The notes under the pieces: model-generated
The model's database searches: none
The model's input: the letters and a program-made list of their open reading frames with translations, nothing else
Told to the model about the DNA's origin: nothing
From: a bacterium
GTDB lineage: Bacteria > Patescibacteriota > Microgenomatia > Curtissbacterales > GWA2-41-24
Length of the DNA stretch: 64,000 bases
Assembly (NCBI GenBank): GCA_021813125.1
Contig: JAKALT010000003.1
Location: forward strand, 7,800 to 71,799
Direction: 5' to 3'
Position numbers and translations under genes: made by a program
Part shown: in pieces, positions 1 through 64,000 of the stretch
How the letters are laid out: each line of letters starts with the position of its first letter
Position numbering within the stretch: position 1 is the stretch's first letter

Positions 1-19
1 ATACGTTTGATACATTTTT

Positions 20-1102
20 TTACACTCCCCAGACGCCTGATCCGTAATTTTTGACAAATCCCGAAAGTTCCATCAAAGAAAGTGCCGCCGATACTTTTTC
101 TATCGGCAATCTAGCTTCCTTGGCGATTGCATCAATATGCTTCGTTCCCCCATCCAAAATTGATAAAATCAACGCCTGATCCTTGTCTTTTGGTTTCTGG
201 TTCCTGGTCTCTGGTAACTGGTCTCTTTTCCTACTAATATCCAGCACCTCCAAAATATCCTCCGCGACTGTCGCCACATGCACCCCATCTTTTATCAGGT
301 TATTCGTCCCCTCGCTGGTTTTAGAAGTCACAAGCCCGGGCACTGCAAACACTTCCCTACCTTGCTCTGCCGCATAACCTGCGGTGATTAATGACCCAGA
401 ATCGACAGCCGCTTCTGTTACCAAAACTCCAAGAGACAATCCACTAATGATGCGGTTTCTGGCCGTAAAATTGTTCGGCAAGGCAGGGAACCCAAGCGGA
501 AATTCACTAATCAACGCCCCGTTTTTTACGACATCCTCCGCCAAGTTTCGGTTTTGGGGCGGGTAAATATTATCTAGCCCTGATCCAAGAACGGCTATTG
601 TCCGCCCACCGCTATCAAGTGCCATTCTATGAGCTACTGAATCTATCCCCCGCGCCAAACCGCTGATTATAGTCAGTCCATTCTTCGAAAGATCAAACAC
701 CAATTTCTCCGTTATCTGTCTTCCGTAAATCGTCGCATTACGGGAACCAACAACAGCTACAGCCAAATCATCGGCAGGAAGCAAATTTCCCCGGAAATAC
801 AAAACCGCGGGGCAGGCTTCCAGTTGACGCAAATTCGCAGGATAATCACGGTCAATCTTGGCGACTACTTTAATCCCCATCGCGTAAACTTTTTCAAGAT
901 AAATCTTCGGATCTACTTTATTTCGAAAATCGACTATCGATGCCTTAGTCTTTGCGTCAATCTTTAGCGAATTAATTTCTCCATCCGACGCGTCCCAAAA
1001 ATTCTTGAGCGATTTAAACTTTTTAAAAATATAAGAAAATGTCTGCGACCCGACCCCACCAATCGCACTCGTCGCCACCCAATAGGCCAATTCTCTGTTC
1101 AT
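20..1102 (-). CDS. dprA: DNA processing protein DprA (Smf)
   Basis: 360 aa protein with Rossmann-like DprA core (LVTEAAVDSGSLITAGYAAEQGREVFAVPG), an N-terminal SAM-like region and a C-terminal winged-helix tail. It carries an in-frame CCAG-heptad repeat (DQLPETRNQKP) in the linker before the C-terminal domain. Confidence 0.8.
   Translation of the reverse strand: MNRELAYWVATSAIGGVGSQTFSYIFKKFKSLKNFWDASDGEINSLKIDAKTKASIVDFRNKVDPKIYLEKVYAMGIKVVAKIDRDYPANLRQLEACPAVLYFRGNLLPADDLAVAVVGSRNATIYGRQITEKLVFDLSKNGLTIISGLARGIDSVAHRMALDSGGRTIAVLGSGLDNIYPPQNRNLAEDVVKNGALISEFPLGFPALPNNFTARNRIISGLSLGVLVTEAAVDSGSLITAGYAAEQGREVFAVPGLVTSKTSEGTNNLIKDGVHVATVAEDILEVLDISRKRDQLPETRNQKPKDKDQALILSILDGGTKHIDAIAKEARLPIEKVSAALSLMELSGFVKNYGSGVWGV
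194..225. repeat. CCAG-heptad repeat copy (CTGG orientation on the + strand), in-frame in dprA
   Basis: TTTCTGG TTCCTGG TCTCTGG TAACTGG. Its reverse complement contains GACCAGTTACCAGAGACCAG. Confidence 0.6.
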
Positions 1103-1111
1103 AAATAGATT

Positions 1112-1447
1112 TTAAAAGGGGAACCTCAAAATGCCAAGAGAATAAAGGACGATAATCAGTCCCACAACAAAAATACCTAGCGTGACCTTCCCAGCAATAT
1201 TAGCTATCTTACCTTTTAAAAGCTTAAATATAATAAAAAATATTAAGAAAGCAATTGGCAGGAAAATTACAAAAGCCCTAACAAAGGGGCCAAGCCCTGT
1301 AGTCATACCGCTACACTCGCCGGAATAATCACCAGACGCTATTCGCCCGAATGCACTTTCACAATACCATTCTGAATAATAAAAGGCAGCAAAAACTGAA
1401 ACTATGAAGCTTAAGGCCAGGCTTTTTAAAAAGACCACTCTAAACAC
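1112..1447 (-). CDS. hypothetical small membrane protein
   Basis: 111 aa ORF with two or three hydrophobic segments. No recognisable motif. Confidence 0.4.
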   Translation of the reverse strand: MFRVVFLKSLALSFIVSVFAAFYYSEWYCESAFGRIASGDYSGECSGMTTGLGPFVRAFVIFLPIAFLIFFIIFKLLKGKIANIAGKVTLGIFVVGLIIVLYSLGILRFPF

Positions 1448-1472
1448 ATTAGAGTACTATATTGAATCTTTG

Positions 1473-1970
1473 TCAAACACCCTGCTCTTGTTCGCGTTGT
1501 TTTTTTAAATCTATTGCGGTTTGCATAATTTCCCCCAACTGCTTCGCTGCTTGGAGCCTTAGCCTCAAGGCAGTTAAAGGAGATTTAATAGGCGTAAATT
1601 TCTTACTAAATTGATTATATTCAAGCTTGGTTCTCACATCACCCGATCTCGTCCTACGTGTTTTATAAATTCCCCTTCTTTCTGCAGTAACTATCGCGAA
1701 AGTTCCGTCTTCTGCGGGAATAAGCAAAGCGTGGCCATTGCCTGGCAATGAACCCAAATCTAGGGCATTCACGAGCGTAACATCTGCTTTTCTGGAACCT
1801 AATTGACCGGGACTCACAAACTGCTCTCTTGGGAAACATCCTAATTGATTAGCCTCTGCTATCATTTCCTCAAGCAACCTGTCAGTTTTTTCTACTTGTT
1901 GAGAAACACTGAACAAAATCCCCTTTTTGCGTACCTCGAACTGTTTTAATCTCTGTTCCGCTCGCTCCAT
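1473..1970 (-). CDS. hypothetical protein
   Basis: 165 aa ORF co-directional with its neighbours and reasonable in length. No family recognised. Confidence 0.4.
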   Translation of the reverse strand: MERAEQRLKQFEVRKKGILFSVSQQVEKTDRLLEEMIAEANQLGCFPREQFVSPGQLGSRKADVTLVNALDLGSLPGNGHALLIPAEDGTFAIVTAERRGIYKTRRTRSGDVRTKLEYNQFSKKFTPIKSPLTALRLRLQAAKQLGEIMQTAIDLKKQREQEQGV

Positions 1971-1972
1971 AA

Positions 1973-2338
1973 TTATATTTTTGGAATTGGGCCGGGGGCT
2001 ACACCAGAAACTTCAAGTTTTGATAGGTCATCATAGGCAGATTTTGCAAAAGAAAGCATCATCGTCCAAGCCTCCCCTTCACCTTTTTCCCTTACAGCAC
2101 TACCTATAACACCTAAAAACGATGCTCTTTTGATATCCTCACCCTCAAAACCTTCGTCTAAAAATGCCCTCTCTTGAACAGCAATCATTCGGTTTAAACC
2201 ATCGGAGCCGAATGGCTCTAAACCCAATGTAGTTAAGACAGAATCGATTCGTTTTGTATATGCAGTTCTGTACCAATCATAAGCCTTCTCACCCTCATTC
2301 GGTAAGTTAACTGCTGTCGCATCATTCGCTTCAATCAT
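1973..2338 (-). CDS. hypothetical protein
   Basis: 121 aa ORF packed tightly between its neighbours. No motif recognised. Confidence 0.35.
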   Translation of the reverse strand: MIEANDATAVNLPNEGEKAYDWYRTAYTKRIDSVLTTLGLEPFGSDGLNRMIAVQERAFLDEGFEGEDIKRASFLGVIGSAVREKGEGEAWTMMLSFAKSAYDDLSKLEVSGVAPGPIPKI

Positions 2339-2361
2339 AAGTGGGATTTATACAACAAAGC

Positions 2362-2922
2362 TCAAACTTTTTCAAACATATCCGCTTCGAGTTTTGCCCG
2401 GCCCGCAATAAACTTGGCGGCAAGCTTTGCCTGCTCGCGGCGAAATGCTAGAGATGTCATAAGAGCGTTTTTGTTAAGTTCTAAAACCAGCTTTTCTAGG
2501 CTTTGGGCGTCAAATGCCAAGGCAACACTTTTATAATTTTTAATTGCCGCGCGAATTAAAGCCTGCCCGCCGATATCCATAGATTCCGGAAAAGTTTCGG
2601 CATTCGGCGCGTACAAATCGACAACAACAAGGTCAAACGGTTCCAGGTTTTCGCTTTTTAGTTGGGCTACATGGTCCGAGCTTTCCCTGTCTGCCAAGAT
2701 TCTCACAAAATTCGCCCTGTCCAAACTTTTTACGCGACCACCGTAATCAAACCCATGGATAACAGACTGGGCATTAAACCCTTTGGCTTTGACATAATCC
2801 ACAGTTCCCCCCGTTCCCCAAAACTTTGTCCTTTGCATGTCCAAAACACCCAAAAGGCCGTCCAAAACGCTCTTTTCAAATACTGCCGCAAATACGTTAT
2901 TTACTTCGATTAAGTCACTCAT
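2362..2922 (-). CDS. purH: IMP cyclohydrolase domain protein (MGS-like N-terminal domain of PurH) encoded as a separate ORF
   Basis: Motifs WGTGGTVDY, GRVKSL, DLVVVDLYAP and MDIGGQALIRAAIKNYKSVA align with the MGS-like IMPCH domain of PurH (STGGTA, GRVKTLHP, DMVVVNLYPF, IDIGGPTMVRSAAKNH). Confidence 0.7.
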   Translation of the reverse strand: MSDLIEVNNVFAAVFEKSVLDGLLGVLDMQRTKFWGTGGTVDYVKAKGFNAQSVIHGFDYGGRVKSLDRANFVRILADRESSDHVAQLKSENLEPFDLVVVDLYAPNAETFPESMDIGGQALIRAAIKNYKSVALAFDAQSLEKLVLELNKNALMTSLAFRREQAKLAAKFIAGRAKLEADMFEKV

Positions 2923-2967
2923 TACTACCTTTGAAACCTTTGATACTTTTGATACATCTGATACATT

Positions 2968-3936
2968 CTAGTGTTTAAAATGCCTCACCCCTGTAAACAC
3001 CATCGTTATACCATGTTTTTTGGAAGCGGCAATTACCGCTTCGTCGTTAATGGACCCTCCCGGCTGGATTATTGCCGAAATTCCGGCTCTTGCGGCCAGT
3101 TCCACATTGTCCGGGAACGGGAAAAACGCATCGCTTGCCATAACGGCACCTGCCGTTTTTTCTTTAGTAACCGACCAGTTCCTGTCTTCCGGCTTTTTCC
3201 CCTGCGCCTGATGCAAAGCAAGCATGGTGGAATTGACACGGTTTGGTTGTCCTGTCCCCATTCCCAGCATATTTTCGCCGCGGGCTAAAACTATCGCGTT
3301 GCTTTTGACATGTTTTACCACCCTCCAGGCAAATTCCAAATCTGCTGTCATTTTGGCATCGGGCGCTTTCCCGCAAACTACATTCCACGCTTTTGGCGAC
3401 TCGTCAATTTCGTCTGCCGTCTGCACCAAATATCCGCCGAAAGCCCGTGTGAATTCCAAAAGCTTTGCCGGTCTTTCTGCTTTGACGACGCGCATTTTGG
3501 CACTTCGCTTTTTCAATCTTTCCAAAATCGGTTCGGAAAATTTGGGCGCAACCATTAGTTCGAAAAATTTACCGCGCATTGCCTCAATCATGTCTAAAGT
3601 CGGCTCGCGGTTTACGGCAACTATTCCCCCGAAAGCACTGACGGAATCGGAAGCATAAGCCAAATTGAAAGCTTCCGTTAAATTTTCCCGCGAAGCAATT
3701 CCGCTGGGATTTGCGTGTTTTATGACAGCAACAGTCGGCCGTTCAAATTCCAAAACCAGCTTCCAAGCCTGGTTGGCATCCCCAATGTTGTTGTGCGAAA
3801 GCTCGATTCCCCAAAGCTGCTCAAAACCGGGTTTGCTGTCTTCAATATAGAACGCGCTACTTTGATGGGGATTTTCCCCATAACGCATATCTTTAAATTT
3901 CTTAAGGTTGATTTTAAGGTCCTTTGGCAAATCCAC
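2968..3936 (-). CDS. purH: AICAR transformylase domain protein (C-terminal domain of PurH) encoded as a separate ORF, with a GTG start
   Basis: Carries the MRYGENPHQ motif and ends with TGVRHFKH, the canonical PurH C-terminus. It lies 45 nt upstream of the IMPCH-domain ORF on the same strand, and the start codon read from the sequence is GTG. Confidence 0.75.
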   Translation of the reverse strand: MDLPKDLKINLKKFKDMRYGENPHQSSAFYIEDSKPGFEQLWGIELSHNNIGDANQAWKLVLEFERPTVAVIKHANPSGIASRENLTEAFNLAYASDSVSAFGGIVAVNREPTLDMIEAMRGKFFELMVAPKFSEPILERLKKRSAKMRVVKAERPAKLLEFTRAFGGYLVQTADEIDESPKAWNVVCGKAPDAKMTADLEFAWRVVKHVKSNAIVLARGENMLGMGTGQPNRVNSTMLALHQAQGKKPEDRNWSVTKEKTAGAVMASDAFFPFPDNVELAARAGISAIIQPGGSINDEAVIAASKKHGITMVFTGVRHFKH

Positions 3937-3942
3937 TGTTTT

Positions 3943-3976
3943 TTAATTGTTAATAGTTAATCGTTAATAGTTAGTA
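3943..3976. promoter_or_regulatory. tandem heptamer repeat (GTTAATN)x3-4 immediately upstream of the purH (AICARFT) GTG start
   Basis: TTAATT GTTAATA GTTAATC GTTAATA GTTAGT begins 7 nt from the start codon (minus-strand gene). Confidence 0.3.
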
Positions 3977-4022
3977 AAAATTCATTTCCACCAACAATAA
4001 ACCATAAACTATGAACAATGAA

Positions 4023-5771
4023 CTACTTCCTATTCTTAACCCACCAGTCCAAAATTTCCCTGGCAACGGGCCCGGCAACTACCGAACCTTCGCCGCCGTT
4101 TTCAACAACAACAGTAATCGTAACGGCAGGTTTATCAAACGGCGCATAAGCCGTAAACCATGCATGCGGATCGCCCAAAGTTTTCTCGGCCGTTCCTGTT
4201 TTGCATCCTACATTATACTGTGCGTTAAAAAAAGGCGCGCCTGTTCCACCGGTTTGGCAGGCTTGCTCCATACCAGATCGTACTACATCCAGAAACTTTG
4301 AATCAACTAAATTCTCCGCTTTAACATTCCCTTTAAAGTTAATTTCGGCACCACCCGTACCCGGATCTATCTTCGAAACAACATAAGGCTTAGTCAGTTT
4401 TCCGCTGGCAACATAGGAAGTCATCTGGTTAATTTGAATTGGTGTTGCCAGCAAAAATCCCTGGCCGATCCCAAGATGCATCGTGTCCCCGACATACCAA
4501 TCTTCGGAAAGTGTTGACCTCTTCCACACCCCGTCCGGAACCAATCCAAACGCTTCTCCAGGTAAATCGATTCCGGTAACCTGTCCAAACCCTAACTTTA
4601 CCAGCATTTTATGAAGGTCCTCTATCCCAATCATTTGGGCCGCCTTAAAGAAAAAAATGTCATTGGACCTGGCAATAGCCCGGTCAATTTTGATGATTCC
4701 GTCTGTCTTGCCGTACTGGTTGAAGTACCAATTGGAAAAAGTAGTCCCCGAAAGTTCAAACTTGCCGACATCTTCTATTTCGGTATCCGGAGTAATTTTC
4801 CCCGTAGAGAGTCCGGCCAACGCAACCGCCAGTTTAAAAACCGAACCGGGCGGGTAAACTCCCTGGATCGCCCTGTCAAAAAAAGGCTGATTCACGTCTC
4901 CTACGGATTTTCCAATATCAAATGGGTCAAAAGACGGTGCAGACGCTAAAGCCAAAATCTCACCTGTTTGCGGGTTTTGGACAATAACAGCTCCCTTTTT
5001 TGTTCCAATTTTCTCGGTTTGTTTTTTTAAAGCGTCAAAGGCAATCTTCTGTAAATTGGAATCTAACGTAATATGAATGTCGCGTCCGGTTACAGCCTGC
5101 GCATCACCCAAAATGGAAATTTTATTGCCAGTTGCGTCAATTTCGACTAACTTTTCACCCGGCTTGCCCTGCAAAAAACTGTCATAAGCCTGCTCAACAC
5201 CAAGCCGGCCTACGGAATTTATCTTGGAAAGGTTTGGGTTGTTTTCAAAATCCGAACTGTTGGCAACACTGGTATAACCCAAAATATGGGCGGTAACATC
5301 ACCCAATGTGTAAACGCGCTTAACACCTTGTTTTATCTGTCCCAGCTCTCCCTTAAAATTTTCTCCCGCAAGTCCCTGTTTTTCCAAATCTTGGGCTTGT
5401 TGGTTTGTAATCGGTGTATTGTGACCGTCTTTTGTTAAAAGATAAGAAGTCTGCGACTGGGCTAAAATTCCGCCATTCCTGTCAAATATCCTTCCTCTTG
5501 GAGCTTCAGTTTGCACCAGGTGCACCCTGTTTCCTTCCGAAAGCTCCTTATTTTCCGCCCCGTGGACTATGGAAAGAGAAAACAGTCTGCCGACAAATAC
5601 AAAAAGTATTAAAACCACAAGAATATAAAAAGGGTAAAAGACGGAGATAGGAAAGCTTCCTCCGTCACGATACAAAACCGAAGGGTCTGCGTCGCGAAAC
5701 TTCCAGCGGCGTTTGCGCTCGGAGCTTATGGAATATTCCATTCCCAGTAACCTTGGCTTTGGCTTCTTCAC
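4023..5771 (-). CDS. mrdA: penicillin-binding protein 2-like peptidoglycan transpeptidase
   Basis: 582 aa with an N-terminal TM anchor and the transpeptidase motifs SVFK (PPGSVFKLAVA) and KTGTAE. It lies directly downstream of mreB, which suggests mrdA rather than ftsI. Confidence 0.7.
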   Translation of the reverse strand: MKKPKPRLLGMEYSISSERKRRWKFRDADPSVLYRDGGSFPISVFYPFYILVVLILFVFVGRLFSLSIVHGAENKELSEGNRVHLVQTEAPRGRIFDRNGGILAQSQTSYLLTKDGHNTPITNQQAQDLEKQGLAGENFKGELGQIKQGVKRVYTLGDVTAHILGYTSVANSSDFENNPNLSKINSVGRLGVEQAYDSFLQGKPGEKLVEIDATGNKISILGDAQAVTGRDIHITLDSNLQKIAFDALKKQTEKIGTKKGAVIVQNPQTGEILALASAPSFDPFDIGKSVGDVNQPFFDRAIQGVYPPGSVFKLAVALAGLSTGKITPDTEIEDVGKFELSGTTFSNWYFNQYGKTDGIIKIDRAIARSNDIFFFKAAQMIGIEDLHKMLVKLGFGQVTGIDLPGEAFGLVPDGVWKRSTLSEDWYVGDTMHLGIGQGFLLATPIQINQMTSYVASGKLTKPYVVSKIDPGTGGAEINFKGNVKAENLVDSKFLDVVRSGMEQACQTGGTGAPFFNAQYNVGCKTGTAEKTLGDPHAWFTAYAPFDKPAVTITVVVENGGEGSVVAGPVAREILDWWVKNRK

Positions 5772-5837
5772 GCAGTTAGTTTTTGTTTACACTGAGCATT
5801 TTAATGCGAACGTGTTTACCCTGAGCAATAATTCATA

Positions 5838-6890
5838 TTATTGTGAATGGGCGATTTTTACCTTCTCAAGGAGTTCTTGATTTTCTAAAAGCTTCGCGCA
5901 GCCTAAAACCACACAAGTTAGCGGCTCATTGGCAACAACAACAGGCATTTTGGTTTCCGAAGAAATAAACTTTGGCAAACCCCAAAGTAGTGCGCCGCCG
6001 CCGCAAAGCACTATCCCGCGTTCCGAAATGTCGGCAGCAAGCTCCGGTGGCGCATCCTCAATTGTGTCACGGATTGCATCCACAATTGTATTTATAGTCG
6101 GAGACAATGCTTCTCTGATTTGCGTTGATGTTAACTTGACGGATTTTGGAAGACCCTTTTCCAAATCGCGACCCCGAACAACCATCTGCTTTTCAACCGG
6201 CATTGGGAAAGCACTTCCTAAAAGCATCTTCACTTCCTCTGCGGTTTTTTCCCCAAGGGCCAGCCCGAAACGGAACCTGACGTAATTTATGATATCCCGC
6301 TCCATAGTATCGCCTGCCATTTTCAGCGATTTACCGGTAACCACTCCGCCCAAAGATATAACTGCCATGTCACTCGTGCCACCGCCTATATCTACAATCA
6401 TCGAACCTATAGGCTCCCAAACAGCCAACCCTGCCCCAACGGCAGCCGCCATTGGTTCCTCAACTAGATAAGCCTCCCTTGCACCGGATGCCCTGGCAAC
6501 ATCCAAAAGCGCCCGCTTTTCCACTTCCGTTACTTGCGAAGGCACACCTAAAATTATTCGCGGCCTGGGAATGGAAACTTTTTTATTTGGGGTGGAGTGG
6601 ATTTTTTTAACGAAATAAGAAAGCATTGCCAAAGTCGTGTCGTAGTCCGAAATAACCCCGTCCTTCATCGGCCTCACGGTCACAAGATTTGCAGGCGTCC
6701 TACCTATCATTTTTCTGGCCTCCGCGCCGATTGCAATAACATTTTTTGTCTTTTTATGAAGAGCCACAATCGAAGGCTCGCGGACGACTACACCTTTACC
6801 GGAAACATAAATTAGTGTGTTTGCAGTACCCAAATCTACACCCAAATCCGAAGAAAAATAGCCAAGGATATTATCAATAACCGGAATCAT
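5838..6890 (-). CDS. mreB: rod shape-determining protein MreB
   Basis: 350 aa actin-like ATPase with typical MreB N-terminus (DLGIDLGTANTLIYV) and phosphate-binding loops (DIGGGTSD). Confidence 0.85.
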   Translation of the reverse strand: MIPVIDNILGYFSSDLGVDLGTANTLIYVSGKGVVVREPSIVALHKKTKNVIAIGAEARKMIGRTPANLVTVRPMKDGVISDYDTTLAMLSYFVKKIHSTPNKKVSIPRPRIILGVPSQVTEVEKRALLDVARASGAREAYLVEEPMAAAVGAGLAVWEPIGSMIVDIGGGTSDMAVISLGGVVTGKSLKMAGDTMERDIINYVRFRFGLALGEKTAEEVKMLLGSAFPMPVEKQMVVRGRDLEKGLPKSVKLTSTQIREALSPTINTIVDAIRDTIEDAPPELAADISERGIVLCGGGALLWGLPKFISSETKMPVVVANEPLTCVVLGCAKLLENQELLEKVKIAHSQ

Positions 6891-6948
6891 AGAAGCGCCA
6901 CAAAGTATAACGCATCAGGCAGCGCTTTAGAAGTCTTTGATCAACTAA

Positions 6949-7947
6949 TTAATTTATGAATGTGAACGTAGATAAAACCCGTTTTATCTTATTCCAGTCA
7001 TCAGTTTTTTGATCCCCTTTGAAAAATACCTCAAAAACATTCTCCTTCTCCTCGCCTTTCGTAATAAAACCAACTCCCAACGATGGGATATTATTCTCTT
7101 GAAAAACGGTCAAGCCAATGTGCCTATTCCCAATTTGTTTTTCAAAAGTCTCATATTTAGATCCTCCGCCATCGATACCTCCATCGCAATCCATTGGTTT
7201 GATTCTAAAAACTGAACCGCCGCTAGAAACTAATGTTAATTGATTTGCCCTGATATCGCTGCACTTATCCAACGACAGAGACCAATTTTGGGGGTATTGA
7301 AAAGTAAAGTTGAAACTGTTGTTTGTATACGTTTTCCACCCCGCCGTTTCGTCGGAGATAAATTTGAAGGTGGAAAGGATTTGGTCTACAGTTTCTTGAA
7401 AACTTGCTTCGGTGTAGTAACTCTCACCGTTAAAACCGATTAATACTAATGTTTTCCCCTGGTTGTTTTCTACAAAAACCAGGATGGCTTCTTTTTTATT
7501 TGCATTTATTATCAACTGTTCAATTGCTCTTCTTCCCGAAACTGTTATCGATTTTGAATATTTCAGAGAATCACTGGCCGAAACATGATTTCTTGCTTCT
7601 CCTTCGATTGAAGTGTCAGTAATTGCGCAGAGCCCAAAACCGGTTTTCGAGGAGTCCTTTGGTCCAACATAGAATCCACAGCCAAGTTCTTCCCAGCTTC
7701 CCTTTGCTTCCCAGTTTGTTGGGTACTTAAATGAAAGTTTATAATAAGATTCTTCAATGAAGGTTTTCCAGTTTGAAGTTTCGTCAACTGAGGCCAAAGG
7801 CGAACTTTGCACCTCTGTTTTTTGATCAACAACTGGAGGTTTCTTGAGGTATTTCTGATAGCCGAACAATGCAACCGCGCCAACTGCAAGTGCAATTACA
7901 ACAACTACTAAAATCGGTACGAAGCCCCGGACAGGTTTCACTAACAT
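6949..7947 (-). CDS. array paralog, two-domain member (ANWKTY...ILSTFKF domain x2), subtype MKPxRGF
   Basis: N-terminal LVKPVRGF plus a hydrophobic anchor. It has two copies of the NWKT(F/Y)...KYPxNW motif and an internal ILSTFKFISDE junction, and ends VLSTFTFIN. Confidence 0.7.
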   Translation of the reverse strand: MLVKPVRGFVPILVVVVIALAVGAVALFGYQKYLKKPPVVDQKTEVQSSPLASVDETSNWKTFIEESYYKLSFKYPTNWEAKGSWEELGCGFYVGPKDSSKTGFGLCAITDTSIEGEARNHVSASDSLKYSKSITVSGRRAIEQLIINANKKEAILVFVENNQGKTLVLIGFNGESYYTEASFQETVDQILSTFKFISDETAGWKTYTNNSFNFTFQYPQNWSLSLDKCSDIRANQLTLVSSGGSVFRIKPMDCDGGIDGGGSKYETFEKQIGNRHIGLTVFQENNIPSLGVGFITKGEEKENVFEVFFKGDQKTDDWNKIKRVLSTFTFIN

Positions 7948-8034
7948 AATCGTAAATCTAAAACATTAGATTGTAAATGCTTTTTAAGGACAGTCCTTCA
8001 ATACTAAGGGCTGTCCTTGTCCTAAAAACTTTAA

Positions 8035-8646
8035 TTAATTTGTGAATTTAAAAGTCGAGAGGATTTGGTCTAATAAGGGTTTCTTCATATTTTCCGTGAT
8101 AATGAGTAAGTATCCCTCATTTGGTATCACAATAACGCGATAAGCTGGATTGTAACCACCATTTCCGCCGAGAGCCTCAACTGCTTTTTTACCATTAAAT
8201 ACTGTATCCTGTATTTTAATATTAGGTTTAGGATATGTACCGAAACTCTGGAGGTAATTATTGATCCATTGTTTTGGTGTTACATCGGTAGTCTCAGCAT
8301 ATATCTGTAATGTTATTGGTTCAGCGCTGATCACATTATCTGCATTATCCTGAATTATTAAGTGATCGGTTTCTTGATTAACAGGAATCCTCGGATTCTC
8401 CGCCTTTCGATCTAAATAATAAGGGGTGTGATTCTCAGGAAAATTTATCTCATACCCAAGTTTCGTATTTGTATACGTTTTCCAATTTGCGGTCGGATTT
8501 TGCTTAGTCGGAATTTCGGGCAACGTATCACCAATTATTTGTTTGCTGTGTATATATTTTTGGAGTAAGTAGATCGACAAAACACCAAGAATAAATCCAA
8601 TTACGGCAACGACAATAATCTGTATAAAACCACGGCGGGCAGACAT
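8035..8646 (-). CDS. array paralog, single-domain member, subtype MSARRGF
   Basis: MSARRGFIQIIVV anchor, TANWKTYTNTKLGYEINFP motif and C-terminal ILSTFKFTN. Confidence 0.7.
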   Translation of the reverse strand: MSARRGFIQIIVVAVIGFILGVLSIYLLQKYIHSKQIIGDTLPEIPTKQNPTANWKTYTNTKLGYEINFPENHTPYYLDRKAENPRIPVNQETDHLIIQDNADNVISAEPITLQIYAETTDVTPKQWINNYLQSFGTYPKPNIKIQDTVFNGKKAVEALGGNGGYNPAYRVIVIPNEGYLLIITENMKKPLLDQILSTFKFTN

Positions 8647-8677
8647 GATTCTAGTATTTCACTTCCATAACGAAGAG

Positions 8678-9115
8678 TCAAAGTGTTAGCTCTGAGATTA
8701 GGTCTTTAGGCGTGAGTGCTATCGCCGGTTTAAGAAACTTTGCAACCTTTTCATTTAAAAAGTCCTTGCGGTCTAATGTCACTAAGAAATCTGATTTTGA
8801 AAGCTTGGCTTCTGCCAGAATAACAGCGTCTTTTTGGGCAATGAACCTTTGCGCTTTTTGTAAAAGTTTAATATCGAATTGCGCTTTAAAAATTTGTGTC
8901 TGTCCGACAAGATTGAAAAAGCGCTCAAGATGGTATTCATGCAGTTTTGCCCTAACATTTCTTTCAGTCTCCGTCAAAACCCATGGGGAGACTAGCAACT
9001 TGATTTCTTTGATGGTAAATAGTTTTGCCGAACCGCCTGTTGGGGAATTGGTGGCTGTAAATAGGACGCTTGAGTCGACAAAGACAGTCTTCACAGCCTG
9101 TCTTCTTTTTGCCAC
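8678..9115 (-). CDS. PIN-domain toxin (VapC-like)
   Basis: 145 aa with a VFVDSSVL N-terminus and spaced acidic residues typical of PIN nucleases. It overlaps a Phd/YefM-like antitoxin ORF upstream. Confidence 0.6.
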   Translation of the reverse strand: MAKRRQAVKTVFVDSSVLFTATNSPTGGSAKLFTIKEIKLLVSPWVLTETERNVRAKLHEYHLERFFNLVGQTQIFKAQFDIKLLQKAQRFIAQKDAVILAEAKLSKSDFLVTLDRKDFLNEKVAKFLKPAIALTPKDLISELTL

Positions 9116-9354
9116 TCGTTAATCTCTTTTTGACTGAAATTGCGCGTTTGTGGCAAAAGTTTTGGGTCGATAAATGTCTTGCCATAAATCTTTTTGACTT
9201 CTTCCTCCAAGTGTTTAAGGTAAGCAACATCAACAAGAGCTGCTTGTGGGTTGCCGCCCTTAGTAAGGACAATGTATTGACTGCCCCGGACTTTCCTGGC
9301 AAGGTTGCCTAAGCTGTTCCTAGCCCGGGTTATAGGTACTATGTTTGTATTCAT
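9091..9354 (-). CDS. Phd/YefM-family antitoxin
   Basis: MNTNIVPITRARNSLGNLARKVRGSQYIVLTKGGNPQAALVDVAYLKHLEE matches the Phd/YefM fold consensus. The internal Met at 9354 was chosen as start, whereas the ORF track extends to 9405. It overlaps the PIN toxin by 25 nt. Confidence 0.6.
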   Translation of the reverse strand: MNTNIVPITRARNSLGNLARKVRGSQYIVLTKGGNPQAALVDVAYLKHLEEEVKKIYGKTFIDPKLLPQTRNFSQKEINEWQKEDRL

Positions 9355-9494
9355 AACGTTATAAGTATACATTATGTACAATAAAATGTCAAGTATTTTG
9401 TACAATAAAACGTGCAGTTAATTTAGAAATTTGAAGGTGGAGAGGATTTGTGTTGCTTTCGAGTCGAAATTTTCTTGTTTTAAACAATCAGAAG

Positions 9495-9842
9495 TCATCT
9501 TTTTTCGCAGGGCCGGTAATTAAATTCTATTGTTATTACGTCTTTCTTGGACGGACTTAAAAGAAATATTCTTTCTTGTTTTTCGGTTATTCCCTGATCG
9601 ATATGGGTGTAAAGAAACTTTTTTGTCTTAATATAATTTCCAGCAATTACTTGTTTACGGTCTTCCTCTTTCAAAAAGGTGCAATTAGCAAGAGCTCCTT
9701 GGGATTTTATCGGGTAGATAGTGCACGTTTGGAAACCAAAGGGTATGGGCTTGGTCTGGCAATCGTTCAGGCAGTTGTTAAGTAACATCATGGAACAACT
9801 GCTGTTACATTCTACACCTCGTAAGAAGTCAACATTTAGCAT
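9495..9842 (-). pseudogene. truncated duplicate of the 3' part of array gene 14255..14938
   Basis: A roughly 280 nt stretch at about 9421..9700 is near-identical to 14259..14530, and the encoded CTFLKEEDRKQVIAGNYIKTKKFLYTHIDQGITEKQERIFLLSPSKKDVITIEFNYRPCEK matches the C-terminal half of 14255..14938. It lacks the N-terminal anchor and the ANWKTY motif. Confidence 0.55.
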
Positions 9843-9872
9843 TTTACTACGGTATATCTATCCAAGTGTGCT

Positions 9873-10751
9873 TTAAATTGTGTAGAGAAATCCGAGGAAG
9901 TCAAGATACCACGGTTTGTCAGAAGAGATAACTGTACCATTTTGAGCGTTTATTTTTGTCTCAATAGTGGCATTGACAGGAATAAGTCCAACGAATTTTC
10001 GTTTCTGCATACCAGAAATGTCATAGTATGCCTGACCGTTTTGTTCCCCAAGAACTGCTGATTGAATAACGGTTGGTTTGTCACTCTGCTTCAGATCATT
10101 GACAGCTTGCGAAGGAAGAGTGCTGATAACAGTTACTCCGGTTGCTGTTTTAATACCAATAGTCTGTGATTTTGGGTCAATAACAACAGGCTGGTTGGTT
10201 GTTACCGTGATACCATTATTAACAAGTGTTACTGTCCCATTACTGCCTACACTTATCTGAACCGCCCCTGCCTCGGGATCCTGTATAGAAATAAGGGAAG
10301 TTTTGGAAGGCGGTACTGTTTTTTCTGTCTTAGTGCCGTCTGTCTTTTCAAGCTTAAGCGTTCCTTCGCTCGGCGTATTGGAGGTTGGGTGGACTTCTAC
10401 TTTTTCAACATTACCCTGCTGGACTTGGTTTTCAACTTCATGCTGAACATCTTTTGCTTCCTGCTCATGCTCTACTTCTTGCGCTTCTGGGGCTTCCGCG
10501 GGCTCAGGGGTTTCTACAGGTTCCTCCTCTTCAACGGTTTCCTGTTTTTCCACTTGTTCTTTCCAGGAGTTATTTGATTTCTCCCCTAAAACGTGGTTTG
10601 AACTGATTCCAACTTGAGAGAGAAATATGCCTCCCAAGATAAGAAGCGAAATAATGAGAGCTGAAAGTAAAAGACGTAAATAGGAACCTTTAGTTTTATT
10701 CGTAGAAAAGCTTTGCTTATTTACTTTACTTTTAGATTTTGACTTTTTCAT
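9873..10751 (-). CDS. hypothetical signal-anchored protein with an acidic Glu/Pro-rich linker and a Thr/Val-rich C-terminal region
   Basis: 292 aa with a K-rich N-terminus and TM anchor, an EEEPVETPEPAEAPEAQEVEHEQE low-complexity segment and beta-rich TVTLVNNGITVTT repeats. It is not a member of the ANWKTY family. Confidence 0.5.
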   Translation of the reverse strand: MKKSKSKSKVNKQSFSTNKTKGSYLRLLLSALIISLLILGGIFLSQVGISSNHVLGEKSNNSWKEQVEKQETVEEEEPVETPEPAEAPEAQEVEHEQEAKDVQHEVENQVQQGNVEKVEVHPTSNTPSEGTLKLEKTDGTKTEKTVPPSKTSLISIQDPEAGAVQISVGSNGTVTLVNNGITVTTNQPVVIDPKSQTIGIKTATGVTVISTLPSQAVNDLKQSDKPTVIQSAVLGEQNGQAYYDISGMQKRKFVGLIPVNATIETKINAQNGTVISSDKPWYLDFLGFLYTI

Positions 10752-10809
10752 AAAAAGACTTCTATTTCAGAATCTCAAATAGAAATCATAAAGTCAAGAC
10801 TTCGGACAG

Positions 10810-11658
10810 TTAATTTAGAAATTTAAATGTCGAAAGGATTTGGTCAAAATTATTTTTTACAGGAAGATCAAGAGTAAAATCATATAGAATTCCGTTATTT
10901 ACAAACTCCAAGCGTTTTACATAACCACTAGTTAAAAAAACAATTCCTTTTACTCCATCAATAGTGATGTATGTAAAATTTGTATTCTTCACATCTTTCC
11001 TGTAATCCTTTTCAATTATTGCTAATGTGGTTGTTGATGCTTCATAAGTATTAATAAAAAAGGTATTACCTAAGTCGGAAGTTGAGCCTTGGACCCCAAC
11101 CGATGCTGTATTTCCAATATCTTTATCTCCTTCAACACCACTTACTACTTCCGTATCTATTGGATACTTGAATGAATATTTATATTTTGAATTTGTATAC
11201 GTTTTCCAATTTGCAGTTTTGTCCCTTTTGAAATAATCGCCTTTTGACTTACAGGTGATTACATTTTGCCCTATTAATTGACCCGAAGCTTTTACAAATT
11301 CACCCTCTTTTGGCCAAGGAGAGTCTTGATCACAAAATACACCTGCCAGTTCTCTTTGCGGTACATTTACAGTGTAAACCGTGTTTTCTGACTGGACTTT
11401 AAAAGCAGCAAAATCGAACCCAGTTTTAATATCATTTCCAATAACTTTCCCGGAAATAGTCAAAACAGAGGTTTCATTATCTTTATTTGCAGAGCTAGGT
11501 GTTGATTGTTGTTCCGTTTGCGAAGAAGGTACCGAATCCCAATCTTTATAATTTAGCAAAGCGAAAGGAATTGCATGCATAAAAGCAAAATAGACAAATG
11601 GAATAAGAATGATCAATGCAACGATAATTATTAAAATCGGTGCAAAACCTTTTTTCAT
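10810..11658 (-). CDS. array paralog, single-domain member, subtype MKKGF
   Basis: MKKGFAPILIIIV anchor, KTANWKTYTNSKYKYSFKYP motif and C-terminal ILSTFKFLN. Its start overlaps the upstream gene stop (ATGA). Confidence 0.7.
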   Translation of the reverse strand: MKKGFAPILIIIVALIILIPFVYFAFMHAIPFALLNYKDWDSVPSSQTEQQSTPSSANKDNETSVLTISGKVIGNDIKTGFDFAAFKVQSENTVYTVNVPQRELAGVFCDQDSPWPKEGEFVKASGQLIGQNVITCKSKGDYFKRDKTANWKTYTNSKYKYSFKYPIDTEVVSGVEGDKDIGNTASVGVQGSTSDLGNTFFINTYEASTTTLAIIEKDYRKDVKNTNFTYITIDGVKGIVFLTSGYVKRLEFVNNGILYDFTLDLPVKNNFDQILSTFKFLN

Positions 11659-12848
11659 TGTGTGAATTTGAATGTCGAGAGAATTCGACTTACTTCCGCG
11701 TCATTCAATTTCTCATAAGGGGATATTAATATCCTATGCACATCTTCATCTACCGGGGTTAGTAGTAGCGCCATAACCTCATCATAAGAACTTTTTACAA
11801 CAATTGACTGTTTGCCCCCTAAAGAAAAATTATTTACAGTGTTAAGATCCAAAGTTCCTTCAACATCATTTACTTTTCCTTTTTTTGATGCCAAGTCTTT
11901 GTACCAATCTATTGGTTTACTGTATCCAGGTACTTCTTGGGGGTTAATATTACTTAAAATACGGATGTAAATATAATCTTGCGGATAACCGCTTTTTGGG
12001 TAACGCGGTTTAGCTTGTGATTCTTTTGTGGCAAAGTTTTGGTTCCTGATATAAACATCGTCCTCTGAATCATTATTGATCAACCACGTACTTGGATACT
12101 TTATGGAATACCCTAATTTTGTATTTGTATATGTTTTCCAGTTTGCAGTTTCGTTGGAAGTTAATTTAAATGCCGAGATCATATCATCAAGTATCGGCAT
12201 ATACTTTATTGGATCATCCTCAGAAGTAAGGATAAAATGATACATAACATTGTTGTGGACAAATAATTTTGTCAATGATTTTCCGGTTGAATCTGCTGTG
12301 CATTTAGAAAGAGGCTTCGGGGCTTGAATACAAATTTCTTGATCGTATTGCAAGCCGTCAATCTTCCCCAATGAGCCTATATTTAAAGTTATCGGTGTCG
12401 GATTATCAGGTGGTGGACCTGACGATCTAGGATCCTTAAAAAAATCGTTAAACCAATCCATTAATGTTGGAAATGATTCTGTATAAGCTTGGGAGGCTTG
12501 TACTTGAATAAATGCACCTTTGAATACTGTATCTTGTGCATTCAAGGGCGCCTGAAAATCGGGAGACATAAAATATAAGAATGCCTTTGATTGCCAATCG
12601 GGTGGATATTTAATAGAAAAATGATAGAGTGCTGGGTTTTGTGTTGTTACAAAATCTGCTGCATTATACGTTTTCCATTTTGCAGTTTCATCTGCTGAAA
12701 CCGACGGAGACGCCTGTGTTTCAATTTTTTGGCCAACTGCTGGAGATTTTTTGAGGAATTTCTGGTATCCAAATATTGCAGCCGCACCAAAAGCAAGTGC
12801 AATTACTGTAACTATAATAATTTGTACAAAACCGCGGCGGGCAGACAC
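11655..12848 (-). CDS. array paralog, two-domain member, subtype (M/V)SARRGF, probable GTG start
   Basis: Two motif copies (ETAKWKTYNAADF and ETANWKTYTNTKLGYSIKYPSTW), an internal MISAFKLTSNE junction and C-terminal ILSTFKFTQ. The ORF track start at 12917 would overlap the RelE-like gene by 65 nt. A GTG at 12846..12848 gives VSARRGF, matching the MSARRGF paralog at 8035..8646, and avoids the overlap. Confidence 0.65.
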   Translation of the reverse strand: MSARRGFVQIIIVTVIALAFGAAAIFGYQKFLKKSPAVGQKIETQASPSVSADETAKWKTYNAADFVTTQNPALYHFSIKYPPDWQSKAFLYFMSPDFQAPLNAQDTVFKGAFIQVQASQAYTESFPTLMDWFNDFFKDPRSSGPPPDNPTPITLNIGSLGKIDGLQYDQEICIQAPKPLSKCTADSTGKSLTKLFVHNNVMYHFILTSEDDPIKYMPILDDMISAFKLTSNETANWKTYTNTKLGYSIKYPSTWLINNDSEDDVYIRNQNFATKESQAKPRYPKSGYPQDYIYIRILSNINPQEVPGYSKPIDWYKDLASKKGKVNDVEGTLDLNTVNNFSLGGKQSIVVKSSYDEVMALLLTPVDEDVHRILISPYEKLNDAEVSRILSTFKFTQ

Positions 12849-12852
12849 ACTT

Positions 12853-13110
12853 TTAGTATATATCTTTTCTATAAGCGACATCTTCAAAATATATTGATTT
12901 TGCCTTGTCATCAACAAAATAAATTACCCTGACTTTACCTACCCTTAGCCTCCACGCACTGCTTCCTGCCAAATGCTTTACTTTTTTGCCTTTTGGAAAT
13001 GGATCCAAAGCTAATTTCTCTATCTCTGAAATTACCCTCTTTTTATCCTGCTTGTGAAGTTTTTTTAATTGTTTGTCAAAGCCTTGCGAAAATTGGAGCT
13101 TGTACGGCAT
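12853..13110 (-). CDS. RelE/ParE-family toxin
   Basis: 85 aa starting MPYKLQFSQGFDKQLKKLHKQDKKRVISEIEKLALDPFPKGKKVKHLAGSSAWRLRVGKVRVIYFVDD, typical of the RelE/ParE fold. Its start overlaps the stop of an upstream antitoxin-like ORF (TAATG). Confidence 0.65.
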   Translation of the reverse strand: MPYKLQFSQGFDKQLKKLHKQDKKRVISEIEKLALDPFPKGKKVKHLAGSSAWRLRVGKVRVIYFVDDKAKSIYFEDVAYRKDIY

Positions 13111-13382
13111 TAAAGACTATGTCTTTTTTTAATTTCATCCAGGCTAAAATATTTTCCACGGCCTGCAGTTTTTTCAAGTTTCCTGGCAACTATTGCATCC
13201 TCTAAATCTTCTATCGTTTCTTTAAGCTGGGAAAATTCTTCAATGGACATAATGACTGCTTTTGGTTTGGAATGGTGGTATAGAAATACAGGCTCGGCGG
13301 TTTTTTCAACTTGATCCAAAAGTTCCAGCGCTTTTTCGCGCATATCTGTAATGGTTTTTGTATTTTGTGCGGTAGGTATCAT
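13110..13382 (-). CDS. Phd/YefM- or RelB-like antitoxin
   Basis: 90 aa reading PVFLYHHSKPKAVIMSIEEFSQLKETIEDLEDAIVARKLEK, the antitoxin pattern of non-cleavable partner plus alpha-helical tail. It lies immediately upstream of the RelE-like toxin. Confidence 0.55.
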   Translation of the reverse strand: MIPTAQNTKTITDMREKALELLDQVEKTAEPVFLYHHSKPKAVIMSIEEFSQLKETIEDLEDAIVARKLEKTAGRGKYFSLDEIKKRHSL

Positions 13383-13421
13383 ATTTATCTTAGGTTAGTA
13401 TAAGATTAATCTAAGATTTTG

Positions 13422-14258
13422 TCAATTGGTAAATTTAAAGGTGGAGAGTATTTGGTCGAAAAGACGTACTTCATCTCGAAAAGGAATTTCTACTAATATG
13501 GAGTAGCCATTATTTTTATTTTCAGCGTATATAGATTTAATATAAGAATAAGTCTTTGTATTTGAAGGTTTATCCAGACTCTCTTCTTCAATAACACCTT
13601 CTTTTGCATGAACACCATCTAGATTCACACTTTTTATGTTTTTGAGGTCACGAAAAACACTTTCGCTAAAATCTTTACCTTGCCTCTCTTTATATTGGAT
13701 TAAGTATTCTTTGGAAAAATAGTATACCGTCAAAACTGAGTATTGGGCAGAAATATTACGTTCATGTCCTTCTATTACAAAGACCGGTATACCGAAGCTA
13801 GAATCTTCATAAACCTTAAAATCTGAAGGGTAAGAAATTTGAAATCCACGCTTTTGGTTTGTGTACGTTTTCCAATTCGTAGTTTCGGCTGTTTTAACTG
13901 TTTGTGGAGATGTATATTCATGCGATGAAAGTTTATAAACTGTACCGATAAAAGACACAAAATAAGTATCTGCTGTCGGGGTTTTAGATAATGATGGACA
14001 ACTTATGACAATTGTAGTTTGCCTGCCAAAATCGAAATAATCTTTCAAATTAAATTTGTTGACGTCAGCAGGGAAAGTGGTTTTATAATCATAAACAACT
14101 TTAGGGAGTTTGAACTCTTCGCAGGGTGGTTTTATAGTTGATAGCACTTTTTGTTTTGCAAAATTGTCGGTAACCCATGGAGCCCAAGCTGCTATAGAAA
14201 TCAATGAAATTAGAAAAATTAATCCTACAATTATTATTTGTGCAAAGCCTTTCTTCAT
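13422..14258 (-). CDS. array paralog, single-domain member, subtype MKKGF
   Basis: MKKGFAQIIIVGLIFLISLISIAAWAPW anchor, ETTNWKTYTNQKRGFQISYP motif and C-terminal ILSTFKFTN. Confidence 0.7.
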   Translation of the reverse strand: MKKGFAQIIIVGLIFLISLISIAAWAPWVTDNFAKQKVLSTIKPPCEEFKLPKVVYDYKTTFPADVNKFNLKDYFDFGRQTTIVISCPSLSKTPTADTYFVSFIGTVYKLSSHEYTSPQTVKTAETTNWKTYTNQKRGFQISYPSDFKVYEDSSFGIPVFVIEGHERNISAQYSVLTVYYFSKEYLIQYKERQGKDFSESVFRDLKNIKSVNLDGVHAKEGVIEEESLDKPSNTKTYSYIKSIYAENKNNGYSILVEIPFRDEVRLFDQILSTFKFTN

Positions 14259-14938
14259 AGGAATTTGAAGGTACCGAGGATTTGACTTGATTTTGAATCA
14301 TAATCTTCTTGTTTCAAACAATTCGAAGTCACGTCTTTTTCGCAAGGCCGGTAATTAAATTCTATTGTTATTATGTGTTCTTTAGACGGACTTAAAAGAA
14401 ATATTCTTTCTTGCTTTTCTGTTATTCCTTGATCAACATAGGTATAGAGAAACTTTTTTGTCTTAATATAATTTCCAACAATTACTTGTTTACAATCTTC
14501 CTCTTTCAAAAAAGTGCAGTCAGCAAGTGCTTCTTGGGATTTTACCGGCTCATCGTTACTTTCGGTTCTAACCTGAAAACCAAGATCTGAAAAGTTATTA
14601 TCTGGCCCGAAGCCTGGACTGAAGAAACAAAAAGTATTCTCATCTCCGGGGGAACCACCAGGGATTGCACAACTTTTGCCACCGTTTATTATCCGATAAT
14701 CTCCTGGGTAAGAAATTTGCCAACCTGATTTATCTGATTTATACGTTTTCCAATTCGCAGTTTGGTCTTGAGTCGTTGGAGATGGCAAAGATGCTAAATG
14801 GTCCTTTGTTAAAATTGGCGGGCCTTCTTCTTTCCAATTATTATATTTTTGATCATAAAATCTTAAGCCAATAACAGCAGCAACCAAAGTTAAAATTACT
14901 AAGATAATTATTAAAACCGGTGCAAAGCCTTTTTTCAT
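14255..14938 (-). CDS. array paralog, single-domain member, subtype MKKGF
   Basis: MKKGFAPVLIIILV anchor, TANWKTYKSDKSGWQISYPGDY motif and C-terminal ILGTFKFL. ATGA overlaps occur at both ends. Confidence 0.7.
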   Translation of the reverse strand: MKKGFAPVLIIILVILTLVAAVIGLRFYDQKYNNWKEEGPPILTKDHLASLPSPTTQDQTANWKTYKSDKSGWQISYPGDYRIINGGKSCAIPGGSPGDENTFCFFSPGFGPDNNFSDLGFQVRTESNDEPVKSQEALADCTFLKEEDCKQVIVGNYIKTKKFLYTYVDQGITEKQERIFLLSPSKEHIITIEFNYRPCEKDVTSNCLKQEDYDSKSSQILGTFKFL

Positions 14939-15801
14939 TGTGTAAATTTGAATGTCGAAATCATTGAATCGAAAATGGAATATATATTTTGCCTAAAATC
15001 CTTAGTTCCCCATGCTTGGATGAGATAACCGTCACTATTGTTCGCAACAACAACATATTTAAACTCTTCTGTCATCCCCTCAGCAGCAGATGCTATACCG
15101 GAATAAGCTGATTTACCATTAAGATTAAGGCTGAATTTTGATTGGATGTTTTCTCCGTGTAAAAAGTAATCAAAGGAAACAGCCAGTGAATTGTTATTAA
15201 TTTCTTTTTTAAGAATTCGCACTGTGCCACCTTGCGTTAAAATATCTTTTGTATCAGCAATTTTGTCAGGTGAAGAAAAAGCAATATCAAAGGTTTTATC
15301 ACTTATAAATTCAGACAGTTTATAATCTGGTGGATATTTTATAGAAAAAGAATCTTTTGTATACGTTTTCCAGTTCGCAGTTTCGTCAGTTTTAAAATAA
15401 TCGCCACTTCCCCCACAAGTAATCTCTTTTTCACCAGTCAAAACTCCTTTTGCGCTTACTTTACTATTTTCTTTAGGCCAAGGAGATTCCATATCGCAAA
15501 TTCTTGAAGGATCATATTTATTTGGGGTGTTTAATTTATAAATACCGTTGTCTGTTTGAATACTGAATATTGTATATTCATCAGTCTGAGTTAAACCTGG
15601 GAGCAAAACTCCATTTACAATAACCGATGAGGATAATTTTTTAGGTGTAGGTGTTGGAAGCGTATTTTGTTTATAAGTATTTAGCCCCGTAGGGTTTATT
15701 GGAATATTATTTTTTTGATAATAAAAATATGCAAAACTACCTATACCAATAATAATTGCCGCGGCCATCAAAAATATTAATAGTACAAAGCCTTTTTTCA
15801 T
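14935..15801 (-). CDS. array paralog, single-domain member, subtype MKKGF
   Basis: MKKGFVLLIFLMAAAIIIG anchor, ETANWKTYTKDSFSIKYPPDY motif and C-terminal MISTFKFTQ. Confidence 0.7.
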   Translation of the reverse strand: MKKGFVLLIFLMAAAIIIGIGSFAYFYYQKNNIPINPTGLNTYKQNTLPTPTPKKLSSSVIVNGVLLPGLTQTDEYTIFSIQTDNGIYKLNTPNKYDPSRICDMESPWPKENSKVSAKGVLTGEKEITCGGSGDYFKTDETANWKTYTKDSFSIKYPPDYKLSEFISDKTFDIAFSSPDKIADTKDILTQGGTVRILKKEINNNSLAVSFDYFLHGENIQSKFSLNLNGKSAYSGIASAAEGMTEEFKYVVVANNSDGYLIQAWGTKDFRQNIYSIFDSMISTFKFTQ

Positions 15802-16856
15802 TGAGATGTTTGAATCGTAGAGAAAATTTTTAATATCACCTCTCTATTATCCTTATATGGAGAGTGAGCTGTTGCATCTCCATAAACGATTGGAAATACA
15901 TTTGAACCTCGCCAACCAAAAAGTCTCCACCATTCGGTACCGTCCGAGTTTACACCGTGGCAAGATTTTACCGTCTGGTCTTTTAAGCTAAGGCTGTAAT
16001 TTTGTTCGCAACCTCCAGCCCCAAATTGTGTAGCCCACCCTATTTCAATCAAACCTTCTTTCCCTCGTAAGGTAATCCCATCTTCTTGTATATCCATCTT
16101 TGGTTTTTGAGTAATTGTCCAGTCAGGTGGATATTTAAGCAAGAAATTGGCTTGATTATTCGTATACGTTTTCCAATTTGCAGTTTCGTCAGAAGTGAAT
16201 TTAAATGTTGAGAGGATTTGGTTGAATAGTGGATCTATTTTTGATCCCGGCCCAGAACTTTCAGCGGGAATATAAATCCAGAAACCTTTTCCATTTCTAT
16301 TAAACTTTATGACACTTCCCCCTTCACCACCGAATGTCCCTCGATTATAAATAAGGTTTGCTTCTTGTCCAGCTAATTGGATTTTTGTTGATTTTTCGCT
16401 TTGGCTGAGCGTATTAATGTTTATTTCCTTTGGCTCAATGCTTACTTGGAATTGAGTTCCGTCTTCTCCTGGAATATTACAATTTTTGACATCTTCGGAA
16501 CTATACCAACTTAAATCCGGTTTTTGTAACTTAAACCTTGCCCAAAGTTTCCCGCCTGTTCTAAAACAACCCTCTGGATATTCCAGAAAGAGTTTATCTT
16601 CAGGATATTTAAAACTTAAGCCAACTTCTTCAAAAGTATATGTTTTCCAGTTTGCCCCGATTAAATCTGGGTTTGCAGTTTCATCTGGCACTGGTGCTGT
16701 CGATGACTGTGGAGATTCATATAATTTCGGACCCCCGCAGCCAATGGGGCTTTTGCATGGATCAAATAATCCAATTGTGTAATAAATAGTGTAACCCAGA
16801 AAAACGATAGCGGCTAAAACAATTATTACTATTATCGGTACGAAGCCTTTTTTCAT
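15798..16856 (-). CDS. array paralog, two-domain member, subtype MKKGF
   Basis: MKKGFVPIIVIIV anchor with two motif copies (ANWKTYTFEEVGLSFKYP and ETANWKTYTNNQANFLLKYPPDW). The domain junction reads ILSTFKFTSDE and the protein ends ILKIFSTIQTSQ. Confidence 0.7.
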   Translation of the reverse strand: MKKGFVPIIVIIVLAAIVFLGYTIYYTIGLFDPCKSPIGCGGPKLYESPQSSTAPVPDETANPDLIGANWKTYTFEEVGLSFKYPEDKLFLEYPEGCFRTGGKLWARFKLQKPDLSWYSSEDVKNCNIPGEDGTQFQVSIEPKEININTLSQSEKSTKIQLAGQEANLIYNRGTFGGEGGSVIKFNRNGKGFWIYIPAESSGPGSKIDPLFNQILSTFKFTSDETANWKTYTNNQANFLLKYPPDWTITQKPKMDIQEDGITLRGKEGLIEIGWATQFGAGGCEQNYSLSLKDQTVKSCHGVNSDGTEWWRLFGWRGSNVFPIVYGDATAHSPYKDNREVILKIFSTIQTSQ

Positions 16857-17959
16857 TGTGTGAATTTAAATGTCGAGAGAATCTGCCCAATTTTTGCTTG
16901 ACAATTGCTATCAGGTGTCCAAGACCAAATGATTAATGGGTCAACTTTAGATTTAAACGTGTCGGAAAAGTAATAATTAAAAATGCCACTGCCTCCTTCT
17001 GTTTTCGACCATGACCTTAATGTAAACGCTTTATTATCAATGTTAATTTTACTTTCCTTCATATACGAAGTAGGACCACTACTTCCACCTATAGAGGCAA
17101 TGTACAAAGTACAACCCTTACCATCGGTTACTAACTCGTTACTTGTCTCATAAATACGAACGTACGGGTCAAGTTTAACCTGGCTACTCTTTGCATTTTG
17201 AATATACTGCCAATCAGGTGGGTATTTAAATTCAATATAGAATTTGCTGCTTTTTAAGGTTTTCAAGTTCGCCCCGACTGAATCAGGGTTTGCAGTTTCG
17301 TCGGATATGAATTTAAAGGTGGAAAGAATTTGGTCAAATGTTTTCATAAAATCGTTTCTATAACCCGCTTGTAAAAACTGCGCAGTGATTTCCCAAAGCG
17401 TTCCATTATGGTCTATGTATACATATGTGTCGTAGTGTGACATAGCATCCAATCCTGCGCCTCGTGCGTCAACTTTGAGCTTAATGGATGGAAATCCCGC
17501 AATTGTTAAATTAGTTTTTGTAGGTGTTTTGTCTCCGTTAAAATTGCCGTTTTTAAAAATTTCCGGCAATTTAGTGATTTTGCCGTCTTTCGCATTTCTA
17601 AAAAAATCAAACGCCTCCCTTTCCTTTAATAAACTGGGTCCAATATAAATTAGGACGGATTTTGATTCGGATCCGTAATTGCTTAAAATCACGCCTTTTT
17701 TAGTCCACAACTCACCTGTATGCGGCTCCAGAATATCTCCAGGATATTTTATAGAAAATCCGAACGTATTATCCTCATATGTTTTCCAGTTTGCAGTTTC
17801 GTCTGCAGATCCCAAGGGCGAAGCTTGCGTTTCATTCTTTTGGTCAACAACTGGAGGTTTCTTGAGGTATTTCTGATAGCCAAACATTGCAACCGCGCCA
17901 ATCAAAAGCGCAATTACTGCAACGGCAATAATTTGTGCAAATCCTCGGGCAGGTTTCAC
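16853..17959 (-). CDS. array paralog, two-domain member, subtype MKPARGF (GTG start)
   Basis: MKPARGFAQIIAVAVIALLIGAVAMFGYQKYLKKPPVVDQK N-terminus that is near-identical at nucleotide level to that of 6949..7947. Two motif copies with an ILSTFKFISDETANPDS junction, and it ends ILSTFKFTQ. Confidence 0.7.
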   Translation of the reverse strand: MKPARGFAQIIAVAVIALLIGAVAMFGYQKYLKKPPVVDQKNETQASPLGSADETANWKTYEDNTFGFSIKYPGDILEPHTGELWTKKGVILSNYGSESKSVLIYIGPSLLKEREAFDFFRNAKDGKITKLPEIFKNGNFNGDKTPTKTNLTIAGFPSIKLKVDARGAGLDAMSHYDTYVYIDHNGTLWEITAQFLQAGYRNDFMKTFDQILSTFKFISDETANPDSVGANLKTLKSSKFYIEFKYPPDWQYIQNAKSSQVKLDPYVRIYETSNELVTDGKGCTLYIASIGGSSGPTSYMKESKINIDNKAFTLRSWSKTEGGSGIFNYYFSDTFKSKVDPLIIWSWTPDSNCQAKIGQILSTFKFTQ

Positions 17960-18028
17960 TAATTTAATCGTAGATCTAAAACAGCAGGTTGTAAATACAT
18001 TACAAGGACAGCCCTTGATCTAAAAGAA

Positions 18029-18829
18029 TTAATTTGTGAATTTAAATGTCGAAAGGATTTGGTCAAAAAGATTCTTATCCTTTAAAAGAACGGAATAAAT
18101 CTCAATTGTTTTATTTTTATCTTTATTTGGGACCCAGGCGTGTATTTGGCCATTTCCATCAACTCTCCAATAGACAAGATGTCCATTCAGATTAATTTTT
18201 TTGCTTTCTTTAATTTCCATCGGTATGCAACCAATCTCACTATTGCCATCACCACTCCCTCCACACGGAGTACTTTGCCATTGTTCTTCTGCATATTCCT
18301 TGCTTCCATCGTTCCATTCGATAATACTTATATCGATTGCATTATCACCCATTGAAACATCATCCATCTCATTCACAGTCCAATTACCTGGATAAGAAAT
18401 TTGATACAAATTGTCTTTAGATTTGTATGTTTTCCAATTCGCCGTTTCGTTGGTTGTGTTTTTGGTTTGCTGGATTTGACTCTTGAGAAGTATAGGTGTG
18501 CTTTCTTTTAGCTTTACAGTTCCAAGAAAAGATACAAAATATATGTTTTTAGTACTTTTTCCGTCGCAGATAACATATAGGGTAGTTTCTTTACCAAATG
18601 GTGGCACTAAACCTAATTGTTCAGGTAAAGTAGGCTTTTTCCAATATGGATTAATTATAGGTGGTGCATATTCATTCTGCGTTAACTGGCGACAGGATGG
18701 ATTGAGGGATTTTAAGGCTTTTTGATAGGCAAATTGGTTAGTTATCCATGGCGCCCAAGCAGTGATATAAATCAATGAAATTAGAACAATTAATCCTACA
18801 ATAATAATTTGTACAAAGCCTTTTTTCAT
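18029..18829 (-). CDS. array paralog, single-domain member, subtype MKKGF
   Basis: MKKGFVQIIIVGLIVLISLIYITAWAPW anchor (closest paralog of 13422..14258), ETANWKTYKSKDNLYQISYPGNW motif and C-terminal ILSTFKFTN. Confidence 0.7.
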   Translation of the reverse strand: MKKGFVQIIIVGLIVLISLIYITAWAPWITNQFAYQKALKSLNPSCRQLTQNEYAPPIINPYWKKPTLPEQLGLVPPFGKETTLYVICDGKSTKNIYFVSFLGTVKLKESTPILLKSQIQQTKNTTNETANWKTYKSKDNLYQISYPGNWTVNEMDDVSMGDNAIDISIIEWNDGSKEYAEEQWQSTPCGGSGDGNSEIGCIPMEIKESKKINLNGHLVYWRVDGNGQIHAWVPNKDKNKTIEIYSVLLKDKNLFDQILSTFKFTN

Positions 18830-19518
18830 AGGAATTTGAAGGTGGTCAGGATTTGTAGTAATAGTTTTCTATCATCTATGCTAGGTAATTGTTTAGAATA
18901 GAGTTGAAAATCTGCACCGTTAGTACCATTCATTTGAGGAAATAATACCCAATGTCCGTCATTAAAAACTATTTCGTTTGATTTTACAGAATTACCATTA
19001 AATTCTACTTGTACTTCATTCCATGATTTATAACCACCGCTTCCTATAGTGTAAGTACTAGTTTTTGTTATTAATTCATGGGGACTTGTTCCAACAACTG
19101 TATTATATGTAAATTGTATATCTTGATAGTTATCCTTATTAATAATTTTTTGCATATCTATAATCTCATTTGGATTTCCTTCTGGTCGAACCTGTTTCCA
19201 GTCAACTGGCGCTTTCACCGAAAAATTTTTTGATATATACGTTTTCCAGTTTGCGGTTGTGTCGGAAATGGAAGTTTGCTGAGGTTGCCAGCCTGTACAA
19301 TCAGGACTGCTTTGAACAGTGTCAGGTTTTGTAAACATACAAATACAACCGCTACCAGTTTTCGTTTCGCACTCTGCTTGTGTCGGATAAGAAACTATAT
19401 TTTTGTTAGTAGTTTGAGGCTGAGTTTTTGGTTCGAGTTGCCAAACGGCAACTGCGGACAATGCTATGATTGCTATTACTAGAATAATTATTAAAATCGG
19501 TGCGAAACCTTTTTTCAT
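18826..19518 (-). CDS. array paralog, single-domain member, subtype MKKGF
   Basis: MKKGFAPILIIILVIAIIAL anchor, TANWKTYISKNFSVKAPVDW motif and C-terminal ILTTFKFL. Confidence 0.7.
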   Translation of the reverse strand: MKKGFAPILIIILVIAIIALSAVAVWQLEPKTQPQTTNKNIVSYPTQAECETKTGSGCICMFTKPDTVQSSPDCTGWQPQQTSISDTTANWKTYISKNFSVKAPVDWKQVRPEGNPNEIIDMQKIINKDNYQDIQFTYNTVVGTSPHELITKTSTYTIGSGGYKSWNEVQVEFNGNSVKSNEIVFNDGHWVLFPQMNGTNGADFQLYSKQLPSIDDRKLLLQILTTFKFL

Positions 19519-19543
19519 AGGAATTTAACTGTACAGAGAATCA

Positions 19544-20557
19544 TTATTTTATAGCCTCATAGGTTGATAAAATCTCCAGCAAAATATTTCTATTAGTTTT
19601 AGTAGGAGGATTTGCCACAACATATGTATCCGCCTGAACTCCTTTAGGCCTGAATAAACCCCAAGACTCCTTTGTGTTGGTAACTAAATGACACGCTGGT
19701 ACATCGCCATCTTTCAACCGAATTTTTTCAAAGTCAACACTACAAGCACCTCCGAGACCAGATCCCCAGATAAAATCTATAGAACCTTCCTTACCGCTTA
19801 AAGTTGAATCCGGATTCCCCTGCCACTTGTCTAAATATTCAAGCTTCCAAGCGGGAGGGTATTTAATTTGAAATTTTGCTTCTTCATTTGTATACGTTTT
19901 CCAATTCGCCGTTTCGTCGGAAGTAAATTTAAATGTCGAGAGGATTTGGTTAAAAAGCGGATTTGGTAATTTGTTTGAATAATGATGAATAAAAAAGAGT
20001 TTGTCGCCTTTTGTAACAACAACATCCTCTTGCTGTGCCATAACGTTTTTATAAATTATCTCTAAGGCTTTATTGCCGTTAATTTCAGTATTTTTTATAG
20101 AACCAATTTTACCCTGCGAAAAATAATCAGGACATGCTTTTTTTACGTAATCTTCGGGTGAAATTTTTCCAACATTGTCCGCAACGCTTAAACTTACCCA
20201 CAAGTCTCCCAAAAATTCCGTTTCCGGTCCTAATTTTTTATAATCTGCGGGATAAATTTTTATATCTACAATACCTTTTGTATTTGCACAGAGCTGTTTC
20301 CCCTCAACACTATCCTTAAACTCCACCGGTTTTTCTTCGGGGTATTTTAGGGAAAAACCGTACTTAGAATTTGTATACGTTTTCCAATTTGCCGTCTCAT
20401 CCACTGAAGCCAAAGGGGAAGCTTGTGTTTCGGCTTTTTGGCTAACTGCCGGAGTTTTCTTGATGAATTTCTGGTATCCGAAAGTTGCGGCCGCACCAAA
20501 AACAAGTGCAATTATGGCAACAATAATAATTGCTGCAAACCCTCGGGCAGGTTTCAT
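19544..20557 (-). CDS. array paralog, two-domain member, subtype MKPARGF
   Basis: MKPARGFAAIIIVAIIALVFGAAATFGYQKFIKK N-terminus with two motif copies (ETANWKTYTNSKYGFSLKYP and ETANWKTYTNEEAKFQIKYPPAW). The junction reads ILSTFKFTSDE and the protein ends ILSTYEAIK. Confidence 0.7.
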   Translation of the reverse strand: MKPARGFAAIIIVAIIALVFGAAATFGYQKFIKKTPAVSQKAETQASPLASVDETANWKTYTNSKYGFSLKYPEEKPVEFKDSVEGKQLCANTKGIVDIKIYPADYKKLGPETEFLGDLWVSLSVADNVGKISPEDYVKKACPDYFSQGKIGSIKNTEINGNKALEIIYKNVMAQQEDVVVTKGDKLFFIHHYSNKLPNPLFNQILSTFKFTSDETANWKTYTNEEAKFQIKYPPAWKLEYLDKWQGNPDSTLSGKEGSIDFIWGSGLGGACSVDFEKIRLKDGDVPACHLVTNTKESWGLFRPKGVQADTYVVANPPTKTNRNILLEILSTYEAIK

Positions 20558-20630
20558 CTAACTTAATCGTAGCTCTCAAACGGCCAATTATTCAATTGCC
20601 AAAGTCCAAAACGGCTGTTAACATCAGTAC

Positions 20631-22619
20631 GTGACTGGTTCACTTGAAAACTATTTGAAAAAAGGTATTGATTTCTGCCTTTTAGCTCTTGCCGTTGCAA
20701 CCCCTTTTATTTTTACAACCCAAACAACGGAACTATTTGAAGTTCCTAAAATGTTTTTCGTTTATTTGGTTTCAACATTGCTCTTCTTCCTGCTGGTTTC
20801 CAAATCTTTAATAGAAAGAAAAATTACATTTCCAATTGGCCCGGCAACAATTGCCTTTGGTATTTTTCTTCTGACCCAAATTGCCTCGACCATAACATCG
20901 CAAGACAAGTATCTTTCAATCTTTGGCTACCCTACGCGCCTAAACGGCGGGCTGCTTTCGCTAATTTCCTATTTTGTGATCTTTATTGCGGCAATTACCC
21001 AACTTGATAAAATTCGCGCAAACCGAATTCTTTTGGCTCTGGTAATTTCCGCAACGGCCGTGTCGCTATGGGGCATCCCTGCCCATTTCGGTTTCGACCC
21101 TTCTTGTTACGTTTTAACGGGAAACCTCAATTCCGGCTGCTGGACTGCAGACTTCAATCCGATGCTTAGGATTTTCTCTACCTTAGGCCAACCGAATTGG
21201 CTTGCGTCTTACTTGGTCTTGGCCTTACCGATCTCGCTCACCCACTTTCTACTTTTTAAATCCAGTAAGGCAAAACTTTTCTTTGGGGCTGCCGCGGCAT
21301 TAATTTTTATGGCATTAGTTTTAACAACTTCGCGGGCCGGAATTCTTGGCGCAGTAATCTCCATTGCGATTTTTGCTGCCTTTCTTGGCGGAAAACTGCT
21401 GAAGGAAAATCTGAAAATCGTAGCTGGAATTCTGGCAGTATTTGTTGTCATTTGGCTGGCATTCGGAACAGCCTTAACTTCCAGAATTGCAGAAGCCCTA
21501 ACGGCCAACAAATCCAAAATCAGCTCGCCGCTTGCAAATACCCTAACAAAACCAAGCCAGTCTGCGCTAACTACCGGCGGAACCGAATCCAGCCAAATCC
21601 GCTTTATCGTCTGGCAGGGTGCTTTAAAAGTTTTCCAAAGGTGGCCGATTTTGGGAAGCGGCCCGGAAACTTTCGTTAACAGCTATTACCTTTTCCGCCC
21701 GGCCACCCACAACCAAACCACCGAATGGAAATTCTTCTACAACAAAGCCCACAACGAATTCCTAAACTATCTTGCAACAACCGGGGTCGTTGGTCTTCTC
21801 GGATATTTAGGGCTGCTTCTGGCAATATTCTGGCAGCTTGCCAAAAAAGCGGCAGGAGAAAAATCAACGCTTGCGGCTTTAGCCGGATACCAGGTAACTA
21901 TCTTTTTCGGTTTCTCGACAGTTGCCACTCAAACTGTTTTTTTCTTGGCAGCCGCATCCGCACTCGCCGCAACCGGGGTTGAAAAAACTAAAACGCAAAG
22001 TCTAAAACTTGAAAAAATTCCATTGTATACTGCTGTCTCTTTAACGGCTGTTTTTTCACTATACCTTTTAACATTCATCTTAAGGTTGGCACTTGCCGAC
22101 ACCATCCAAAAACGTGCCGAAAGTTACCAGGAAACCGCACCAAGCCGAGCTCTTATAATATTCGACAACGCCCAAACCGCCTCACCTGCCGATAATCCTT
22201 ATTTGTCATCAGCTTTTGCCTACGCCCTGGCTGCATATGCAACGGACGTGAAGGATGAAAATTCCGCCCAAAAATTGGTAAACCGCGCAGATGCTCTTGC
22301 CCGCGCAACACAAAAAATAGCTCCCAACAATTTCCTGACAACATTAGACATTGCCAAAACCTACCTGCTTCTTTCCCAAAAAAATGAAAAATTCCAAGGC
22401 CAGGCCGAACATTTTGCCCAAAAGCTTCCGCAAATGGCTCCAACTTACCCTGTTTCTTACCTGCAACTTGCAAAAACACAAATAGCCCTAGACAAAAAAG
22501 CTGATGCTCAAAAGTCACTCCAAACCGCACTCGAGCTAAGGCCGGATTACGCAGAAGCCAAAGAGCTACTTGATCAGCTAAATAGTCACCAGCAACCAGA
22601 GACCAGCAACCAGAAATAA
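20631..22619 (+). CDS. polytopic membrane protein with O-antigen ligase-like (Wzy_C-type) core and a C-terminal TPR-like region
   Basis: 662 aa with more than 10 predicted TM helices and a large periplasmic loop region, followed by an alpha-helical repeat region (AKTYLLLSQKNEKFQGQAEHFAQKL..LQTALELRPDYAEAKELL). This architecture is typical of Wzy_C/O-antigen-ligase-like proteins. A CCAG-heptad repeat is encoded in-frame at the C-terminus (QQPETSNQK). Confidence 0.55.
   Translation: MTGSLENYLKKGIDFCLLALAVATPFIFTTQTTELFEVPKMFFVYLVSTLLFFLLVSKSLIERKITFPIGPATIAFGIFLLTQIASTITSQDKYLSIFGYPTRLNGGLLSLISYFVIFIAAITQLDKIRANRILLALVISATAVSLWGIPAHFGFDPSCYVLTGNLNSGCWTADFNPMLRIFSTLGQPNWLASYLVLALPISLTHFLLFKSSKAKLFFGAAAALIFMALVLTTSRAGILGAVISIAIFAAFLGGKLLKENLKIVAGILAVFVVIWLAFGTALTSRIAEALTANKSKISSPLANTLTKPSQSALTTGGTESSQIRFIVWQGALKVFQRWPILGSGPETFVNSYYLFRPATHNQTTEWKFFYNKAHNEFLNYLATTGVVGLLGYLGLLLAIFWQLAKKAAGEKSTLAALAGYQVTIFFGFSTVATQTVFFLAAASALAATGVEKTKTQSLKLEKIPLYTAVSLTAVFSLYLLTFILRLALADTIQKRAESYQETAPSRALIIFDNAQTASPADNPYLSSAFAYALAAYATDVKDENSAQKLVNRADALARATQKIAPNNFLTTLDIAKTYLLLSQKNEKFQGQAEHFAQKLPQMAPTYPVSYLQLAKTQIALDKKADAQKSLQTALELRPDYAEAKELLDQLNSHQQPETSNQK
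22586..22614. repeat. CCAG-heptad repeat copy at the 3' end of the Wzy-like gene
   Basis: CACCAGCAACCAGAGACCAGCAACCAG. Confidence 0.6.
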
Positions 22620-22982
22620 ATGGACAAAGCGAATAAAGGATATCGAAATTTAATTGCCTGGCAGTTTGCAAATAAACTGGCACACGAAATTTATGATGCG
22701 ACAGCAGATTTTCCAAAACAAGAAGTGTTCAGTTTAACAAGCCAAATGAAAAGAGCAGCAGTGTCAGTTCCGGCAAACATTGCAGAAGGTTACATGAGAA
22801 AAAGTCAAAAAGAAAAAAGGCGTTTTTATAACATATCTCTCGGATCGCTAACTGAACTTGAGTACTATATAGACTTTGCTTTTGAAAGAAGTTATTATAA
22901 AAATACAATTTATAACAAATTGTCTGCCCTTCAAACTGAAACCGCCAAGATTCTTACAGGTTTAACAAAATCTCTAAAATAA
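22620..22982 (+). CDS. four-helix-bundle protein (23S rRNA intervening-sequence protein family)
   Basis: 120 aa reading GYRNLIAWQFANKLAHEIYDATADFPKQEVFSLTSQMKRAAVSVPANIAEGYMRKSQKEKRRFYNISLGSLTELEYY, the characteristic signature of this family. It starts immediately after the upstream stop codon. Confidence 0.6.
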   Translation: MDKANKGYRNLIAWQFANKLAHEIYDATADFPKQEVFSLTSQMKRAAVSVPANIAEGYMRKSQKEKRRFYNISLGSLTELEYYIDFAFERSYYKNTIYNKLSALQTETAKILTGLTKSLK

Positions 22983-22985
22983 CCT

Positions 22986-23010
22986 GCTAACTGGTCTCTG
23001 GCAACTGGAA
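22986..23010. repeat. CCAG-heptad repeat copy (CTGG orientation) in the 31-nt spacer upstream of glyA
   Basis: CTAACTGGTCTCTGGCAACTGG followed by AAACTATG. Confidence 0.55.
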
Positions 23011-23013
23011 ACT

Positions 23014-24333
23014 ATGACACTAACAAAAACCGATCCCCAAATCGCCAAGCTTATTCTTGCCGAAGAAAAGCGCCAAAAAGAAGTATTGGAAATGATCCCT
23101 TCCGAAAATTACGCGTCTGCTGCAGTTAGGTCGGCACTCGGAACGGTCCTCAACAACAAATACTCCGAGGGCTATCCCAAAAAAAGGTATTACCAGGGCA
23201 ATAAAATTGTAGACGAAGTTGAATTGCTGGCAATCGAACGAGCCAAAAAACTTTTCGGTGTTCCCTATGTTAATGTCCAGGCGCTTTCAGGATCACCTGC
23301 CAACTTGGCGGTTTATGTTGCCCTCCTGGAACCGCAAAAGGATAAAATCATGGGTCTTTCTTTGGCTTTTGGCGGACATTTAACCCATGGCCAGCCGCAA
23401 TCCGTCACCGGAAAGTTTTTCAAATCGGTCCTTTATGAACTAGGAAAAGACGGCAGATTGGATTTTGCAGCAATCGAAAAACAGGCATTAAAAGAAAAAC
23501 CCAAAATTATAGTCTGCGGCTTTACCGCATATCCGAGAATTATCGACTTTAAAAAGTTTGCGGCTATCGCCGATAAAGTAGGTGCCTACCTGCTTGCCGA
23601 CATTTCCCACATCGCCGGCCTTGTTGTTGCCGGTGTTCACCCGTCTCCCGCTCCGTATGCTCACATCATTACCACCACAACCCACAAAACTTTGCGAGGG
23701 CCGCGCGGGGCTTTAATTATGGTAACCGCAAAAGGTTTGAAAAAAGACGCGGACTTGGGCAAAAAAATCGACAGTGCCATTATCCCCGGAATTCAGGGAG
23801 GCCCGCACGACGACCAAACCGCCGCAATTGCCGTTGCACTGAAAGAAGCGGCAACTCCTGCTTTCAAAAAATATTCCGCTCAGATTGTTAAAAACACTAA
23901 AACGCTGGCCACAGAATTGACAAAATTCGGCTTCAACCTTGTTTCCGGCGGCTCGGACAATCACTTGATATTAATTGATTTAAAAAACAAAGGTGTAAAC
24001 GGTGCAATCGCAGCCTATGCGCTGGAAGTTGCCAATATTGTCGTCAACAAAAACGGGGTTCCTTTTGATACTATGCCCCCATTCTATCCATCCGGCATCC
24101 GTCTTGGAACTCCGGCCATTACCACCCGCGGAATGAAAGAAGCCGAAATGAAAAAAATCGCCGCCTGGATGAGGCGGGTTATAGAAGAAGTCAAAAATGA
24201 AAAACTTCCACAAGATAAAGAAAAACGCTCGAATTTTCTGAAAAACTTCCGCGACCGCGCCAACAAAAACAAAAATCTCCTGCAAATCGCAAAAGAGGTT
24301 AAAACCTTGACCGGCAAATTCCTAATACCATGA
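23014..24333 (+). CDS. glyA: serine hydroxymethyltransferase
   Basis: 439 aa with the SHMT N-terminal signature (PSENYASAAVRSALGTVLNNKYSEGYP) and the PLP-lysine region TTTTHKTLRGPRGALIM. Confidence 0.9.
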   Translation: MTLTKTDPQIAKLILAEEKRQKEVLEMIPSENYASAAVRSALGTVLNNKYSEGYPKKRYYQGNKIVDEVELLAIERAKKLFGVPYVNVQALSGSPANLAVYVALLEPQKDKIMGLSLAFGGHLTHGQPQSVTGKFFKSVLYELGKDGRLDFAAIEKQALKEKPKIIVCGFTAYPRIIDFKKFAAIADKVGAYLLADISHIAGLVVAGVHPSPAPYAHIITTTTHKTLRGPRGALIMVTAKGLKKDADLGKKIDSAIIPGIQGGPHDDQTAAIAVALKEAATPAFKKYSAQIVKNTKTLATELTKFGFNLVSGGSDNHLILIDLKNKGVNGAIAAYALEVANIVVNKNGVPFDTMPPFYPSGIRLGTPAITTRGMKEAEMKKIAAWMRRVIEEVKNEKLPQDKEKRSNFLKNFRDRANKNKNLLQIAKEVKTLTGKFLIP

Positions 24334-24644
24334 CCCGAGAAAGACTAGGACCAGAAGTCCAACCCCAACAAGCGCAAAATGAAGCAATAAGGCTTAGGAG
24401 ACAAGCCCAAAATTGGTATAGAATAGCCACTTTATTCTTGGTTCTAGGGATCACGACTACAATGGGTGGACTAATTATGGGAAGCGAAGGTAGAAAAGAC
24501 AAAGCATCTGAAATAGTAACAACAACCGGCCTCTCACTCCTGGTAGGAGGCGCGGCAACAACTAGAATAGCTGTAAACCTGGACACGCGGGCCAAATCTA
24601 AAGAAAACACCCAAAAAGCTATAAACAAAATTAATTCTGTGTAA
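24330..24644 (+). CDS. hypothetical small membrane protein
   Basis: 104 aa with two hydrophobic segments. Its Gly/Ala/Thr-rich TM segments are similar to those of the next two ORFs, so the three are probably paralogs. Confidence 0.35.
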   Translation: MTRERLGPEVQPQQAQNEAIRLRRQAQNWYRIATLFLVLGITTTMGGLIMGSEGRKDKASEIVTTTGLSLLVGGAATTRIAVNLDTRAKSKENTQKAINKINSV

Positions 24645-24677
24645 ACAAACCGATTTCCGATCCCGCAAAATCCAGCC

Positions 24678-24908
24678 ATGGCCGAACGATACATTCCAAG
24701 AAAAGCAAGGATTCTAGGAGAAGTAACAATGGTAGTTGCCGGAATCGCAACAGCCACAGCCGGCGGTTTTATTGTTCATCAAAATGCCGAGAAGAACGAC
24801 AATAAAGCAGTAGCCGGAAGCATAGTCATGCTTGCGGGTGGTACAGCGACAATGCTCGCCGGCGGAATGCTAACAAGAGAGGATCAAAATTCAAAACCAC
24901 AAGAATAA
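24678..24908 (+). CDS. hypothetical small membrane protein
   Basis: 76 aa with two TM segments (VVAGIATATAGGF and IVMLAGGTATMLAGG). Confidence 0.35.
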   Translation: MAERYIPRKARILGEVTMVVAGIATATAGGFIVHQNAEKNDNKAVAGSIVMLAGGTATMLAGGMLTREDQNSKPQE

Positions 24909-24983
24909 CTTTTGAAACTTAAAAAGTATCTATAAAAAGAGAGTCCTTGACCAGCAGGTTCCCAATACCTTAAAATTCCCTCC

Positions 24984-25499
24984 GTGAGTGAACGTCGATT
25001 ACATATTCTCAGGGCAGGCACTCTTATAGCAACACCACTTGCAGTAGTTGGGTCGGTAGCTTTTGCCCACGGCAAGAACGTAGAAAATTCCGGTTTCAAG
25101 AACAGACAAACCCAGAAGGACGCTATTTCCAGACAAGTCGACGAACTTTTCCCGTCTTATGACCAAACCGCAGTTGAAAATTCATCACTACTTATTACCC
25201 ATATCCAGCACGAACTAGCCACTTTAATTGCGGAAGGAAAAATTGACGACGCGAAAAACACTTTAAATGATAACCGTGAGGGCATTAAACAACTAGGTCT
25301 AATTCAAGAAAACGAAGGTTTAAAAAACAGCATCAAATCGGAAATCATCGATAAAAAAGATCTCACAGAGCGCGGTAAAGGTAGTTGGTATACCCTTGCA
25401 GGTGCCAGTGCCATTGTTGCTGGAGCCATGTCTTTCCTTTCCGGAGCAGTAGGAGAAGCCAGCTACGTACTCACGCGAAGGAAACAAAAATCAGCCTAA
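24984..25499 (+). CDS. hypothetical protein with C-terminal TM segment (GTG start)
   Basis: 171 aa with a C-terminal LAGASAIVAGAMSFLSGAVG segment similar to the two preceding small ORFs. Confidence 0.35.
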   Translation: MSERRLHILRAGTLIATPLAVVGSVAFAHGKNVENSGFKNRQTQKDAISRQVDELFPSYDQTAVENSSLLITHIQHELATLIAEGKIDDAKNTLNDNREGIKQLGLIQENEGLKNSIKSEIIDKKDLTERGKGSWYTLAGASAIVAGAMSFLSGAVGEASYVLTRRKQKSA

Positions 25500-25502
25500 A
25501 GC

Positions 25503-25521
25503 ACTGGTAACTGGTCACTGG
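25503..25521. repeat. CCAG-heptad repeat copy (CTGG orientation) in the spacer upstream of folD
   Basis: CTGGTAACTGGTCACTGG followed by AAACTATAAACTAT. Confidence 0.55.
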
Positions 25522-25539
25522 AAACTATAAACTATCCTC

Positions 25540-26469
25540 ATGGCACAAATCTTAGATGGTCGCGCAGTTCGCGATGCAATACTGGAAGATCTTAAAAGCC
25601 AGATCACAAAACTCGAAACCAAACCAAAACTGGTAATCATCCAAGTCGGCGATAACCCCGAAAGTAATACTTACATCGGTCAAAAAATAAAATTCGGCGA
25701 AAAAATCGGTGCAATTGCCGAACTTAAAAAATTTCCTGTAGATATCAGTCAAAAAGATCTAGAATCTATCATCTATCATCTAAACTCTGACCCGACTGTC
25801 CACGGCATCATTATCCAGCTTCCTATTTCCGATCATCTGGACAAAGACGCATTGATAGAACTTATCGACCCCAAAAAAGATGTGGATGGCCTTACGTCTG
25901 CCAACCAAAAACTTTTGGAAGAAAATAGCCCCGATGCTTTAGTTCCGGCAACAGCCAAAGGCGTAATCACAATTTTAGATTTTTATAAAATCCAGATTAA
26001 GGGAAAAAAAGCAGCAGTCGTCGGCCGATCCAAACTTGTGGGCGCACCAGTTGCCAGCCTTTTGAGAAATCTGGGAGCCGAAGTTACCGTCGGCCACAGC
26101 CAAACACCGGATTTAACCGCCGTCACAAAACCTGCAGACATTATTGTAGTAGCCGTCGGCAAACCGAATTTAATCGGCAAAGAGCATGTTTCACCGGGAC
26201 AAACAATAATCGACGTCGGGATAAATGTAGTTGACCAGTTACCAGAGACCAGAGACCAGACAGAAGGTCAGGAATCAGAAAAGGTCAGGCCTTGGAAAAC
26301 TGAAAGGCCTGACCTTAAGAGTACGCGCAAGCTCGTTGGCGACGTAAACTTTGCGGAAGTCGAACCAATTGTCGCCGCAATCACCCCCGTCCCCGGCGGC
26401 GTCGGCCCCATGACCGTTGCATCTTTATTTGAAAACTTCCTCGAAGCCTACAAACAACAAAATGCTTGA
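25540..26469 (+). CDS. folD: bifunctional methylenetetrahydrofolate dehydrogenase / methenyl-THF cyclohydrolase
   Basis: MAQILDGRAVRDAILEDLK...VIIQVGDNPESNTYIGQKIK N-terminus and the PVPGGVGPMTVASL C-terminal motif. It carries an atypical insertion of about 27 aa between GIN and KLVGDV (see findings). Confidence 0.85.
   Translation: MAQILDGRAVRDAILEDLKSQITKLETKPKLVIIQVGDNPESNTYIGQKIKFGEKIGAIAELKKFPVDISQKDLESIIYHLNSDPTVHGIIIQLPISDHLDKDALIELIDPKKDVDGLTSANQKLLEENSPDALVPATAKGVITILDFYKIQIKGKKAAVVGRSKLVGAPVASLLRNLGAEVTVGHSQTPDLTAVTKPADIIVVAVGKPNLIGKEHVSPGQTIIDVGINVVDQLPETRDQTEGQESEKVRPWKTERPDLKSTRKLVGDVNFAEVEPIVAAITPVPGGVGPMTVASLFENFLEAYKQQNA
26233..26260. repeat. CCAG-heptad repeat copy in-frame inside folD
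   Basis: GACCAGTTACCAGAGACCAGAGACCAG encodes DQLPETRDQ. The same 20-mer occurs in dprA. Confidence 0.6.
26281..26317. repeat. palindromic hairpin element copy (in-frame inside folD)
   Basis: AAGGTCAGGCC-TTGGAAAACTGAA-AGGCCTGACCTT, an 11-bp perfect stem. Confidence 0.6.
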
Positions 26470-27055
26470 CGAAAAATTTATAATTCTTGCTGCTACAATA
26501 AATTTTTTTGGAGCCATTGGCTATTTAATAAGTACACTCAAAGGAAAAACGAAACCAAACCGGGTAACTTGGTTGCTTTGGTCAATTGCTCCCATGCTTG
26601 CTTTTAGTGCTCAACTTAAACAACATGTCGGCTTGATATCCTTAACAACATTCATAGCTGGATTTAACCCTATGATGATTTTGCTTGCGTCTTTTATTAA
26701 TAAAAAATCCGAGTGGAAAATCGGCAAACTCGATATTATTTGCGGCACATTATCGCTACTTGGCTTAATTTTGTGGCAAGTTACAAAAATCCCCAATCTT
26801 GCAATAGCTTTTGCAATAATGGCAGACGGTCTTGCGGCAACCCCCAAAATAGTAAAATCATATACAAATCCTGAAACTGAAAATGCAATCGCATATTTTA
26901 CAGCCGGAATCAGTAGCATAATTGCAATCCTGACGATAAAAACTTGGCGCTTCGAAAACTTTGGTTTCCCTTTTTATCTTTTTTCGGTAACTTTTATTTT
27001 GTACGTTTTAATCCAATTCAAATTAGGCAAAAAATTTAAGAAAATCCTCGGCTGA
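26462..27055 (+). CDS. hypothetical polytopic membrane protein
   Basis: About 6 predicted TM helices. The start was chosen at the internal ATG at 26462, which overlaps the folD stop as ATGCTTGA. The ORF track begins at 26417, inside folD. Confidence 0.45.
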   Translation: MLDEKFIILAATINFFGAIGYLISTLKGKTKPNRVTWLLWSIAPMLAFSAQLKQHVGLISLTTFIAGFNPMMILLASFINKKSEWKIGKLDIICGTLSLLGLILWQVTKIPNLAIAFAIMADGLAATPKIVKSYTNPETENAIAYFTAGISSIIAILTIKTWRFENFGFPFYLFSVTFILYVLIQFKLGKKFKKILG

Positions 27056-27184
27056 TATTTATTGTTAAAAACCTCCTCGAAGCCTACGCAAAATAACATT
27101 AGTCTAATAATCTAGATTACTAGACTTCAAGACTAATCTGGTTTCCTTGACCATTAGCCTGTTGCGATTTAATATTAACGGCAA

Positions 27185-28888
27185 ATGTATGCCGATATTG
27201 TTGTCTTAACTTACCAGGCTCCTGACATAGATTACTTTACTTACAAAATCCCCGACAATTTAAAAGTTAAAATCGGGCAACTTGTCGAAGTGCCTTTTGG
27301 CAAAAGAAGCCCCACTGGCATTGTGCTTAGCACAAGCACAGAAGTTCGAAATTCGAAATTAGAAATTCGAAATTTAAAGGAGGTATCAAAAGTTATCTCA
27401 TCAGACCCCATACTCCTCCCTTACCAAGTTGATCTACTCAGATGGATGTCCAATTATTACCTTGCCACGATGGTTAACTGTTTGGAAGTAATGATACCCA
27501 AAATTCCCCCGCAAAAGGCCAGGCCTTTTGCTACAGACATACCTAAGTTAAGGCCTGGCCTTAGCCACGAGCCCCAATCCCTCATCCTCGTCCCCACAAT
27601 AAACCGCATCCCGGAAACTTTGGCCAAATTTCCCAAAGCTAAAAATTACGCCGTTTACCATAACGAACTGAAACCGGCCGGAAAATTCGCAACCTGGATG
27701 AAAATTTTATCCGATGATGCAGATTATGTCTTCGGCTCCCGCTCCGCAATATTTTCTCCATGCCCCAACCTCAAAGAAATAATAATTTACGACGAACACG
27801 ACGGTGCCTACAAAGACGAACGGTCACCGTATTTCGATACCTTAACAGTTGCCCAAAAAATTGCGGCGTTAACCCGAGCCGAGCTAAAAATAGTCGACCC
27901 CTCCCCCAGAATCACCACGTATTTTGCGCTTAAAAGCCGTATTAAAATCCAAAACTTTTCCCAAAAAACAACAGTAATCAACATGCTAAACGAAAGGCAA
28001 AGCCAAAGGCACAGCCCCATAAGTTTCGACTTGGAAGAAGAAATCAAAAATATCCTAGAAAAGGAAGGTCGTGTGTTTCTTTTTTTAAACAAAAAAAAGG
28101 AATCGGGCCATATGTTTTGCAAGGCGTGCAAAAATTCCGAGTTTCTACAAAAACAACCGGAAACTTGCCCGAATTGTAACTCTGCGGACATTTTTTGGAA
28201 TGTACTAAATATCGAATCTCTTGCCGCCGAAGTCAAAAAACTGTTTTCCAAAACGCAAGTCAACTTAATTTTCCAAAAGCAGTCAGCAGTAAGCAGTCAG
28301 CAGTTAACAATAGATATTGGCACCGCCTATTCCCTCTATGCCCCACTTTTAAAAAAGTATGATCTTGTCGCCCACATTCAAACGGATTCGTTAATCAACA
28401 TCGTAGATTTCAATTCCCAGGAAAAACTTTATAGCCAAATCACGACGCTTAAAAAACTTCTAAAACCAACCGGCAAGCTCTTCCTCCAAACCTACAATCC
28501 GCAAAATCCGGCCATTGAATTTGCATCAAATGGAAATTATGGAGCCTTTTTTACAGGCGAGTTATCGCAAAGAAAGCAGCTTTTCTACCCGCCTTTTGGA
28601 ATGCTTTTCAAGCTAACAGTAAAAGGCAAAAACAAACAGAAGATTTTAAAGGAAGCCGAAAATCTCGCGAGTCAACTTCGATCAACGATAAACGATTCAC
28701 GATTGACGATCTTGGGCCCATACGAATCTGTCTTTGTGCAAAAAACACCAAGCTGTCATATAATCTGCAAATACTCTCTCAAAACTTATAATCTGCAGGA
28801 AAGAGAAAAAGCTGTCCAATATTTTAAATCCATAAGCAGTTTGCCGAAAAACTGGCAACTTGTTGTCGAACCTGATTCAATAAACTAA
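27185..28888 (+). CDS. primosomal protein N' (PriA)-like, with degenerate helicase motifs
   Basis: N-terminal 3'-DNA-binding-domain pattern (VEVPFGKRSPTGIVL), helicase motif Ia/II equivalents (LILVPTINRIPE, IIIYDEHDGAYK, GSRSAIF), a Cys4 zinc region (CKACKN...CPNC) and PriA-like C-terminal segments. No GxGKT Walker A and no AGRAGR-type motif VI were found. Confidence 0.55.
   Translation: MYADIVVLTYQAPDIDYFTYKIPDNLKVKIGQLVEVPFGKRSPTGIVLSTSTEVRNSKLEIRNLKEVSKVISSDPILLPYQVDLLRWMSNYYLATMVNCLEVMIPKIPPQKARPFATDIPKLRPGLSHEPQSLILVPTINRIPETLAKFPKAKNYAVYHNELKPAGKFATWMKILSDDADYVFGSRSAIFSPCPNLKEIIIYDEHDGAYKDERSPYFDTLTVAQKIAALTRAELKIVDPSPRITTYFALKSRIKIQNFSQKTTVINMLNERQSQRHSPISFDLEEEIKNILEKEGRVFLFLNKKKESGHMFCKACKNSEFLQKQPETCPNCNSADIFWNVLNIESLAAEVKKLFSKTQVNLIFQKQSAVSSQQLTIDIGTAYSLYAPLLKKYDLVAHIQTDSLINIVDFNSQEKLYSQITTLKKLLKPTGKLFLQTYNPQNPAIEFASNGNYGAFFTGELSQRKQLFYPPFGMLFKLTVKGKNKQKILKEAENLASQLRSTINDSRLTILGPYESVFVQKTPSCHIICKYSLKTYNLQEREKAVQYFKSISSLPKNWQLVVEPDSIN
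27524..27565. repeat. palindromic hairpin element copy (in-frame inside the PriA-like gene)
   Basis: AAAAGGCCAGGCCTTTT...TTAAGGCCTGGCCTTA. Confidence 0.55.
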
Positions 28889-29415
28889 TGGTAAAGCCAA
28901 TCTTAACAATTCCAAAAGACGATCAGGCCTTGCGTCAAAAGTCGCAAGCTGTAACCACCTTCGACAAGTCGGTCGAAAATTTGGTAACCGACCTTACCGA
29001 CACCATCGACGCCCAAACCGACCCGGTCGGCCTTGGCCTTTCCGCACCTCAAATTGGTGTTTTTAAAAGGGTTTTTGTGGCAAGGATCAGAAACAAACTG
29101 AAAAGTTTTGTTAACCCAAAAATTACCAAATTTTCCCAAGCCGAAACCAGTTTTTTGGAAGGATGCTTTTCCGTTCCCGAAATCTACGGTCACGTCATAA
29201 GGCCGGCAGAAATAGATCTTCTGTCGCAGGACATGCACGGCAAAAGTTCTAACATCCACTACAAAGGCGTTCCCGCCAGGATTATTCAGCACGAGCTGGA
29301 CCACCTGGACGGCATTTTGTTTATAGACCATGTCCACACCCAAAACGGCAAAGTTTTCAAAGTAGAAAAAGACAAACGCGGCAAAGAACAGTTTATCGAG
29401 GTCTCACTCCCTTAG
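28888..29415 (+). CDS. def: peptide deformylase
   Basis: Carries the three Def motifs: GLSAPQIG, EGCFSVPE and HELDHLDG. Confidence 0.85.
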   Translation: MVKPILTIPKDDQALRQKSQAVTTFDKSVENLVTDLTDTIDAQTDPVGLGLSAPQIGVFKRVFVARIRNKLKSFVNPKITKFSQAETSFLEGCFSVPEIYGHVIRPAEIDLLSQDMHGKSSNIHYKGVPARIIQHELDHLDGILFIDHVHTQNGKVFKVEKDKRGKEQFIEVSLP

Positions 29416-30935
29416 GAATTTCTCCCAACCATCTTGCCCAAAGCTCTTCCTAACCTTCCTGTTTTAGCACGTTTGTATCTCTGTATGTACTCTGCTTGAA
29501 CATCTTTGATACCAGATCGACGCACGGATTCGGCAATCTGGGCATTAACCGGCTCCAATATTTCTGATTTCTTGTCCCAATTTACCGAATGCAGAGCACC
29601 AACAATCGGCCTACCACCACTCCTCCTTACAAGTCTATCTTGAAGGTAGGCTAAATCACTTTCACTTAAACCAAATAGACCCGGTTTACGCAGGGAAGCT
29701 TCTAGGATTTTTTCATTAATATCATACGACACTTCCTCTCCTCTTAAACTACTTAAAAATTCTTTATAGCCCGGAGATGTTTTAAACAAGTCATTATGTC
29801 GCTCGATCAATTTTGAACTCAAATTAATACCATGCATCCTCTCTTCAATCGCCTCCTCAAGCACTTCTTTTGAAAAACCCATCAAAAGACCAGTTTTCAT
29901 TGCCTGCGCCCTTGCTATTTCCGGACTCCAAGTTACTGTTTCGGTTGGTCTTTCACGAAAAAGGGCCAGCTGGATTGGTGTTATTACAGGATGGAAAAGG
30001 ACCTTGGCAGTTCCAACCTGATCCTCTTTATAAGATAACCTTACTCCGCTGTATGCTTGCATAGGATTTTGGTCCTCCCAAAGTCCTTCTCGAAGTATTT
30101 CCCACTTCAATCCATTTTTAAAATTATCATCATCAGATGCATTTTCATCCCAATCTGTAAATACATCCCTATTTCCTTCAACTATCTTTTTAACTGCCTC
30201 TGGGTTATAAAGGATTAAATTGTCTACCCAACGTCCTTTGTGAACTTGATGTGCATATAACCGTAAATTTATTCCCTGCTCTTCAAAAAATTTCTGCAGA
30301 GCCTCGGGCGAAGCGTGGTTGCTGACAGTGTAAAAATTCTTCAAATCCAAAAACACCATCGGCCTCTCGCCCGATAGCACTTCCAGAATACCTTCTGCTT
30401 CCTGCCCCACTGATAAATGCTTCGCAATTTCCCGCCCGTTCCAAACCTCACGCTGCGAATGCGAACCCACTCCCGCAGGCTCAAACCGCCTCACAAATCT
30501 TCCATTTTCGTCAAAACATGCATCCAATGCCCTGCGGTATGTAGCAAGAGCTTGCTCTCTCTTTTCAGAAACACCCTCCGGTGTTTTTTTTGTGGGAGTA
30601 ATTGTGGTTTCACCTGGAGAACCTGGAGGAACTTCAGGAGAAGATGTGTTAACAGGCGCAGTTTCATCCAGACTCTTTACTTCTGAAAGGGGCTTTCTAA
30701 CTTGCTCAGCGTTATCAGGAGTTGTGAGCTTATCCTTCGCTTGTCTTAACTCGTCCATCGAATCAAAACGCCTATATCCACGTGGGCGCCTGTGGACGAA
30801 TTTTCCGTACAACTCCCGCAACCTGCGTATCCGGCCGTTCGCCGCCGCTTGCTCTGAATTGGATGAAGCTGCACGCTTTGTACTTCCAAGCGAAGCTTCC
30901 GGTCTAGCAGGTTCTCTTGTCTCGAACTTACCCAT
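29412..30935 (-). CDS. hypothetical protein (507 aa)
   Basis: Long ORF with good coding appearance and a basic N-terminus. No family recognised. It interrupts the usual def-fmt adjacency on the opposite strand. Confidence 0.45.
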   Translation of the reverse strand: MGKFETREPARPEASLGSTKRAASSNSEQAAANGRIRRLRELYGKFVHRRPRGYRRFDSMDELRQAKDKLTTPDNAEQVRKPLSEVKSLDETAPVNTSSPEVPPGSPGETTITPTKKTPEGVSEKREQALATYRRALDACFDENGRFVRRFEPAGVGSHSQREVWNGREIAKHLSVGQEAEGILEVLSGERPMVFLDLKNFYTVSNHASPEALQKFFEEQGINLRLYAHQVHKGRWVDNLILYNPEAVKKIVEGNRDVFTDWDENASDDDNFKNGLKWEILREGLWEDQNPMQAYSGVRLSYKEDQVGTAKVLFHPVITPIQLALFRERPTETVTWSPEIARAQAMKTGLLMGFSKEVLEEAIEERMHGINLSSKLIERHNDLFKTSPGYKEFLSSLRGEEVSYDINEKILEASLRKPGLFGLSESDLAYLQDRLVRRSGGRPIVGALHSVNWDKKSEILEPVNAQIAESVRRSGIKDVQAEYIQRYKRAKTGRLGRALGKMVGRNS

Positions 30936-31012
30936 TTAGGCTAATTCAATTGTAAACCTATTCTCTTCCGGATTGAATAATCACTTTGTTACAAGAGTTA
31001 TAATTAAAACTT

Positions 31013-31894
31013 ATGAAACCTATAAAAATCGCATTTTTTGGCACGCCGCAAAACGCAGCTATAGTTCTGGAAAAACTTGTCCAGACAAAGTACAAACCGG
31101 GTCTAATCATCACAACTCCAGATGTCCAACAAGGCCGCGGCCAAAAATTGCAGGAATCACCTGTTAAAACTTTAGCATCAGTTCATGGCATCGATGTTTT
31201 GGAGCCGGAAGATTTGGAAAATCCCGAATTTGTTAAAAGTTTTAAAAATTTTGCCCCTGGCGTTGCAATACTTGTAGCCTACGGAAAAATAATCCCCCAA
31301 GAAGTCTTGAATATTCCCCGCTTAGGGTTTTTAAACATCCACCCTTCACTTCTTCCCAAATACCGCGGCCCATCGCCTATCTACGAAGTAATTTTGGCAG
31401 GTGACAAAAGAACTGGGGTGACTATCATAAAACTTGATCCTGAGCTCGACCATGGCCCGATTCTTGCTCAAAAAGAACTCGAAATAGAAAACGCCGATAC
31501 CCATCAGTCGATAATGGAAAAAACGGCAATTTTGGGTGGCGATTTACTAATAGAAATATTGCCCGGTTACTTGGATAGATCAATAAAACCCAAACCCCAG
31601 AACCATTCCGGGGCCACCTATACCGAAAAAATTGAAAAGCAAAACGGCTTGATTGATTTAAATAGTCCACCGGATCCAAAAACATTAAACCGTATGATCC
31701 GAGCCTACTTCCCCTGGCCTACTGTCTGGGCAGAAATCGAAACACGCGACACGAAAAACGGAATACGAAAATTCAAAATCAAGTTTTTACCGGAAAATAA
31801 AATCCAGCCGGAGGGAAAGCGGCCGATGAGCCTAAAAGAATTTCAAAACGGCTACCCAAATATCTCTCAACAAATTTCAACTTTATTTGACTAA
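31013..31894 (+). CDS. fmt: methionyl-tRNA formyltransferase
   Basis: IAFFGTPQNAAIVLEKL, RGRGQK, NIHPSLLPKYRGPSPI and HGPILAQ align with Fmt. A TATAAT hexamer sits a few nt upstream of the ATG, which may indicate a leaderless transcript. Confidence 0.85.
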   Translation: MKPIKIAFFGTPQNAAIVLEKLVQTKYKPGLIITTPDVQQGRGQKLQESPVKTLASVHGIDVLEPEDLENPEFVKSFKNFAPGVAILVAYGKIIPQEVLNIPRLGFLNIHPSLLPKYRGPSPIYEVILAGDKRTGVTIIKLDPELDHGPILAQKELEIENADTHQSIMEKTAILGGDLLIEILPGYLDRSIKPKPQNHSGATYTEKIEKQNGLIDLNSPPDPKTLNRMIRAYFPWPTVWAEIETRDTKNGIRKFKIKFLPENKIQPEGKRPMSLKEFQNGYPNISQQISTLFD

Positions 31895-31923
31895 AGTTAA
31901 GTCAAAGGATAAAATCCCCCGAA

Positions 31924-32508
31924 ATGGCAGAGAGAAGAAAGCCGGAACCAGTAACCGATTATCTTTTTTTTAAAAAGCTCCGTGAGCTTTATCCCATTAA
32001 GACAGTTTATTATCCAGGTTGTGGTTCAGACAAAAAACTTGAAGACTATTTTGCCAAGGAGGAGATAGTATATCTGGATAATGGATACAGAAGAATGTTC
32101 ATTCTAGACGCCCAACAAGAAATAGAAAGAGGTATAAAAACTGCAGGCAGAGTATCAGCAGATTACGGACGTGCCCCCTTTAAAGATGAAGTTTTTGATG
32201 CCCTTTATTTTAATGATAATCATGCAGATTCCAAAGAATTTGAGGAAATGCTGCGACTCGTTAAACCCGGAGGCCTTGTAATAATAGCTAACACATGTTT
32301 CGGCGGAGTATCTAAGCCTCAAGCTATGAGAACATCAAACCTAAAAAACTTGCGCCTTCCCTTCAGGCATATTGCGGATGCGGCAGATCGCTTAATCGTT
32401 CTTCAAAAGGAAAACGGTGGTGACTGCAAAGTTCCACCAGGACTTTTGGATCTATTAAAAAATATTCCAGGAATCAGTCTTGGTTTTACCAGCGAGCCTA
32501 TTGATTAA
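31924..32508 (+). CDS. putative class I SAM-dependent methyltransferase
   Basis: VYYPGCGSD (motif I-like) and LVKPGGLVII (motif III-like). This is a weak assignment. Confidence 0.35.
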   Translation: MAERRKPEPVTDYLFFKKLRELYPIKTVYYPGCGSDKKLEDYFAKEEIVYLDNGYRRMFILDAQQEIERGIKTAGRVSADYGRAPFKDEVFDALYFNDNHADSKEFEEMLRLVKPGGLVIIANTCFGGVSKPQAMRTSNLKNLRLPFRHIADAADRLIVLQKENGGDCKVPPGLLDLLKNIPGISLGFTSEPID

Positions 32509-32509
32509 A

Positions 32510-32788
32510 TTAGGCGTTGGCTATCTGAGGAATTTTGGGAGTTACTTTTTCTGCTTTTTCGACCTTTTTAGAAACTTTCTTTTCCATTTCCGCCTTAACC
32601 CTGCGAAGACATTTTGTGCAAAGACGCATTGTTTTTCGTACACCTTTGTATGTTACTTTCACCGAATGCAAATTTACCTGCCAGACTTTTCGCTTTTTGG
32701 TCGCCCTCATAGCCCATCCTCCACCATATTGGTGAGCGCCCGACTTTTGGATTACAGATTTTTTACCGCAAACTTCACAAACTCTCAT
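32510..32788 (-). CDS. rpmB: 50S ribosomal protein L28 with Lys-rich C-terminal extension
   Basis: MRVCEVCGKKSVIQKSGAHQYGGGWAMRATKKRKVWQVNLHSVKV resembles the L28 N-terminus (MSRVCQVTGK...). Confidence 0.65.
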   Translation of the reverse strand: MRVCEVCGKKSVIQKSGAHQYGGGWAMRATKKRKVWQVNLHSVKVTYKGVRKTMRLCTKCLRRVKAEMEKKVSKKVEKAEKVTPKIPQIANA

Positions 32789-32917
32789 GATATAAAATTA
32801 AACTCCAATTCTAAAAATCCAAACTCCAAAATTTTGGAATTTGGACATTGGCCATTGCCAATTTAATTCTGCTAGAATATACCATAAGCCGGAATTCAAA
32901 ACAAGGCTAAGCAAATA

Positions 32918-33565
32918 ATGCTGATTTTAACTCTTTTACAAACAAATCCCCTAGTCGCCTTGACGTTTGTTGCCGGCCTTGTTATAGGTATTTCTATTCA
33001 CGAAGCGGCCCACGCTTTAGTCGCATATAGACTTGGGGACCCGACCGGAAAGATTGCCGGCAGGCTAACTTTAAACCCTGCTGCCCACCTTGACCCTATC
33101 GGAACAATAGCGCTTTTGGTTGTCGGAATCGGCTGGGGAAAACCTACACCTTTCGATCCGTTTAATTTAAGAAACATCAAAAGGGACTCTGCTTTAATTT
33201 CCGTTGCGGGTGCAGCCTCTAACTTTCTACTGGCACTTGCCCTCTCCGCTCCTTATCTTATTGCCTACTACACTGGAACGCTAAACCATTCGATTCTGGG
33301 CGTCTATCAAATAATTACAATTGCTATCTGGATAAATTTAATCCTTGGTGTTTTTAACTTAATCCCGGTTCACCCGCTGGACGGTTTTAAAGTTTTAGCA
33401 GGGCTTCTGCCGCGCGACTGGTATTACGATTTTATCCAAACCGAACGTTATGGAATATTTATTCTTATTCTTTTGCTTTTTACAGGCATGATTGGGAAGA
33501 TACTTTATCCCATTGTATCGGTCCTTTTTAATTTTTTAATCCCGGGTTTTACCGCACCCTTTTAG
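32918..33565 (+). CDS. site-2 protease family (peptidase M50) zinc metalloprotease
   Basis: HEAAHALVA HExxH motif inside a TM helix, a LTLNPAAHLDPIGT motif and a multi-TM topology. Confidence 0.7.
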   Translation: MLILTLLQTNPLVALTFVAGLVIGISIHEAAHALVAYRLGDPTGKIAGRLTLNPAAHLDPIGTIALLVVGIGWGKPTPFDPFNLRNIKRDSALISVAGAASNFLLALALSAPYLIAYYTGTLNHSILGVYQIITIAIWINLILGVFNLIPVHPLDGFKVLAGLLPRDWYYDFIQTERYGIFILILLLFTGMIGKILYPIVSVLFNFLIPGFTAPF

Positions 33566-33800
33566 CCTCAATAACCGCTTTTTTTAACTTGACCAATGTG
33601 CTATTATTAAAGTGTTCACAGGAAGCAAACCCTACTTAGGTTGCACTTTAAAAAAGTTTTAGCCTTTTTCTTCGCCTTCAAGTATTATCTCGGGGATCCG
33701 ATACTTGCATTACCGAGGTATAGCGATGAGGATACCCACCTGGGAAAGTCCGAAGAAAAACTAAACCATGCGCCAATAGTAGGGTCGCCATTATCATAAA

Positions 33801-33823
33801 CCAAGCAATCGCTTGGTTTTTTA
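33801..33823 (+). terminator. Rho-independent terminator-like hairpin plus T-run
   Basis: CCAAGCAATCGCTTGG followed by TTTTTT. Confidence 0.45.
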
Positions 33824-33837
33824 TTTGGCCTTGACTC

Positions 33838-33886
33838 AAGGTCAGGCCTTAACCCAGGTTAATCATTTGTAAAGGCCTGACCTTTA
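33838..33886. repeat. palindromic hairpin element copy (intergenic, between convergent genes)
   Basis: AAGGTCAGGCCTTA...TAAAGGCCTGACCTTT. Confidence 0.6.
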
Positions 33887-33920
33887 CAACAGCCATTGAT
33901 ATTTGATTTTTTTTGGAAAT

Positions 33921-34442
33921 TTATTTTGCCCCGACGATAACTGCGATGTCCGCAGAATCTGTAGACTCAAGTGGTGTAGCACCCGCAACAGCCGAATATT
34001 TGTCCGAAAGGTCGGATATCAACTGATCTTTGTATTTTAGAAAGTCCGGCTTAAAATCAACTTCTGTATTGGTGTAGTCGTAATTACTGGCATTACCGAC
34101 AGAAACAACAGTATAGCCTTTGCCCTGCAGCAAATCTTTAACTGCGGAAGCCTTTCCCGCAACACCGCTTCCATTTAAAACTTTAACTTTTGGAACGCTT
34201 CTGTCGAGAGTTTCGGGTTGAGGGGTTGCTTCTTCCATCGGAACAACAGTCGCTTCAGGCGTTGGAGATGCTTTGGCAACAAACGGGCTGTACTTGGCAA
34301 ATGGCCCTATGCCTCTAAAAAACGCAAATGCCAAAGCGCCGATTATAATCAGAATGATAAGAAGCCATAACCACTTGGCACTTTTCCCCTGGGACTCCTG
34401 GTAAATTGGACCGGTTGCCTGCGGTGTGTTTTGATCGTCCAT
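33921..34442 (-). CDS. LytR_C (LytR/CpsA/Psr C-terminal) domain-containing membrane-anchored protein
   Basis: N-terminal TM anchor followed by KVKVLNGSGVAGKASAVKDLLQGKGYTVVSVGNASNY, which resembles the LytR_C domain pattern. Confidence 0.5.
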   Translation of the reverse strand: MDDQNTPQATGPIYQESQGKSAKWLWLLIILIIIGALAFAFFRGIGPFAKYSPFVAKASPTPEATVVPMEEATPQPETLDRSVPKVKVLNGSGVAGKASAVKDLLQGKGYTVVSVGNASNYDYTNTEVDFKPDFLKYKDQLISDLSDKYSAVAGATPLESTDSADIAVIVGAK

Positions 34443-34535
34443 AATATAAACCGACCAAATTGTATCAAATTATGTCAAGGGGGTAAATAAGCGGTCTATA
34501 TTTCATGCTATATTATCCTTATTAACAAAGCTAAA

Positions 34536-36443
34536 ATGCTTCGGAAAATTAATCTTACAATCCTGGCAGTTTTTATTCTTTTGGGAATTTATTTTATAAG
34601 AGTAAGATCTGTTGGAGACACCGCAGATACATATTGGCACTTGGCAGTTGGCCGTCAGGTTTGGCAGGAAAAACACATTTCCCAAACCGATGATTTTGTT
34701 TACGGCAAAGCCGACACCCACTACACCTCAACCGAATGGCTTTCCGGATTAATCTTTTTTATGTTTGCAAAATTTTTGGGTTTTGAAAGCCTGGTCATTT
34801 TAAGAGTTGCCTGCGGCCTTGGCGCTGTTTTTTTCCTTTACAAAACTTTAGAGATATTTACTAAAGAAGAGAAGGTTCAAATTGCCGTTATGGCTGCAAC
34901 CGGTTATGTTTTGGCAATTAGGCTTTTCGACCGGCCTGAAAACTTCAGCATTTTATTTGTTGCAGCAATAAACTACGTTTGTCTAAAGTATTTTTTCAAT
35001 GAAACCCTCAGTAAATTACTTTACAGCTTTCCGCTGATTTTTCTTGTCTGGCCGAGCATCCACGCATTTGTTGTTTATGGCTATGCCCTATTTTCTTTTT
35101 GGATAATAATCTACTCATACGAATTTATAAGAAAAATTAAAACCCGGCCAAAGTTTTTGCAAGTCGTTTCTCTTTGGGCAATTTCAACAGCCGCCATCCT
35201 AATCCAGGCAAAGCGGTTCCTCTTTTTTTTAGAATTAAAAAAATTAACAAGTTTTAGCGTAAACGAATGGGGGTCTTTAACCGACAGAGTTTTTCTTTCC
35301 AAGGGTTACCAATTCTTTTCCCAGATGCCGGTGGAAGTATACTTTTACATCTTTACCTTGATTCTAATCTTAGGCCTTACGATTTTTTGGATCACAAAAA
35401 AAGGACAGAGAGGTCTAGCTCTTTACTTAATCTTTGCCGCATATTTTGCAATTGCCCTTACACCTTTTAGATATTACCGCCTAATCCCAATCGTCATTCT
35501 GGCATTCGCCCCTTTAGCACCTTTCTTCCTCAAAGATCTTAAAAAGCTGGCTGTTGATTTGACTGCAAAAGCGCTGACAGCTATTCTGCTAATTCTTCTC
35601 ATCGGTTCTATTTTTCTAGGTTACACTATTGGCTCCAAATCGTATTTCAAATCCTCTTTTGACGAAAATGGCCAAACAATTGGAGTCAAATCCCGCCTTT
35701 GGGGCCAGGTTTTTCCCAAAAAAACTTCCGAGGTTATCAAGGAATATCTGCAAACCAAACACCTCTACACTTTCGACTGGTGGAGCAACTATTTCATTTG
35801 GCAAAACCCACCTATTCAAACTTACAGCGATGTAATGTATCAATACCGGACTCAGGAGGATTTTTTGGAAGAACAAGCAATCGCATCAGGTGAAAAAAAT
35901 TGGGACAAGCTGGTTGAAAAATACAATATAGACACAGTTGTAAACAGCCAGTTTGCCGCCCCTAAAGGCAACAACACACCGGTTTACAAACTTGCTAACT
36001 GGAAACTTGTTTATGTCGATAATGTTTCCGCTCTTTGGGCAAGAGACGACGTGATAAAAACTTTACCCGTTGACCTTTCGGCATTAAATCTCGAACTTCA
36101 AACACCCTTAAAATTTAAACCGGAAAACAAAGACAAGGCCGTCACGCAACTCGAAAACCTCATCAAGTTTTACCCCAAAAACGATTTTGCCCGCGGTCAG
36201 CTTATCCAAAATTACATAGACGAGGGGAAAATTGCAGATGCCAAAAATCTTGCCGAGCAGTCAAGAAACCTCTTGCCTAAAGATCCAACGTTCCCTATGT
36301 ATCTCTCTGCGGTTTATGCATCTATGGGAAATTGCCGGCAGGCCTCGCAATTTTCAAAAGAAGCTCTGCGCAAAAGTTACAACGATTTTAACTTTCAAGC
36401 ACTTGAGGAGATAGTTCTCTCTAATTGCCAATCCATTCAATAA
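34536..36443 (+). CDS. polytopic membrane protein with C-terminal TPR-like region (possible GT-C type glycosyltransferase)
   Basis: 635 aa with more than 10 TM helices in the N-terminal 340 aa and a C-terminal soluble region with helical repeats (QLIQNYIDEGKIADAKNLAEQSRNLLPKDPTFPMYLSAVYASMGNCRQA). This architecture is shared with PMT/ArnT-like GT-C enzymes. No catalytic motif was confirmed. Confidence 0.4.
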   Translation: MLRKINLTILAVFILLGIYFIRVRSVGDTADTYWHLAVGRQVWQEKHISQTDDFVYGKADTHYTSTEWLSGLIFFMFAKFLGFESLVILRVACGLGAVFFLYKTLEIFTKEEKVQIAVMAATGYVLAIRLFDRPENFSILFVAAINYVCLKYFFNETLSKLLYSFPLIFLVWPSIHAFVVYGYALFSFWIIIYSYEFIRKIKTRPKFLQVVSLWAISTAAILIQAKRFLFFLELKKLTSFSVNEWGSLTDRVFLSKGYQFFSQMPVEVYFYIFTLILILGLTIFWITKKGQRGLALYLIFAAYFAIALTPFRYYRLIPIVILAFAPLAPFFLKDLKKLAVDLTAKALTAILLILLIGSIFLGYTIGSKSYFKSSFDENGQTIGVKSRLWGQVFPKKTSEVIKEYLQTKHLYTFDWWSNYFIWQNPPIQTYSDVMYQYRTQEDFLEEQAIASGEKNWDKLVEKYNIDTVVNSQFAAPKGNNTPVYKLANWKLVYVDNVSALWARDDVIKTLPVDLSALNLELQTPLKFKPENKDKAVTQLENLIKFYPKNDFARGQLIQNYIDEGKIADAKNLAEQSRNLLPKDPTFPMYLSAVYASMGNCRQASQFSKEALRKSYNDFNFQALEEIVLSNCQSIQ

Positions 36444-36452
36444 CTAAAGCTG

Positions 36453-36524
36453 AGCCGGCGATGGGAATCGGACCCATGACCTTTTCCTTACCAAGGAAAC
36501 GCTCTGCCACTGAGCCACGCCGGC
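36453..36524 (-). tRNA. tRNA-Thr (anticodon GGT)
   Basis: Reverse complement folds as a cloverleaf: acceptor GCCGGCG/CGCCGGC, D-arm GCTCAGTGGCAGAGC and anticodon loop TTGGTAA. The T-loop reads TCCGATT, with C at position 55. Confidence 0.75.
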
Positions 36525-36532
36525 GGGCCGAG

Positions 36533-36617
36533 TGCTGGGAGAAGGATTCGAACCTTCGGAGTCCTTTCGGACGACGGTTTTACAGACCGTTGCAATTGTC
36601 CACTCTGCCATCCCAGC
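36533..36617 (-). tRNA. tRNA-Tyr (anticodon GTA), type II with long variable arm
   Basis: Reverse complement reads GCTGGGATGGCAGAGTGG...ACGGT-CTGTAAA-ACCGT, with a long variable arm CGTCCGAAAGGACTCC, T-arm GAAGGTTCGAATCCTTC and acceptor TCCCAGC. Confidence 0.8.
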
Positions 36618-36624
36618 TTGTTTG

Positions 36625-36696
36625 AGCCGACTGTCGGATTCGAACCGACGACCTACTGTTTACAAAACAGTTGCTCTGCCACTGAGCTAAGTCGGC
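36625..36696 (-). tRNA. tRNA-Thr (anticodon TGT)
   Basis: Reverse complement reads GCCGACTTAGCTCAGTGGCAGAGC-A-ACTGT-TTTGTAA-ACAGT-AGGTC-GTCGGTTCGAATCCGAC-AGTCGGC-T. Confidence 0.8.
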
Positions 36697-36734
36697 CGAT
36701 AGCAGCGAATATGATTTTACATTAAACACGTAAT

Positions 36735-37199
36735 TTGGGCAATTTAAAATTCCCATCCCGCGCATTCCCTGCTAAAATAAAATCAATGCCCCTCCGAAAT
36801 AAAGCAGTCAGCAGTCTGCAGCATGCAGTCAGCAAAAAAGGCTTCACCTTAATCGAGGTACTACTTTCTTCATTTTTCTTTATCGCCTTAATAACCATCC
36901 TTCTTTCATCCTCGGGGACCCTATTAAACACCAGAAAAACTAACCTGGAAACTGTCGCTTCAAAAGTCGCCAGCAAACAAATCGAAAACTTAAGAAATAT
37001 GCCTTACGCTTCGGTCACCTCAGGCTCTATTGTAGACGGCGATCTCTCAAAATTACCCCAAGGGGCAGGAACCAAAACTGTCACCAGTTACCAGTCCAGC
37101 GCGGACATCAAAGACGTTCTAATTACAGTTACCTGGGTAGAAAACCACGCATCCAAGCAACTGAAAATGGAAACCTTAATTTACAAAAACGGATTGTAA
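36735..37199 (+). CDS. type IV pilin-like protein (prepilin-type N-terminal cleavage/methylation domain), probable minor pilin
   Basis: Contains KKGFTLIEVLLSSFFFIALITILL with Gly(-1), Phe(+1) and Glu(+5). The true start may be the internal Met at 36786. Confidence 0.6.
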   Translation: MGNLKFPSRAFPAKIKSMPLRNKAVSSLQHAVSKKGFTLIEVLLSSFFFIALITILLSSSGTLLNTRKTNLETVASKVASKQIENLRNMPYASVTSGSIVDGDLSKLPQGAGTKTVTSYQSSADIKDVLITVTWVENHASKQLKMETLIYKNGL

Positions 37200-37203
37200 A
37201 ATC

Positions 37204-37818
37204 ATGAGTTTTATTAAACATAAAAAAAGGCTCGCGGATTTATTAAAAGGCATGTCGATTGTCGAAATAACTGCCGCAATTGGCATAATCGGGATAATCT
37301 CGATCATGGTAGTTTCCATATATTTTGCCCATTTTCGGCTTTTTTCCAACCAAAGCAAAACCATAGATATTGCCAACGAAAACCGCATTTCTCTGGACGC
37401 AATAACAAATCAAATAAGGGAATCCAGCGGCGTCGCTTCGTCGTGCTGTAGTGGAAGCTATACTACTTCAAGTACTGTTCTGGTACTCCAGCTTTGGCCG
37501 CTCGACGCAAGCGGAAATCCGATCGATCCGGGGGCTTCAAATTACGATTATATTATTGTGCAAAGAGACATTCTGGAAAACACCAAACTTGTAAGAATTA
37601 CCATACCTAGTGCTACGAGCAGCAGACAGGCAAAAACAGATATCCTTTCTACCGATGTTTCAAATCTACAATTTGCATATCTTGACTCAAACGAACAACC
37701 GGTGGCAGATCAAACCCTGGCATCGGAAGTAAAAGTCACACTCACCAACACATCTGTCCAATTTGGAAAAACCTATGCACAAACCCAGGAAACCAAAGCG
37801 GTCATAAGGAATAAATGA
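37204..37818 (+). CDS. pilin-like protein (minor pilin, PilW/FimT-like N-terminus)
   Basis: LKGMSIVEITAAIGIIGIISIMVV has a class III signal-like region with Glu at +5. The ORF is packed tightly with its neighbours. Confidence 0.5.
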   Translation: MSFIKHKKRLADLLKGMSIVEITAAIGIIGIISIMVVSIYFAHFRLFSNQSKTIDIANENRISLDAITNQIRESSGVASSCCSGSYTTSSTVLVLQLWPLDASGNPIDPGASNYDYIIVQRDILENTKLVRITIPSATSSRQAKTDILSTDVSNLQFAYLDSNEQPVADQTLASEVKVTLTNTSVQFGKTYAQTQETKAVIRNK

Positions 37819-39047
37819 AAAAAGTTGTCAGTTCATCCAAGAACCAAAATGGCCAGGTTTTAATAATTGCTATAATTTTTATGGCAGTCATCCTGATTCT
37901 CTCGGCAGCAATGCTCTCTAAAGTCGGTAATTACCTTCGTTTCGGCGCAAATTCCGTCCAAGGCGAACAGGCAATTGAGTTAGCCGAAGCAGGCGTAGAC
38001 AACACCATCTGGCAACTTAATAAAAACGGAGGAATTTGCCCTGCTGCGTGTACAAACGAAACACAATTGGGAGCAATTGGGACATTTAAAGTGACCGTTG
38101 TCGACAACTCTCTTACCCTAAAAACAGTCACATCAACTGGTTACGTGCCAAATTCCACAAATCCCAAAAAGAAAAGGACAATAAAAGTTCAAGTCCAGGT
38201 GGATAATACTCAAATTGCATTCCATTACGCAGCGCAGACCGGCGACGGAGGACTCTATATGTCAAATTCTGCATATATTGATGGTAGTGTTTATTCAAAC
38301 GGAAACATTTACTGGGGCGGCACAGGAAATAGTATGATAATCAACGGCGCAGCATATGCAGCAGGCCCAACAATCCAGTCCCCCCCTATAACTGTCAATG
38401 ACCCGCCGCCGCATCCAAATGCATCACCTCAACCGCTACCTACAGTTGATTATGCTCATTGGGAGGAAGAGTCAGTAAAAACAAACGACATAGTTACCTG
38501 TTCCCCTACATGCGTTATCAACAGCTCCCAGTCAATTGGTCCGCGTAAATACGTTGGCGACGTCACCATACAAAGTAACGTAACGATAACTGTTACAGGA
38601 CCCATCTGGGTAACAGGTAATTTCGCAATTGGAACTGGAAACGCCACTGTCAAGCCGGACCCAGGCTTTGGCTCAAACGGCGTAGTCTTACTTGTCGGTG
38701 ATCCAGCCAATCCCTCAAGCGGGAAAGTATCCTACACACAAGGCGGTACCTTTGAAACCACCGGTGCCAATCCGCCAGGGTACATACTTGTTGTTGCCCG
38801 TTCAAAAGCTGATGATGCAATAACTATTGCCCAATCTGGAGCAACAGCAATATTTTACGCGCTAGACGGCGGTGCCACCTTAACTCAATCTGCATCTGTT
38901 GCTGCCCTTGCTTCAAAAAAAGTGATAATGACACAAACCGCAAGTCTGCATTTTATAACCGGCCTTGGCAGTACGAGCTTTTCTTCCGGTCCCGGCGGAG
39001 CTTGGGTAATCAAAAAAGGCACATACAAGCAGACACTCTCTCTGTGA
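37815..39047 (+). CDS. PilX-N-like minor pilin / pilus assembly protein
   Basis: N-terminus SSKNQNGQVLIIAIIFMAVILILSAAMLS followed by GEQAIELAEAGVD resembles the PilX N-terminal domain. It overlaps the previous gene by 4 nt. Confidence 0.45.
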   Translation: MKKVVSSSKNQNGQVLIIAIIFMAVILILSAAMLSKVGNYLRFGANSVQGEQAIELAEAGVDNTIWQLNKNGGICPAACTNETQLGAIGTFKVTVVDNSLTLKTVTSTGYVPNSTNPKKKRTIKVQVQVDNTQIAFHYAAQTGDGGLYMSNSAYIDGSVYSNGNIYWGGTGNSMIINGAAYAAGPTIQSPPITVNDPPPHPNASPQPLPTVDYAHWEEESVKTNDIVTCSPTCVINSSQSIGPRKYVGDVTIQSNVTITVTGPIWVTGNFAIGTGNATVKPDPGFGSNGVVLLVGDPANPSSGKVSYTQGGTFETTGANPPGYILVVARSKADDAITIAQSGATAIFYALDGGATLTQSASVAALASKKVIMTQTASLHFITGLGSTSFSSGPGGAWVIKKGTYKQTLSL

Positions 39048-41257
39048 AACTCAACGTTTCGAAAAAAATTCTTGCCACAATCATAATCTCGATATTTCTG
39101 TTTCTTATTAAAACTAATTCTGCCTTAGCAGATAATTATAATTTAATACCAAATCCATCATTTGAATTCGGAACATCAAGCCCACTTGAATGGGAAACAA
39201 ATAATTCCTCTACATGTATTAATAGCCAAAACACACCCCAATCATCTTTTGAATGGTCATCAGAAATCACGCAAAGCGGCTCGCAATCGCTTGCTCTAAA
39301 AAACATCTACTGGGAAGATATCTATAATCCAGATATTCCTGGACTATGGATTACAAGCAACTACATTGAAACTCCCCGTAACCCAAAAGGGTATGAGTTC
39401 AGTACATGGGTATATGCTAGCAAAAATAACCACTCTATCTACCCCCGCCTTACTGTGTGTACCTATGACATAAATAACAAGCTTTCAACTCAAAGTGAAA
39501 TCACTTTAAATGAAATCCCAGAAGCTGAAACTTGGTTTGAACTAAAATCAGTGCTGATACTTTCCGACCCAAAGATTAAAATAATTCTTGGTTCTAGATG
39601 TTCTTATGAGCCTCCGCAGCAAACTGTACCACCATGTACAGGTTCTTTATGGTTTGACAATACAACAGTAAGACCTATTAACTCAATGATTGCACATACC
39701 TTTAACGATATAAATGAAGATAGTAACCTTAATTGGGGTGAAGAAAATTTAACGCAATGGGAAGTTTCATTGTATCAAGATAGCGACTGCACCAATAATC
39801 ACATCAAAACAACTGGCTGGACAAACAAAAACGGCGATATCATTTTCACCGTCTATAGTATCTTCCCTCCAACATCATTTCCACCAGGTAATTACTCAAT
39901 ACAGCAAACATTCAGAATGTTAAAAACAACCCCATATGCACACGTCGTAGATGCCCGAGATGAGGGATGGATTAACACTACACCAACCTGTCAAAACGTA
40001 ACCTTAAACGACGGGGAAACACCAGCAGTCTACTTCGGCAACTATAAAGCCCCTTCTTTCCCCTATCTCAGCCAGCTCGACCCGGCGTGGAAAGATCTAA
40101 CGTACGATCATGCATCCACCTCAAACCCGTTTTTTTGCGGAACAACAATTGGCGGTTGCGGATGCGCCATAACCTCTTCTGCAATGTTGCTTAAATACTA
40201 CGGAGTTACAAAAGCCCCGGACGGTTCAGAAACCAACCCCAACACCCTAAACACATGGCTGAAAAACAACAGCGGCTACGCTTTTGGCGCCCTAAAGTGG
40301 AATTCCATAGCCGCCTATTCCGTCAAAGCCAACGAGGTATTTGGAACCCAAAAAATCCGCTTTGTGGGAACCGGTGCAGCAAATGATTTTACAACTCTGG
40401 ATTCAGACCTATCCAACAGTAAACCCGACATCATCTCCGAACCCGGCCATTTTATCGTCGCAACCAAAAAGGACGGTACAGATTACGGAATCGCCGACCC
40501 TGCTTACAAAACCAGAACAACTCTGGCTTCCTATTCAAATAGTTTCACTGGAATAAGAAGGTACGAAAAAACCAATACCGACCTAAGCGCGATTTACATC
40601 TCAACCCCTACTCCGAACGATTTGTTTATCACCGACTCCCTGGGAAGATCCACCGGCAAAAATCCCGACACCGGTGAAATCTTAACCCAAATCCCCAATT
40701 CACATTATTTCGTTGAGCCCTCGTTTACAGACCAAACAGATCCCAACTCTCAAGTACCAAGCTCGGGTGTAACCACCCTTGTCATCATTAATCCGGGCGA
40801 GGGAACTTTCAACCTTAACTCTAAATTCGGCCCAATCGATATTTCTGCCTACGACACGCTCGGCAATATCCAAGTTAAAAATTTCTCAACTATCGAACCG
40901 GACACATTTGAACTAAATTACTCAGCAGTTACTGGATCCGATTTCAACGTTTATCAAAAAGTTTCTATCGACTTAAAACCTCAAAATTTGAATAAAGGGA
41001 ACGGGGTTTTCCCGCTGGTAATTAAATCCGACGATAACTTCAACGTCCAGGATATCGATTTTCAGTCAATACGACTTACACCTCCCCAAATCTCGCCTAT
41101 TAAGTTTCCGTTGTTAATTTCAAGTGGCAAAGATTCAAAAAAAGACATGCAAATTTTCTTTCTTGCAAGCCAAATTCCGCCAAACGAAAATCTTTGTTTA
41201 ACTGGCCTAACAGTCGATAATATCGCCTTCAAAAGCTGCAGCACTTTTCCCTTGTAA
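39002..41257 (+). CDS. large secreted protein with N-terminal CBM-like beta-sandwich motif and putative peptidase C39-like (papain-like) domain
   Basis: Signal-like ILATIIISIFLFLIKTNSALA and NLIPNPSFEFG...WE, which is reminiscent of CBM4/9-type domains. A CGCAITSSAMLLKYYGV segment resembles the catalytic Cys region of C39-like peptidases (NGCGPTSLAMVLSYYG). An alternative GTG start at 39044 overlaps the upstream stop as GTGA. Confidence 0.45.
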   Translation: MGNQKRHIQADTLSVKLNVSKKILATIIISIFLFLIKTNSALADNYNLIPNPSFEFGTSSPLEWETNNSSTCINSQNTPQSSFEWSSEITQSGSQSLALKNIYWEDIYNPDIPGLWITSNYIETPRNPKGYEFSTWVYASKNNHSIYPRLTVCTYDINNKLSTQSEITLNEIPEAETWFELKSVLILSDPKIKIILGSRCSYEPPQQTVPPCTGSLWFDNTTVRPINSMIAHTFNDINEDSNLNWGEENLTQWEVSLYQDSDCTNNHIKTTGWTNKNGDIIFTVYSIFPPTSFPPGNYSIQQTFRMLKTTPYAHVVDARDEGWINTTPTCQNVTLNDGETPAVYFGNYKAPSFPYLSQLDPAWKDLTYDHASTSNPFFCGTTIGGCGCAITSSAMLLKYYGVTKAPDGSETNPNTLNTWLKNNSGYAFGALKWNSIAAYSVKANEVFGTQKIRFVGTGAANDFTTLDSDLSNSKPDIISEPGHFIVATKKDGTDYGIADPAYKTRTTLASYSNSFTGIRRYEKTNTDLSAIYISTPTPNDLFITDSLGRSTGKNPDTGEILTQIPNSHYFVEPSFTDQTDPNSQVPSSGVTTLVIINPGEGTFNLNSKFGPIDISAYDTLGNIQVKNFSTIEPDTFELNYSAVTGSDFNVYQKVSIDLKPQNLNKGNGVFPLVIKSDDNFNVQDIDFQSIRLTPPQISPIKFPLLISSGKDSKKDMQIFFLASQIPPNENLCLTGLTVDNIAFKSCSTFPL

Positions 41258-41340
41258 AGGGCAGGCCTTTGTACAGCAAAATCATAGGTTAAGGCCTGCC
41301 CTTAGCTAAGGTACATGAAGGTCTAGGAGCCCTGACCTTA
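41256..41340. repeat. palindromic hairpin element copy plus a second short hairpin, downstream of the 751-aa gene
   Basis: AAAGGGCAGGCCTTTG...TTAAGGCCTGCCCTTA, followed by AAGGTCTAGGAGCCCTGACCTT. Confidence 0.6.
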
Positions 41341-41387
41341 GGGTAAAGGGTTGTAAATTCCCCCTTTAATCCGCTAAACTTACCTCT

Positions 41388-41576
41388 ATGGCAAAGTCAA
41401 AAAGAGTCTTGTTTCAGTTGCAGTGCACTGTTTGCAAATCCAAAAATTATACAAACAGCAAAAACCCGGACAACATCGCCCTAAAACGCAAAAGCCAGGA
41501 CACTAAACTAAACCTCAAAAAGTTCTGCAAACGCTGCAGAAAAGTAACGGAGCATAAAGAAGTCAAAATCGCCTAA
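41388..41576 (+). CDS. rpmG: 50S ribosomal protein L33
   Basis: 62 aa with a Zn-ribbon arrangement (CTVCKSKNY...CKRCRK) and an L33-like C-terminus (EHKEVKIA). Confidence 0.7.
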   Translation: MAKSKRVLFQLQCTVCKSKNYTNSKNPDNIALKRKSQDTKLNLKKFCKRCRKVTEHKEVKIA

Positions 41577-41577
41577 G

Positions 41578-41629
41578 TAAAGGGCAGGCCTTTGTGCAGC
41601 GAACTCCATTGGTTAAGGCCTGCCCTTAA
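41578..41629. repeat. palindromic hairpin element copy downstream of rpmG
   Basis: AAAGGGCAGGCCTTTG...TTAAGGCCTGCCCTTA. Its loop is similar to that of the copy at 41256. Confidence 0.6.
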
Positions 41630-41672
41630 CGCAATCTTGCCTCAACGCCCCAAAACCCTTAATCTATAGGTA

Positions 41673-44171
41673 GTGCACAGTATTCATCTCAAATCTAAAA
41701 TCTCAAATCTAAAATCTAAACTAGGTTTTACCTTAATCGAGGTAATGGTGGTTATTGCTATAATCGGCACTTTAGCCAGTATAACCACCTTCGCATTTGG
41801 CAAAAGCAGAGATAAGGGAAACGACGCAAGAAGAAAGGCGGATCTTAAAGCAATCCAGACCGCCGCCGTTTCCTATTACCAGGACCACAGCCAGTTCCCT
41901 CCGGATCCGGCAGCATACCCCGGAAATGTTTTTTCTTCGGACACGGGTGCCGGTTGGCTTCCGGGAATATCAAGCTACATCAACAAACTTCCAAAAGATC
42001 CGCTGCAGGCAGGCATACTTCATATGCTGGCAAGTGTCGCCGGAAATTCAATCCACACCAGCCAAAAACTGTTGGCAGGTATGTTTGCCAAATCAAGCCA
42101 AACGACAAAAGTCACACCTCAAGTTGCAGCAGATACAACTGTGACTTTAAGGCCAGCCGGCGTTGGCTCAAGTACTCAATGGACCCCAATCCCGTCCGCT
42201 CCAAATTATGCTAAGGTAAACGAAGCCGTAGCAGACGGTGCTACTTATGTAAAATCGAATACTAATGGATTCCTCGATCTCTATAAAATCGATCCAAACA
42301 CAATCAGCGGTACGATTACAGGAATTACCGTCAAAGTTGTAACCCGCGGCGACAGTGGCCAAGACCCGATGAGTTATATCTATATCCGCACAGGCGGTAC
42401 CAACTATGCAAGTACCGGCTTCCAAACAGGATCAACCGGAAGTTTCTCAAGTAGCAGCGCAAGTTGGACAACAAATCCCAAAACCGGTGTGGCATGGACA
42501 GCATCGGATATTACCGCACTTGAAATCGGCATACTCAATAGTGGAGGAGCCAGCACCACAGAATTCCGCTATTTAACCCAAGAATATGTGGAGGTAACTT
42601 ACACACCGACTGGCACAACAGTCAATATCAACGCCAACACAACAGACGACACCATCAGGTTTTATGCTAGTGGATACTATCCACCCGACCCCGGCGGGGG
42701 CTGTAGTATTGCTCCTCCTGCTGGATCAACCTACTCTCTGACAGGTCAATACTATACCGGCGGCGGTTATTACAAATACAGAAACTATCTCGCCTTTGAC
42801 ACTTCTTCAGTCCCGGCTGGCTCAACAATAAATTCGGTAACCCTGACGCAAACGGTCTACCTTAAAAACTTGGGGACTAATTTTAATCTCCTAGTCTTAA
42901 ATTATAACTGGGGACCTACTGTTGACTGCACCAGATGGGGAGGTTCACCACCTACCGCCCCACAAGTTGGCAGCCTTGCCACAACAACCCTACCTGCCGT
43001 AGGGTCCACCTTTACAATGACGCTGGCAAATTCTGTTGTTAACACTGGTGGAACAACCTATTTAATGCTCATAAGCGATAGGGATATGGCCAACACAACC
43101 CCAACAGGATTAGAAGCCTTTGGTTCATATAGCGCAGAATCGGCCACCCCACCCCAAATAAGTATCAATTATTCGCCGCCAGCCATGCCGACAGTGACAA
43201 CACATACAGCAACCGGTGTCACATCCACTCAAGCCACTTTAAATGGCAGTGCGACCCCATTTGGGGCAGGGACTAACGGATGGTTTCGCTACGACACCGT
43301 AAACCCAGGTACCTGCAATGACACTTTCGGCACAAGAGCACCATTGAGCGGTTTCAATGATCTTACATTATCAGCAAGCTATTCACAAACTGTCGGCAGC
43401 CTTACACCATCAAGAACTTATTACTTTTGCGCCCTTGCTTCAAATGCCGGCGGCACCGGCTACGGAAGTGTCCTTTCGTTCACAACCTCAGCATCCGCAC
43501 CTACCGGCTCTATATCAGCCTCTCCGACAACCATACCAAGTGGTTTTAGCTCGTCAGTTACCTGGGGCTCCACAGGCGCCACGAGCTGCACTGTTTCACC
43601 AACAGGTTGGACCGGCACTAGCAATCCCGGCCAGTCAACCGGGCCTTTAACATCAACTACCACTTACACCCTAAACTGTACCGGGCCGGGCGGAAGCTCT
43701 ACGCCTGTTTCCGTCACAGTTACGGTCGGCGGTGCAGCAACACCAACTGATATCAAGGCTAATGGGCTTAACGGGCCTATTACCGTAAGCAAAGACGATT
43801 CCGTTGGTATAAGCTGGACTTCCGGCAACATGACAAGTTGTACCGTAACCGGCGGCCCCGGCGGAAGCGGCACTTCCGGCGCCTTTTCCTGGATAGCAAC
43901 AACCACAACTACTTTCAATCTCTCTTGCACAGGGCCTGCCGGCGGCCAAACAGACAGTGTAACTGTAAATGTCGGCGCGGCCGCAGCTTGTCCAAACCTC
44001 AAAAATGTTTATTGCTACATCGTCAACACCGACAGAAGCGCATTTGTTATCTGGGCCGAGCTCGACAACACCAGCGACTCGCAAATCTGGGATCAGCAAA
44101 ACGCCATTTGTAAACGCACACCGCCTTCGGGAACTCCGTACAACTACTGCGTCGAGTCCTCATCGCTTTAA
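41673..44171 (+). CDS. large type IV pilin-like protein (class III signal peptide, 832 aa, Thr/Gly/Ser-rich C-terminal region)
   Basis: KSKLGFTLIEVMVVIAIIGTLASI is a canonical prepilin cleavage/methylation motif. It is followed by a long beta-rich Thr/Ser/Gly-rich region with repeated TGxTSxxAT segments. Confidence 0.65.
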   Translation: MHSIHLKSKISNLKSKLGFTLIEVMVVIAIIGTLASITTFAFGKSRDKGNDARRKADLKAIQTAAVSYYQDHSQFPPDPAAYPGNVFSSDTGAGWLPGISSYINKLPKDPLQAGILHMLASVAGNSIHTSQKLLAGMFAKSSQTTKVTPQVAADTTVTLRPAGVGSSTQWTPIPSAPNYAKVNEAVADGATYVKSNTNGFLDLYKIDPNTISGTITGITVKVVTRGDSGQDPMSYIYIRTGGTNYASTGFQTGSTGSFSSSSASWTTNPKTGVAWTASDITALEIGILNSGGASTTEFRYLTQEYVEVTYTPTGTTVNINANTTDDTIRFYASGYYPPDPGGGCSIAPPAGSTYSLTGQYYTGGGYYKYRNYLAFDTSSVPAGSTINSVTLTQTVYLKNLGTNFNLLVLNYNWGPTVDCTRWGGSPPTAPQVGSLATTTLPAVGSTFTMTLANSVVNTGGTTYLMLISDRDMANTTPTGLEAFGSYSAESATPPQISINYSPPAMPTVTTHTATGVTSTQATLNGSATPFGAGTNGWFRYDTVNPGTCNDTFGTRAPLSGFNDLTLSASYSQTVGSLTPSRTYYFCALASNAGGTGYGSVLSFTTSASAPTGSISASPTTIPSGFSSSVTWGSTGATSCTVSPTGWTGTSNPGQSTGPLTSTTTYTLNCTGPGGSSTPVSVTVTVGGAATPTDIKANGLNGPITVSKDDSVGISWTSGNMTSCTVTGGPGGSGTSGAFSWIATTTTTFNLSCTGPAGGQTDSVTVNVGAAAACPNLKNVYCYIVNTDRSAFVIWAELDNTSDSQIWDQQNAICKRTPPSGTPYNYCVESSSL

Positions 44172-44204
44172 AAGTGTATATTGTATATAATATTGACTGA
44201 ATTT

Positions 44205-44275
44205 AGGCCTGTCGTTCAGTGGTAGGACTTCGGTCTCCAAAACCGATAACGAGGGTTCGATTCCTTCCAGGCCTG
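44205..44275 (+). tRNA. tRNA-Trp (anticodon CCA)
   Basis: AGGCCTG-TC-GTTCAGTGGTAGGAC-T-TCGGT-CTCCAAA-ACCGA-TAACG-AGGGTTCGATTCCTT-CAGGCCT-G, with T-loop TTCGATT. Confidence 0.8.
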
Positions 44276-44294
44276 CATATTTTTAGAGTGAAAA

Positions 44295-45392
44295 TTAGTT
44301 TTGATTTTGAGCAGCAGCTACCAACTTCGCCTTATCTTCCGCAATCGCCAATCCGACACCCTTCAAACGAAAGGTATATTTGTGCCCCTCTTCAGAAACC
44401 AAACCACTGGAAAGATAGTCAATTACCCCGATTGGCTTTCTGTCTTCGTTACCCACTATTGCTTCCTGAAGAACTCTTAATCTTGCACTCACTTCATCAG
44501 AACCAATACTGGAATCATTCGGGTCCAGCAAATCGTAACCATAAGTATTTTTTACAAACGTCTGCAAAGCCTGAAACCCGAGAAGGTCACCGTCGTGGTA
44601 TATCTGATAGGCTATCAACTCATTCACGTACTTTTCTTGGAGGCTTGCGGCAAGTCTGGCCGAAGCGTCTAAATTCAAATCAGGGTCGTATCTTTGGTCA
44701 TGTTGAATTCGATAAGCCTTAACTTCATCGGGAGTCATTCCTTGGATGTTTGGATCGTCATCCGGGACAACTTTCAAATTTAAAGCTTCACCAGTCTTTG
44801 GCATCAACTGGCCAAAACCCGCCGCGCCTGCTTCTGATTCCGCAAACGGATCTCCGTGGCTTTCCATACCAATCATCTCAAAAAAAGTATCTTCATTAAT
44901 ATGATATTTGTCGGCATAGTGTTTTATTAGGCCTTCATACTTTCTTAGATTGTTCCAAGCCTCAGGGCTCATACTATCTTGGAAATTCTTCTTTTCGTTT
45001 TCTACTGCCGTATCAATAAGATCTTTCTGATCTTTTGTAACCACACCAAACTCTGTTCTGAAGGTTCCGTCTCCCAAGGGCACAATCTCTACTCCCATTT
45101 TCCCTGTCGACTTTGGGTTTGGGGCACTTAATATATCGTTGATCTTATTAAGTCCAGGAGTCATTGTATCGGCTAAATGACCAAACATCACTCCACCTTC
45201 TTGCCTTGCTGCTTCAACATGCCTCGCTACTGAGGTTGCATCTTCCGTAACTTCCTGCCTAGGGCTGTGCAAATTGGCAGCGCCCTTAGCCACCAAGCCC
45301 AAAACTGTCGCATAAGCAGTCGCTTTCGTTGCCGTTTTTATTGTTCTAAAACCTCTCGCAAGTCTTCCCTCTTTACCTTCACTTTCCGCCAT
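44295..45392 (-). CDS. lytic transglycosylase (SLT domain)-containing protein
   Basis: ESHGDPFAESEAGAAGFGQLMPKTGEAL matches the SLT catalytic motif pattern E-S-x-A-x-S-x-GA-x-G-LMQ. Confidence 0.55.
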   Translation of the reverse strand: MAESEGKEGRLARGFRTIKTATKATAYATVLGLVAKGAANLHSPRQEVTEDATSVARHVEAARQEGGVMFGHLADTMTPGLNKINDILSAPNPKSTGKMGVEIVPLGDGTFRTEFGVVTKDQKDLIDTAVENEKKNFQDSMSPEAWNNLRKYEGLIKHYADKYHINEDTFFEMIGMESHGDPFAESEAGAAGFGQLMPKTGEALNLKVVPDDDPNIQGMTPDEVKAYRIQHDQRYDPDLNLDASARLAASLQEKYVNELIAYQIYHDGDLLGFQALQTFVKNTYGYDLLDPNDSSIGSDEVSARLRVLQEAIVGNEDRKPIGVIDYLSSGLVSEEGHKYTFRLKGVGLAIAEDKAKLVAAAQNQN

Positions 45393-45443
45393 AACTTAAT
45401 TCTAACTTGAATCTGGAAAGTTTGCCAGGCATAATACTCCAAA

Positions 45444-46514
45444 ATGGCAAATTTCCAAAACGCCTTAAGCGATAAAAACTTGGACGCGGCAATTATCACA
45501 AACCCCGTAAACATACTCTATCTAACCGGATTTCAGGGAGTTTCTCCGACCGAACGCGAAGCAATTCTGATTGTTAGAAAATCCGCTCCTGCGGTTCTTA
45601 TAACTGCCAAACTTTACCAGGCCGAAGCCCAAAAGCTTAAATCGAAAGATCTTGATATAAAAATTACAGCAGAAAGGCCGGAAGTTGAAAAAGCCATTAA
45701 ATCCGCACTTTCAAAATCCAAAAGAATCGGCTTTGAGCAAGAAAACCTCACCTTTTCCGAATTCAAAAAATTTCAGAAGTTATTAAAAAGAAAATTAACT
45801 CCGGTAAAGGATTTGGTCGAAAATTTAAGAATTATAAAAAATGATAACGAAGCAGCCTATATCAAAAAAGCCCAACTTTTGACCCAAACGGTTTTTGACG
45901 AAATACTAAAAACAATAAAGGCCGGCCAAACCGAATCTCAAATCAAAGACACCCTGGAAAAAATCGCCAAAACCAAAAGCCGCGAGCCTTTGGCTTTTGA
46001 CCCAATCGTTGCCTCCGGCCCCAACAGCGCCCTTCCGCACTATAGAACAGGAAACCGCAAAATCAAAACAGGTGATGCTCTACTTTTCGACTTCGGCCTT
46101 AAATACAAAAACTACTGTGCCGATTTTTCCCGAACAGTTTTTGTTGGCAAAGCGCAAGATGAGCAAAAAAACATTTACACCCTTGTCGCTATCGCCCAAA
46201 AAGAAGCAATAAAAAAAATCAAGGCCAATGTCAGGGCAAAAGATGTCTATCTTGAAGCGTTTAATCTTTTCAAAACAAACAATCTTAGTGAAAACTTTAT
46301 CCACAGTCTGGGCCACGGCATTGGTTTGGAAGTTCACGAAAAACCTTCACTTTACAAAACCAGCAAGGACATTCTTGTTCCCGGTATGGTTTTTTCCGTA
46401 GAACCCGGGCTTTACATGCCATGGGGCGGCGTAAGAATTGAAGATTTGGCGACAATTCAAAACGGCCAAGGTAACGTAATCGGCTCGACTGCAAAGTTCA
46501 TAGAAATCATCTAA
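45444..46514 (+). CDS. M24 family Xaa-Pro aminopeptidase / prolidase
   Basis: HSLGHGIGLEVHEKP and the VEPGLY metal-binding motifs of the M24 pita-bread fold, plus an N-terminal creatinase-like domain. Confidence 0.8.
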   Translation: MANFQNALSDKNLDAAIITNPVNILYLTGFQGVSPTEREAILIVRKSAPAVLITAKLYQAEAQKLKSKDLDIKITAERPEVEKAIKSALSKSKRIGFEQENLTFSEFKKFQKLLKRKLTPVKDLVENLRIIKNDNEAAYIKKAQLLTQTVFDEILKTIKAGQTESQIKDTLEKIAKTKSREPLAFDPIVASGPNSALPHYRTGNRKIKTGDALLFDFGLKYKNYCADFSRTVFVGKAQDEQKNIYTLVAIAQKEAIKKIKANVRAKDVYLEAFNLFKTNNLSENFIHSLGHGIGLEVHEKPSLYKTSKDILVPGMVFSVEPGLYMPWGGVRIEDLATIQNGQGNVIGSTAKFIEII

Positions 46515-46536
46515 CCGCTGATGTAAAATGTCATAG

Positions 46537-46938
46537 GTGAATAAAAAACTCCAGGCGCTTATTGTTGCTGCTCTAATAATTGCAGCACTATTGATCTTAT
46601 ATTTGGCACTAGGCCACAAAAAAGTTGTTGCTCCGACAGTTAATAATCAACAAGCGCAAAACATTCTTCCAACTCCAACACCGCCAACATTTTCGGGCCA
46701 AGACGAAATTCTCAAAAACGCCCTTAACCTTTATTTAGAAAAGAAGCGCAAAGGGGTCGACATGGCAAATGGCCCATGCCTGGGAAAAATTGCCGACGAT
46801 TGGGTTTTGGATATAGCCCATAATCCCAAACAAGCTGTCGATAATAAACCTGAAAACCAGTGCGCCGACTATAAGGACGGCCGCGCACATCATTTCATCG
46901 AACTCGACCCGGACGGCAAGCTCATCAGGCAAAATTAA
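46537..46938 (+). CDS. hypothetical secreted / membrane-anchored protein
   Basis: 133 aa with an N-terminal hydrophobic segment (LQALIVAALIIAALLILYLAL). No family recognised. Confidence 0.4.
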   Translation: MNKKLQALIVAALIIAALLILYLALGHKKVVAPTVNNQQAQNILPTPTPPTFSGQDEILKNALNLYLEKKRKGVDMANGPCLGKIADDWVLDIAHNPKQAVDNKPENQCADYKDGRAHHFIELDPDGKLIRQN

Positions 46939-46976
46939 AAGTTGTCTTTTTTAAAAAAAACTGCCATCATTAAGTT

Positions 46977-47552
46977 ATGAGGCCGAAGCCGAAGCCTGGG
47001 TTTTTCCTACCTATCCCGATAATTGCCGTATTTGTAATTGTTGTGGGCGGCTTTTTTCTTATTCGATTACTTTGGAAATACACACCCGTTATAAATGCGC
47101 AAATTTCCGACAAATATCTGCTCCCCGGCGAAACCACTTCCAGCTCAATTTCCGACACCGGCAAATGGTTGACCCACACAAACAGCAAATACAACTACAC
47201 TATAAAGTACCCACAAATATTAAGCGGAAAATACAACTACGAAACAAATAATGATCTAATCCTTTCGCGGGAAAGATTTATCTCCAACAAAATCGATATC
47301 ACTTTAACTGTTTACAACAAATTCGACACAAAAGATTTAAAGGATGTAGACAAGGTTGGCACCAACGAATTCTTCTATTATAAAAACGATCTCGATGCCA
47401 AAGGAGTCGTTGTAAAACATAACAATCTCTTCTACGCCATCGAATTTACCCAAATAAATTACTTCACCGAAACCCCTTATTTTTCCAGCTCAACTCAATT
47501 TAAGGAAATCTTTGACCTAATCCTCAAAAACTTCCAGTTTAACGACCAATAA
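46977..47552 (+). CDS. distant paralog of the ANWKTY/ILSTFKF family
   Basis: N-terminal anchor, then TGKWLTHTNSKYNYTIKYPQ and C-terminal FDLILKNFQFNDQ. These parallel the ANWKTYTN..KYP and ILSTFKF motifs of the array genes. Confidence 0.45.
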   Translation: MRPKPKPGFFLPIPIIAVFVIVVGGFFLIRLLWKYTPVINAQISDKYLLPGETTSSSISDTGKWLTHTNSKYNYTIKYPQILSGKYNYETNNDLILSRERFISNKIDITLTVYNKFDTKDLKDVDKVGTNEFFYYKNDLDAKGVVVKHNNLFYAIEFTQINYFTETPYFSSSTQFKEIFDLILKNFQFNDQ

Positions 47553-47609
47553 TATAACCTACGCAAATCAAGCGCAAAGGTAAATTTATCAAAATCGCTA
47601 GGAATAAAT

Positions 47610-47873
47610 CTAGTTCTCTCGCGGAGCTTGAGGCCTTGCTTCTGAAACAAAGATCTTCCTACCGTCTACTTCTGTCCCGTTTATATCAGCAATTGCTTTT
47701 TTAGCCTCATCGTCTGAACTCATTTCTACAAATCCGAAACCCCGGGATCTGCCTGTCATTTTGTCCATCACGACATTGGCGTCAACAACTTTACCGACCT
47801 TTTCAAAAACAGCCCTCAGGCTGTCACCGGTCATAGCATACGGCAAGTTACCTACAAATAATTTCGCTGCCAT
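47610..47873 (-). CDS. RRM-type RNA-binding protein
   Basis: RNP-2 (KLFVGNLPY) and RNP-1 (RGFGFVEM) motifs in an 87 aa protein. Confidence 0.75.
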   Translation of the reverse strand: MAAKLFVGNLPYAMTGDSLRAVFEKVGKVVDANVVMDKMTGRSRGFGFVEMSSDDEAKKAIADINGTEVDGRKIFVSEARPQAPREN

Positions 47874-48077
47874 TTATAAAATTCGGCTGTGCAAAAAGCA
47901 CAAACCAAAAAGACTTAACTCACCTCCTTTTGCAAAAAATTCATTTCACTAATTTTCGGGAAAAAACATTAATTTAAGAAGACCTTGCGGCAATAACCTT
48001 ACTTTCTCTAACCTAAATTGTAAATTAACTATTAAGCACTTGTCAAACAATTTAGCCAAACACAAACGCGCTTCTGC

Positions 48078-48127
48078 AAAGGGCAGGCCTTAGCTAAGAC
48101 TATTCTATACAAAGGCCTTCCCTTAAC
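48078..48127. repeat. palindromic hairpin element copy (intergenic, imperfect)
   Basis: AAAGGGCAGGCCTTA...AAAGGCCTTCCCTTA. Confidence 0.5.
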
Positions 48128-48247
48128 TCAAGCTCAAAAACCGGACCTTTACCAAAGTTTGCCCGACCTTCCAAGCTCTAATCAGTTAACCTCTATTTTC
48201 CCTCTTGCAAAAGCCAAGCCTTTTTTGTAAATTCTAGGCGAGGTTAC

Positions 48248-48598
48248 GTGGTCAATGTAAAAAAATCCAAACTGATACTAAGTTCTCGTCCTAACCTTCT
48301 AACAATCAGGCCAAGCACACCGTACACCAAAATTCTTAAAAAAATCAACAAGAGTAAAGAACTGGATTTCATACATCTGGAAAAAGCCAACGCAACCCAG
48401 ATGGCGGCCGTGATAACCGCGCGGCTGATGGGCAAAAAATTTTACTGGATCCAGGAATTTGCCAACCCGCCGCAGGCTAGTATCATTACGCGCTTTCTCT
48501 TAACCCAGGCTGACAAAATTTTCGTTCACGACAGAGACGATGCTATAAAGCTCAAAAAATACGGGGTCAAACCCGGCCGCGTCCACTACGTAAAGTAA
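48248..48598 (+). CDS. hypothetical protein
   Basis: 116 aa ORF. No motif recognised. Confidence 0.3.
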   Translation: MVNVKKSKLILSSRPNLLTIRPSTPYTKILKKINKSKELDFIHLEKANATQMAAVITARLMGKKFYWIQEFANPPQASIITRFLLTQADKIFVHDRDDAIKLKKYGVKPGRVHYVK

Positions 48599-48626
48599 TT
48601 AAAAATTTTAAACTCAAAATTGAAAA

Positions 48627-49016
48627 TTAATCCAAAACTACCCAAGACCTTAAATCGCGCTTTGGAATTTCCGGCGCAATCAGAAGTTTGGAAACCGAAC
48701 GGATAAACATCAAAGTTACATAATTTACTTTTTCCCTTCGCTTCCAAAATGTTTCCGAAAGGCTAAGCATTTTTCCGTATTTCTTTTTAATGTCTTCCAA
48801 CTCTTCATGCCTGGGATGATCAAAATAAAAAACGCGGTCTACTATAAACTGCCCGACTATTTGCTCACCCGAAATTTTTATGTATACAGTGTCACCCACG
48901 GCAACCGCTAAAAACGGCACAATCCGAATTTGCGAAAATCGGCCTTCTATTTTCTTTTTTCCATCAAAAATTGCTTTTGCAGCTTCACTGTCAAAAACCG
49001 CCAAGTGCTTCGCCAT
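48627..49016 (-). CDS. hypothetical protein (possible ASCH-like beta-barrel)
   Basis: 129 aa. The assignment is weak. Confidence 0.3.
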   Translation of the reverse strand: MAKHLAVFDSEAAKAIFDGKKKIEGRFSQIRIVPFLAVAVGDTVYIKISGEQIVGQFIVDRVFYFDHPRHEELEDIKKKYGKMLSLSETFWKRREKVNYVTLMFIRSVSKLLIAPEIPKRDLRSWVVLD

Positions 49017-49083
49017 GCACCAAATTTTAGCCTATACCTATAAATTTGACTAGTGAATAGATTCTAAAGTAGAATGCCGCACT

Positions 49084-49491
49084 ATGAACGAGAGAAGAAT
49101 TCCGGCTGAAATTACCGATAGGGCTTCCGATATGATAACGGGAGTCTTGTGGGTATATAGTCCACCCAAACGAGTTCACACTTTATTCAGAGGACCAAAC
49201 AATAGTCTTGTAAGCGCTGAAGCAGGCCTACAAGAGAGTGAAGGCGGGGGTGTAACAGCAACTATAGATTGGGCAGGCATGACAGACAGCAACGTGTCAA
49301 TTGCAGAAATTGCCGATTTTCTAATAGAAAATTCACCAGAGACCGCATTACTTTGTAGTCGTGAGCTGGCTGACGAACTTGAAACATCATCAACACCTTG
49401 GATTAAGATGAATGATGGTGATTATCGTATTGAATTACGAGCGAAAGGTAATATAGAAGTCTTTGTCCCTACCCCAATACAACGTCCTTAA
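49084..49491 (+). CDS. hypothetical protein
   Basis: 135 aa ORF. No motif recognised. Confidence 0.3.
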   Translation: MNERRIPAEITDRASDMITGVLWVYSPPKRVHTLFRGPNNSLVSAEAGLQESEGGGVTATIDWAGMTDSNVSIAEIADFLIENSPETALLCSRELADELETSSTPWIKMNDGDYRIELRAKGNIEVFVPTPIQRP

Positions 49492-50341
49492 GATATTTGC
49501 TTAATTCTTCTTTTGTATCGTCGTGTTTCAGCCCATAATCCACCATTGCCTTTAAATAACTTGCTTTGGACCCGCAGTCATAATACTTGGCATTTTTTAA
49601 CTCTACTCCGTACACATCTTGTCTGGTTACAAGTTCATTTATTGCATCAATAAGCCAAATTTCGCCGCCCTTGGAAGGTTTTACATTCTCCAAAATTTCG
49701 AAAATCTCAGGGGTGAATAAATAATTTCCGTGGGTTGCTAAATCGCTTGGGGCTTCATCTTTTCCCGGTTTTTCGACAATCCTTTTTATCTTAAAAACAT
49801 TGCTTTCTACTGGTGATATATCTGCTATACCGTATTTGGAAATTTCCGCCTTTGGAATCCTGACTCCGGCAATTACGGAAGACCCGTGTTGTTCGTAAAC
49901 CTCCATCAGTTGACTCACAGCCGGCGGATCCGCTTCAAAAAACTCATCGCCCCACATAACTAAAAATGGCTCGTTACCTATTACATCCTTAGCAGTTAAA
50001 ACGGCATGACCATTCCCAAGCGCCTCTTTTTGTCTTACATAAACAAAATTCGTCAAATCCGAAATTCTTCTGATCTCTTCCAGAAGTTCTAATTTGCCGT
50101 CTTTTTCTAATCTGGCTTCCAGTTCAAAATGCTTGTCAAAATGGTCTTCAATCGACCTCTTATGCCAACCCGTAACAATTACAACCTGTTCTATGCCTGC
50201 AGCCGCACACTGCTCAACAACATACTGGATTACAGGTTTGTCGACTATCGGCAGCATCTCCTTGGGCATTGCCTTTGTAGCCGGAAGGAACCTGGTTCCG
50301 AAGCCTGCTGCCGGTATTACTGCTTTTCTAACTTTCTTCAT
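49469..50341 (-). CDS. galU: UTP--glucose-1-phosphate uridylyltransferase
   Basis: KAVIPAAGFGTRFLPATKAMPKEMLPIVDKPVIQYVVEQ is the GalU N-terminal signature. Confidence 0.8.
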   Translation of the reverse strand: MKKVRKAVIPAAGFGTRFLPATKAMPKEMLPIVDKPVIQYVVEQCAAAGIEQVVIVTGWHKRSIEDHFDKHFELEARLEKDGKLELLEEIRRISDLTNFVYVRQKEALGNGHAVLTAKDVIGNEPFLVMWGDEFFEADPPAVSQLMEVYEQHGSSVIAGVRIPKAEISKYGIADISPVESNVFKIKRIVEKPGKDEAPSDLATHGNYLFTPEIFEILENVKPSKGGEIWLIDAINELVTRQDVYGVELKNAKYYDCGSKASYLKAMVDYGLKHDDTKEELSKYLKDVVLG

Positions 50342-50488
50342 AATGGTAAGTGTAATTATCTCTCTATCGTTTTCTCAAATCAACAATCCATAAATCCTAA
50401 GTCATAAATCACATCTTAATTCTTGCTTCTTAATTCCAAATTCTGTTATTATTACCGCTAACCTTGACAATGGGAGGGAGATTTTTTA

Positions 50489-50683
50489 GTGGCATTTAAC
50501 CCGCTTACATATGTCAAAGAATCAAAAGCCGAACTGGAAAAAGTTATCTGGCCTACCCGCCAGGAAACTTTGCGCTTAACTTTGATAGTACTAATTGTTG
50601 CAGTCGTTGTCGGCGCTTATGTCGCCGGCCTTGACACAATATTTACTAAAATAACGGAAAGTATTTTAAAAGCGCGTCGATAA
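50489..50683 (+). CDS. secE: preprotein translocase subunit SecE
   Basis: 64 aa with a single TM ([18 protein letters not shown]), a preceding KVIWPTRQE motif, and a position immediately upstream of nusG. Confidence 0.7.
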
Positions 50684-50687
50684 AATT

Positions 50688-51530
50688 ATGGACGACCAAA
50701 ACGACAAAAAAATACAAGAAACAGAAACCGACGAGAATCCGCAGATTGCAGAGGGCGAAAACGCGGCTGAAGACCAAAATGCCGTTGAGCCCAACGAAGC
50801 AGGTCAGGAAACAGAACCCCGGGAACAGGAAGAACAAATAGCAGATTCCCCAACTGAAAGCACAGCCGAAACCGCCTCCGAGTCTGAGGCAGAAAAAGAA
50901 GCAGAAACAGTAAGTGAGCCAGAACAGGCGGAATCGGCAGAAGCCCCCAAAGCCGAGGAGTCTCCAGCAGTCGAAGAAAAACCTGCTCCCCAAAAACCAA
51001 AAATACCGGGTGCCAACTGGTACGTTGTCCACACTTACTCCGGTCACGAATCAAAAGTAGCAGCAACCCTAAAACAAAGAGTCGAATCCCAAAAACTTTC
51101 CGACAAAATCATCGATATCCTTGTCCCAACCCAGGAAAAAATCGAAATTAAAGAAGGCAAGAAAAACACCGTTAAAGAAAAAATTTTCCCGGGTTACCTT
51201 TTAGTCCACATGGTTCTGGACGACGCAACTTGGCTTGCTGTGCGCACAACTCCCGGCATAACCGGCTTTATAGGAACAGCCAATAAACCCACACCGCTCC
51301 CGGAAGACGAAGTCGAAACCATCAAACGCTTTATGAGCATGGAGGCTCCCAAATTTAAAGCCGCTTTTTCCGTTGGGGAAGCAGTCAAAATCACCGACGG
51401 TCCATTTTCCGAATTTTTGGGATCCATCTCCGAAATCGATGAAGAAAAAGGTAAACTCAAAGTTTTGGTTTCAATCTTCGGCCGCGAAACACCGGTGGAG
51501 CTAGATTTTCTACAAGTTGCCAAACTGTAA
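50688..51530 (+). CDS. nusG: transcription antiterminator NusG with acidic N-terminal extension of about 105 aa
   Basis: NGN domain ([15 protein letters not shown]) and C-terminal KOW ([25 protein letters not shown]). The N-terminal roughly 105 aa are Glu/Ala/Pro/Ser-rich low complexity. Confidence 0.8.
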
Positions 51531-51636
51531 ACTCAAGGTCATCAGCGCTCACCAACACCAAATTTTGGTATACCCCCAACCTGAGCACATCAAAAGCGAG
51601 AATTGATTATAGACTTCCAGATGTTAAAATATCGCC

Positions 51637-52455
51637 ATGCGATACCTAACAATAGCTTCGCTAAATACGTTCGGTGGAGTAATAAATTTAGTTGACTTAG
51701 CACAAAGGTACAAAACAATAGCCAACTATTTTGAAAATAAAAAGGTAGATATCATTAACTTTCAAGAAGTTTTTACTTACTACCACTTATATTTATTAAA
51801 TAAATGGCTTAAAAATTCTTATCCCTTTTGCACTTTTCAATATTCATATCTTGGGCCCAAAGGAGGACTTGTAACTTTCACAAAAGTTCAAACAACAAAA
51901 CACTACGCGAGTTACACTCGAAATTTTTCGACAGCCACCAAGGGGTCTAAATTAGAATTTTTAACCCAAAGAGGGATACTAATTTCAAAACTAAAAGACC
52001 TAAATATTACTATATTAAATACACACTTAACTGCAGTCCTAAACAACGATTGGTCAAAAGATAGTATTTATTTTTATGAACTAATGTCCGAAGTTAAACA
52101 ATTTCAGAAGGTTGTAAGAAACAACAAAAATAGTAAAGTGCTTATAGCATCTGGCGATTTCAATATTGCAAAGGATAGCGTTCTCTACCAAAAACTTATA
52201 AACATTCCGACTTTGTACGACCCATTCAAAAAGGACATTCTGCCTACGAGACACCAACATTTTTCAAAATTAAAACGTAAAACAAATTGTGTAGATTACA
52301 TATTCATAATTGGCAATACCAGTTTATATAAAGGTGAAAAAAAGAAATACATCTTCACACGCAAAACTCAGCTGCAAAATGGCAACGTGGATTATATTTC
52401 AGACCACATGGGAATTTACCTGAGAATCCACTTGGGTGGAAAAGCCTCCAGCTAA
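51637..52455 (+). CDS. endonuclease/exonuclease/phosphatase (EEP) family protein
   Basis: SLNTFGG...VDIINFQEV N-terminal pattern and a C-terminal SDHMGIY segment (the conserved SDH of EEP enzymes). Confidence 0.55.
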   Translation: MRYLTIASLNTFGGVINLVDLAQRYKTIANYFENKKVDIINFQEVFTYYHLYLLNKWLKNSYPFCTFQYSYLGPKGGLVTFTKVQTTKHYASYTRNFSTATKGSKLEFLTQRGILISKLKDLNITILNTHLTAVLNNDWSKDSIYFYELMSEVKQFQKVVRNNKNSKVLIASGDFNIAKDSVLYQKLINIPTLYDPFKKDILPTRHQHFSKLKRKTNCVDYIFIIGNTSLYKGEKKKYIFTRKTQLQNGNVDYISDHMGIYLRIHLGGKASS

Positions 52456-53238
52456 TCTCCGCGCAGATTCATATAACTTGAAGTCTTCCTCGTGTAAATC
52501 GTAAAACCGCCGCAAAAATTCACAACTATACTCTTGAGCTGACCTCTCAACGCCTGGTGACCTATTAAGCCACTTTGTTTTAAATGTTTTATTTTTATTT
52601 GCAGGCATCAATCCTTCTCGCTGCATGCAATCAATCATTCTGCCAATATATGTGTCAAGATCATCTGCTACTCCTACAACAGCGAAATCCCCAAGTGTCT
52701 TATCCGCCAATGCTTGAGTTTGATAATTGCGAAGCTCCGGTAAGAAAGCATAATCTTCAAAACTTAAATGCTGGCTAAAAGGCACTCTTACACGCCACTG
52801 TGTAGCACCTTTTGTTCTTCTCCAATGTGCATATTGCGACCGCATCCGCTCGAGTGGGTCTCTTATAACGATAACCGAGATAGGGTTAGCAATCTGACGG
52901 TCAAAACGGTCAGCAACAAAATGACCGTGGATAGCGGAAAAATCATCGGGCATCTCAGCTATTTGGATAGCCTTAGACTTCAAAACATTGTAGCTTAGCA
53001 ATAAGTATGCTCTATTCACAATATAGGCCAGTGGCGTCCTTGTAATTCCCAAGCGCAGCAAATCATGAGCGGGATGAGTGCGTTGAACCTTAAGGTCAAC
53101 GGCTCTTGATACGGTGTCATCAAGAGGATTATATACAAGCACTTTATCCTTACCCAAGGTCGATTCCAAAAAATCCTGCACAGAAGTACCAGCAGTTTTC
53201 TCAATATGAACACTTACAATACGCCTTTCCAAATTCAC
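52399..53238 (-). CDS. sulfotransferase-family protein (putative)
   Basis: N-terminal VHIEKTAGTSV resembles the 5'-PSB HIPKTGGTS motif of the sulfotransferase family. The rest is unassigned. Confidence 0.45.
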   Translation of the reverse strand: MNLERRIVSVHIEKTAGTSVQDFLESTLGKDKVLVYNPLDDTVSRAVDLKVQRTHPAHDLLRLGITRTPLAYIVNRAYLLLSYNVLKSKAIQIAEMPDDFSAIHGHFVADRFDRQIANPISVIVIRDPLERMRSQYAHWRRTKGATQWRVRVPFSQHLSFEDYAFLPELRNYQTQALADKTLGDFAVVGVADDLDTYIGRMIDCMQREGLMPANKNKTFKTKWLNRSPGVERSAQEYSCEFLRRFYDLHEEDFKLYESARRLAGGFSTQVDSQVNSHVV

Positions 53239-53275
53239 ATTAATATCCTATAATACCCGATATTATAAACTTAAC

Positions 53276-53941
53276 ATGGCCGAAAGACAAAACAATGAAA
53301 CCTTTCGACTGCCCAAAAGAAATATTAAAAACTGGTTGAGAGATAAACTTATAGTTGATCCGGAAAATTCGATGCGGCTGGTGTATCCACTTGCAAGTTT
53401 CATTCACGAAGAAAGACCGGATTACATACTTGCCATAGATTCAGGCGCCAGAATTGCAAGCCTGGCTTTGGTAGCACTTTACCACGAACTATATGGTGAA
53501 CTTCCTACAAAAGATCATTCAATTCATTTCAAAAAAGTTTCACATAGTTTCCCTTTTAGACTAGTTAAACGTCAGCTCCAAGGCGACGTTAAGCAAGCGT
53601 TAACTGCATGCGAAACCCCCCTGTTTTTTGTAATTGACGATTGTGTCAATACAGGATTAACCGCAGCTATGATTAGAAAAGCTATTTCACAATTATCCAA
53701 CGGCAGAATTAACGTGCGTTTTGGGGTAATGCGAGAATTCCTGGCGAGGGTAACAGACGTAAAAGGTGATACTTTTAGTTTAGCGCGGCCAACTTGGAGA
53801 AACAAGCAATCGCTAATCGGTGTCGAATATCTAGACGGGACAACCCCACAAGTGATTAGAAGTTCTGCAGCCTTAAATTTGAGAAGGCAAATACGCTCGA
53901 GCGCAACCCTATTTGCTGAAAAAATTAAGGGTAGCCAATAA
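53276..53941 (+). CDS. phosphoribosyltransferase-like domain protein
   Basis: PLFFVIDDCVNTGLTAAMI resembles the PRPP-binding motif of type I PRTases (VLLVDDVLTTGGT). Confidence 0.4.
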   Translation: MAERQNNETFRLPKRNIKNWLRDKLIVDPENSMRLVYPLASFIHEERPDYILAIDSGARIASLALVALYHELYGELPTKDHSIHFKKVSHSFPFRLVKRQLQGDVKQALTACETPLFFVIDDCVNTGLTAAMIRKAISQLSNGRINVRFGVMREFLARVTDVKGDTFSLARPTWRNKQSLIGVEYLDGTTPQVIRSSAALNLRRQIRSSATLFAEKIKGSQ

Positions 53942-56063
53942 AAGCATGCACATAGAATCATTCAACTTTAGGCAAGAAATAAGACCCTCAAAACCAGACG
54001 TCTTGAATTTGTATCATGAGTTCGTAATCGAAGCTCAACTACGAAACCGACTTATATTAAATAAAGTTAGTCCAGAAAATACTTTAGACACATCAATCGA
54101 TGACCTGATGTGCTTAAGGCAAGCATATGACAGTAGGCTTACACTAGCAATTATTGATCGAAGACTAAATGCGGAATCAATATCTCTCCTCGATGAGGCC
54201 CAAGCTGCACTTGAAAGTGGCAGAGTCAGTATAGCAAAAAGGTTGAAAGAAGCAAAACCGCTTCAAACAGAGAAAAACGAAGCCTTCACCCGAACAGCAC
54301 AGAGGTTACAGCATCTAACATCCCTTGATACACCACACTTACTTGAGCAATACTGCCTGGTGAACCCACACGATTCAAAACTTTTTGCATTTCCATTTAA
54401 AAGAAGCGCCATTTTAAAAGAAGCGCTTGCATTACTACCCTCTCCTGATGCGGTGCTGGGTTTTAAAACGGAACAAATCGACGAGGACACAATAATAACT
54501 CTCTTTCTTAAGCAAGAAGCTGGTTGCGTTGGGTCAATGGAAATCAAAATTGGCGCTGACGAAAAAATGGCAGCGGAAGAGTACAAAAGAAAGAGAAGGA
54601 TTTTAATTGCGATGGAAGGCGACATTGCCGGTCATGCAATCAGGGCATTGGAAAGTGCAAGAGGTTTAAGGGCACTTGGCTACGAACCCGATATTGTAGG
54701 CAGCGGTTACTACACATGGCAGTACCAAGAAGAAGGCTTCAACTGCCTCGCTCCTTTTAGTACAGACGCAACCCTCGAAAGAGAGCACATCATTGCAAAA
54801 GCACGTGGTGAGGGAAAAGGGATGTTTTTCTGGAACTATAGCGATATAAAGGCACGTATAGAAGCAACAAAAATATCGCTGAAAGGTTATGTAAAGTCGG
54901 GTGTGGATTTGTATCTATCGGACATGAACCCAATCGCCGATATGGCAATTTACCAGCTTCAAAGTGAAACAGGTAAGCACTTCCCTACGTTGACAGAAAC
55001 TCACAACATTCGTCTATCACCAAGCCGACCACTCAAAACAGTTAAGCTAAAGGGTGTTCCAATAGGGCAAATAGCAGACAAGATAAATAATTCACGATTA
55101 GTAAGAACACTAGATCCACACCAATGGCGTTACATGGCTACGCATTTTCTTTTCGGCGAAGTTGCAGATGTCTTTATGGGGTTGCCGCTTTCAATTTACT
55201 CTTACATGAATGACAGACAGCAAACTCGATTAAAGTTCACCGACTATCTTTACGGAAAAGATGGAACAATACTTTTCTGGTTTAAACCCGACGATCATTA
55301 TCCAAAAATGTATCAGGTTGGTCTTCATGCCGATAAAGGTGGCCAGACAAAGCCAATCGAGAACAGTCAGGAGTTAAGATTGCCACAGCAAAAAGCCATT
55401 GTTCTAAACGCACAAGGAAGCACATACAACGAAGCTGCCTGGAATATTATAGTTTCCGCACTACGAGAAACGCCCAGCAGCTTTTCCGTTAACGCAACTG
55501 GAATGAAAAAAGACCAGGCACGTCCAATATACGATAGAAACGGAAAAGATACACCCAGACTAGCAGGATATATAGTCGGTTATGCTGCCGGTTATCAATT
55601 AGCTCAAGCTGCAGACGTAGTTATTAACCACGGAGGCTTTGGAACAATTTCGCAATGGCTGCTTGCCACGGCTGACAGAATTAGAAACGAGCAACAAGGA
55701 CTAGACCGTTGCATAGCAGCAAAAAACCCAGAAAAAATTGCCGAATTTCTAAAAAGCTGTCATGGAATATCTCGATCACTTTCTGTTTGCAACACTTTCG
55801 AACAAGAAAACAATGCTCGATCCATAAATGAAACTGGAGGTGAAAACGTTTGCACTGTAACAACCGCAGACGAAGTTCTTAACCAACCCGATCCAAAAGA
55901 ACACATACAGAATATAGTTAAACGCCTGCTAAAAACACCAGTTGACAATAGCGAAAGATTATTCTGGCTGAACCTCGTAAATTACCAGTCCTCAATAAAT
56001 GCGCCCGCGCATGTGGCCCTTATTGTAGACAGAATCATCAGCGCTCAAAAAACAAACACATGA
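53913..56063 (+). CDS. large protein with GT1/GT-B glycosyltransferase-like core
   Basis: RILIAMEGDIAGHAIRALESARGLRALGYEPDIV (GT1 N-terminal acceptor-domain pattern) and INHGGFGTISQ (the HGGxGT donor-domain motif), flanked by long N- and C-terminal extensions. It overlaps the upstream gene by 29 nt and the downstream gene by 4 nt. Confidence 0.45.
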   Translation: MLKKLRVANKSMHIESFNFRQEIRPSKPDVLNLYHEFVIEAQLRNRLILNKVSPENTLDTSIDDLMCLRQAYDSRLTLAIIDRRLNAESISLLDEAQAALESGRVSIAKRLKEAKPLQTEKNEAFTRTAQRLQHLTSLDTPHLLEQYCLVNPHDSKLFAFPFKRSAILKEALALLPSPDAVLGFKTEQIDEDTIITLFLKQEAGCVGSMEIKIGADEKMAAEEYKRKRRILIAMEGDIAGHAIRALESARGLRALGYEPDIVGSGYYTWQYQEEGFNCLAPFSTDATLEREHIIAKARGEGKGMFFWNYSDIKARIEATKISLKGYVKSGVDLYLSDMNPIADMAIYQLQSETGKHFPTLTETHNIRLSPSRPLKTVKLKGVPIGQIADKINNSRLVRTLDPHQWRYMATHFLFGEVADVFMGLPLSIYSYMNDRQQTRLKFTDYLYGKDGTILFWFKPDDHYPKMYQVGLHADKGGQTKPIENSQELRLPQQKAIVLNAQGSTYNEAAWNIIVSALRETPSSFSVNATGMKKDQARPIYDRNGKDTPRLAGYIVGYAAGYQLAQAADVVINHGGFGTISQWLLATADRIRNEQQGLDRCIAAKNPEKIAEFLKSCHGISRSLSVCNTFEQENNARSINETGGENVCTVTTADEVLNQPDPKEHIQNIVKRLLKTPVDNSERLFWLNLVNYQSSINAPAHVALIVDRIISAQKTNT

Positions 56064-56899
56064 TAGAAGCCGAACCACAGATTAGAAATCAACCTTACTC
56101 AGAAATTGGCCAACGGGCTAGAATAAAGGCTGCCATACTAGAAATACCGTCGGGGACTGTAACGCTCTGTAAACATTTCTTTCGCGGCCAAAAATTACCG
56201 AACAAAGAAGCTCAAACAATATTAACGGAAGCCATCGAGAGATTGGATGGTTCCGCACCAGAAAGCTTAAAACTATCACCAAAAATAACTCACAAACTGG
56301 GACAGGGGTTTGAGTCCACGGGCTTTGTTTTTGACACAAAAGAAGGGAGATGGGTAGTAAAAATAGGTTTGCCTAAAAATTGTGTGTCAGGAGTATATTC
56401 CCCATCAACTAACGAATATGCGTCTACAATGATCTGGAACTATAATGCGCTTAATGATACGTATCAAACAGAGCTACCCTATGTAATACCCAGCCCTTAC
56501 TTTGTTGTACCGCCAGGTGGGCAAAACCTACGTACAACCGTCCAAATTCAACCATACGTTGAACAGGTCACGGACACAAAAAGCTTAACTAGCAGCCAAA
56601 AAGACGATCTCATTTCGGAAAGGTTAGCATTTTACGCATTATCGCGTTCGATGCTAAAACGTAAAAAAGTGATGCCCGATTTGGTAAAACAAAAAAATCT
56701 TATAATAGGCACACGCGGAGGGCAACCCCACTATGTTTTAGTTGATGTTGGCTTGTTTCATTTGCAAGCACCTACACCAACATTAAACTTATTGGTATAC
56801 TTTTCACAAAGATTGTCCTTATCAAGGGATATCAGGATCTTAAAAAAAGCAAATAATTCAATAACATTCAGTCGTAACAAAAAATCTCCAATCGTCTAA
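56060..56899 (+). CDS. hypothetical protein with protein-kinase-like fold signatures
   Basis: VVKIGLPK (a VAIK-like Lys), PDLVKQKNLIIG (catalytic-loop-like D..N) and VLVDVGLF (DFG-like). This is a weak assignment. Confidence 0.3.
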   Translation: MIEAEPQIRNQPYSEIGQRARIKAAILEIPSGTVTLCKHFFRGQKLPNKEAQTILTEAIERLDGSAPESLKLSPKITHKLGQGFESTGFVFDTKEGRWVVKIGLPKNCVSGVYSPSTNEYASTMIWNYNALNDTYQTELPYVIPSPYFVVPPGGQNLRTTVQIQPYVEQVTDTKSLTSSQKDDLISERLAFYALSRSMLKRKKVMPDLVKQKNLIIGTRGGQPHYVLVDVGLFHLQAPTPTLNLLVYFSQRLSLSRDIRILKKANNSITFSRNKKSPIV

Positions 56900-56908
56900 A
56901 ATACATAC

Positions 56909-57823
56909 ATGCCCAGACCTATCTATAGAAAAATTCGCGTTCCGTTAATTCTTGCCTCAATTTTTATAATCGTCTTATATATCTCCAGCAAAAACACCAA
57001 AACCTACATCACCCCTTATTTTTTCGGTGCTAAAAACAACCTCACACAAATATTCAGCGATAAACCTAATAAGCAAATTCAAACTTTCCTTGAAGGAGAA
57101 GTTTCCAAACTGCCGGGAAATTATGGCGTCTATATTAAAGACTTAAAACACCAAACAATTTATTCCGTAAACGAAAACCAGCAGTTCCAAACCGCAAGCA
57201 TCTACAAACTTGCGGTAATGTACAAAGCTTACGACGCCATCTCAAAAGGCGAACTCTCCAAAGATGATGTCCTGACAGAAGACGAGTACACGCTAGACCA
57301 AATACTTAGCCCTGAGGAAAGTAATGTTACAGACTCAACCGTTACCTACAATGTCGCGGACGCCCTAAAAGCCATGATTACCGTCTCCGACAACTATTCT
57401 GCGCTTCTTCTGGCCCACAAACTTGGTTGGCAAAACATAGACGACTTCCTTCATCAACAAAACATTTCCGGTTTCGACCTTGTCTATCAGGAACAGCCAA
57501 AGTCAACGGCAAAGGCTGTCGGTGAAATTTTAGAAAGGATCCACAACAATACGGCTGTCAATTCCCAAAGTTCCGAAGAAATGAAAGCATTACTCCTGGC
57601 TCAGCAAGTCAACGACAAAATCCCCAAATACCTGCCTTCCGACATTAAAATTGCCCACAAAACCGGAGAACTCGACAACATTAGAAACGACGCCGCAATA
57701 ATTTACGGCAAAAACAGCACCTATATTTTTGTTGTTCTTTCAGAAGCCCCCGTACCCGAAGAAGCAACGGATGAAATCGCCCAACTGTCCAAAAAAATGT
57801 ACGACAAGCTGGAAGAAGACTAA
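56909..57823 (+). CDS. class A beta-lactamase-like serine hydrolase
   Basis: N-terminal TM/signal region, then SxxK (ASIYKL), SDN (TVSDNYS) and KTG (HKTGEL) motifs in canonical order. Confidence 0.6.
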   Translation: MPRPIYRKIRVPLILASIFIIVLYISSKNTKTYITPYFFGAKNNLTQIFSDKPNKQIQTFLEGEVSKLPGNYGVYIKDLKHQTIYSVNENQQFQTASIYKLAVMYKAYDAISKGELSKDDVLTEDEYTLDQILSPEESNVTDSTVTYNVADALKAMITVSDNYSALLLAHKLGWQNIDDFLHQQNISGFDLVYQEQPKSTAKAVGEILERIHNNTAVNSQSSEEMKALLLAQQVNDKIPKYLPSDIKIAHKTGELDNIRNDAAIIYGKNSTYIFVVLSEAPVPEEATDEIAQLSKKMYDKLEED

Positions 57824-57875
57824 GGTCGCTTATACCTTGAAATAGCCCCTGTCTTTAGCGTATACTTCCAAAACT

Positions 57876-58301
57876 ATGGCTAAGAAAATAAAGGCAATTG
57901 TCAAATTAAATGTAAAAGGCGGTCAGGCAACCGCTGCCCCGCCTGTAGGCCCGGCTCTTTCACAACATGGCTTACCAATTATGGATTTTGTCAAAAGTTT
58001 TAACGACAGAACCAAAGACCAGCAGGGCACCATTTTGCCTGTAGTCGTCACAATTTACGAAGACCGCACTTTTTCCTTTTTAGTTAAAAAACCGCCAGTT
58101 GCCATTCTTATCAAAAAAGCTCTCAATCTGGAAAAAGCCGCTAAAACTCCGGGTAAGCAAACGGTCGCAAAAATGCAAAAGGCTCAAGCAAAAAAAATAG
58201 CAGAAGAAAAAATGGAAGATTTAAACACAAAAGATATCGAAGCGGCCATTAAAATAGTTGAAGGCACCGCTCGCAGTATGGGTGTGGAGGTCACGGAATA
58301 A
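57876..58301 (+). CDS. rplK: 50S ribosomal protein L11
   Basis: AIVKLNVKGGQATAAPPVGPALSQHGLPIMDFVKSFN is the L11 signature. Confidence 0.9.
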   Translation: MAKKIKAIVKLNVKGGQATAAPPVGPALSQHGLPIMDFVKSFNDRTKDQQGTILPVVVTIYEDRTFSFLVKKPPVAILIKKALNLEKAAKTPGKQTVAKMQKAQAKKIAEEKMEDLNTKDIEAAIKIVEGTARSMGVEVTE

Positions 58302-59233
58302 TGGGAACTACTAGAATTAAAGTAATCGATTTATCATCAAGCCAGCAGGAGATCAAAACCTCCCGGAAGCATGCGGAAAAATTGGCAGGCGTTCCAAAGC
58401 TGGAAAAAGAGGAAAAAGAAAAAAAACAACAGGAAAAACACGCAGAAAGCACCCAACCTCAGGATCAGGCAGTTGACGCAGCAGAAAACCAGGCAGAAGA
58501 AACTGTCACCCAAAACGCCGAGCCGGTAGCCGAAACACCCAAAAAAGCCGCATCGGTCACACCTAAGAAAAAGGCCACAAGCCACCGCGGATCAAATTAC
58601 GAAAAAGCTAAAAAATTGGTTGAGGACAAACTTTACAATGTTCAGGAAGCACTGGACCTTCTTCCAAAAACTTCGTTTACCAAATTCGACCCGACCGTAG
58701 AAATACACTTGGGCGTTTCCGAAAAAAGTGTTAAGGGATCCGTTAATTTTCCTTATTTGGAAGTCAAAAAGCAAGAAAAGAAATATCTGGTTTTTGCAGA
58801 CACCAAACCCCAGTCTGAAGCAAAAAACATCATTTTCGCAACCGAAAAAACAATAGAAGATCTGGAAAGCGGCAAGCTTAAACCTTCACGCGATTTCGAT
58901 GTAGTGGTTGCAAGTCCAAAGTTCATGCCGGCTCTTGCCAAAGTCGCCAAAATTTTAGGCCCACGCGGCTTAATGCCCAACCCTAAAAACGGCACAGTGA
59001 CAGAAAATTTTGATAAATTTGTGGAAGATTCTAAAACCGCAAGCACCCAGTTTAAATCCGATCCATCCTCGCCTGTCGTTCACATAAAAATCGGCAAACT
59101 CTCCCAAAAACCGGACGAACTTTCAAAAAACATGAAGGCTCTGGTTTTGGCAATCGGTTCTTCCAAAATCAAAAAGGCTACAATAACTACCACTATGGGA
59201 CCGGCCATAAAAATCGATCCGGCTACTCTTTAA
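58301..59233 (+). CDS. rplA: 50S ribosomal protein L1 with N-terminal extension of about 95 aa
   Basis: The C-terminal 215 aa align with L1 (GPRGLMPNPKNGTVT). The N-terminal region is Lys/Glu/Gln-rich low complexity. Confidence 0.85.
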   Translation: MGTTRIKVIDLSSSQQEIKTSRKHAEKLAGVPKLEKEEKEKKQQEKHAESTQPQDQAVDAAENQAEETVTQNAEPVAETPKKAASVTPKKKATSHRGSNYEKAKKLVEDKLYNVQEALDLLPKTSFTKFDPTVEIHLGVSEKSVKGSVNFPYLEVKKQEKKYLVFADTKPQSEAKNIIFATEKTIEDLESGKLKPSRDFDVVVASPKFMPALAKVAKILGPRGLMPNPKNGTVTENFDKFVEDSKTASTQFKSDPSSPVVHIKIGKLSQKPDELSKNMKALVLAIGSSKIKKATITTTMGPAIKIDPATL

Positions 59234-59261
59234 ATTCCGCCAAAATCAAGTCCTTGACAGT

Positions 59262-59295
59262 AAGCCTTGCATCTGATAATTTTCCCCTGCTAATT
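59262..59295 (+). promoter_or_regulatory. candidate sigma70-like promoter in the rplA-rplJ spacer
   Basis: TTGACA, then 14-15 nt, then TGATAAT. Confidence 0.3.
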
Positions 59296-59480
59296 CCTAA
59301 TTCTGCCTTGATCATTAGTATTGTGACAAAAACACATTTTCATAAAGAAACGGGGGACGAAACCCCGCACCTTTAATGCTTAATTATTCTAAAAATGCGC
59401 GAATCAAAAATAAAGGTCGAGAACTTCCAGAATTTTGCACTTTGCACTTCGAATTTTAAATTGCAAAGGAGGTGATATAA

Positions 59481-59576
59481 ATGATCGATGAAACACGCAT
59501 TATTGACGACGAAGACGACGACGAAGAAGAATCAAAAGACGAGGACGAAGAATCAGACGAGGACGACGCAGCATAG
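59481..59576 (+). CDS. small ORF encoding a 31-aa highly acidic peptide
   Basis: MIDETRIIDDEDDDEEESKDEDEESDEDDAA, preceded by a consensus Shine-Dalgarno AAGGAGGTG at -8 and followed by a hairpin/T-run. It is not in the ORF track because it is shorter than 60 aa. Confidence 0.3.
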   Translation: MIDETRIIDDEDDDEEESKDEDEESDEDDAA

Positions 59577-59686
59577 TCCGAAAGTTTCTTAAAAGCCTCA
59601 CGAAACTAACTTTCTGGGGCTTTTTTGTTGCAAAGACATTAGTCAAAAATCTACAATTATGATACGGGAAAGGTACACAACATCAT

Positions 59687-60028
59687 ATGCTTCGCTTTAA
59701 TTGGTCTGTCATTGCAATAGCCTCAGGTATGTCATTCGTTATATGGGCTATTTTGTTTAGGGTCTTTTTCGCCGAAGCCGGCTCCAAACTCGTCGGCACA
59801 AGTCAGGGCATGTGGATAGGGCCGCATTTTCTCTACTTCGACAACGCTGCCACCACCACTGCAGCAATAGTGTCAGAATTGCAGTCGGTATTGCTAACAA
59901 GGCAAAAAAGGATTCTAGCACTGGTTCTAACCGGGGCAATCGTCGCAGTCTTAGCCGCGTTGATCTCGATGTACAGCGCAGAGAAGCTGCCTCCTTTTAC
60001 AATACCAGTTATTCCTTCCACATATTGA
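59687..60028 (+). CDS. hypothetical membrane protein
   Basis: 113 aa with about 3 TM helices. It lies between rplA and rplJ. Confidence 0.35.
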   Translation: MLRFNWSVIAIASGMSFVIWAILFRVFFAEAGSKLVGTSQGMWIGPHFLYFDNAATTTAAIVSELQSVLLTRQKRILALVLTGAIVAVLAALISMYSAEKLPPFTIPVIPSTY

Positions 60029-60181
60029 CAATTACCCCAAAAATCTTGTTAAATACCCTCAATCCAAAGACCGTAGGCATATCGGGCAAAATCCGATATT
60101 TAATATTCCTACGCAGGAAAAAGCAAAACGTTTATTCCTCTTTGGCCGCAAGTCGGCCATTTTCTTTGGATATACATTCAA

Positions 60182-60736
60182 ATGAAAAAACACACTAAGT
60201 CGGCTCGCGAGATAAAGGGAGAAAAAATCCAAAACCTGGCCGAAAAATTTAAAAAGGCAAAGACTCTAACGTTTGCCGACTACCGCGGCTTAACGGCAAA
60301 CCAAATCGCAATACTTCGCTCAAAAATTAAAGCCTCGGGTGGCGAAATGCTGGTTGAAAAAAATACACTTATCTCTTTGGCCCTCAAGGATTCCGGCCAC
60401 AAGTTGGAAAAATCCCAAGACCCCAAAGGCACACTTCTCACCGGCCCAACCGCAACTATTTTAGCTTACGAAGACGAAATAGCACCGATAAAAGAAACAG
60501 CCCAAAGCGCAAAAGAGGTTGGTTTACCAAGTTTTAAATTTGGCTTTTTCGGTCTTGAATTCCTAAACTCCCAGGGCCTTGAAAGTTTATCTAAAATCCC
60601 CGGCCGCGAAGCCCTTCAAGCCAAATTAGTCGGGTCTCTTTCCTCACCTATCTACGGCATTGTTGGAGTTTTAGGAGCCAACCTAAGAAACCTTGTATAT
60701 ACTCTCAGTGCGATAAAAGATAGCAAATCCCAATGA
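60182..60736 (+). CDS. rplJ: 50S ribosomal protein L10
   Basis: KTLTFADYRGLTANQIAILRSKIKASGGEMLVEKNTL is the L10 signature. It sits upstream of rplL. Confidence 0.8.
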   Translation: MKKHTKSAREIKGEKIQNLAEKFKKAKTLTFADYRGLTANQIAILRSKIKASGGEMLVEKNTLISLALKDSGHKLEKSQDPKGTLLTGPTATILAYEDEIAPIKETAQSAKEVGLPSFKFGFFGLEFLNSQGLESLSKIPGREALQAKLVGSLSSPIYGIVGVLGANLRNLVYTLSAIKDSKSQ

Positions 60737-60780
60737 ACAATGAACTATTAACTATAAACTTTCTAAAGGAGGTGAATTAA

Positions 60781-61377
60781 ATGGCAGACGACGATCAAAA
60801 ACAACAGGACGCACAAGACAAGGCAGAAGAGGCAGCCGATAAGGCTGAGGAAGCTGCAGACAAAGCTGAAGAAGCAGCAGAAAAAGCAGAAGAGGCAGTT
60901 GAAGAAGTAAAAGAAGAGGTAAAAGAGGTTAAAGTTGAGATAAAGGAAGAAAAGGCCGAAGCAAAGGAAGAGAAAAAAGAATCACCTAAGGTCAGCAAAA
61001 AACTTGAAGGCCTAATCGGGGATATCGAAAAACTTTCCGTTTTGGAACTTTCGGAATTGGTAAAAGCCTTAGAAGCAAAGTTTGGAGTTTCCGCAGCACC
61101 TCAGGTAGTTGCCGGAGGAGCAGCCCCAGCTTCAGCTGCAGGAGACGAGGGAGCAAGCGAACAGACAACTTTTAACGTTGTTTTGGCAGAAGCCGGAGCA
61201 AACAAAATCTCCGTCATCAAAGCAGTTCGTGAGTTGGTTCCAACATTAGGGCTTAAAGAGGCTAAAGACTTGGTAGATACTGCACCTAAACAGGTGTTAG
61301 AAGGCGTCAACAAAGAAACGGCAAACGAAGCTAAAACTAAACTCGAAGCAGCAGGCGCTAAAGTAGAACTCAAATAG
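60781..61377 (+). CDS. rplL: 50S ribosomal protein L7/L12 with N-terminal extension of about 70 aa
   Basis: The C-terminal 125 aa are canonical ([19 protein letters not shown]...KEAKDLVD...AKVELK). The N-terminal roughly 70 aa consist of Ala/Glu/Lys-rich repeats (DKAEEAA x3). Confidence 0.85.
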
Positions 61378-61400
61378 CTTAACAAAGGTCTGGCTCAGAA

Positions 61401-61448
61401 AAAGGGCAGGCCTTTGTTGGGTATTTTCAACGTAAAGACCTGCCCTTA
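61401..61448. repeat. palindromic hairpin element copy downstream of rplL
   Basis: AAAGGGCAGGCCTTTG...AAAGACCTGCCCTTA. It likely also acts as the rplL terminator. Confidence 0.55.
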
Positions 61449-61629
61449 ATCAAAGCACAGTATAGGGCTGACCTTGAGCTATTGACCTGTAATCATAAAA
61501 CCAAGCCATAACCTTCTTTTTGCCCACTTGACCGCCGATTTTTCCCATGATACATTGGAGTCCGAAAGTGATTCTTTTGCTTTCTAGAATGACCATGTTT
61601 AAAAACGCTATATTTCTTCCTAACTCTGA

Positions 61630-61659
61630 CTTATCACTTATCACTTATCACTTATCACT
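61630..61659. promoter_or_regulatory. tandem heptamer direct repeat (CTTATCA)x4 immediately upstream of the HTH gene start
   Basis: CTTATCACTTATCACTTATCACTTATCA ends 4 nt before the ATG at 61663. Confidence 0.4.
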
Positions 61660-61662
61660 ATT

Positions 61663-61875
61663 ATGGCATTAGGAGACGACTGGCCGGATTTGTTAACCGT
61701 TAAAGAAGTAGCAAAAATACTTCGTGTTGCCCCACTCACAGTCAAACGATGGGGCAAACGCGGCAAACTCCCGGCAATCCGCATCAACTCCCGCGGCGAC
61801 CGCAGGTATAAGAAGGAAGCCGTCCTTTGGCTTTTAGGCGCCATAAAATCCGGAAGCACCTCGGTAAACGAATAA
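61663..61875 (+). CDS. excisionase-family helix-turn-helix DNA-binding protein
   Basis: LTVKEVAKILRVAPLTVKRWGKRGKLPAIRINSRGDRRYKKEAV matches the MerR-superfamily/excisionase-type HTH pattern. Confidence 0.55.
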   Translation: MALGDDWPDLLTVKEVAKILRVAPLTVKRWGKRGKLPAIRINSRGDRRYKKEAVLWLLGAIKSGSTSVNE

Positions 61876-62759
61876 AAGGTTTGCTTGCTTTTAAATTACC
61901 CCAAACTTATAATCCAGCTGCCAATATGGCTTTAGCAGAAATACCGCGCTTTTCAGATACACCAAGAGTACCCGAAATAGCCTCGGCACGTCGTTCATTA
62001 ATATACACCTTCGACTGTTGGCTTGGACCAACCGAGAAGGACAAACAAGCGGCAAAAGAAATTATGGAAGAGAGATGCGCTGTAGCCGCTAAAAAATATT
62101 TTTCAGCCGAGTACGAAACGGATTCTCAAAGACCAGCCATTGCTTGTTTCGCTGGCGAACACGAAAACGAGGATCTCCCCGGCTCGCAAAGAATACAAGA
62201 AATCTTAATTGGCCTTGGTGTTCCTGAAGAAAAAATTGTGACAGGTGCCAACACCATAACCACCGTTTACGACCTAGCCGCAATGCATGCATTTTCATCC
62301 GCTTACGGAATCGAAGAAACAACTATCGTTACTAGCAACTTTCACAAGCGTAGAACCCGAAAAGAAGTCGCTAACCATTTTAATAGACCAGGGAGAAAAA
62401 AACATAGACCAACGATTGAAATTCTGACGCCTTCATCAAGGAGCCTAAATCAATTAGCATTTGCACCAGATATGTCAATGAGCTTACAAATCCAAATCGA
62501 GGGGCTTATTCACCGCGGTCAGCAAAGGAAAATTGTGCCTCAAGAAATTGCAGCAACGGCAATTGCCTACATTCCAAACAGAAAGCTCCGAAGATACATT
62601 CAAGATCCAATCGAGAGAAAAACTCACGCTCATACTCCAAGACAACTCGCCAGAATCGAAAACTTAACAGCCCGTATGATACAAGATTGGGAAAAAGTAA
62701 GAGCTCAAGCGCTAGCAGCTAAAAAACCAAAATTTCCCGACATCCCGGCACATGGATAA
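61827..62759 (+). CDS. DUF218 (YdcF/ElyC-like) domain protein
   Basis: IACFAGEHENEDLP..QEILIGLGVPEEKIVTGANTITTVYDLA...IVTSNFHKRRT matches the DUF218 pattern (S.NT.ENA...VTS.FH..R). The true start may be the internal Met at 61926, because the track start overlaps the HTH gene by 49 nt. Confidence 0.5.
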   Translation: MAFRRHKIRKHLGKRIKGLLAFKLPQTYNPAANMALAEIPRFSDTPRVPEIASARRSLIYTFDCWLGPTEKDKQAAKEIMEERCAVAAKKYFSAEYETDSQRPAIACFAGEHENEDLPGSQRIQEILIGLGVPEEKIVTGANTITTVYDLAAMHAFSSAYGIEETTIVTSNFHKRRTRKEVANHFNRPGRKKHRPTIEILTPSSRSLNQLAFAPDMSMSLQIQIEGLIHRGQQRKIVPQEIAATAIAYIPNRKLRRYIQDPIERKTHAHTPRQLARIENLTARMIQDWEKVRAQALAAKKPKFPDIPAHG

Positions 62760-62804
62760 TTTTTATCCCCAAAATTGGCTCATTTGCTAAAAAGGGCAGG
62801 TAAT

Positions 62805-63326
62805 TTAAGTACCGCTTCTCCAATCACCAATTGCTTCCCTATGCTTGTAAGCGATTACAGAAGGAAGCTCATTAACCTCAAAAAACTTATAATCGTCGTG
62901 CTCTTCTGACAAGACAATTGACCCCTTTGCCTTGCCTTCAAAAATAATGTCTATATGCATGCCCCTAGGATCGTTATCAATATTGTAAGCACCAACAACT
63001 GAACATACGTCAGGCACCAAGCCTGTTTCCTCTTTGCACTCCCGAATAACAGCCTCTGCCGCTTCCTCTCCCCATTGTATGAAACCGCCTGGTAAACACC
63101 ACGCACCTTTCAATGGCTCATTGGCGCGCCTTAAAAGCAGAACTTTCCCAGCTTCATGTACTATAATACTCGCAACAGGCTTTGGGTTATTCCAAAACTC
63201 AAATTTACACTTTGGGCAAACCTGACTAGCTTCGTCATTAGAAACCTTAGAAACCATCTCCGTCGAGCACATCGGGCAAAACTTATAAATTAGCTTTTTG
63301 GAGCTGGCCATAAGTGCATTATACAA
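62805..63326 (-). CDS. NUDIX hydrolase with N-terminal zinc-ribbon
   Basis: Nudix box GGFIQWGEEAAEAVIRECKEETGL, preceded by CPMC...CPKC. Confidence 0.75.
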   Translation of the reverse strand: MYNALMASSKKLIYKFCPMCSTEMVSKVSNDEASQVCPKCKFEFWNNPKPVASIIVHEAGKVLLLRRANEPLKGAWCLPGGFIQWGEEAAEAVIRECKEETGLVPDVCSVVGAYNIDNDPRGMHIDIIFEGKAKGSIVLSEEHDDYKFFEVNELPSVIAYKHREAIGDWRSGT

Positions 63327-63355
63327 AGAAACTTATCAAGTGCTATACTTTCCCC

Positions 63356-64000
63356 ATGCTAAAGACAGCCATCGACGCAGCAAAGGAAGGCGCGAAAATA
63401 GCATCAACCTACTTTAATAATCCTCTTGATGTCAAAAGGAAAGAAAACGAAAGCCCTGTCACTATAGCAGACATAGAGACAGAAAAAATTATAAGGCAGA
63501 TAATTTCCAAGAAATTCCCAGATCATGGTTTTATTGGTGAAGAACTAGGCTCAATTAACCCGAAAGCCAAATACCAGTGGGCAATCGATCCTATTGATGG
63601 CACCAGAGCCTACATAAGAGGAATCCCTCAATGGTGTGTACTTGTAGCTGTCTTGGAAAATAACAAGCCGATAGTTGGAGTCTGTTATTACCCCGAACAG
63701 AGCGATTTATTCACAGCCCAAAAAGGGGAAGGGGCATTTTTAAATGGCAAAAAAACGAAAGTGTCTTCCGTAAAGAATTTAAATGAAGCATACATTTCTT
63801 ACTACAACTTAAAACATTTCGCAAGACTCGGAAAAATCAATAATTTAGTAGATCTTATTCAAAAAACAAACACATCAATGAATTACGCCTCATTTTGTAT
63901 GAATTATTTCTTAAAAGGGAAAGTCGACGCTTATGTATGCGGCCACGGTCTGCTGTGGGATTTCGCAGCACTCGCTATTTTAACTGAAGAAGCAGGTGGT
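63356..64000 (+). CDS. inositol monophosphatase family protein (partial, runs off the window end)
   Basis: Translation from the ATG at 63356 gives ...ESPVTIADIETEKIIRQII...WAIDPIDGTRAYIRGIPQW..., carrying the IMPase DPIDGT and TxADxxxE motifs. The ORF is open to the end of the window. Confidence 0.6.
   Translation, partial: MLKTAIDAAKEGAKIASTYFNNPLDVKRKENESPVTIADIETEKIIRQIISKKFPDHGFIGEELGSINPKAKYQWAIDPIDGTRAYIRGIPQWCVLVAVLENNKPIVGVCYYPEQSDLFTAQKGEGAFLNGKKTKVSSVKNLNEAYISYYNLKHFARLGKINNLVDLIQKTNTSMNYASFCMNYFLKGKVDAYVCGHGLLWDFAALAILTEEAGG

Follow-up and report, generated by a model that had tools for sequence, protein, structure and literature searches.

The 64-kb window analysed here (the whole stretch of 64,000 nucleotides) carries a dispersed family of CCAG/CTGG heptads, two copies of which form the inverted arms of a cassette enclosing a PF05635 gene between wzy and glyA. 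We estimate a probability of roughly 60% that these heptads are STRR-type arrays occurring throughout the lineage, and that, where organised, they form an inverted pair bracketing a PF05635 gene, that is, an operon cassette resembling the intervening sequences (IVS) of rRNA genes. This reading starts from observed features, namely the repeats, their excess, the architecture and recurrence of the cassette, its lineage-specific gain or loss, and a rule of orientation. Cassette-arm status was demonstrable for only two of the six copies; the dprA, folD-loop, and pilin copies are tied to them by the shared unit alone.

CCAG-N3 heptad arrays were found at six loci in the window (chance expectation, approximately 0), and five of these contained three or four CCAG cores at exact 7-nt steps, so that a 7-nt unit recurs directly and in tandem. 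The six copies listed in the first-pass annotation were all recovered, with identical positions, sequences, and translations, and the over-representation that it had suggested was evident against shuffled sequences (8 matches versus 0.00 expected for CCAGN3CCAGN3CCAG, and 15 versus 1.0 for CCAGN3CCAG). The 20-mer GACCAGTTACCAGAGACCAG, described there as common to dprA and folD, was indeed present in two exact copies (204–223 on the minus strand and 26233–26252 on the plus strand), along with three near-matches, where shuffles predicted none. Under exact criteria, the window contained eight tandem arrays of period 7 and none of periods 4–6, 8, or 10–13; under looser criteria, 12 period-7 arrays were detected, compared with 0.3 expected. 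Several heptad families coexist in the window, the CCAG family being the most frequent. The density of period-7 arrays per 100 kb was 18.8 in the window, 20.2 in close relatives, and 1.0 in unrelated loci (864 kb), corresponding to an approximately 20-fold excess that is dispersed and specific to period 7, as in STRRs or long heptanucleotide SSRs. The excess, with the CCAG family included, is thus a lineage-wide trait of this Candidatus Curtissbacteria-like CPR genome, which belongs to an ultra-small bacterium.

Table. Heptad arrays and associated features in the window
Feature	Position	Strand	Sequence or content
Solo CCAG-type array, dprA linker	191..226	-	4 CCAG cores and a degenerate tail; sense strand GACCAGTTACCAGAGACCAGGAACCAG
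Inverted heptad-array pair, unit AACNATT	3940..4025	-	Between PBP stop and purH start; short loop, cargo-free
5' cassette arm	22582..22613	+	CCAGcaaCCAGagaCCAGcaaCCAG; from inverted-repeat search, fold, and duplex energy
Cargo gene, 120 aa	22620..22982	+	PF05635 23S_rRNA_IVP / S23p / 'four helix bundle protein' (bAvd-like)
3' cassette arm	22984..23015	+	CTGGtctCTGGcaaCTGG on the + strand; CCAG unit on the - strand
folD leader/promoter array	25503..25539	+	CTGGtaaCTGGtcaCTGGaaa, then AAACTAT x2
CCAG array in FolD surface loop	26233..26260	+	GACCAGTTACCAGAGACCAGAGACCAG, in frame, encoding DQLPETRDQ
Partial copy, prepilin-type gene	37081..37100	+	2 heptads CACCAGTTACCAGTCCAGC, encoding TSYQSS; weak

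The copy at the end of wzy and the copy upstream of glyA are not independent elements but the inverted arms of one cassette. The 5' arm encodes the C-terminus of Wzy (HQQPETSNQK and then the stop), with 6 nt separating its end from the PF05635 start codon; the 3' arm begins 8 nt past the stop of the PF05635 gene, and 5 nt lie between its end and the ATG of glyA. The cargo protein matched Pfam PF05635 with an E-value of 2e-35 and PDB 2GSC (Xanthomonas XCC0516) with an E-value of 1.5e-17. The arms are 32 nt long and 75% complementary, the window has no longer inverted repeat within 1.2 kb, and their duplex energy was -38.1, compared with -13.3 ± 3.3 for shuffled sequences (z = -7.5). They were paired with each other in both the predicted MFE fold and the predicted centroid fold, through an 11-bp perfect core (CCAGAGACCAG/CUGGUCUCUGG) and flanking pairs. 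The same slot was without the PF05635 gene in four relatives (L092, L094, L096, and L097), where wzy abuts glyA and both arrays are missing, and was occupied in six others (L099–L101 and L103–L105); relatives with the gene had both arrays. Since the SHMT identities place the cassette-positive genome of the window among cassette-negative genomes, at least two gain or loss events are implied at this one site. The copy upstream of glyA, which had been proposed as a promoter element, is therefore the 3' arm of an inserted cassette; because it is missing in relatives without the cassette, the promoter reading is not supported.

Heptamer arrays also accompanied PF05635 genes elsewhere. Five further CPR or metagenome contexts had them on their flanks, mostly inverted and with differing units; inverted heptads of other units surrounded the gene at mnmA/VWA, T4SS pilins, atpG/atpD, and L064. 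When an array was defined as one 4-mer repeated at no fewer than three 7-nt steps, arrays of at least three copies lay within 80 nt of the gene in seven of the eight PF05635 contexts, compared with 18 of 180 among other CPR genes (P = 2e-6) and 12 of 797 among genes of the background, although the number of independent contexts is lower than the raw count because a single slot is common to the window, L099, and L103. The same test with periods 6 and 8 found nothing near PF05635 genes. A strict lag-7 identity criterion was dropped because it left arrays with conserved cores and variable spacers undetected. Arm pairing was weak or insignificant in two of the eight contexts (L112 and L116). Among plasmid records with PF05635 homologs, 27 of 29 were cyanobacterial. 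A 3-copy heptad array bordered six of eight cyanobacterial plasmid homologs on one side or both (on both sides in three of them), as exemplified by GTAGGGA x8 with TCCCTAC x5 and by GTGTAGG with CTACACC, and the flanks of a seventh paired on visible heptads; exceptions were L127, where the arrays are direct rather than inverted, and L123, with a period of approximately 8. Locations of PF05635 with inverted heptads inside operons included wzy|glyA, atpG|atpD, cas10|cmr3, and cas6|cas4.

The cassette shares several properties with the 23S IVS of Coxiella burnetii and Leptospira (PMC4990558), including the S23p/PF05635 cargo family with its four-helix-bundle ORF, terminal inverted repeats forming a stem around the ORF, and a sense orientation of the ORF in the host transcript. 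In the helix-45 IVS of Coxiella, which carries an S23p ORF, three to four copies of GACAGAT lie inside the stem formed by the terminal inverted repeats, the first copy being the site of RNase III cleavage (Warrier et al. 2016, PMC4990558); both there and in the window, tandem heptamers are thus located directly 5' of the ORF, within the stem. The 20-mer of the window was also found within a helix-45 insertion of a Patescibacteria (CPR) 23S rRNA (L009) and in unrelated genes of other CPR MAGs; a scan of 185,579 genomes gave seven matches. Unlike the 23S IVS, the cassette does not lie in helix 25 or 45 of the rRNA but in the protein-coding wzy|glyA operon, one of its arms is translated as the C-terminus of Wzy, and both arms are heptad arrays. 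Beyond the Coxiella case, we found no link in the literature between PF05635 and STRRs or heptamers in general.

The orientation of the arrays followed the local gene context. The six CCAG copies were split evenly between the strands (three plus and three minus), and four of them lay inside ORFs. All eight independent in-ORF arrays with at least three heptads were CCAG-sense, and all intergenic arrays were CTGG-sense, the two intergenic copies being located 5 and 18 nt from an ATG. Read in the CCAG sense inside genes, the repeats encode stop-free, hydrophilic peptides of the DQLPETRDQ type; a single fixed frame was rejected, as six in-ORF copies were in one phase and three in another. Spacer usage was biased, with AGA and TTA favoured. 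Single arrays are 21–32 nt long, direct, and devoid of self-complementarity. The claim of four in-frame copies in unrelated genes, housekeeping genes among them, held for dprA (DQLPETRNQKP), folD, and wzy, and was weakened for the pilin gene, where only two heptads are present; that copy could be a decayed array or a chance match. In-frame tolerance in housekeeping genes was likewise seen. Heptad arrays with unrelated units were also present inside ORFs, namely in PriA, the N-terminal domain of FolD, and DprA linkers; near residue 52 of PriA, the window has GAAATTC as the unit and L094 has CCAG.

The solo copy in dprA is located between the DNA_processg_A and winged-helix domains. The 32-nt run over it is the longest identical stretch in three orthologs that are 80–82% identical overall, and the next-longest stretch measures 17 nt (codon-shuffle P = 0.006), so the array appears to be conserved at the nucleotide level. 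No heptad partner of this array was found nearby. The DprA linker is hypervariable across orthologs, and the linkers of orthologs P0244–P0246 and P0264 read RQVTRDTKH. If GTTACCAGAGAC in another frame underlies these linkers, conservation in DprA would be at the level of nucleotides and not of protein.

The FolD loop copy lies between DVGINV and RKLVGDV, in a region where the protein exceeds the Pfam model by approximately 30 residues. It was absent in all 32 aligned orthologs, including those at 77–80% identity, which lack QLPETRDQTEGQES; the array is specific to the species of the window, and the lineage-specificity proposed for this segment is borne out. The closest ortholog (L097) has VDQ at the site, encoded with GAT CAA where the array of the window opens with GAC CAG, and because of this near-match, local growth of the array is possible. 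The FolDs recovered by scanning metagenomes for relatives were all distant (≤46% identity) and were used solely as a background set. An additional two-heptad match at 26047–26057, in the conserved FolD core (GAPVAS), is probably due to chance. The array in the folD leader is the reciprocal best complement of the loop copy, the two sharing a 14-nt perfect complement. It was present in five species (the window, L097, L098, L094, and L096), with a fixed distance to the ATG, conserved CTGG cores, and varying spacers, and was missing in L092, L099, and L103. The adjoining AAACTAT repeat holds TATAAA, a -10-like box 8 nt before the folD ATG. Most genes have a -10 box 8–9 nt from the ATG, which suggests that mRNAs in this genome are mostly leaderless. 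A role of the array as the -35 element was rejected, as at most three of six positions matched TTGACA at any spacing. Upstream of purH, the AACNATT pair is predicted to fold into a long hairpin interrupted by mismatches at 7-nt intervals (dG -22.8, z -3.4); its architecture is cassette-like but empty, and the array adjoining purH is kept in L094.

The cyanobacterial STRRs, reportedly described by Mazel et al. 1990, comprise several dispersed families of tandem heptanucleotides (units CCCCAGT, TTGGTCA, and CAACAGT for STRR1–3) and are said to be mainly intergenic and to have been regarded as specific to heterocystous cyanobacteria. STRR sequences serve for the fingerprinting of cyanobacteria. 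The window resembles them in having several dispersed tandem heptanucleotide families, and cyanobacterial plasmids have such arrays flanking PF05635 genes; it differs in its units and in its host lineage, which is CPR. RPEs are palindromic elements of approximately 100–150 bp with defined ends. The heptads share with them the tolerance of repeated DNA in frame at surface positions of housekeeping proteins, whereas they are short direct repeats, and the true in-frame palindrome of the window, in FolD and PriA, is a different repeat, AAGGNCAGGCCTT. The TAACTGA direct repeats of Beggiatoaceae, cyanobacteria, and Bacteroidetes, for which an association with PF05635 was not mentioned (MacGregor 2015, PMC4679880), likewise consist of 2–6 copies of a 7-nt unit, at times interrupted by related heptamers, with 'forward' copies a few nucleotides 5' of SD-less starts and 'reverse' copies in ORFs, at the periphery of proteins. 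For some heptads only, the sequences are also close (TAACTGG, the reverse complement of CCAGTTA, matches TAACTGA at 6 of 7 positions). In contrast to that family, the core in the window is CTGG with variable spacers, the host belongs to the CPR (orthologs are named Candidatus Curtissbacteria), and half or more of the copies are in ORFs, while TAACTGA repeats are mostly intergenic.

Neutral slippage would explain the arrays as slipped-strand microsatellites that arise and decay wherever they are tolerated because the replication machinery favours 7-nt slippage, leaving both the CCAG family and the flanks of the cassette functionless. We regard this as unlikely, even though many unrelated heptad units occur in ORFs, the PriA site near residue 52 has different units between species, the DprA linker is hypervariable, and heptanucleotides are the commonest long SSR class in bacteria, as far as Mrazek 2007 is represented in PMC4679880. 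Slippage duplicates entire units, but here the four CCAG positions are kept and the three spacer positions vary, also across the folD leader of five species; moreover, the 32 nt of the dprA array surpass the rest of the gene in conservation and yet lie in its least constrained region, and inverted array pairs surround one specific gene family in two phyla. Copy-number polymorphism was not seen among four independent assemblies of the species (99.95–100% identical, without indels), a small sample that possibly represents a single population, and a phase-variable contingency locus was rejected on the same observation. Adenine mutagenesis of the DGR type was rejected as the origin of the variable spacers because the A of CCAG never varies.

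The arrays immediately 5' of glyA, folD, and purH could instead be operator or leader sites through which a heptad-reading regulator, either DNA-binding (RHH/omega-like or SARP-like) or RNA-binding (Csp or S1-like, a type put forward for TAACTGA), acts on one-carbon genes. The fixed ATG distance and conserved CTGG cores of the folD array in five species agree with this, as does its location in the place of the -35 in a promoter with a -10 box and no recognisable -35. Forward TAACTGA arrays a few nucleotides from SD-less start codons (MacGregor 2015, PMC4679880) point the same way, but SD-like sequence is nearly absent genome-wide (10 of 70 genes), so that its absence is uninformative here and a replacement of the Shine-Dalgarno by the array is not a discriminating proposal. 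Given also that the glyA array exists only where the cassette does, that folD abuts glyA without an array in L099 and L103 and has none in L092, and that unrelated genes carry the same arrays within their ORFs, as does a loop of a 23S rRNA, such a regulator seems improbable. A mobile element inserting in frame, either RPE-like, as first suggested in the first-pass annotation, or MITE-like, is more doubtful still: the FolD copy is species-specific, in-frame arrays are tolerated in loops and linkers, and an identical 20-mer occurs in unrelated genes of other CPR MAGs, but the arrays are non-palindromic, show neither defined termini nor target duplications, and differ among themselves in spacers and number of copies, and the VDQ of L097 permits local growth at the FolD site. 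Cross-genome identity of the 20-mer is explicable by spacer bias, and the same bias towards AGA and TTA, together with the seven matches, weakens the idea of a master copy. Least credible of all is a DNA uptake sequence or a polar signal of the Chi/KOPS type, an uptake- or Chi-like signal having been its second suggestion. The motif is over-represented, one copy lies in dprA, and a dependence on DNA uptake is assumed for CPR bacteria; CTGGT also resembles part of E. coli Chi (GCTGGTGG). However, the density is approximately 1 per 10 kb (6 loci in 64 kb) as against approximately 1 per kb for DUS/USS, the invariant part is the 4-nt CCAG and not one conserved 9–12-mer, and orientation, split 3:3 between strands, follows gene context and apparently not the chromosome. 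A scan of viral contigs for the 20-mer gave no match, which is uninformative for the uptake reading either way.

Under the preferred reading of an IVS-like cassette, the element would lie in sense orientation within the operon, between wzy and glyA, and its arms would be expected to pair in the transcript in vivo, as the modelled fold suggests, through the CCAGAGACCAG/CUGGUCUCUGG core and flanking pairs. On the model of rRNA intervening sequences, RNase III would be expected to cut this stem, freeing the cassette RNA and leaving glyA with a 5' end of its own; a search by signature motif found neither RNase III nor reverse transcriptase genes in the window. The other copies would be solo arrays or distant partners within the CCAG family, presumably derived from or interacting with the cassette system, and would persist where harm is small, i.e., in the FolD loop, the interdomain linker of DprA, the C-terminus of Wzy, and, in the CTGG sense, the folD leader or promoter. 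In-ORF arrays of unrelated units may reflect slippage-prone replication, in which case the cassette arms would be a special case and not the source. A broader generalisation, which we hold tentatively and at less than even odds, is that STRRs, TAACTGA repeats, and CPR heptads are cis-acting arms of widespread PF05635 IVS-like cassettes that colonise operons and rRNA genes in sense; empty pairs and solo arrays, including those in dprA and folD, would then be ORF-less derivatives or footprints, and the arrays would be read either by the PF05635 protein, as a pentamer, or by RNase III at the paired arms.

Heptamer repeats have so far been treated as an oddity of a few groups, heterocystous cyanobacteria among them. 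If our interpretation is correct, their host range would extend to the Candidate Phyla Radiation, at similar density, and the repeats would gain a concrete genetic partner, the PF05635 '23S rRNA IVS protein' genes, in CPR and in cyanobacterial plasmids. The same architecture in cyanobacteria may help to explain their heptamer repeats, and the nature of STRRs and the role of the S23p/IVS protein would become jointly testable. Short hydrophilic inserts in CPR housekeeping proteins, finally, could be by-products of repeat DNA and not necessarily functional features.

The heptad copies at the end of wzy and upstream of glyA flank a gene for a 120-aa product, which belongs to PF05635 (23S_rRNA_IVP, 'four helix bundle protein'; E = 2e-35) and matches PDB 2GSC. 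The two flanks constitute the window's longest inverted repeat within 1.2 kb, are predicted to pair in both the MFE and centroid folds of the 461-nt region, and have a duplex energy of -38.1 versus -13.3 +/- 3.3 for shuffles. In four close relatives (L092, L094, L096, and L097), wzy overlaps glyA, and the PF05635 gene and both arrays are missing; in more distant relatives (L099–101 and L103–105), all three occupy the equivalent slot. By SHMT identity, L099 and L103 are outgroups (67–75%), and the cassette-positive window genome, at 94% to L097, falls within the cassette-negative genomes; thus, the cassette was gained or lost at least twice at this site.

PF05635 genes elsewhere were also flanked by inverted heptads, built from other units. 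When an array was defined as one 4-mer recurring over at least three 7-nt steps no more than 80 nt from a gene, arrays lay beside PF05635 genes in 7/8 contexts, compared with 18/180 other genes of these CPR loci (Fisher P = 2e-6) and 12/797 in background loci, and no such arrays with periods 6 and 8 were found beside PF05635 genes. Arm pairing was significant in six of the eight contexts. Among 72,556 plasmids, 29 records contained homologs, 27 of them cyanobacterial. Of eight plasmid homologs inspected, six were flanked on one side or both by heptad arrays of three copies, three of them on both sides, and a seventh showed pairing via visible heptads. In L127 the arrays are direct, not inverted, and in L123 the period is ~8. 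PF05635 genes were found inside operons (cas10|cmr3, cas6|cas4, atpG|atpD, and between RNR subunit genes) and shared the orientation of both adjacent genes in 11 of the 13 independent contexts. The cyanobacterial plasmid loci (L120–L129) present operon-wedged PF05635 genes with long STRR-like flanking arrays. In a 50-kb portion of the N. punctiforme plasmid pNPUN01, heptad arrays mostly form inverted pairs, one of which carries a PF05635 gene and others of which are empty, and the window likewise has an empty inverted pair upstream of purH, with a predicted hairpin fold (z = -3.4).

Features of the window, and heptads flanking PF05635 genes in comparison loci (L-numbers)
Feature	Position or context	5' heptads	3' heptads
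dprA array (-)	191-226
Cassette arms	22582-22613 / 22984-23015
Cassette PF05635 gene	22620-22982
folD leader array	25503-25539
folD loop array	26233-26260
Exact GACCAGTTACCAGAGACCAG	dprA 204-223 (-); folD 26233-26252
Two-heptad match, FolD core	26047-26057
Other-unit arrays, PriA	27341-27374, 28278-28304, 28684-28704
Other-unit array, FolD	25757-25784
Other-unit arrays elsewhere	41686-41722; 61625-61662; 36803-36834
REP-like palindrome, in-frame	FolD 26281-26316; PriA 27515-27562
REP-like palindrome, further copies	7986-8018, 33838-33884, 41257-41303, 41580-41627, 48079-48124, 61402-61447
Promoter examples	27146-27187 upstream of priA; 25525-25542 upstream of folD
Low-GC segment	8000-20600
glyA–folD region	24334-25539
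9-nt tandem repeat	2926-2964, upstream of gene 2362-2922
Empty inverted array pairs	pNPUN01 964/1071, 44822/44854, 46630/46787
L102	mnmA / VWA	CCAGagaCTAGagaCCAG	CTGGtccCTGGaagCTGG
L106-111	T4SS pilin genes	NNTCAGG x5	CCTGANN x5
L116-118	atpG / atpD	NNTCAAG x4	CTCTTG
L064	distant homolog	AGTCAGA	TTCTGAC
L112	PPIase / nrdR	none clear	CTGG x2
L120	Nostoc edaphicum	GTAGGGA x8	TCCCTAC x5
L121	Calothrix	GTGTAGG x4	CTACACC x4
L122	N. punctiforme	GAGTCAG x7	CTCCTGACTTCTGA
L126	Anabaena sp. 90	AGGTGAC	GTCACCT x4

The six heptad loci described in the first-pass annotation, including 194-225, and their translations proved correct on re-check. Its suggestion of an over-represented motif was also borne out, with two exact and three near matches to the 20-mer in the window and none in any shuffle. 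Three CCAG cores spaced 7 nt were seen 8 times (0 expected) and two such cores 15 times (1.0 expected); the additional two-heptad match within the conserved FolD core is probably due to chance. The proposed likeness to an uptake signal, to Chi, or to Rickettsia-type RPEs did not survive, as each reading failed its defining test. The RPE-like in-frame palindrome is a separate REP-like element, AAGG[G/T]CAGGCCTT-loop-AAGGCCTG[C/A]CCTT, with 24 half-site matches in the window versus 1.8 expected and the majority of its copies just 3' of genes. Its in-frame FolD copy encodes KVRPWKTERPDL and is retained in orthologs, with compensatory G>A / C>T changes in L094 and extra copies in L096.

When 185,579 species genomes were searched for the exact 20-mer, seven matches were found. 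Two fell in dprA orthologs, which carry the array at the equivalent position, and one lay at the tip of helix 45 in a Patescibacteria 23S rRNA (L009), in a 118-nt insertion. This insertion (4165-4280) lacks an ORF; apart from a small hairpin, it is made up mainly of two arrays of heptads, GAACAGN x4 and CTGGTNN x3. The remaining matches were in unrelated genes of MAGs labelled Saccharimonadales (L007) and Gammaproteobacteria (L006 and L011), and the peptide in L007 and L011 was again DQLPET. Three dprA orthologs share 80–82% nucleotide identity, and their longest identical run, 32 nt, falls exactly over the array in the interdomain linker (next-longest, 17 nt; codon-shuffle P = 0.006). This linker is hypervariable across 120 orthologs and often resembles translated heptads; QLPETR[DN]Q recurs in DprA at 72–91% identity and is replaced in some orthologs at 74–86%. 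The FolD loop flanked by DVGINV and RKLVGDV ranges from 2 to ~70 residues in 33 orthologs, and its QLPETRDQTEGQES segment is lineage-specific, as the first pass had considered, being confined to the window's species and missing even in orthologs with 77–80% identity. All eight independent in-ORF arrays of at least three heptads were CCAG-sense, in variable reading frames. Read in the CTGG sense, an array has a TAA stop in one frame and encodes Trp-rich peptides in the remaining frames, so peptide selection can explain this orientation.

In five species (the window, L097, L098, L094, and L096), the folD leader carries three heptads of the CTGG type and then two AAACTAT units, at a fixed distance to the folD ATG, with CTGG cores kept and spacers variable. 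The array is absent from L092, which has AAAGGA, and from L099 and L103, where folD abuts glyA. Across the whole window, the leader and loop arrays of folD are reciprocal best complements, with a 14-nt perfect match and a dG of -30.3 versus a background of -11.6 +/- 4.3. The leader array marks the right edge of a ~1.2-kb region between glyA and folD with two small uncharacterised ORFs (104 and 171 aa), which is present in the window and close relatives and missing in L099 and L103; no matching array was found at its left edge.

The window is identical in sequence to contigs of the metagenome-assembled genome GCA_027346405.1, and its FolD and DprA orthologs carry the name Candidatus Curtissbacteria (CPR/Microgenomates lineage). 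Shine-Dalgarno sequences are nearly absent (10 of 70 gene starts), and canonical TTGACN-17-TAnAAT promoters end 8–9 nt before start codons, implying that most mRNAs would be leaderless. A ~13-kb low-GC segment between mreB and wzy (0.35–0.37 vs 0.42–0.44), missing from syntenic L092, L094, and L096, is probably a strain-specific island, and several of its genes are preceded by a shared, conserved sequence (ttctctcgacattcaaattcacaca ATG). A 9-nt tandem repeat, TACCTTTGA / CTTTTGATA (~4 copies), is conserved in two related genomes (L005 and L010).

Tandem Repeats Finder detected ~20 period-7 arrays of many different units in the window. An exact criterion gave eight arrays of period 7, five of period 14, two of period 9, and none at the remaining periods within 4–15, and a looser criterion gave 12 period-7 arrays versus 0.3 expected. 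Most arrays are intragenic, PriA having three and FolD two. Per 100 kb, the window has 18.8 period-7 arrays and close relatives have 20.2; the figure is 37 for other loci carrying the 20-mer and 1.0 for unrelated bacterial loci (864 kb). CCAG-N3 is the commonest family, and ATCTAAA, GAAATTC, AGCAGTC, and TTAATAG also recur. The other-unit arrays tabulated above, mostly within ORFs, comprise GAAATTC, AGCAGTC, ACGATTC, ATCTATC, ATCTAAA, and ACTTATC. Near PriA residue 52, GAAATTC x5 in the window corresponds to a CCAG array in L094, so one protein site hosts different units across species. No copy-number polymorphism of heptad arrays was found among four assemblies of the species. Solo arrays may derive from cassettes, or solo arrays and cassettes may both exploit a lineage-wide 7-nt slippage bias.

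TAACTGA heptamers are known from Beggiatoaceae, cyanobacteria, and Bacteroidetes (MacGregor 2015, PMC4679880), and their forward/reverse placement rules are like those of the CCAG heptads; that study does not mention S23p or IVS. In Coxiella, a helix-45 IVS with an S23p ORF has, immediately before that ORF, 3–4 tandem copies of the heptamer GACAGAT (Warrier 2016, PMC4990558); these lie inside the terminal-inverted-repeat stem, differ in number among strains, and include, as the first repeat, the RNase III cut site. CPR rRNA insertions contain 23S_rRNA_IVP ORFs (Tsurumaki 2024, PMC11270868), and our literature search found no paper making a general connection between STRR or heptamer arrays and PF05635 genes. 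Overall, the evidence best supports viewing the CCAG heptads as an STRR-type family that, in its organised form, supplies the paired arms of an IVS-like PF05635 cassette, here in an mRNA operon. The other CCAG copies would be solo or distantly paired members, kept at sites whose peptide or leader can accommodate them. By analogy with the rRNA precedent, the arms would pair as RNA in vivo and be cleaved by RNase III.

Follow-up and report, generated by a model that had tools for sequence, protein, structure and literature searches.

A tandem array of PsbP_2 family genes in a variable slot beside mreB of a Curtissbacteria-like bacterium: a possible repertoire of surface-binding modules

Gene content and architecture of the array

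What do a dozen neighboring paralogous genes, encoding anchored proteins with similar ends and dissimilar middles, contribute to a tiny uncultured bacterium? This question is raised by a stretch of 64,000 nt (hereafter the window) from a Curtissbacteria-like member of the CPR/Patescibacteria, in which all the long ORFs listed between positions 6949 and 20557 are on the minus strand, as stated in a preliminary description of this DNA. An HMM made from the domains recovered exactly the 17 array copies reported there, along with a further one (47151-47546) in the distant single copy which that description had placed on the opposite strand. The 13 family genes it counted amount to 12 intact ones, the 13th element (~9418-9720) being a 3' remnant only, and the domains, thought to be about 170 aa long, measure 124-179 aa. 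Five proteins do have two domains, joined by the junction (I/M)(L/I)S(T/A)FK(F/L)(T/I)S(D/N)ETA... The family genes and the elements lying among them are as follows:

6949..7947, minus: g6949, two PsbP-like domains, d1 7354-7785, d2 6952-7353 (ORF, HMM, PF18933 43.7 bits)
8035..8646, minus: g8035, 203 aa, one domain 8038-8499, leader MSARRGF (ORF, HMM)
8678..9405, minus: PIN toxin and Phd/YefM antitoxin pair inside the array (Pfam, locus comparison)
9418..9720, minus: pseudogene relic, 3' part of a g14255 paralog (repeats D9, 89%, and D5, alignment)
9873..10751, minus: anchored protein unrelated to the family, containing an acidic low-complexity region (ORF, HMM, Pfam search)
10810..11658, minus: g10810, 282 aa, anchor, extra N-terminal module and one domain 10813-11223 (ORF, HMM)
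11655..12848, minus: g11655, two domains, d1 12156-12692, d2 11658-12155 (ORF, HMM, repeat D12)
12853..13382, minus: ParE-like toxin and Phd/YefM antitoxin pair inside the array (Pfam)
13422..14258, minus: g13422, 278 aa, anchor, N-terminal extra module (2 Cys) and one domain 13425-13889 (ORF, HMM, PF18933 27.1 bits)
14255..14938, minus: g14255, 227 aa, one domain 14258-14767, 6 Cys (ORF, HMM)
14935..15801, minus: g14935, 288 aa, N-terminal extra module and one domain 14938-15387 (ORF, HMM)
15798..16856, minus: g15798, two domains, d1 16191-16688, d2 15801-16190, a short variant (ORF, HMM, PF18933 35.9 bits)
16853..17959, minus: g16853, two domains, d1 17303-17803, d2 16856-17302, leader MKPARGF (ORF, HMM, PF18933 38.1 bits)
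17967..17995, minus: promoter-like TTTACA-N17-TACGAT, 7 nt before the g16853 GTG start (consensus match only)
18029..18829, minus: g18029, 266 aa, N-terminal extra module and one domain 18032-18451 (ORF, HMM)
18826..19518, minus: g18826, 230 aa, Cys-rich linker (4 Cys) and one domain 18829-19263 (ORF, HMM)
19544..20557, minus: g19544, two domains, d1 19919-20401, d2 19547-19918, protein modeled with AF2 (PF18933 39.2 bits)
46977..47552, plus: lone divergent family copy, 191 aa, domain 47151-47546, leader ...KPGFFLPIPII (HMM)

The true start of g6949 is most likely GTG 7941 (MKPVRGF), and repeat D12 makes GTG 12848 (MSARRGF) the most likely start of g11655, rather than TTG 12917. Since array genes overlap at their starts and stops by 4 nt in six cases (g14255 overlaps both its neighbors in this way) and 26,476 related protein clusters with 1-6 domains per protein were found, the ORFs can be taken to be real genes. 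The relic is ~88% identical to g14255 at the DNA level, shows a frameshift due to a 1-nt deletion, and has neither an anchor nor an NWKTY block. The gene at 9873-10751 does not belong to the family. With regard to the putative transcription units of the array, an element matching the promoter-like one before g16853 is present at 7949-7977, before g6949, and the DNA upstream of these two genes is conserved between the paralogs (repeat D4, 80%).

Each of the 12 proteins shows a single hydrophobic stretch (Kyte-Doolittle 2.6-3.2). The Cys pairs previously noticed in several members were recovered: the counts per protein are 4, 0, 2, 2, 2, 6, 2, 6, 2, 4, 4, and 4, every one even, which has a probability of ~5e-4 of occurring by chance in the 11 Cys-containing proteins, and all 38 residues are C-terminal to the hydrophobic stretch, i.e., only in the ectodomain. 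The extra module of g10810 (~90 aa) contains two of them. The full-length AF2 model of g19544 (pTM 0.58) consists of a helix (7-32), a low-confidence linker (33-58), and two domains, which suggests that the two modules have no fixed mutual arrangement. In the topology that we infer, a basic N-terminus of 4-8 residues would be inside the cell, followed by one transmembrane helix and a flexible Ser/Thr/Pro/Gln-rich linker; one or two PsbP/Mog1-fold modules, probably stabilized by disulfides and preceded in four genes by a small extra module, would lie outside the membrane.

Family and fold

The domain had been thought to belong to no known family. It is in fact that of Pfam PF18933 (PsbP_2): five of the 12 proteins score above the gathering threshold (27 bits; scores listed above), the other seven being individually under it. 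The profile extends over the N-terminal anchor as well as the domain (in one case, profile positions 2-184 align with residues 12-217), and the label is precomputed on many database homologs of the array proteins. Neither g8035 alone nor the lone copy gave a Pfam match. The structure prediction on one domain that the preliminary description proposed pointed to a known fold: the AF2 model (pLDDT 90.5, pTM 0.85) has the PsbP/Mog1/DcrB/LpqN fold and matches PsbP in Foldseek (E 1e-6). That no function has been assigned still holds, as the source names shown for the homologs all read "hypothetical protein". PF18933 is a family with no described function; our literature search yielded no paper tying it to CPR bacteria, and the tandem array, the stacking of 1-6 domains, and the module exchange documented here are, in the literature searched, absent from the family description.

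PsbP, CyanoP, PPL, and PnsL are lumenal extrinsic proteins of photosystem II and NDH, whereas the present organism is non-photosynthetic. The array proteins remain below the PsbP sequence models (PF01789, at most 16.8 bits vs. 23.5; NF040946, at most 15 vs. 60) and have an N-terminal membrane anchor instead of the cleaved transit peptide or lipobox of the PsbP group. DcrB and the mycobacterial LpqN are lipoproteins, and the Eag (DUF1795) proteins are cytoplasmic chaperones. We know of no large tandem paralog array among DcrB/DUF1795, Eag, LpqN, MTC28, or Apa.

Conserved blocks and variable cores

The contrast between conserved ends and a divergent core was borne out by the 17 domains: averaged over all pairs, identity reaches 54% (N block) and 52% (C block) but falls to 14% in the core, which is 88-135 aa long. 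Residues that are invariant or nearly so (T, W, K, T, Y, Y, P and L, S, T, F, F) occur only within the two end blocks, and no conserved Asp, Glu, His, Ser, or Cys was found in the domain core. The conserved ends correspond largely to the N-terminal beta-hairpin and C-terminal helix universal to the PsbP/Mog1 fold: in the proposed scheme, the hairpin WKTYTN...F.FKYP..W and the helix plus short strand FDQILSTFKF would be the two termini of the fold unit, while the variable middle would form the remaining sheet and loops, likely the binding surface.

The ANWKTYTN block had been said to be encoded at least 16 times by near-identical DNA. However, the 29-mer was found with at most 3 mismatches at only 8 sites (vs. 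0 expected), and 14 copies of the coding DNA share 64-100% identity over 45 nt. Synonymous codons vary within the block (the same codon in 0.62 of pairs vs. 0.43 expected); that of Thr8 is ACG in 11 of the 17 array copies vs. ACA in 81 of 121 copies elsewhere, the background usage of ACG being 12%. In the paralog cores the synonymous sites are saturated (pS 0.5-0.9), which marks the copies as old and not as products of a recent local amplification.

A variable slot between Wzy_C and mreB

The array occupies a slot bounded by the following genes:

4023-5771, minus: PBP2, following mreB (locus comparison)
5838..6890, minus: mreB, one slot boundary (ORF, locus comparison)
20631..22619, plus: Wzy_C (O-antigen-ligase-like) membrane protein, the other slot boundary, divergently transcribed (Pfam, locus comparison)

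The GC content is 34-38% in the array vs. 42-46% in the flanks. Synteny and copy number were compared in related genomes, as had been suggested, and the content of the slot varies from the 17 domains present here to none. It consists of three genes with two HMM-detected domains in L131 (MreB 93% identical) and of three domains in L121/L127 and in L122 (MreB 79% identical in each case), and is empty in L126 (90%) and L128-130 (74%). The array block is thus absent or much smaller in the closest relatives. The PIN and Phd/YefM pair also occurs in the same slot of L122 (84% DNA identity). The array may be a fast-turnover island; it would owe its present form to gene duplication and decay, to recombination, and to toxin-antitoxin pairs having been inserted.

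Exchange of modules

Two segments match the DNA of relatives more closely than their surroundings:

12159..12693, minus: exchanged cassette, core of g11655_d1 (85.2% match to a Curtissbacteria relative)
18425..18704, minus: mosaic segment of g18029, from the extra module up to the NWKTY block (DNA match to a relative)

The former matches a single-domain gene over 535 ungapped nt, the DNA on either side being unrelated between the two genomes, and its pS is 0.38 vs. 0.55-0.72 for MreB, PBP2, SHMT, and Wzy in the same genome pair. The latter shows 87.5% DNA identity to a relative, reaching 97% over 90 nt, as against only 73% for the MreB gene, and the identity drops to 42% right after the NWKTY block. 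In other genomes the same cores occur behind different leaders (59-73% identity); the g14935 core, for example, is 63% identical to that of a homolog with a different leader. Of the eight unique endpoints of DNA matches between genomes, five are no more than 20 nt from a block vs. 17.5% expected at random, a statistic which is partly circular because BLAST matches naturally stop where similarity stops. These two clear cases and the protein-level mosaics, although a small base, indicate that genes and lineages have exchanged their variable middles, the breakpoints being located at the conserved blocks. Since the blocks coincide with the domain boundaries, recombination in the motif-coding DNA would swap or stack whole folded modules, both within and between lineages.

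Possible functions of the array proteins

We consider it somewhat better than an even bet that the array encodes 12 bitopic PsbP_2 membrane proteins forming a binding or scaffold repertoire in a fast-turnover, module-exchanging island. By analogy with other members of the fold, and given the lack of conserved catalytic residues, these proteins would most likely serve the cell surface as binding or scaffold modules with no enzymatic role. Indirect support for the earlier proposal of diversified surface or extracytoplasmic binding proteins comes from the signal-anchor and even Cys count of each protein, the lack of any conserved catalytic-type residue, the presence of the array in a slot which, in the closest relatives, contains little or nothing, and the exchange of modules at the conserved blocks. 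If the binding function that we infer is correct, the array would provide a repertoire of specificities.

Surface decoys or inhibitors, each variant neutralizing a different incoming hostile protein (e.g., a lytic enzyme, toxin, or phage injection component) in the manner of the T6SS immunity proteins Tsi3 and TplEi (Tli4) or phage-encoded exclusion lipoproteins, would be a more specific function, which we regard as unlikely. Immunity repertoires are typically divergent, laterally exchanged paralog arrays in variable islands, and the best viral matches are phage entries named "lipoprotein" and "host cell surface-exposed lipoprotein" (E 7e-7 to 4e-4); however, no copy is paired with an effector or toxin gene, the only toxins being cytoplasmic type II ones, there is no T6SS context, and no PADLOC model matched. 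Identity to Tsi3 and TplEi is 8-11%, and a ligand cannot be deduced from fold similarity at 8-14% identity. CPR cells probably have no periplasm, the compartment where T6SS immunity proteins do their work. The location of the array suggests instead that the ectodomains might regulate or scaffold PBP2/MreB-dependent peptidoglycan synthesis, being co-transcribed with mreB-mrdA: mreB-PBP2 is 58 nt downstream on the same strand, as likewise arranged in L121 and L122, PBP2 adjoins family genes in three more distant genomes (L045, L059, and L082) and occurs in 4 of 116 motif-selected 8-kb loci vs. ~0.75 expected, and on a Paceibacterota contig three Mur ligases and a glucosaminidase precede a family gene. 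LpqN and DcrB, which have the same fold, act in envelope biogenesis. This role is nevertheless rather unlikely, given the empty slots beside 90% and 74% identical MreB genes, and since mreB has no family domain closer than 10 kb in any of the 74 loci with a 50-56% identical MreB. Family copies elsewhere adjoin unrelated genes (PNPase, Lon, RNase J), cell-wall genes are frequent neighbors by chance in 1-Mb genomes, and twelve divergent paralogs would not be expected of a stoichiometric machine component.

Processing by a prepilin peptidase, cutting a class III signal peptide after an invariant Gly so that the hydrophobic helix anchors or assembles the proteins, as in archaeal "bindosome" proteins or pseudopilins, seems rather improbable. 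Every one of the 12 proteins has a basic leader of 4-14 residues ending in [KRQ]-G, as do the lone copy and 71 of 218 homologs; F, I, or L comes next, then the hydrophobic helix, which begins exactly at F+1 in the model, and G-F is fixed while the leader length varies (MKKG, MKPARG, MKPARVYPESNRRG). Within the window this motif is confined to the array family and the pilins; as true type IV pilin-like proteins are encoded there, a peptidase is to be expected in the genome, although its gene was not seen in the window. However, Glu at +5 occurs in none of the family, TIGR02532 is unmatched even at E=10 (the window's own pilin scores 29.7 bits vs. a cut-off of 16.3), other matches to pilin models are weak and sub-threshold, and elsewhere two-thirds of the family carry a long N-terminal tail that lacks this motif. 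Carriers of lipids or hydrophobic nutrients from a host, comparable to LpqN or START-type proteins, would serve an organism unable to make its own lipids, and to our knowledge lipid biosynthesis is generally missing in CPR bacteria; such carriers are very unlikely here, the START matches being weak and absence from close relatives being unexpected for a nutrient carrier. Programmed antigenic variation, with the conserved blocks mediating the copying of silent cassettes into a single expression site, would account for the variable cores flanked by blocks, the exchange at these blocks, and the local codon signature (Thr8 ACG). It is extremely improbable, since each of the 12 genes is complete, possessing a start codon and an anchor of its own, a single element is truncated, and the saturated cores mean that paralogs have not recently been copied into one another. 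No invertase, recombinase, diversity-generating retroelement, or TR/VR-type repeat pair was found in the window, and there is no reverse-transcriptase domain among its Pfam-annotated genes, a set excluding several ORFs located mainly at ~46.5-64 kb.

The cassette-type surface families of Mycoplasma, Neisseria, and Borrelia also have conserved ends and variable cores, and in the array, as in these families, blocks flank the cores and breakpoints fall at the blocks. Unlike these cassettes, the array copies are each complete, separately startable genes, and exchange has occurred between lineages on an evolutionary time scale, with no sign of programmed switching. ETANWKTYTN and ILSTFKF are kept across thousands of proteins that are otherwise 25% identical, which is stronger conservation than the upkeep of the fold obviously needs and may reflect an unrecognized shared partner or processing signal.

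Composition and Organization of the Array

All the long open reading frames (ORFs) located between positions 6949 and 20557 were confirmed, upon reading the ORFs of the window, to lie on the minus strand, and all the ORFs in this interval are accounted for by family genes (denoted here by g and the lower coordinate, d1 and d2 being their first and second domains), two type II toxin-antitoxin (TA) pairs inserted in the array, one unrelated anchored protein, and a relic:

8678-9405, minus strand, PIN/Phd TA pair (type II)
9418-9720, relic of a family gene
9873-10751, minus strand, unrelated anchored acidic protein
12853-13382, minus strand, ParE/Phd TA pair (type II)

The array's own HMM recovers exactly 17 domain copies, the number given in the preliminary description, all of which are linked to one another, and it places a further domain at 47151-47546, inside the plus-strand gene 46977..47552 previously reported as a distant single copy. 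Thirteen family genes had been counted: 12 of them are complete, but the 13th is the relic, which is about 300 nt long, shows an identity of roughly 88% with the 3' part of the gene 14255-14938, and carries a 1-nt deletion and neither the anchor nor the N-terminal block. The 12 genes follow a common plan, consisting of a basic N-terminus of 4-8 residues with [KR]GF at its end, a single stretch of strong hydrophobicity, a Ser/Thr/Pro/Gln-rich linker, and one domain or, in five genes (6949, 11655, 15798, 16853, and 19544), two. The domains start with (D)ETANWKTYTN..F.FKYP.(D)W (the N block) and end with (D)QILSTFKF(T)(N/Q/S) (the C block), and pairwise identity among the 17 copies averages 54% over their initial 24 residues, 52% over their terminal 13, and 14% in the core of 88-135 residues. 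An extra small Cys-pair module precedes the domain in four genes, 10810 and 14935 sharing one type and 13422 and 18029 another.

The starts of g11655 and g6949 were probably mis-set by the ORF rule: based on the homology of their leaders and upstream DNA, they are probably GTG 12848 and GTG 7941, respectively, and in the case of g11655, the overlap with the ParE gene then disappears. Six 4-nt start/stop overlaps, which point to translational coupling, are present in the array, where 16853, 15798, 14935, 14255, and 13422 form one unbroken run. Operon structure could not be deduced from a promoter and terminator scan, as the counts obtained (58 and 14) were near those of shuffled sequence (43.5±6.8 and 12±3.8, respectively). 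A pair 70% identical to the PIN/Phd pair adjoins family genes in L094 (the L-numbers denote loci from other genomes).

DNA of the Conserved Blocks and Upstream Regions

The motif DNA had been described as occurring at least 16 times in near-identical form. Its repetition is far beyond chance, since a 29-mer of the motif gave eight matches with at most three mismatches versus none in 100 shuffles, but the copies are not near-identical: 14 were found, showing 64-100% identity over 45 nt. The proportion of same-codon pairs was 0.62 in the N block (0.43 expected) and 0.51 in the C block (0.39 expected). Because codon identity is only moderately above expectation, the similarity of the block DNA results mostly from amino-acid conservation, and homogenization of the blocks at the DNA level was rejected. 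Within the array, Lys is encoded by AAA throughout both blocks. The Thr codon of the N block is ACG in 11 of the 17 array copies and ACA in 81 of 121 copies elsewhere, ACG accounting for 12% of the Thr codons in the other genes of the window; this local signature points to a common origin of the array's blocks or to some conversion among them.

In the genes with an MKPARGF-type leader, the upstream DNA is 80% identical between paralogs over 236 nt, the non-coding parts (7949-8020 and 17967-18017, minus strand) included. A TTTACA-N17-TACGAT element ends 7-8 nt ahead of their start codon, and this consensus match suggests that their mRNAs might be nearly leaderless. An upstream hairpin, CAAGGGCTGTCCTTG, occupies 18003-18017, and a similar but imperfect one lies near 8006-8020.

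Family and Fold Assignment

That the family is an unknown one does not hold: the domain is catalogued as Pfam PF18933 (PsbP_2, "PsbP-like protein"). Five genes score above the gathering score of 27 bits (g6949, 43.7; g19544, 39.2; g16853, 38.1; g15798, 35.9; g13422, 27.1 bits) and three below it (g11655, 25.5; g18029, 17.2; g14255, 13.6 bits), and no match was obtained in the whole-protein HMM search with g8035, g10810, g14935, g18826, or the lone plus-strand copy. The PF18933 profile extends over the N-terminal anchor as well. The proteins do not belong to PsbP proper, as PF01789 gave at most 16.8 bits (cut-off 23.5) and NF040946 at most 15 (cut-off 60); the NCBIfam PSII-PsbP matches were only sub-threshold, and no photosynthesis genes were detected among the window ORFs examined. 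Nor do they belong to DcrB/DUF1795: the profile reached only DcrB among the PDB sequences, with an E-value of 0.04, and no Cys corresponding to the DcrB lipobox is present in or near the hydrophobic segment of the family proteins.

Structure prediction on a single domain, which had been proposed as a check, recovered a known fold, that of PsbP/Mog1. Domain 1 of g19544 was modeled with AlphaFold2 on an alignment of 92 domains, and the model is a confident one (pLDDT 90.5, pTM 0.85). It begins with an N-terminal beta-hairpin, continues through additional strands, a single helix in the middle, and a meander of four strands, and finishes with a C-terminal helix that carries a short last strand. 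The model thus has the N-terminal hairpin, the central antiparallel sheet, and the flanking helices, including the C-terminal one, of the Mog1/PsbP fold, and resembles several of its members in the fold comparison; Foldseek, which retrieved PsbP with an E-value of 1e-6, was in agreement.

Fold matches of the g19544 d1 model, with the value obtained for each
BT_1490, 11.9
Cyanobacterial PsbP, 11.7
Jonesia protein 3lyd, 11.0
PA0094/EagT6, 10.8
TplEi, 10.4
LpqN, 10.2
Plant PsbP and PnsL1, 9.7-10.2
Mog1, 9.6
Tsi3, 9.4
MTC28, 9.3
Apa, 9.2
DcrB, 9.1

Based on the model and these matches, one conserved end is the N-terminal hairpin that opens the PsbP/Mog1 fold, and the other is the C-terminal helix/strand that closes it. 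A similar Y..GY.F.YP..W signature occurs in the PsbP family. The invariant and near-invariant positions are confined to the two blocks, and the core contains no conserved Asp, Glu, His, Ser, or Cys, which argues against an enzyme. Both the Pfam family and the fold superfamily to which the array proteins belong are known ones, and the family is therefore not new; the stronger claim of an unknown family or fold is removed.

Size and Distribution of the Family

A search with a profile of the 17 domains among 1.84 billion cluster representatives (clusters at 50% identity) yielded 26,476 proteins at E ≤1e-3 and 6,763 at E ≤1e-10, with 1-6 domains each. The homologs come from Microgenomates, Levybacteria, Daviesbacteria, Paceibacterota, and the "Patescibacteria group". 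The earlier statement that the family had no assigned function was borne out: all the source names shown are "hypothetical protein", and nothing on the PsbP_2 family in CPR bacteria was found within the searchable literature. In one paper on Patescibacteria, the hypervariable proteins belong to the host and not to the epibiont.

A scan of one genome per species with a degenerate DNA pattern for TANWKTYTN matched 116 stretches, most of them titled as Patescibacteria groups. About one-fifth of the stretches shown bear the titles of Gammaproteobacteria or Pseudomonadales MAGs; the loci titled "uncultured Gammaproteobacteria" or "Pseudomonadales" are L005, L006, L009, L010, L019, L020, L037, L041, L049, L055, L058, L067, L074, L075, L077, L081, and L082. 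These titles may be taxonomic mislabels. In L082, six domains adjoin a PBP2 showing 38% identity with that of the window, the corresponding values in named Patescibacteria being 35-37%. Since the 8-kb stretches hold only 1-7 domains each, and usually one or two, the 17 domains present in 13.6 kb are at the extreme of the distribution.

Leaders and Topology

Each protein has one long hydrophobic stretch with a Kyte-Doolittle value of 2.6-3.2. In the full-length model of g19544, a helix extends from residue 7 to 32, beginning at the Phe after Gly6, and is followed by a low-confidence linker (33-58) and the two domains; the overall pTM of 0.58 suggests that the modules have no fixed mutual arrangement. 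The 38 Cys residues of the 12 proteins are all located C-terminally to the hydrophobic helix, and their numbers are all even (4, 0, 2, 2, 2, 6, 2, 6, 2, 4, 4, and 4), the probability of which by chance is about 5e-4 for the 11 Cys-containing proteins. This pattern fits disulfide-bonded ectodomains; the topology would be N-in/C-out. The results show the family to be a PsbP/Mog1-fold module anchored in the membrane.

The leaders at 8625-8646 and 12827-12848 (minus strand) read (M)SARRGF(I/V)Q and resemble the twin-arginine S-R-R-x-F. Plant PsbP is a classical Tat substrate. When judged by a (S/T)RRxFLK-type motif followed by a weakly hydrophobic h-region, the family leaders do not constitute Tat signals: RR occurs only in g8035 and g11655 (SARRGF), the other ten leaders having KKGF or ARGF, and the segment that follows exceeds the hydrophobicity usual in Tat signals.

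A Variable Slot Between mreB and the Wzy_C Gene

The gene order in the window is dprA ... purH - PBP2 - mreB - [array] - Wzy_C (divergent) - IVP-like - SHMT - ... folD ... priA. An MreB-anchored scan of related genomes, bearing on the copy number and synteny checks suggested previously, showed that this backbone is kept and that the slot bounded by the Wzy_C gene and mreB varies in what it contains.

Slot content in the window and its relatives (locus, MreB identity with the window, content)
Window: 12 genes, 17 domains
L131 (Curtissbacteria), 93%: 3 genes (2 HMM-detectable domains)
L126, 90%: empty (76 nt)
L121/L127, 79%: 2 genes, 3 domains
L122, 79%: 3 genes, 3 domains, and a matching PIN/Phd pair (84% DNA identity)
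L128-130, 74%: empty
74 loci, 50-56%: family domain absent within 10 kb of mreB

The array is thus located in a slot that differs between near relatives. The window SHMT clusters at at least 90% identity with a "Candidatus Curtissbacteria" protein on the L131 contig, which makes the organism probably a Curtissbacteria-like member of the Microgenomates; the exact window proteins are present in the NCBI assembly GCA_027346405.1. In L126, a g8035-like family gene (3390-4076, minus strand) lies between priA and a gene encoding a 197-aa membrane protein; the equivalent position in the window (27055-27185) carries no gene. Since this copy occurs at priA in a genome having an empty slot, family genes also move between sites.

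The GC content of the array is 34-38%, versus 42-46% in its flanks. Synonymous sites are saturated in the cores of the paralogs (pS 0.5-0.9), and the calculation of dN/dS on the cores was therefore abandoned; this saturation means that the copies are old. Based on these comparisons, what we see is not a recent amplification: the copies were assembled or retained in the lineage of the window and lost elsewhere. We know of no earlier description, within the literature that could be searched, of such an extreme tandem expansion in a slot differing between near relatives, or of evidence for block-mediated module exchange, in this very large, CPR-typical family.

Exchange of Modules at the Blocks

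In two cases, exchange is evident from the DNA. In the first one, the stretch 12159-12693, which is the whole core of g11655 domain 1 from GATGAAACTGC (DETA) to TTTAAATTAACT (FKLT), aligns without gaps and with 85.2% identity with a 224-aa single-domain gene of L131. Upstream of this cassette the leaders are unrelated (52% identity with 29 gap columns; MSARRGFVQ... vs. MKKGFATVLL...), and downstream of it the L131 gene ends, while g11655 runs on into its second domain. The pS of the cassette is 0.38, versus 0.65 for MreB, 0.71 for PBP2, 0.55 for SHMT, and 0.72 for Wzy_C in the same pair of genomes; being below that of the backbone genes, it means that the cassette was shared more recently than the two genomes diverged. 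In the second case, nt 126-405 of g18029, which comprise its extra N-terminal module through the N block, are 87.5% identical to an L121 gene (97% at nt 271-360), and the identity falls to 41.6% from the first base past the block; the MreB genes of this pair show 73% identity and a pS of 0.68.

When proteins are compared, cores are also found behind other leaders and in other domain contexts: the g14935 core shows 63% identity with domain 1 of the two-domain protein P0005, the leader of which is MKPAQGF, the g19544_d1 core 60% with P0002, where the N-terminus is long and rich in Pro, and the g16853_d1 core 59% with the single-domain P0075. DNA matches between the array and other genomes have eight unique ends, five of which are located at most 20 nt from a block, versus a random expectation of 17.5%; the sample is small and the statistic partly circular. 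The pS of the leaders in the MKPARGF subgroup (0.32-0.43) is below that of the cores of the same gene pairs. Our reading of these mosaics is that recombination would have occurred inside the motif-coding blocks; since the blocks coincide with the fold boundaries, such recombination swaps or stacks intact modules. These cases show whole modules having moved between genes and lineages.

Possible Functions

Other members of the fold bind proteins or lipids and do not act as catalysts: PsbP binds PSII, Mog1 binds Ran, Tsi3 and TplEi bind effectors, LpqN binds MmpL transporters and lipids, and Apa binds fibronectin. The picture that we favor by a narrow measure is that the array proteins would be modules without enzymatic activity, exposed on the outer side of the membrane, the variable loops of which would bind different partners, the array constituting a repertoire. 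A bolder extension of this picture, which we think doubtful, is that the blocks encoding NWKTY and STFKF, which lie where an autonomously folding PsbP-like unit begins and ends, would serve as universal joints, at which homologous recombination would swap modules, stack them (1-6 per protein), and re-address them at the surface behind different leaders, both within arrays and between lineages, giving host-dependent cells a fast-changing repertoire for host attachment or for evading phage or host defenses. In one variant of this extension, the [KR]G|F leader would be a Glu-less class III signal processed by the pilin peptidase. Short, basic leaders ending in Gly and followed by a hydrophobic +1 residue and a helix are indeed present in all 12 window proteins and in 71 of the 218 homologs with a recognizable helix, their length varying and the G-F being constant, so that the proteins might, although this is improbable, be prepilin-peptidase substrates; however, Glu at +5 is absent from every family member, and TIGR02532 (GFxxxE) did not match the family leaders at E-values up to 10, although it gave 29.7 bits (cut-off 16.3) with the window's own pilin at 41673-44171.

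An accessory role in the elongasome is suggested by the fact that the array adjoins mreB/PBP2 in the window, L121, and L122, and that PBP2 is the immediate neighbor of family genes in L045, L059, and L082, but a functional operon with mreB/PBP2 was downgraded once the slot was found to be empty in relatives with 90% and 74% identical MreB, and the gene contexts elsewhere are unrelated. The matches with Tsi3 and TplEi, along with those with phage "surface-exposed lipoproteins", would fit decoys of the immunity or exclusion type; the family genes are not paired with effectors, however, no cognate effector gene being present among the ORFs of 6949-20557, and membership of a defense system was rejected as there was no PADLOC match. 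Lipid carriers are less likely than the displayed binding modules that we favor, and so is programmed antigenic variation, in view of the 12 complete genes with only one truncated copy and the saturated paralog cores, which show no recent copying. Hypervariability driven by a diversity-generating retroelement (DGR), considered because of the bAvd-like gene near the array, is not favored: no TR/VR repeat was found in the window, where no repeat pairs were detected outside the family blocks and tRNAs, and no RT domain was found among the genes with Pfam annotations, several ORFs, especially those at about 46.5-64 kb, being outside that search.

CPR/Patescibacteria make up a large part of bacterial diversity, and most of them are host-dependent as far as is known. 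With the present results, a motif that was anonymous yields specific candidates for studying surface interactions in Patescibacteria that can be cultivated, and this large and unstudied family probably matters to the surface biology of bacteria that depend on hosts.

Other Features of the Window

Further features of the window are as follows:

4023-6890, minus strand, mreB followed directly by PBP2
20631-22619, plus strand, O-antigen-ligase-like, TPR-tailed Wzy_C gene
22620-22982, plus strand, 120-aa four-helix-bundle gene
36452-36696, minus strand, tRNA-Thr(GGU), tRNA-Tyr(GUA), tRNA-Thr(UGU) cluster
36735-44171, plus strand, type IV pilin-like gene cluster, GFTLIEV N-termini
44205-44276, plus strand, tRNA-Trp
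48078-48136 and 61401-61459, plus strand, two copies of a 59-nt element

A gap of 67 nt separates mreB from PBP2, and neither mreC nor mreD lies between the two genes, as in L121 and L122. The Wzy_C gene has orthologs in L121, L122, L126, and L131, and evolves much faster than its neighbors: its protein identity is 63-65%, while SHMT reaches 92-93% and MreB 90-93% in these genome pairs. Wzy_C-family enzymes include protein O-oligosaccharyltransferases; that the Ser/Thr/Pro/Ala-rich linkers of the family might be substrates of the Wzy_C-type protein is pure speculation. The four-helix-bundle gene, located between the Wzy_C gene and SHMT, belongs to the 23S_rRNA_IVP family (121.6 bits) and also gave 38.1 bits (cut-off 40) with bAvd, an accessory protein of DGRs.

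The pilin-like cluster includes a giant 832-aa pilin-like protein (TIGR02532, GspG-like N-terminus, DNRLRE domain, weak PilW_C match), which adjoins a 751-aa protein with a weak Peptidase_C39_2 match; the three-tRNA cluster lies just upstream of these genes and tRNA-Trp just downstream. The two 59-nt copies, which are 71% identical, are intergenic and show internal complementarity (AAAGGGCAGGCCTT...AAGGCCTTCCCTT), and may be terminators or a small repeat family.

Follow-up and report, generated by a model that had tools for sequence, protein, structure and literature searches.

Heptanucleotide repeats and a dispersed palindrome in frame within a loop of FolD in a Curtissbacteria-like bacterium

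The closest described counterparts of the repeats considered here are the Rickettsia palindromic elements (RPEs; Ogata et al., 2000), dispersed palindromes which lie in spacers and also in frame in unrelated housekeeping genes; they are summarised as being some 105–150 bp long, with a conserved peptide encoded by each and added where the protein fold allows it (PMC10969869; PMC3184786). Heptameric tandem repeats are known from the Beggiatoaceae, where the unit is TAACTGA (PMC4679880), and an excess of heptamers has been noted (PMC4692102).

The window analysed here, a single stretch of 64,000 nucleotides, contains a hairpin family which is like the RPEs in being palindromic, in lying both between genes and in frame in unrelated genes, and in having hosts with small genomes. 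Unlike the RPEs, these CPR hairpins are the size of REPs, with an element length of 34–50 nt, and their differing frames and orientations yield different peptides in place of a conserved one; they are set beside the RPEs by description. All three reading frames and either orientation are used, moreover, and the hairpins are stacked with heptad microsatellites. They come close to REPs and REPINs in size (about 35–50 nt), in the G+C-rich and covarying stem, in numbering tens per genome and in their frequent position 3′ of genes; however, REPs are extragenic by definition, whereas two of the eight hairpins in the window are intragenic, as are 34 of the 125 perfect copies overall. Unlike in the REP/REPIN-RAYT systems, no RAYT gene was found among the 20 ORFs of the window or between closely spaced hairpin pairs, a conserved 5′ tetranucleotide is absent and the arms are the same across class-level lineages and, unlike MITEs, the hairpins come without a target-site duplication. 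The heptads resemble the cyanobacterial STRRs and the heptamers of Beggiatoaceae in that dispersed short 7-nt arrays far outnumber those of other periods, and differ from them in that several arrays are translated, in protein loops, linkers and C-termini; the unit sequences in the window presumably differ from STRR units as well. A further comparison is with the DUS of Neisseria and the USS of Pasteurellaceae, over-represented 12–13-mers with single-base “dialects” among related lineages, which often stand as inverted pairs after genes and are tolerated in variable parts of proteins. The over-representation is alike (in the window, 15 occurrences of the 11-mer with at most one mismatch against 0.77 expected, a number reached in none of 100 shuffles), but the CPR arms are mostly paired, have family-specific loops and occur at lower density.

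The folD gene of the window lies in a conserved one-carbon/fMet cluster (glyA, folD, def, fmt), and its product matches two Pfam models above threshold (PF00763, E=1e-33, 116 bits; PF02882, E=1.5e-54, 184 bits). The catalytic and cofactor motifs of FolD (S..Y..K, QLP, DVDG, GRS and PGGVGPMT) are present and also align to the PDB chains; S42, Y45, K49, Q93, P95, D116, G162-R163-S164 and PGG.GP.T are invariant in an alignment of 93 sequences that includes this one, and the named Curtissbacteria relatives share 54–59% identity with it, from which, together with synteny, the genome is assigned to Curtissbacteria-like Microgenomates. Solved FolDs match with E=1e-58 (phmmer), the alignment being broken in two so that query residues 4–231 and 264–307 correspond to chain residues 16–246 and 250–293; in the two PDB alignments listed, the break region has 32 residues here against 3 in the solved enzymes, or about 29 aa more. 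Compared with the nearest insert-free ortholog (P0011, with a loop of 8 aa) the excess is 26 aa. The first-pass annotation had put the insert at about 27 aa; the insert is real, and its size is one or the other of these values according to the reference taken. The peptide quoted there agrees exactly with the ORF translation, which reads IDVGINVVDQLPETRDQTEGQESEKVRPWKTERPDLKSTRKLVGDV over the insert region, the predicted peptide across the extra segment being ...EKVRPWKTERPDLK... The core of that annotation, namely that the insert is in frame, combines a heptad repeat with a member of an intergenic palindrome family and occupies a tolerant loop in a FolD that is otherwise intact, is supported. 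The features are collected in Table 1.

Table 1. Repeat elements and related features of the window (coordinates refer to the window).
Feature	Coordinates	Strand	Sequence or peptide	Evidence
folD CDS, bifunctional methylene-THF dehydrogenase/cyclohydrolase, 309 aa	25540..26469	+		ORF list, Pfam, PDB, AF2
Extra FolD loop segment, residues 232-263, modelled as disordered, flanked by strands 228-232 and 263-267	26233..26328	+		Split PDB alignments, low pLDDT, ortholog lengths
Heptad tandem repeat in folD	26233..26260	+	GACCAGT TACCAGA GACCAGA GACCAGA; peptide DQLPETRDQ	TRF (period 7, 4.0 copies, unit GACCAGA)
Decayed solo left arm of the hairpin family in folD	26264..26280	+	AAGGTCAGGAATCAGAA; peptide EGQESE	Alignment with orthologs
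S-type hairpin in folD, arms 26281-26293 and 26304-26316	26281..26316	+	Loop GGAAAACTGA; peptide KVRPWKTERPDL	Perfect 13-bp inverted repeat
L-type hairpin, 22-nt loop, in frame in priA (27185..28888)	27515..27562	+	Peptide KARPFATDIPKLRPGL	Inverted repeat, Pfam
L-type hairpin, intergenic, between convergent genes for M50 peptidase and LytR_C	33838..33884	.		Inverted repeat
L-type hairpin, intergenic, beginning right behind the stop codon of ORF 39002..41257	41257..41303	.		Inverted repeat
L-type hairpin, intergenic, 5′ of ORF 41673..44171	41580..41627	.		Inverted repeat
L-type hairpin, intergenic, one arm mismatch	48079..48124	.		Fold
L-type hairpin, intergenic, 3′ of rplL (60781..61377), one arm mismatch	61402..61447	.		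Inverted repeat
Variant hairpin, intergenic	7986..8018	.	AAGGACAGTCCTT-N7-AAGGGCTGTCCTT	Fold; 28 bits
CCAG-type heptad array, in frame, DprA interdomain linker	191..226	-	Peptide RDQLPETRNQKP	TRF, translation, Pfam
CCAG-type heptad array that encodes the C-terminus of the Wzy_C protein	22588..22616	+	…HQQPETSNQK*	TRF, translation, Pfam
Heptad array in the spacer directly 5′ of folD	25503..25526	.	ACTGGTA ACTGGTC ACTGGAA	TRF

The DNA of the FolD insert has three parts: four GACCAGA-type heptads, a decayed single arm and a perfect hairpin. The heptads, an exact period-7 run with three near-perfect units, are recovered by TRF precisely where they had first been noted. A build of two elements, heptads and hairpin, had been proposed, and both are there, together with a third piece that had been overlooked: the 20 nt separating heptads from hairpin are not filler, since 26264-26280 is a decayed extra left arm, and orthologs (L018/L106, L006 and L009) have an intact AAGGTCAGGCCTTGGCAGAA at this position. 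The hairpin had been given an 11-bp stem, a spacer of N13 and an end at 26317; its stem, AAGGTCAGGCCTT / AAGGCCTGACCTT, is in fact a perfect 13 bp closed by a loop of 10 nt, and as DNA it folds with -13.9 kcal/mol (z = -6.8).

This hairpin belongs, as had been claimed, to a family also found between genes, on the evidence of the 11-mer excess and of the other full hairpins and the variant in Table 1. The family has the form AAGGNCAGGCCTT-loop-AAGGCCTGNCCTT with 13-nt arms, and we distinguish by loop an S type (10–12 nt) and an L type (20–23 nt). The eight hairpins of the window amount to about one per 8 kb; the two in coding sequence are those in folD and priA. L-type copies have kept their arms and diverged in their loops; solo arms are few and decayed, most arms being paired, with loop lengths and loop ends specific to the family. 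In L004, the site syntenic to the copy between the M50 peptidase and LytR_C genes has two hairpins. The priA copy falls in the linker following the 3′BD domain in the Pfam annotation of PriA, and this linker is variable in the PriA alignment, where relatives carry S, L or other palindromes at the site. A side observation concerns genomes with S copies in both folD and priA, which agree in orientation: both are forward in L004 and L007, and both are flipped in L005/Ga0082335. Such agreement hints at gene conversion between the two copies, which lie about 2 kb from each other, but it is not significant with three genomes.

A scan of 185,579 GTDB species genomes for hairpins with perfect arms returned 92 stretches, almost all of them in CPR/Patescibacteria MAGs (Gottesman-, Curtiss-, Collier-, Woyke-, Sacchari-, Jorgensen- and Paceibacteria), with arms identical in several class-level CPR lineages; one genome of 1.13 Mb has at least 30 perfect copies. 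The copies within long ORFs make use of every reading frame and of either orientation, and span at least 12 protein families, among them FolD, PriA, a SufC-like ATPase, AspRS, CysRS, LepA, the CCA-adding enzyme, RecF, Obg, a Mur ligase and NusA. When LepA and Obg are compared with solved structures, alignment gaps lie at or overlap the hairpin-coded peptide.

There is base-pair covariation in the stem. In 114 of 116 copies the free centre base faces its complement, and an alignment unselected for hairpins shows pairing in 97.8% of its cells, stem position 5 occurring as UA, GC, CG and AU. Copies frequently sit right behind stop codons, and their orientation with respect to transcription shows no bias (within ORFs, 16 copies are sense and 11 antisense; for spacers the numbers are 35 and 32), which fits a selfish element acting at the level of DNA. 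A strand-specific RNA function was considered and rejected, the co-orientation of L-type copies in the window and L004 having vanished in the larger set. In the flanks of 119 copies there is no target-site duplication and there are no conserved bases, pairing ending at the arms. Neither a transposase nor a RAYT was found among the 20 ORFs of the window or between closely spaced hairpin pairs (0.5–1.4 kb apart); what such pairs enclose is ordinary, for instance rplJ/rplL and an acetyltransferase-like gene. Rfam has no matching family at gathering thresholds and, at relaxed thresholds, gives just sub-threshold matches to generic hairpins. A phage or mobile-element origin was likewise rejected, as IMG/VR contigs are without a perfect copy.

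Heptad repeats are a trait of these genomes. Exact tandem runs in the window have periods of 7 and 14 only, and across 857 kb of related loci the arrays of period 7 number 88, compared with 0–20 at any other period from 4 to 12. The units found by TRF in the window are GACCAGA, ACTGGTA, AGCAGTC, ACTTATC and others; CCAGA-type heptads fill the FolD loop in most Curtissbacteria and recur in further proteins and in spacers. In DprA, the array lies between two Pfam domains, one ending at residue 276 and the next starting at 297, and the array directly upstream of folD has the opposite orientation to the heptads within the gene. Hairpins within 60 nt of a heptad array number seven against 2.4 expected, and four of the seven are FolD copies (the window, L018, L106 and L101); since L018 and L106 are the same sequence and are not independent, we make no claim of targeting.

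Related loop inserts are found in dozens of FolD orthologs. Among Curtissbacteria-like relatives the loop ranges from 4 to 51 aa; its content may be the hairpin of the window, forward or flipped, a different hairpin, or heptads alone, the distant FolDs having heptads only. The S hairpin may be forward, flipped, in another reading frame or missing, and its presence is patchy on the FolD tree. The motif KPETEP, common in the FolD loops of distant Curtissbacteria, was considered as a decayed S hairpin and rejected, since its DNA consists of heptads (AACAAGA AACAGGA AACCGGA ...). Because related loops vary between these lengths with the same hairpin, we take the insert to be inherited and the site to be a hot spot. 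Orthologs in distant lineages with the same insert had been named by the first-pass annotation as evidence that would tell against its proposal. In part this is what is seen, some orthologs having the hairpin at the same codon position with 75–82% core identity, and in one case (L018/L106, 77% core identity) the entire composite of heptads, arm and hairpin; this leaves a repeat origin unrefuted and points instead to a hot spot across the lineage. The annotation's other concern, an assembly artefact, is answered by three further assemblies with an identical folD CDS (GCA_027346405.1, ERZ27237587 and ERZ27237541); all five contigs with the window FolD protein encode one and the same sequence. 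The insert is neither private to this genome, nor recent, nor an assembly error.

The AlphaFold2 model of FolD has a core pLDDT of 92 (above 90 throughout outside the insert) and resembles solved FolDs with TM 0.95 and rmsd 1.4–1.7 Å (Foldseek). The insert, with a pLDDT of 48–69, is modelled as disordered, at the tip of a β-hairpin, in a flexible loop adjoining the active site. Loop 231–243 of Pseudomonas aeruginosa FolD is flexible, able to cover the active site, outside the dimer interface and disordered in some chains (PMC3338484), and it is this same loop that bears the insert. The initial placement in a surface loop is to be amended in that the loop is not remote but adjoins the active site (PMC3338484; AF2). 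Judged by its conserved catalytic and NADP motifs, the confident core model and the tolerance seen in relatives, the FolD of the window is probably functional; we infer that the insert is translated and that the enzyme is still active.

We consider it probable that the FolD insert is a tolerated, translated stack of two kinds of genomic repeat common in the Curtissbacteria-like Microgenomates lineage. The first is the CCAGA-type heptanucleotide microsatellite and the second a set of REP/MITE-like palindromes with S or L loops, of which the folD site has one decayed solo arm and one full S-type hairpin. The arms are nearly free of stops in every frame (only the right arm, in one of its frames and where N = A, yields a TGA), so that a frame-preserving insertion merely extends the peptide. 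Copies would persist where the protein tolerates them, in flexible loops and interdomain linkers: in FolD the mobile β-hairpin loop by the active site, and in PriA the linker after the 3′-DNA-binding domain. The composite would have been inherited from an ancestor common to at least one other species, and would later have been remodelled by arm decay, nested insertions, hairpin-loop flips, and the gain and loss of units. The hairpin family would spread as a non-autonomous element, a mobility deduced from its dispersal, and its flips may come from recombination or template switching between arms. It counts against the selfish-repeat reading that no transposase was found in the ORFs surveyed and that the copies show neither target-site duplications nor conserved flanks. 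So does the sharing of identical arms by several class-level CPR lineages, which REP-type families do not usually show, and so does the complete identity of the S hairpin between species, taken up in the next paragraph.

The hairpin could instead be selected as a nucleic-acid element, either a binding site for a conserved CPR protein or an uptake-type signal, the 13-nt arm being recognised and the coding copies maintained. We regard this as unlikely, although several observations speak for it. The S hairpin is identical over 36 of 36 nt in L004 and L018 (and is flipped in L005 and L009), the unpaired loop included, whereas the folD core is about 75% identical across species, a value that drops to about 55% at third positions; if tolerance were purely neutral, such identity would have a chance of about 0.75^36 = 3e-5, and the figure suggests constraint, gene conversion or a re-insertion of recent date. 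Yet the close relatives P0011, P0008 and L010 have a FolD without the hairpin, its presence there being patchy. A compensatory change in the arms of the L005/L009 hairpin (GGCC to GACC/GGTC) and the four pair types at stem position 5 argue for selection on the stem, as do the conservation of L-type arms beside diverged loops and the sharing of the same arms by several CPR classes; however, paired arms with family-specific loops fit the propagation of whole elements better than single uptake motifs, and solo arms are scarce and decayed. The frequent placement directly after stop codons is in favour, while the random orientation with respect to transcription speaks against a strand-specific RNA role, and no Rfam family matches at gathering thresholds. 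In favour, again, the window encodes DprA and a pilin-like protein, from which we take competence machinery to be present.

A more pointed version, which we think quite improbable, holds that the 13-nt arm is a sequence-specific signal across several CPR classes, with drive or selection maintaining the hairpins even in essential genes; its reader could be a domesticated single-strand transposase, or a DNA-uptake/recombination system of these nucleotide-scavenging bacteria. If true, this would account for the complete identity of the folD hairpin and for the match of loop variant and orientation between folD and priA in each genome.

That selection has acted on the amino acids, making the inserted peptide an adaptive feature such as a longer active-site lid or a docking segment, seems to us very unlikely. 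The site is the loop able to cover the active site in the P. aeruginosa enzyme, and the peptide KVRPWKTERPDLK is found again in several orthologs; but the conservation is at the level of DNA, synonymous positions included, the flipped element encodes a different peptide (KVRPLSFPRSDLE) at the same site, and the unrelated PriA linker has the same peptide. Close orthologs manage with loops of 8 aa, and the segment is predicted to be disordered.

The heptads might make folD a contingency locus, the enzyme being turned off and on by frameshifts as single 7-nt units are gained or lost, 7 not being a multiple of 3 and three of the units being near-perfect. Heptamers drive phase variation in other bacteria, reportedly that of HMW1A in Haemophilus influenzae, but the array here has only 3–4 units, the five contigs encode one protein sequence and the three assemblies an identical CDS, the 90% cluster is without frameshifted variants, and switching seems unlikely in the conserved glyA, folD, def, fmt cluster; we give this reading hardly any weight. 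The view that the insert is artefactual, be it through chimeric assembly, as part of a pseudogene or as an intron- or intein-like segment removed before maturation, has nothing but the unusual loop length to recommend it and can practically be dismissed, given identical CDSs in independent assemblies, an intact frame with all FolD motifs, dozens of orthologs with related inserts, and a 96-nt segment that bears no signature of an intein or intron and matches nothing in Rfam, so that its removal is implausible.

A full-text search of a limited literature collection found no account of palindromic or MITE-like repeats in proteins of the CPR/Patescibacteria. If the reading of the insert as a tolerated stack of genomic repeats is true, the CPR/Patescibacteria would be the second clear case, after Rickettsia, of selfish palindromes within the proteins of reduced genomes, here with elements no larger than REPs and in company with unusually abundant 7-nt microsatellites. 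Some of the odd insertions in CPR housekeeping proteins, and some of their variation in length, would thereby be explained, and annotators and structure predictors would be cautioned that such segments are repeat-derived filler; the insertions would also provide natural maps of “permissive sites” for enzymes like FolD, PriA, LepA and Obg.

The FolD protein encoded in the window carries an in-frame insertion, as the first-pass annotation had proposed. When FolD was aligned to all PDB chains the match was split in two (query residues 4-231 on chain residues 16-246, and 264-307 on 250-293), leaving 32 FolD residues opposite three in the best-matching solved FolDs. Assembly error as a source of the insert can be ruled out, since the same CDS is found, identical, in three other assemblies. 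The insert had been described as two repeat elements; a heptad array and a hairpin of the dispersed palindrome family are indeed present, but a third component had been overlooked. Between them lies AAGGTCAGGAATCAGAA, which is a decayed solo left arm, given that at this position the ortholog in the related loci L018/L106 has AAGGTCAGGCCTTGGCAGAA, an intact additional left arm of the hairpin family. The hairpin, previously given as an 11-bp stem around 13 nt, actually has a perfect 13-bp stem and a 10-nt loop; folded as DNA it reaches -13.9 kcal/mol (z = -6.8), and the 111-nt region that contains it gives z = -3.7 as RNA.

Hairpin and heptad features of the window, with the folD ORF.
Feature	Position	Strand	Remarks
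CCAG-type heptads, translated, DprA interdomain linker	191-226	-	'RDQLPETRNQKP'
Variant hairpin, intergenic	7986		covariance model
CCAG-type heptads, translated, C-terminus of Wzy_C protein	22588-22616	+
Further heptad array, spacer upstream of folD	25503-25526
folD ORF, 309 aa	25540..26469	+	both FolD Pfam domains
Heptads in folD (x4)	26233-26260		GACCAGT TACCAGA GACCAGA GACCAGA; TRF period 7; exact self-match run
Decayed solo left arm in folD	26264-26280		comparison with L018/L106
S-type hairpin in folD	26281-26316		AAGGTCAGGCCTT-GGAAAACTGA-AAGGCCTGACCTT
L-type hairpin, linker after PriA 3'-DNA-binding domain	27515-27562		in frame, priA 27185..28888; peptide KARPFATDIPKLRPGL
Intergenic hairpins	33838, 41257, 41580, 48079, 61402		covariance model

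An AlphaFold2 model of FolD, built from a 93-sequence alignment (mean pLDDT 91.8), has a core that superposes on solved FolDs with a TM of 0.95 and an rmsd of 1.4-1.7 A. The insert is placed by this model at the tip of a β-hairpin, residues ~233-262 (pLDDT 48-69) lying between the strands 228-232 and 263-267. The insert site is loop 231-243 of Pseudomonas aeruginosa FolD, which is flexible, is disordered in one chain and can fold over the active site; α5, α7 and β6, not this loop, make up the dimer interface (PMC3338484). The earlier placement in a surface loop is amended in that this flexible loop borders the active site, and for this reason the insert may alter FolD kinetics. Enzymatic activity of the insert-bearing protein is plausible from its sequence, because the catalytic and NADP motifs are all invariant.

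The assignment of the folD hairpin to a family of intergenic palindromes was borne out. The 11-mer AAGGTCAGGCC occurs 15 times in the window with at most one mismatch, against 0.77 expected, and a covariance model made from 16 hairpin copies identified eight loci there, six of them intergenic; several of the intergenic hairpins are closely preceded by a stop codon. The loops are either 10-12 nt long (S type) or 20-23 nt long (L type), the ends of the latter being conserved and asymmetric (T-GTGCAG...GGTT). Of the 116 non-redundant copies, 114 have a complementary base opposite the single free base of the arm. Pairing extends to 97.8% of the cells in an alignment whose loci were picked for FolD and not for hairpins, and stem position 5 occurs as U-A, G-C, C-G and A-U. 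Neither a target-site duplication nor a consensus was found in the flanks of the copies.

A search for perfect arms through 185,579 genomes, one per species, yielded 92 stretches, nearly all from CPR/Patescibacteria MAGs (Gottesman-, Curtiss-, Collier-, Woyke-, Sacchari-, Jorgensen- and Paceibacteria), and the 13-nt arms are common to several CPR classes; the 1.13-Mb genome JAKAJD01 has at least 30 perfect copies. No copy was found in IMG/VR viral contigs and no matching family in Rfam. Three hairpin-bearing MAGs with loci among L011-L082 (CAYTEJ01, CAZEDQ01 and CAZRER01) are titled uncultured Gammaproteobacteria or Bdellovibrionales. These titles are probably wrong, and that of CAZEDQ01 at least is doubtful, since its locus L018 encodes a Curtissbacteria-like FolD, 77% identical to that of the window and with the same composite insert.

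A comparison with the best 120 relatives of FolD, which are 50-80% identical and, where named, are Candidatus Curtissbacteria, revealed a lineage-wide hot spot, the stretch from GIN to LVGDV ranging from 4 to 51 residues. Ortholog DNA was taken from syntenic glyA-folD-priA-def-fmt loci. An S hairpin is found at the same folD codon position as in the window in L004, L006, L007 and L018/L106, whereas L005 and L009 have it in flipped form (loop TAAGTTTTCC) with a compensatory change of GGCC to GACC/GGTC in the arms; L006 has a 30-nt insertion nested in the hairpin, L004 an extra solo arm and a second hairpin of L type, and the loops of L008 (8 aa) and L010 are without a hairpin. These states have a patchy distribution on a FolD tree from which the loop was left out. 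L018/L106 share the window's full composite of heptads, solo arm and S hairpin, which was inherited. In more distant Curtissbacteria the loop has heptads only, and the heptad array therefore looks like the earlier occupant, with the hairpins arriving later; in L109 the units AACACGA AACAAGA AACAGGA AACAAGA AACCGGA encode the common 'KPETEP' motif, and L110 combines heptads with an unrelated hairpin, CCCTCC..GGAGGG (peptide PSFAKASEG). Several more repeat families seem to act much as the folD hairpin family does: the same loop has other repeat-derived peptides, such as ...EIASxxx...RNDK, QSTIVDSQ and (D)EPLTINH (orthologs P0009, P0033, P0075, P0083, P0096 and P0120; locus L057), and (D)EPLTINH is also an insertion in LepA of L049.

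Perfect copies lie within long ORFs in 34 of 125 cases, in both orientations and in reading frames 0, 1 and 2 (15, 15 and 4 copies). Their hosts include FolD, PriA, AspRS, CysRS, LepA, the CCA-adding enzyme, RecF, Obg, a Mur ligase and NusA, as well as a SufC-like ABC ATPase, in which three species have the copy at one and the same site. When LepA and Obg were aligned to solved structures, a gap fell on the peptide coded by the hairpin or overlapped it. Read from sequence, the arms are nearly stop-free in every frame, the sole stop being a TGA that the right arm has in one frame if N is A. Orientation relative to transcription (16 sense and 11 antisense in ORFs, 35 and 32 in spacers) is random, which fits a DNA-level element over a strand-specific RNA signal. 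The PriA linker changes in the same manner as the FolD loop: the hairpin is of L type in the window, L and S in L004, S in L007 and flipped S in L005/L101/L103/L104, and a different palindrome (peptide VHSSWKKENITTNYELS) is found in L006/L009/L010.

Heptads are a wider genomic trait. In the window, tandem self-matches that are exact over 12 nt or more have period 7 (three) or 14 (four); the remaining periods between 4 and 15 have no such match, and neither do shuffled sequences. Across 857 kb of related CPR loci (L004-L110), 88 arrays have period 7, whereas each of the other periods, the codon-compatible 6, 9 and 12 among them, accounts for 0-20. The units vary (AGCAGTC, ACTTATC, ATCTAAA, TTAATAG and others).

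Other repeats and variable genes were observed in the window. Ribosomal protein L7/L12 (rplL, 60781..61377) begins with ~74 residues of low complexity in which E, K and A abound; this N-terminal extension is coded by 21-nt tandem repeats (60816-60954) and precedes the dimerisation domain. Upstream, a 310-aa ORF (58301..59233), presumably rplA (L1), starts with a long K/E/Q-rich stretch, and the apparent spacer 59233-59687 contains a GAC/GAA-rich tandem array (59505-59568; periods 3, 6, 12 and 21) over which there is no ORF of 50 aa or more. A 23S-rRNA-IVP/bAvd-like four-helix-bundle gene (22620..22982; PF05635, E=2e-35) separates the Wzy_C gene from glyA; L009 has it too, whereas L004-L006 lack it at this place. 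The glyA-folD spacer, whose gene content varies across syntenic relatives, has three small ORFs (104, 76 and 171 aa; 24330..25499), apparently membrane proteins, with no match in Pfam.

Several known systems resemble these elements. Rickettsia palindromic elements are likewise found as in-frame insertions in many housekeeping genes (PMC10969869, PMC3184786), but the size and variable frame use of the present hairpins do not fit membership. REP elements are similar in size and stem; however, a quarter of the present hairpins lie inside genes, and they have no known RAYT. Heptameric repeats similar to the heptads have been reported from cyanobacteria and Beggiatoaceae, although the units differ and some of the present arrays are translated. 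A full-text search of a limited literature set gave no account of such elements in CPR bacteria, and no transposase was found among 20 window ORFs or in the stretches between close hairpin pairs.

The S hairpin is identical between species at 36 of 36 nt, whereas the folD cores are ~75% identical and their third positions ~55%; moreover, the folD and priA S copies match within a genome, both being the forward G variant in L004 and L007 and the flipped T variant in L005/Ga0082335. Gene conversion between copies, recent re-insertion or selection on a DNA motif could each account for this; under gene conversion a palindrome could pair with its donor in either orientation, which would explain the flips too. 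Maintenance of the arm as a recognition signal, a putative protein-binding site or DNA-uptake-like motif, we consider unlikely. The view of a repeat-built, tolerated insert is supported overall, with the addition of the third component, of inheritance at a hot spot and of the active-site border: the FolD segment is probably a translated and tolerated stack of selfish or neutral repeats, and its survival would be due to the near absence of stop codons from the arms and to the flexibility of the loop that it occupies.
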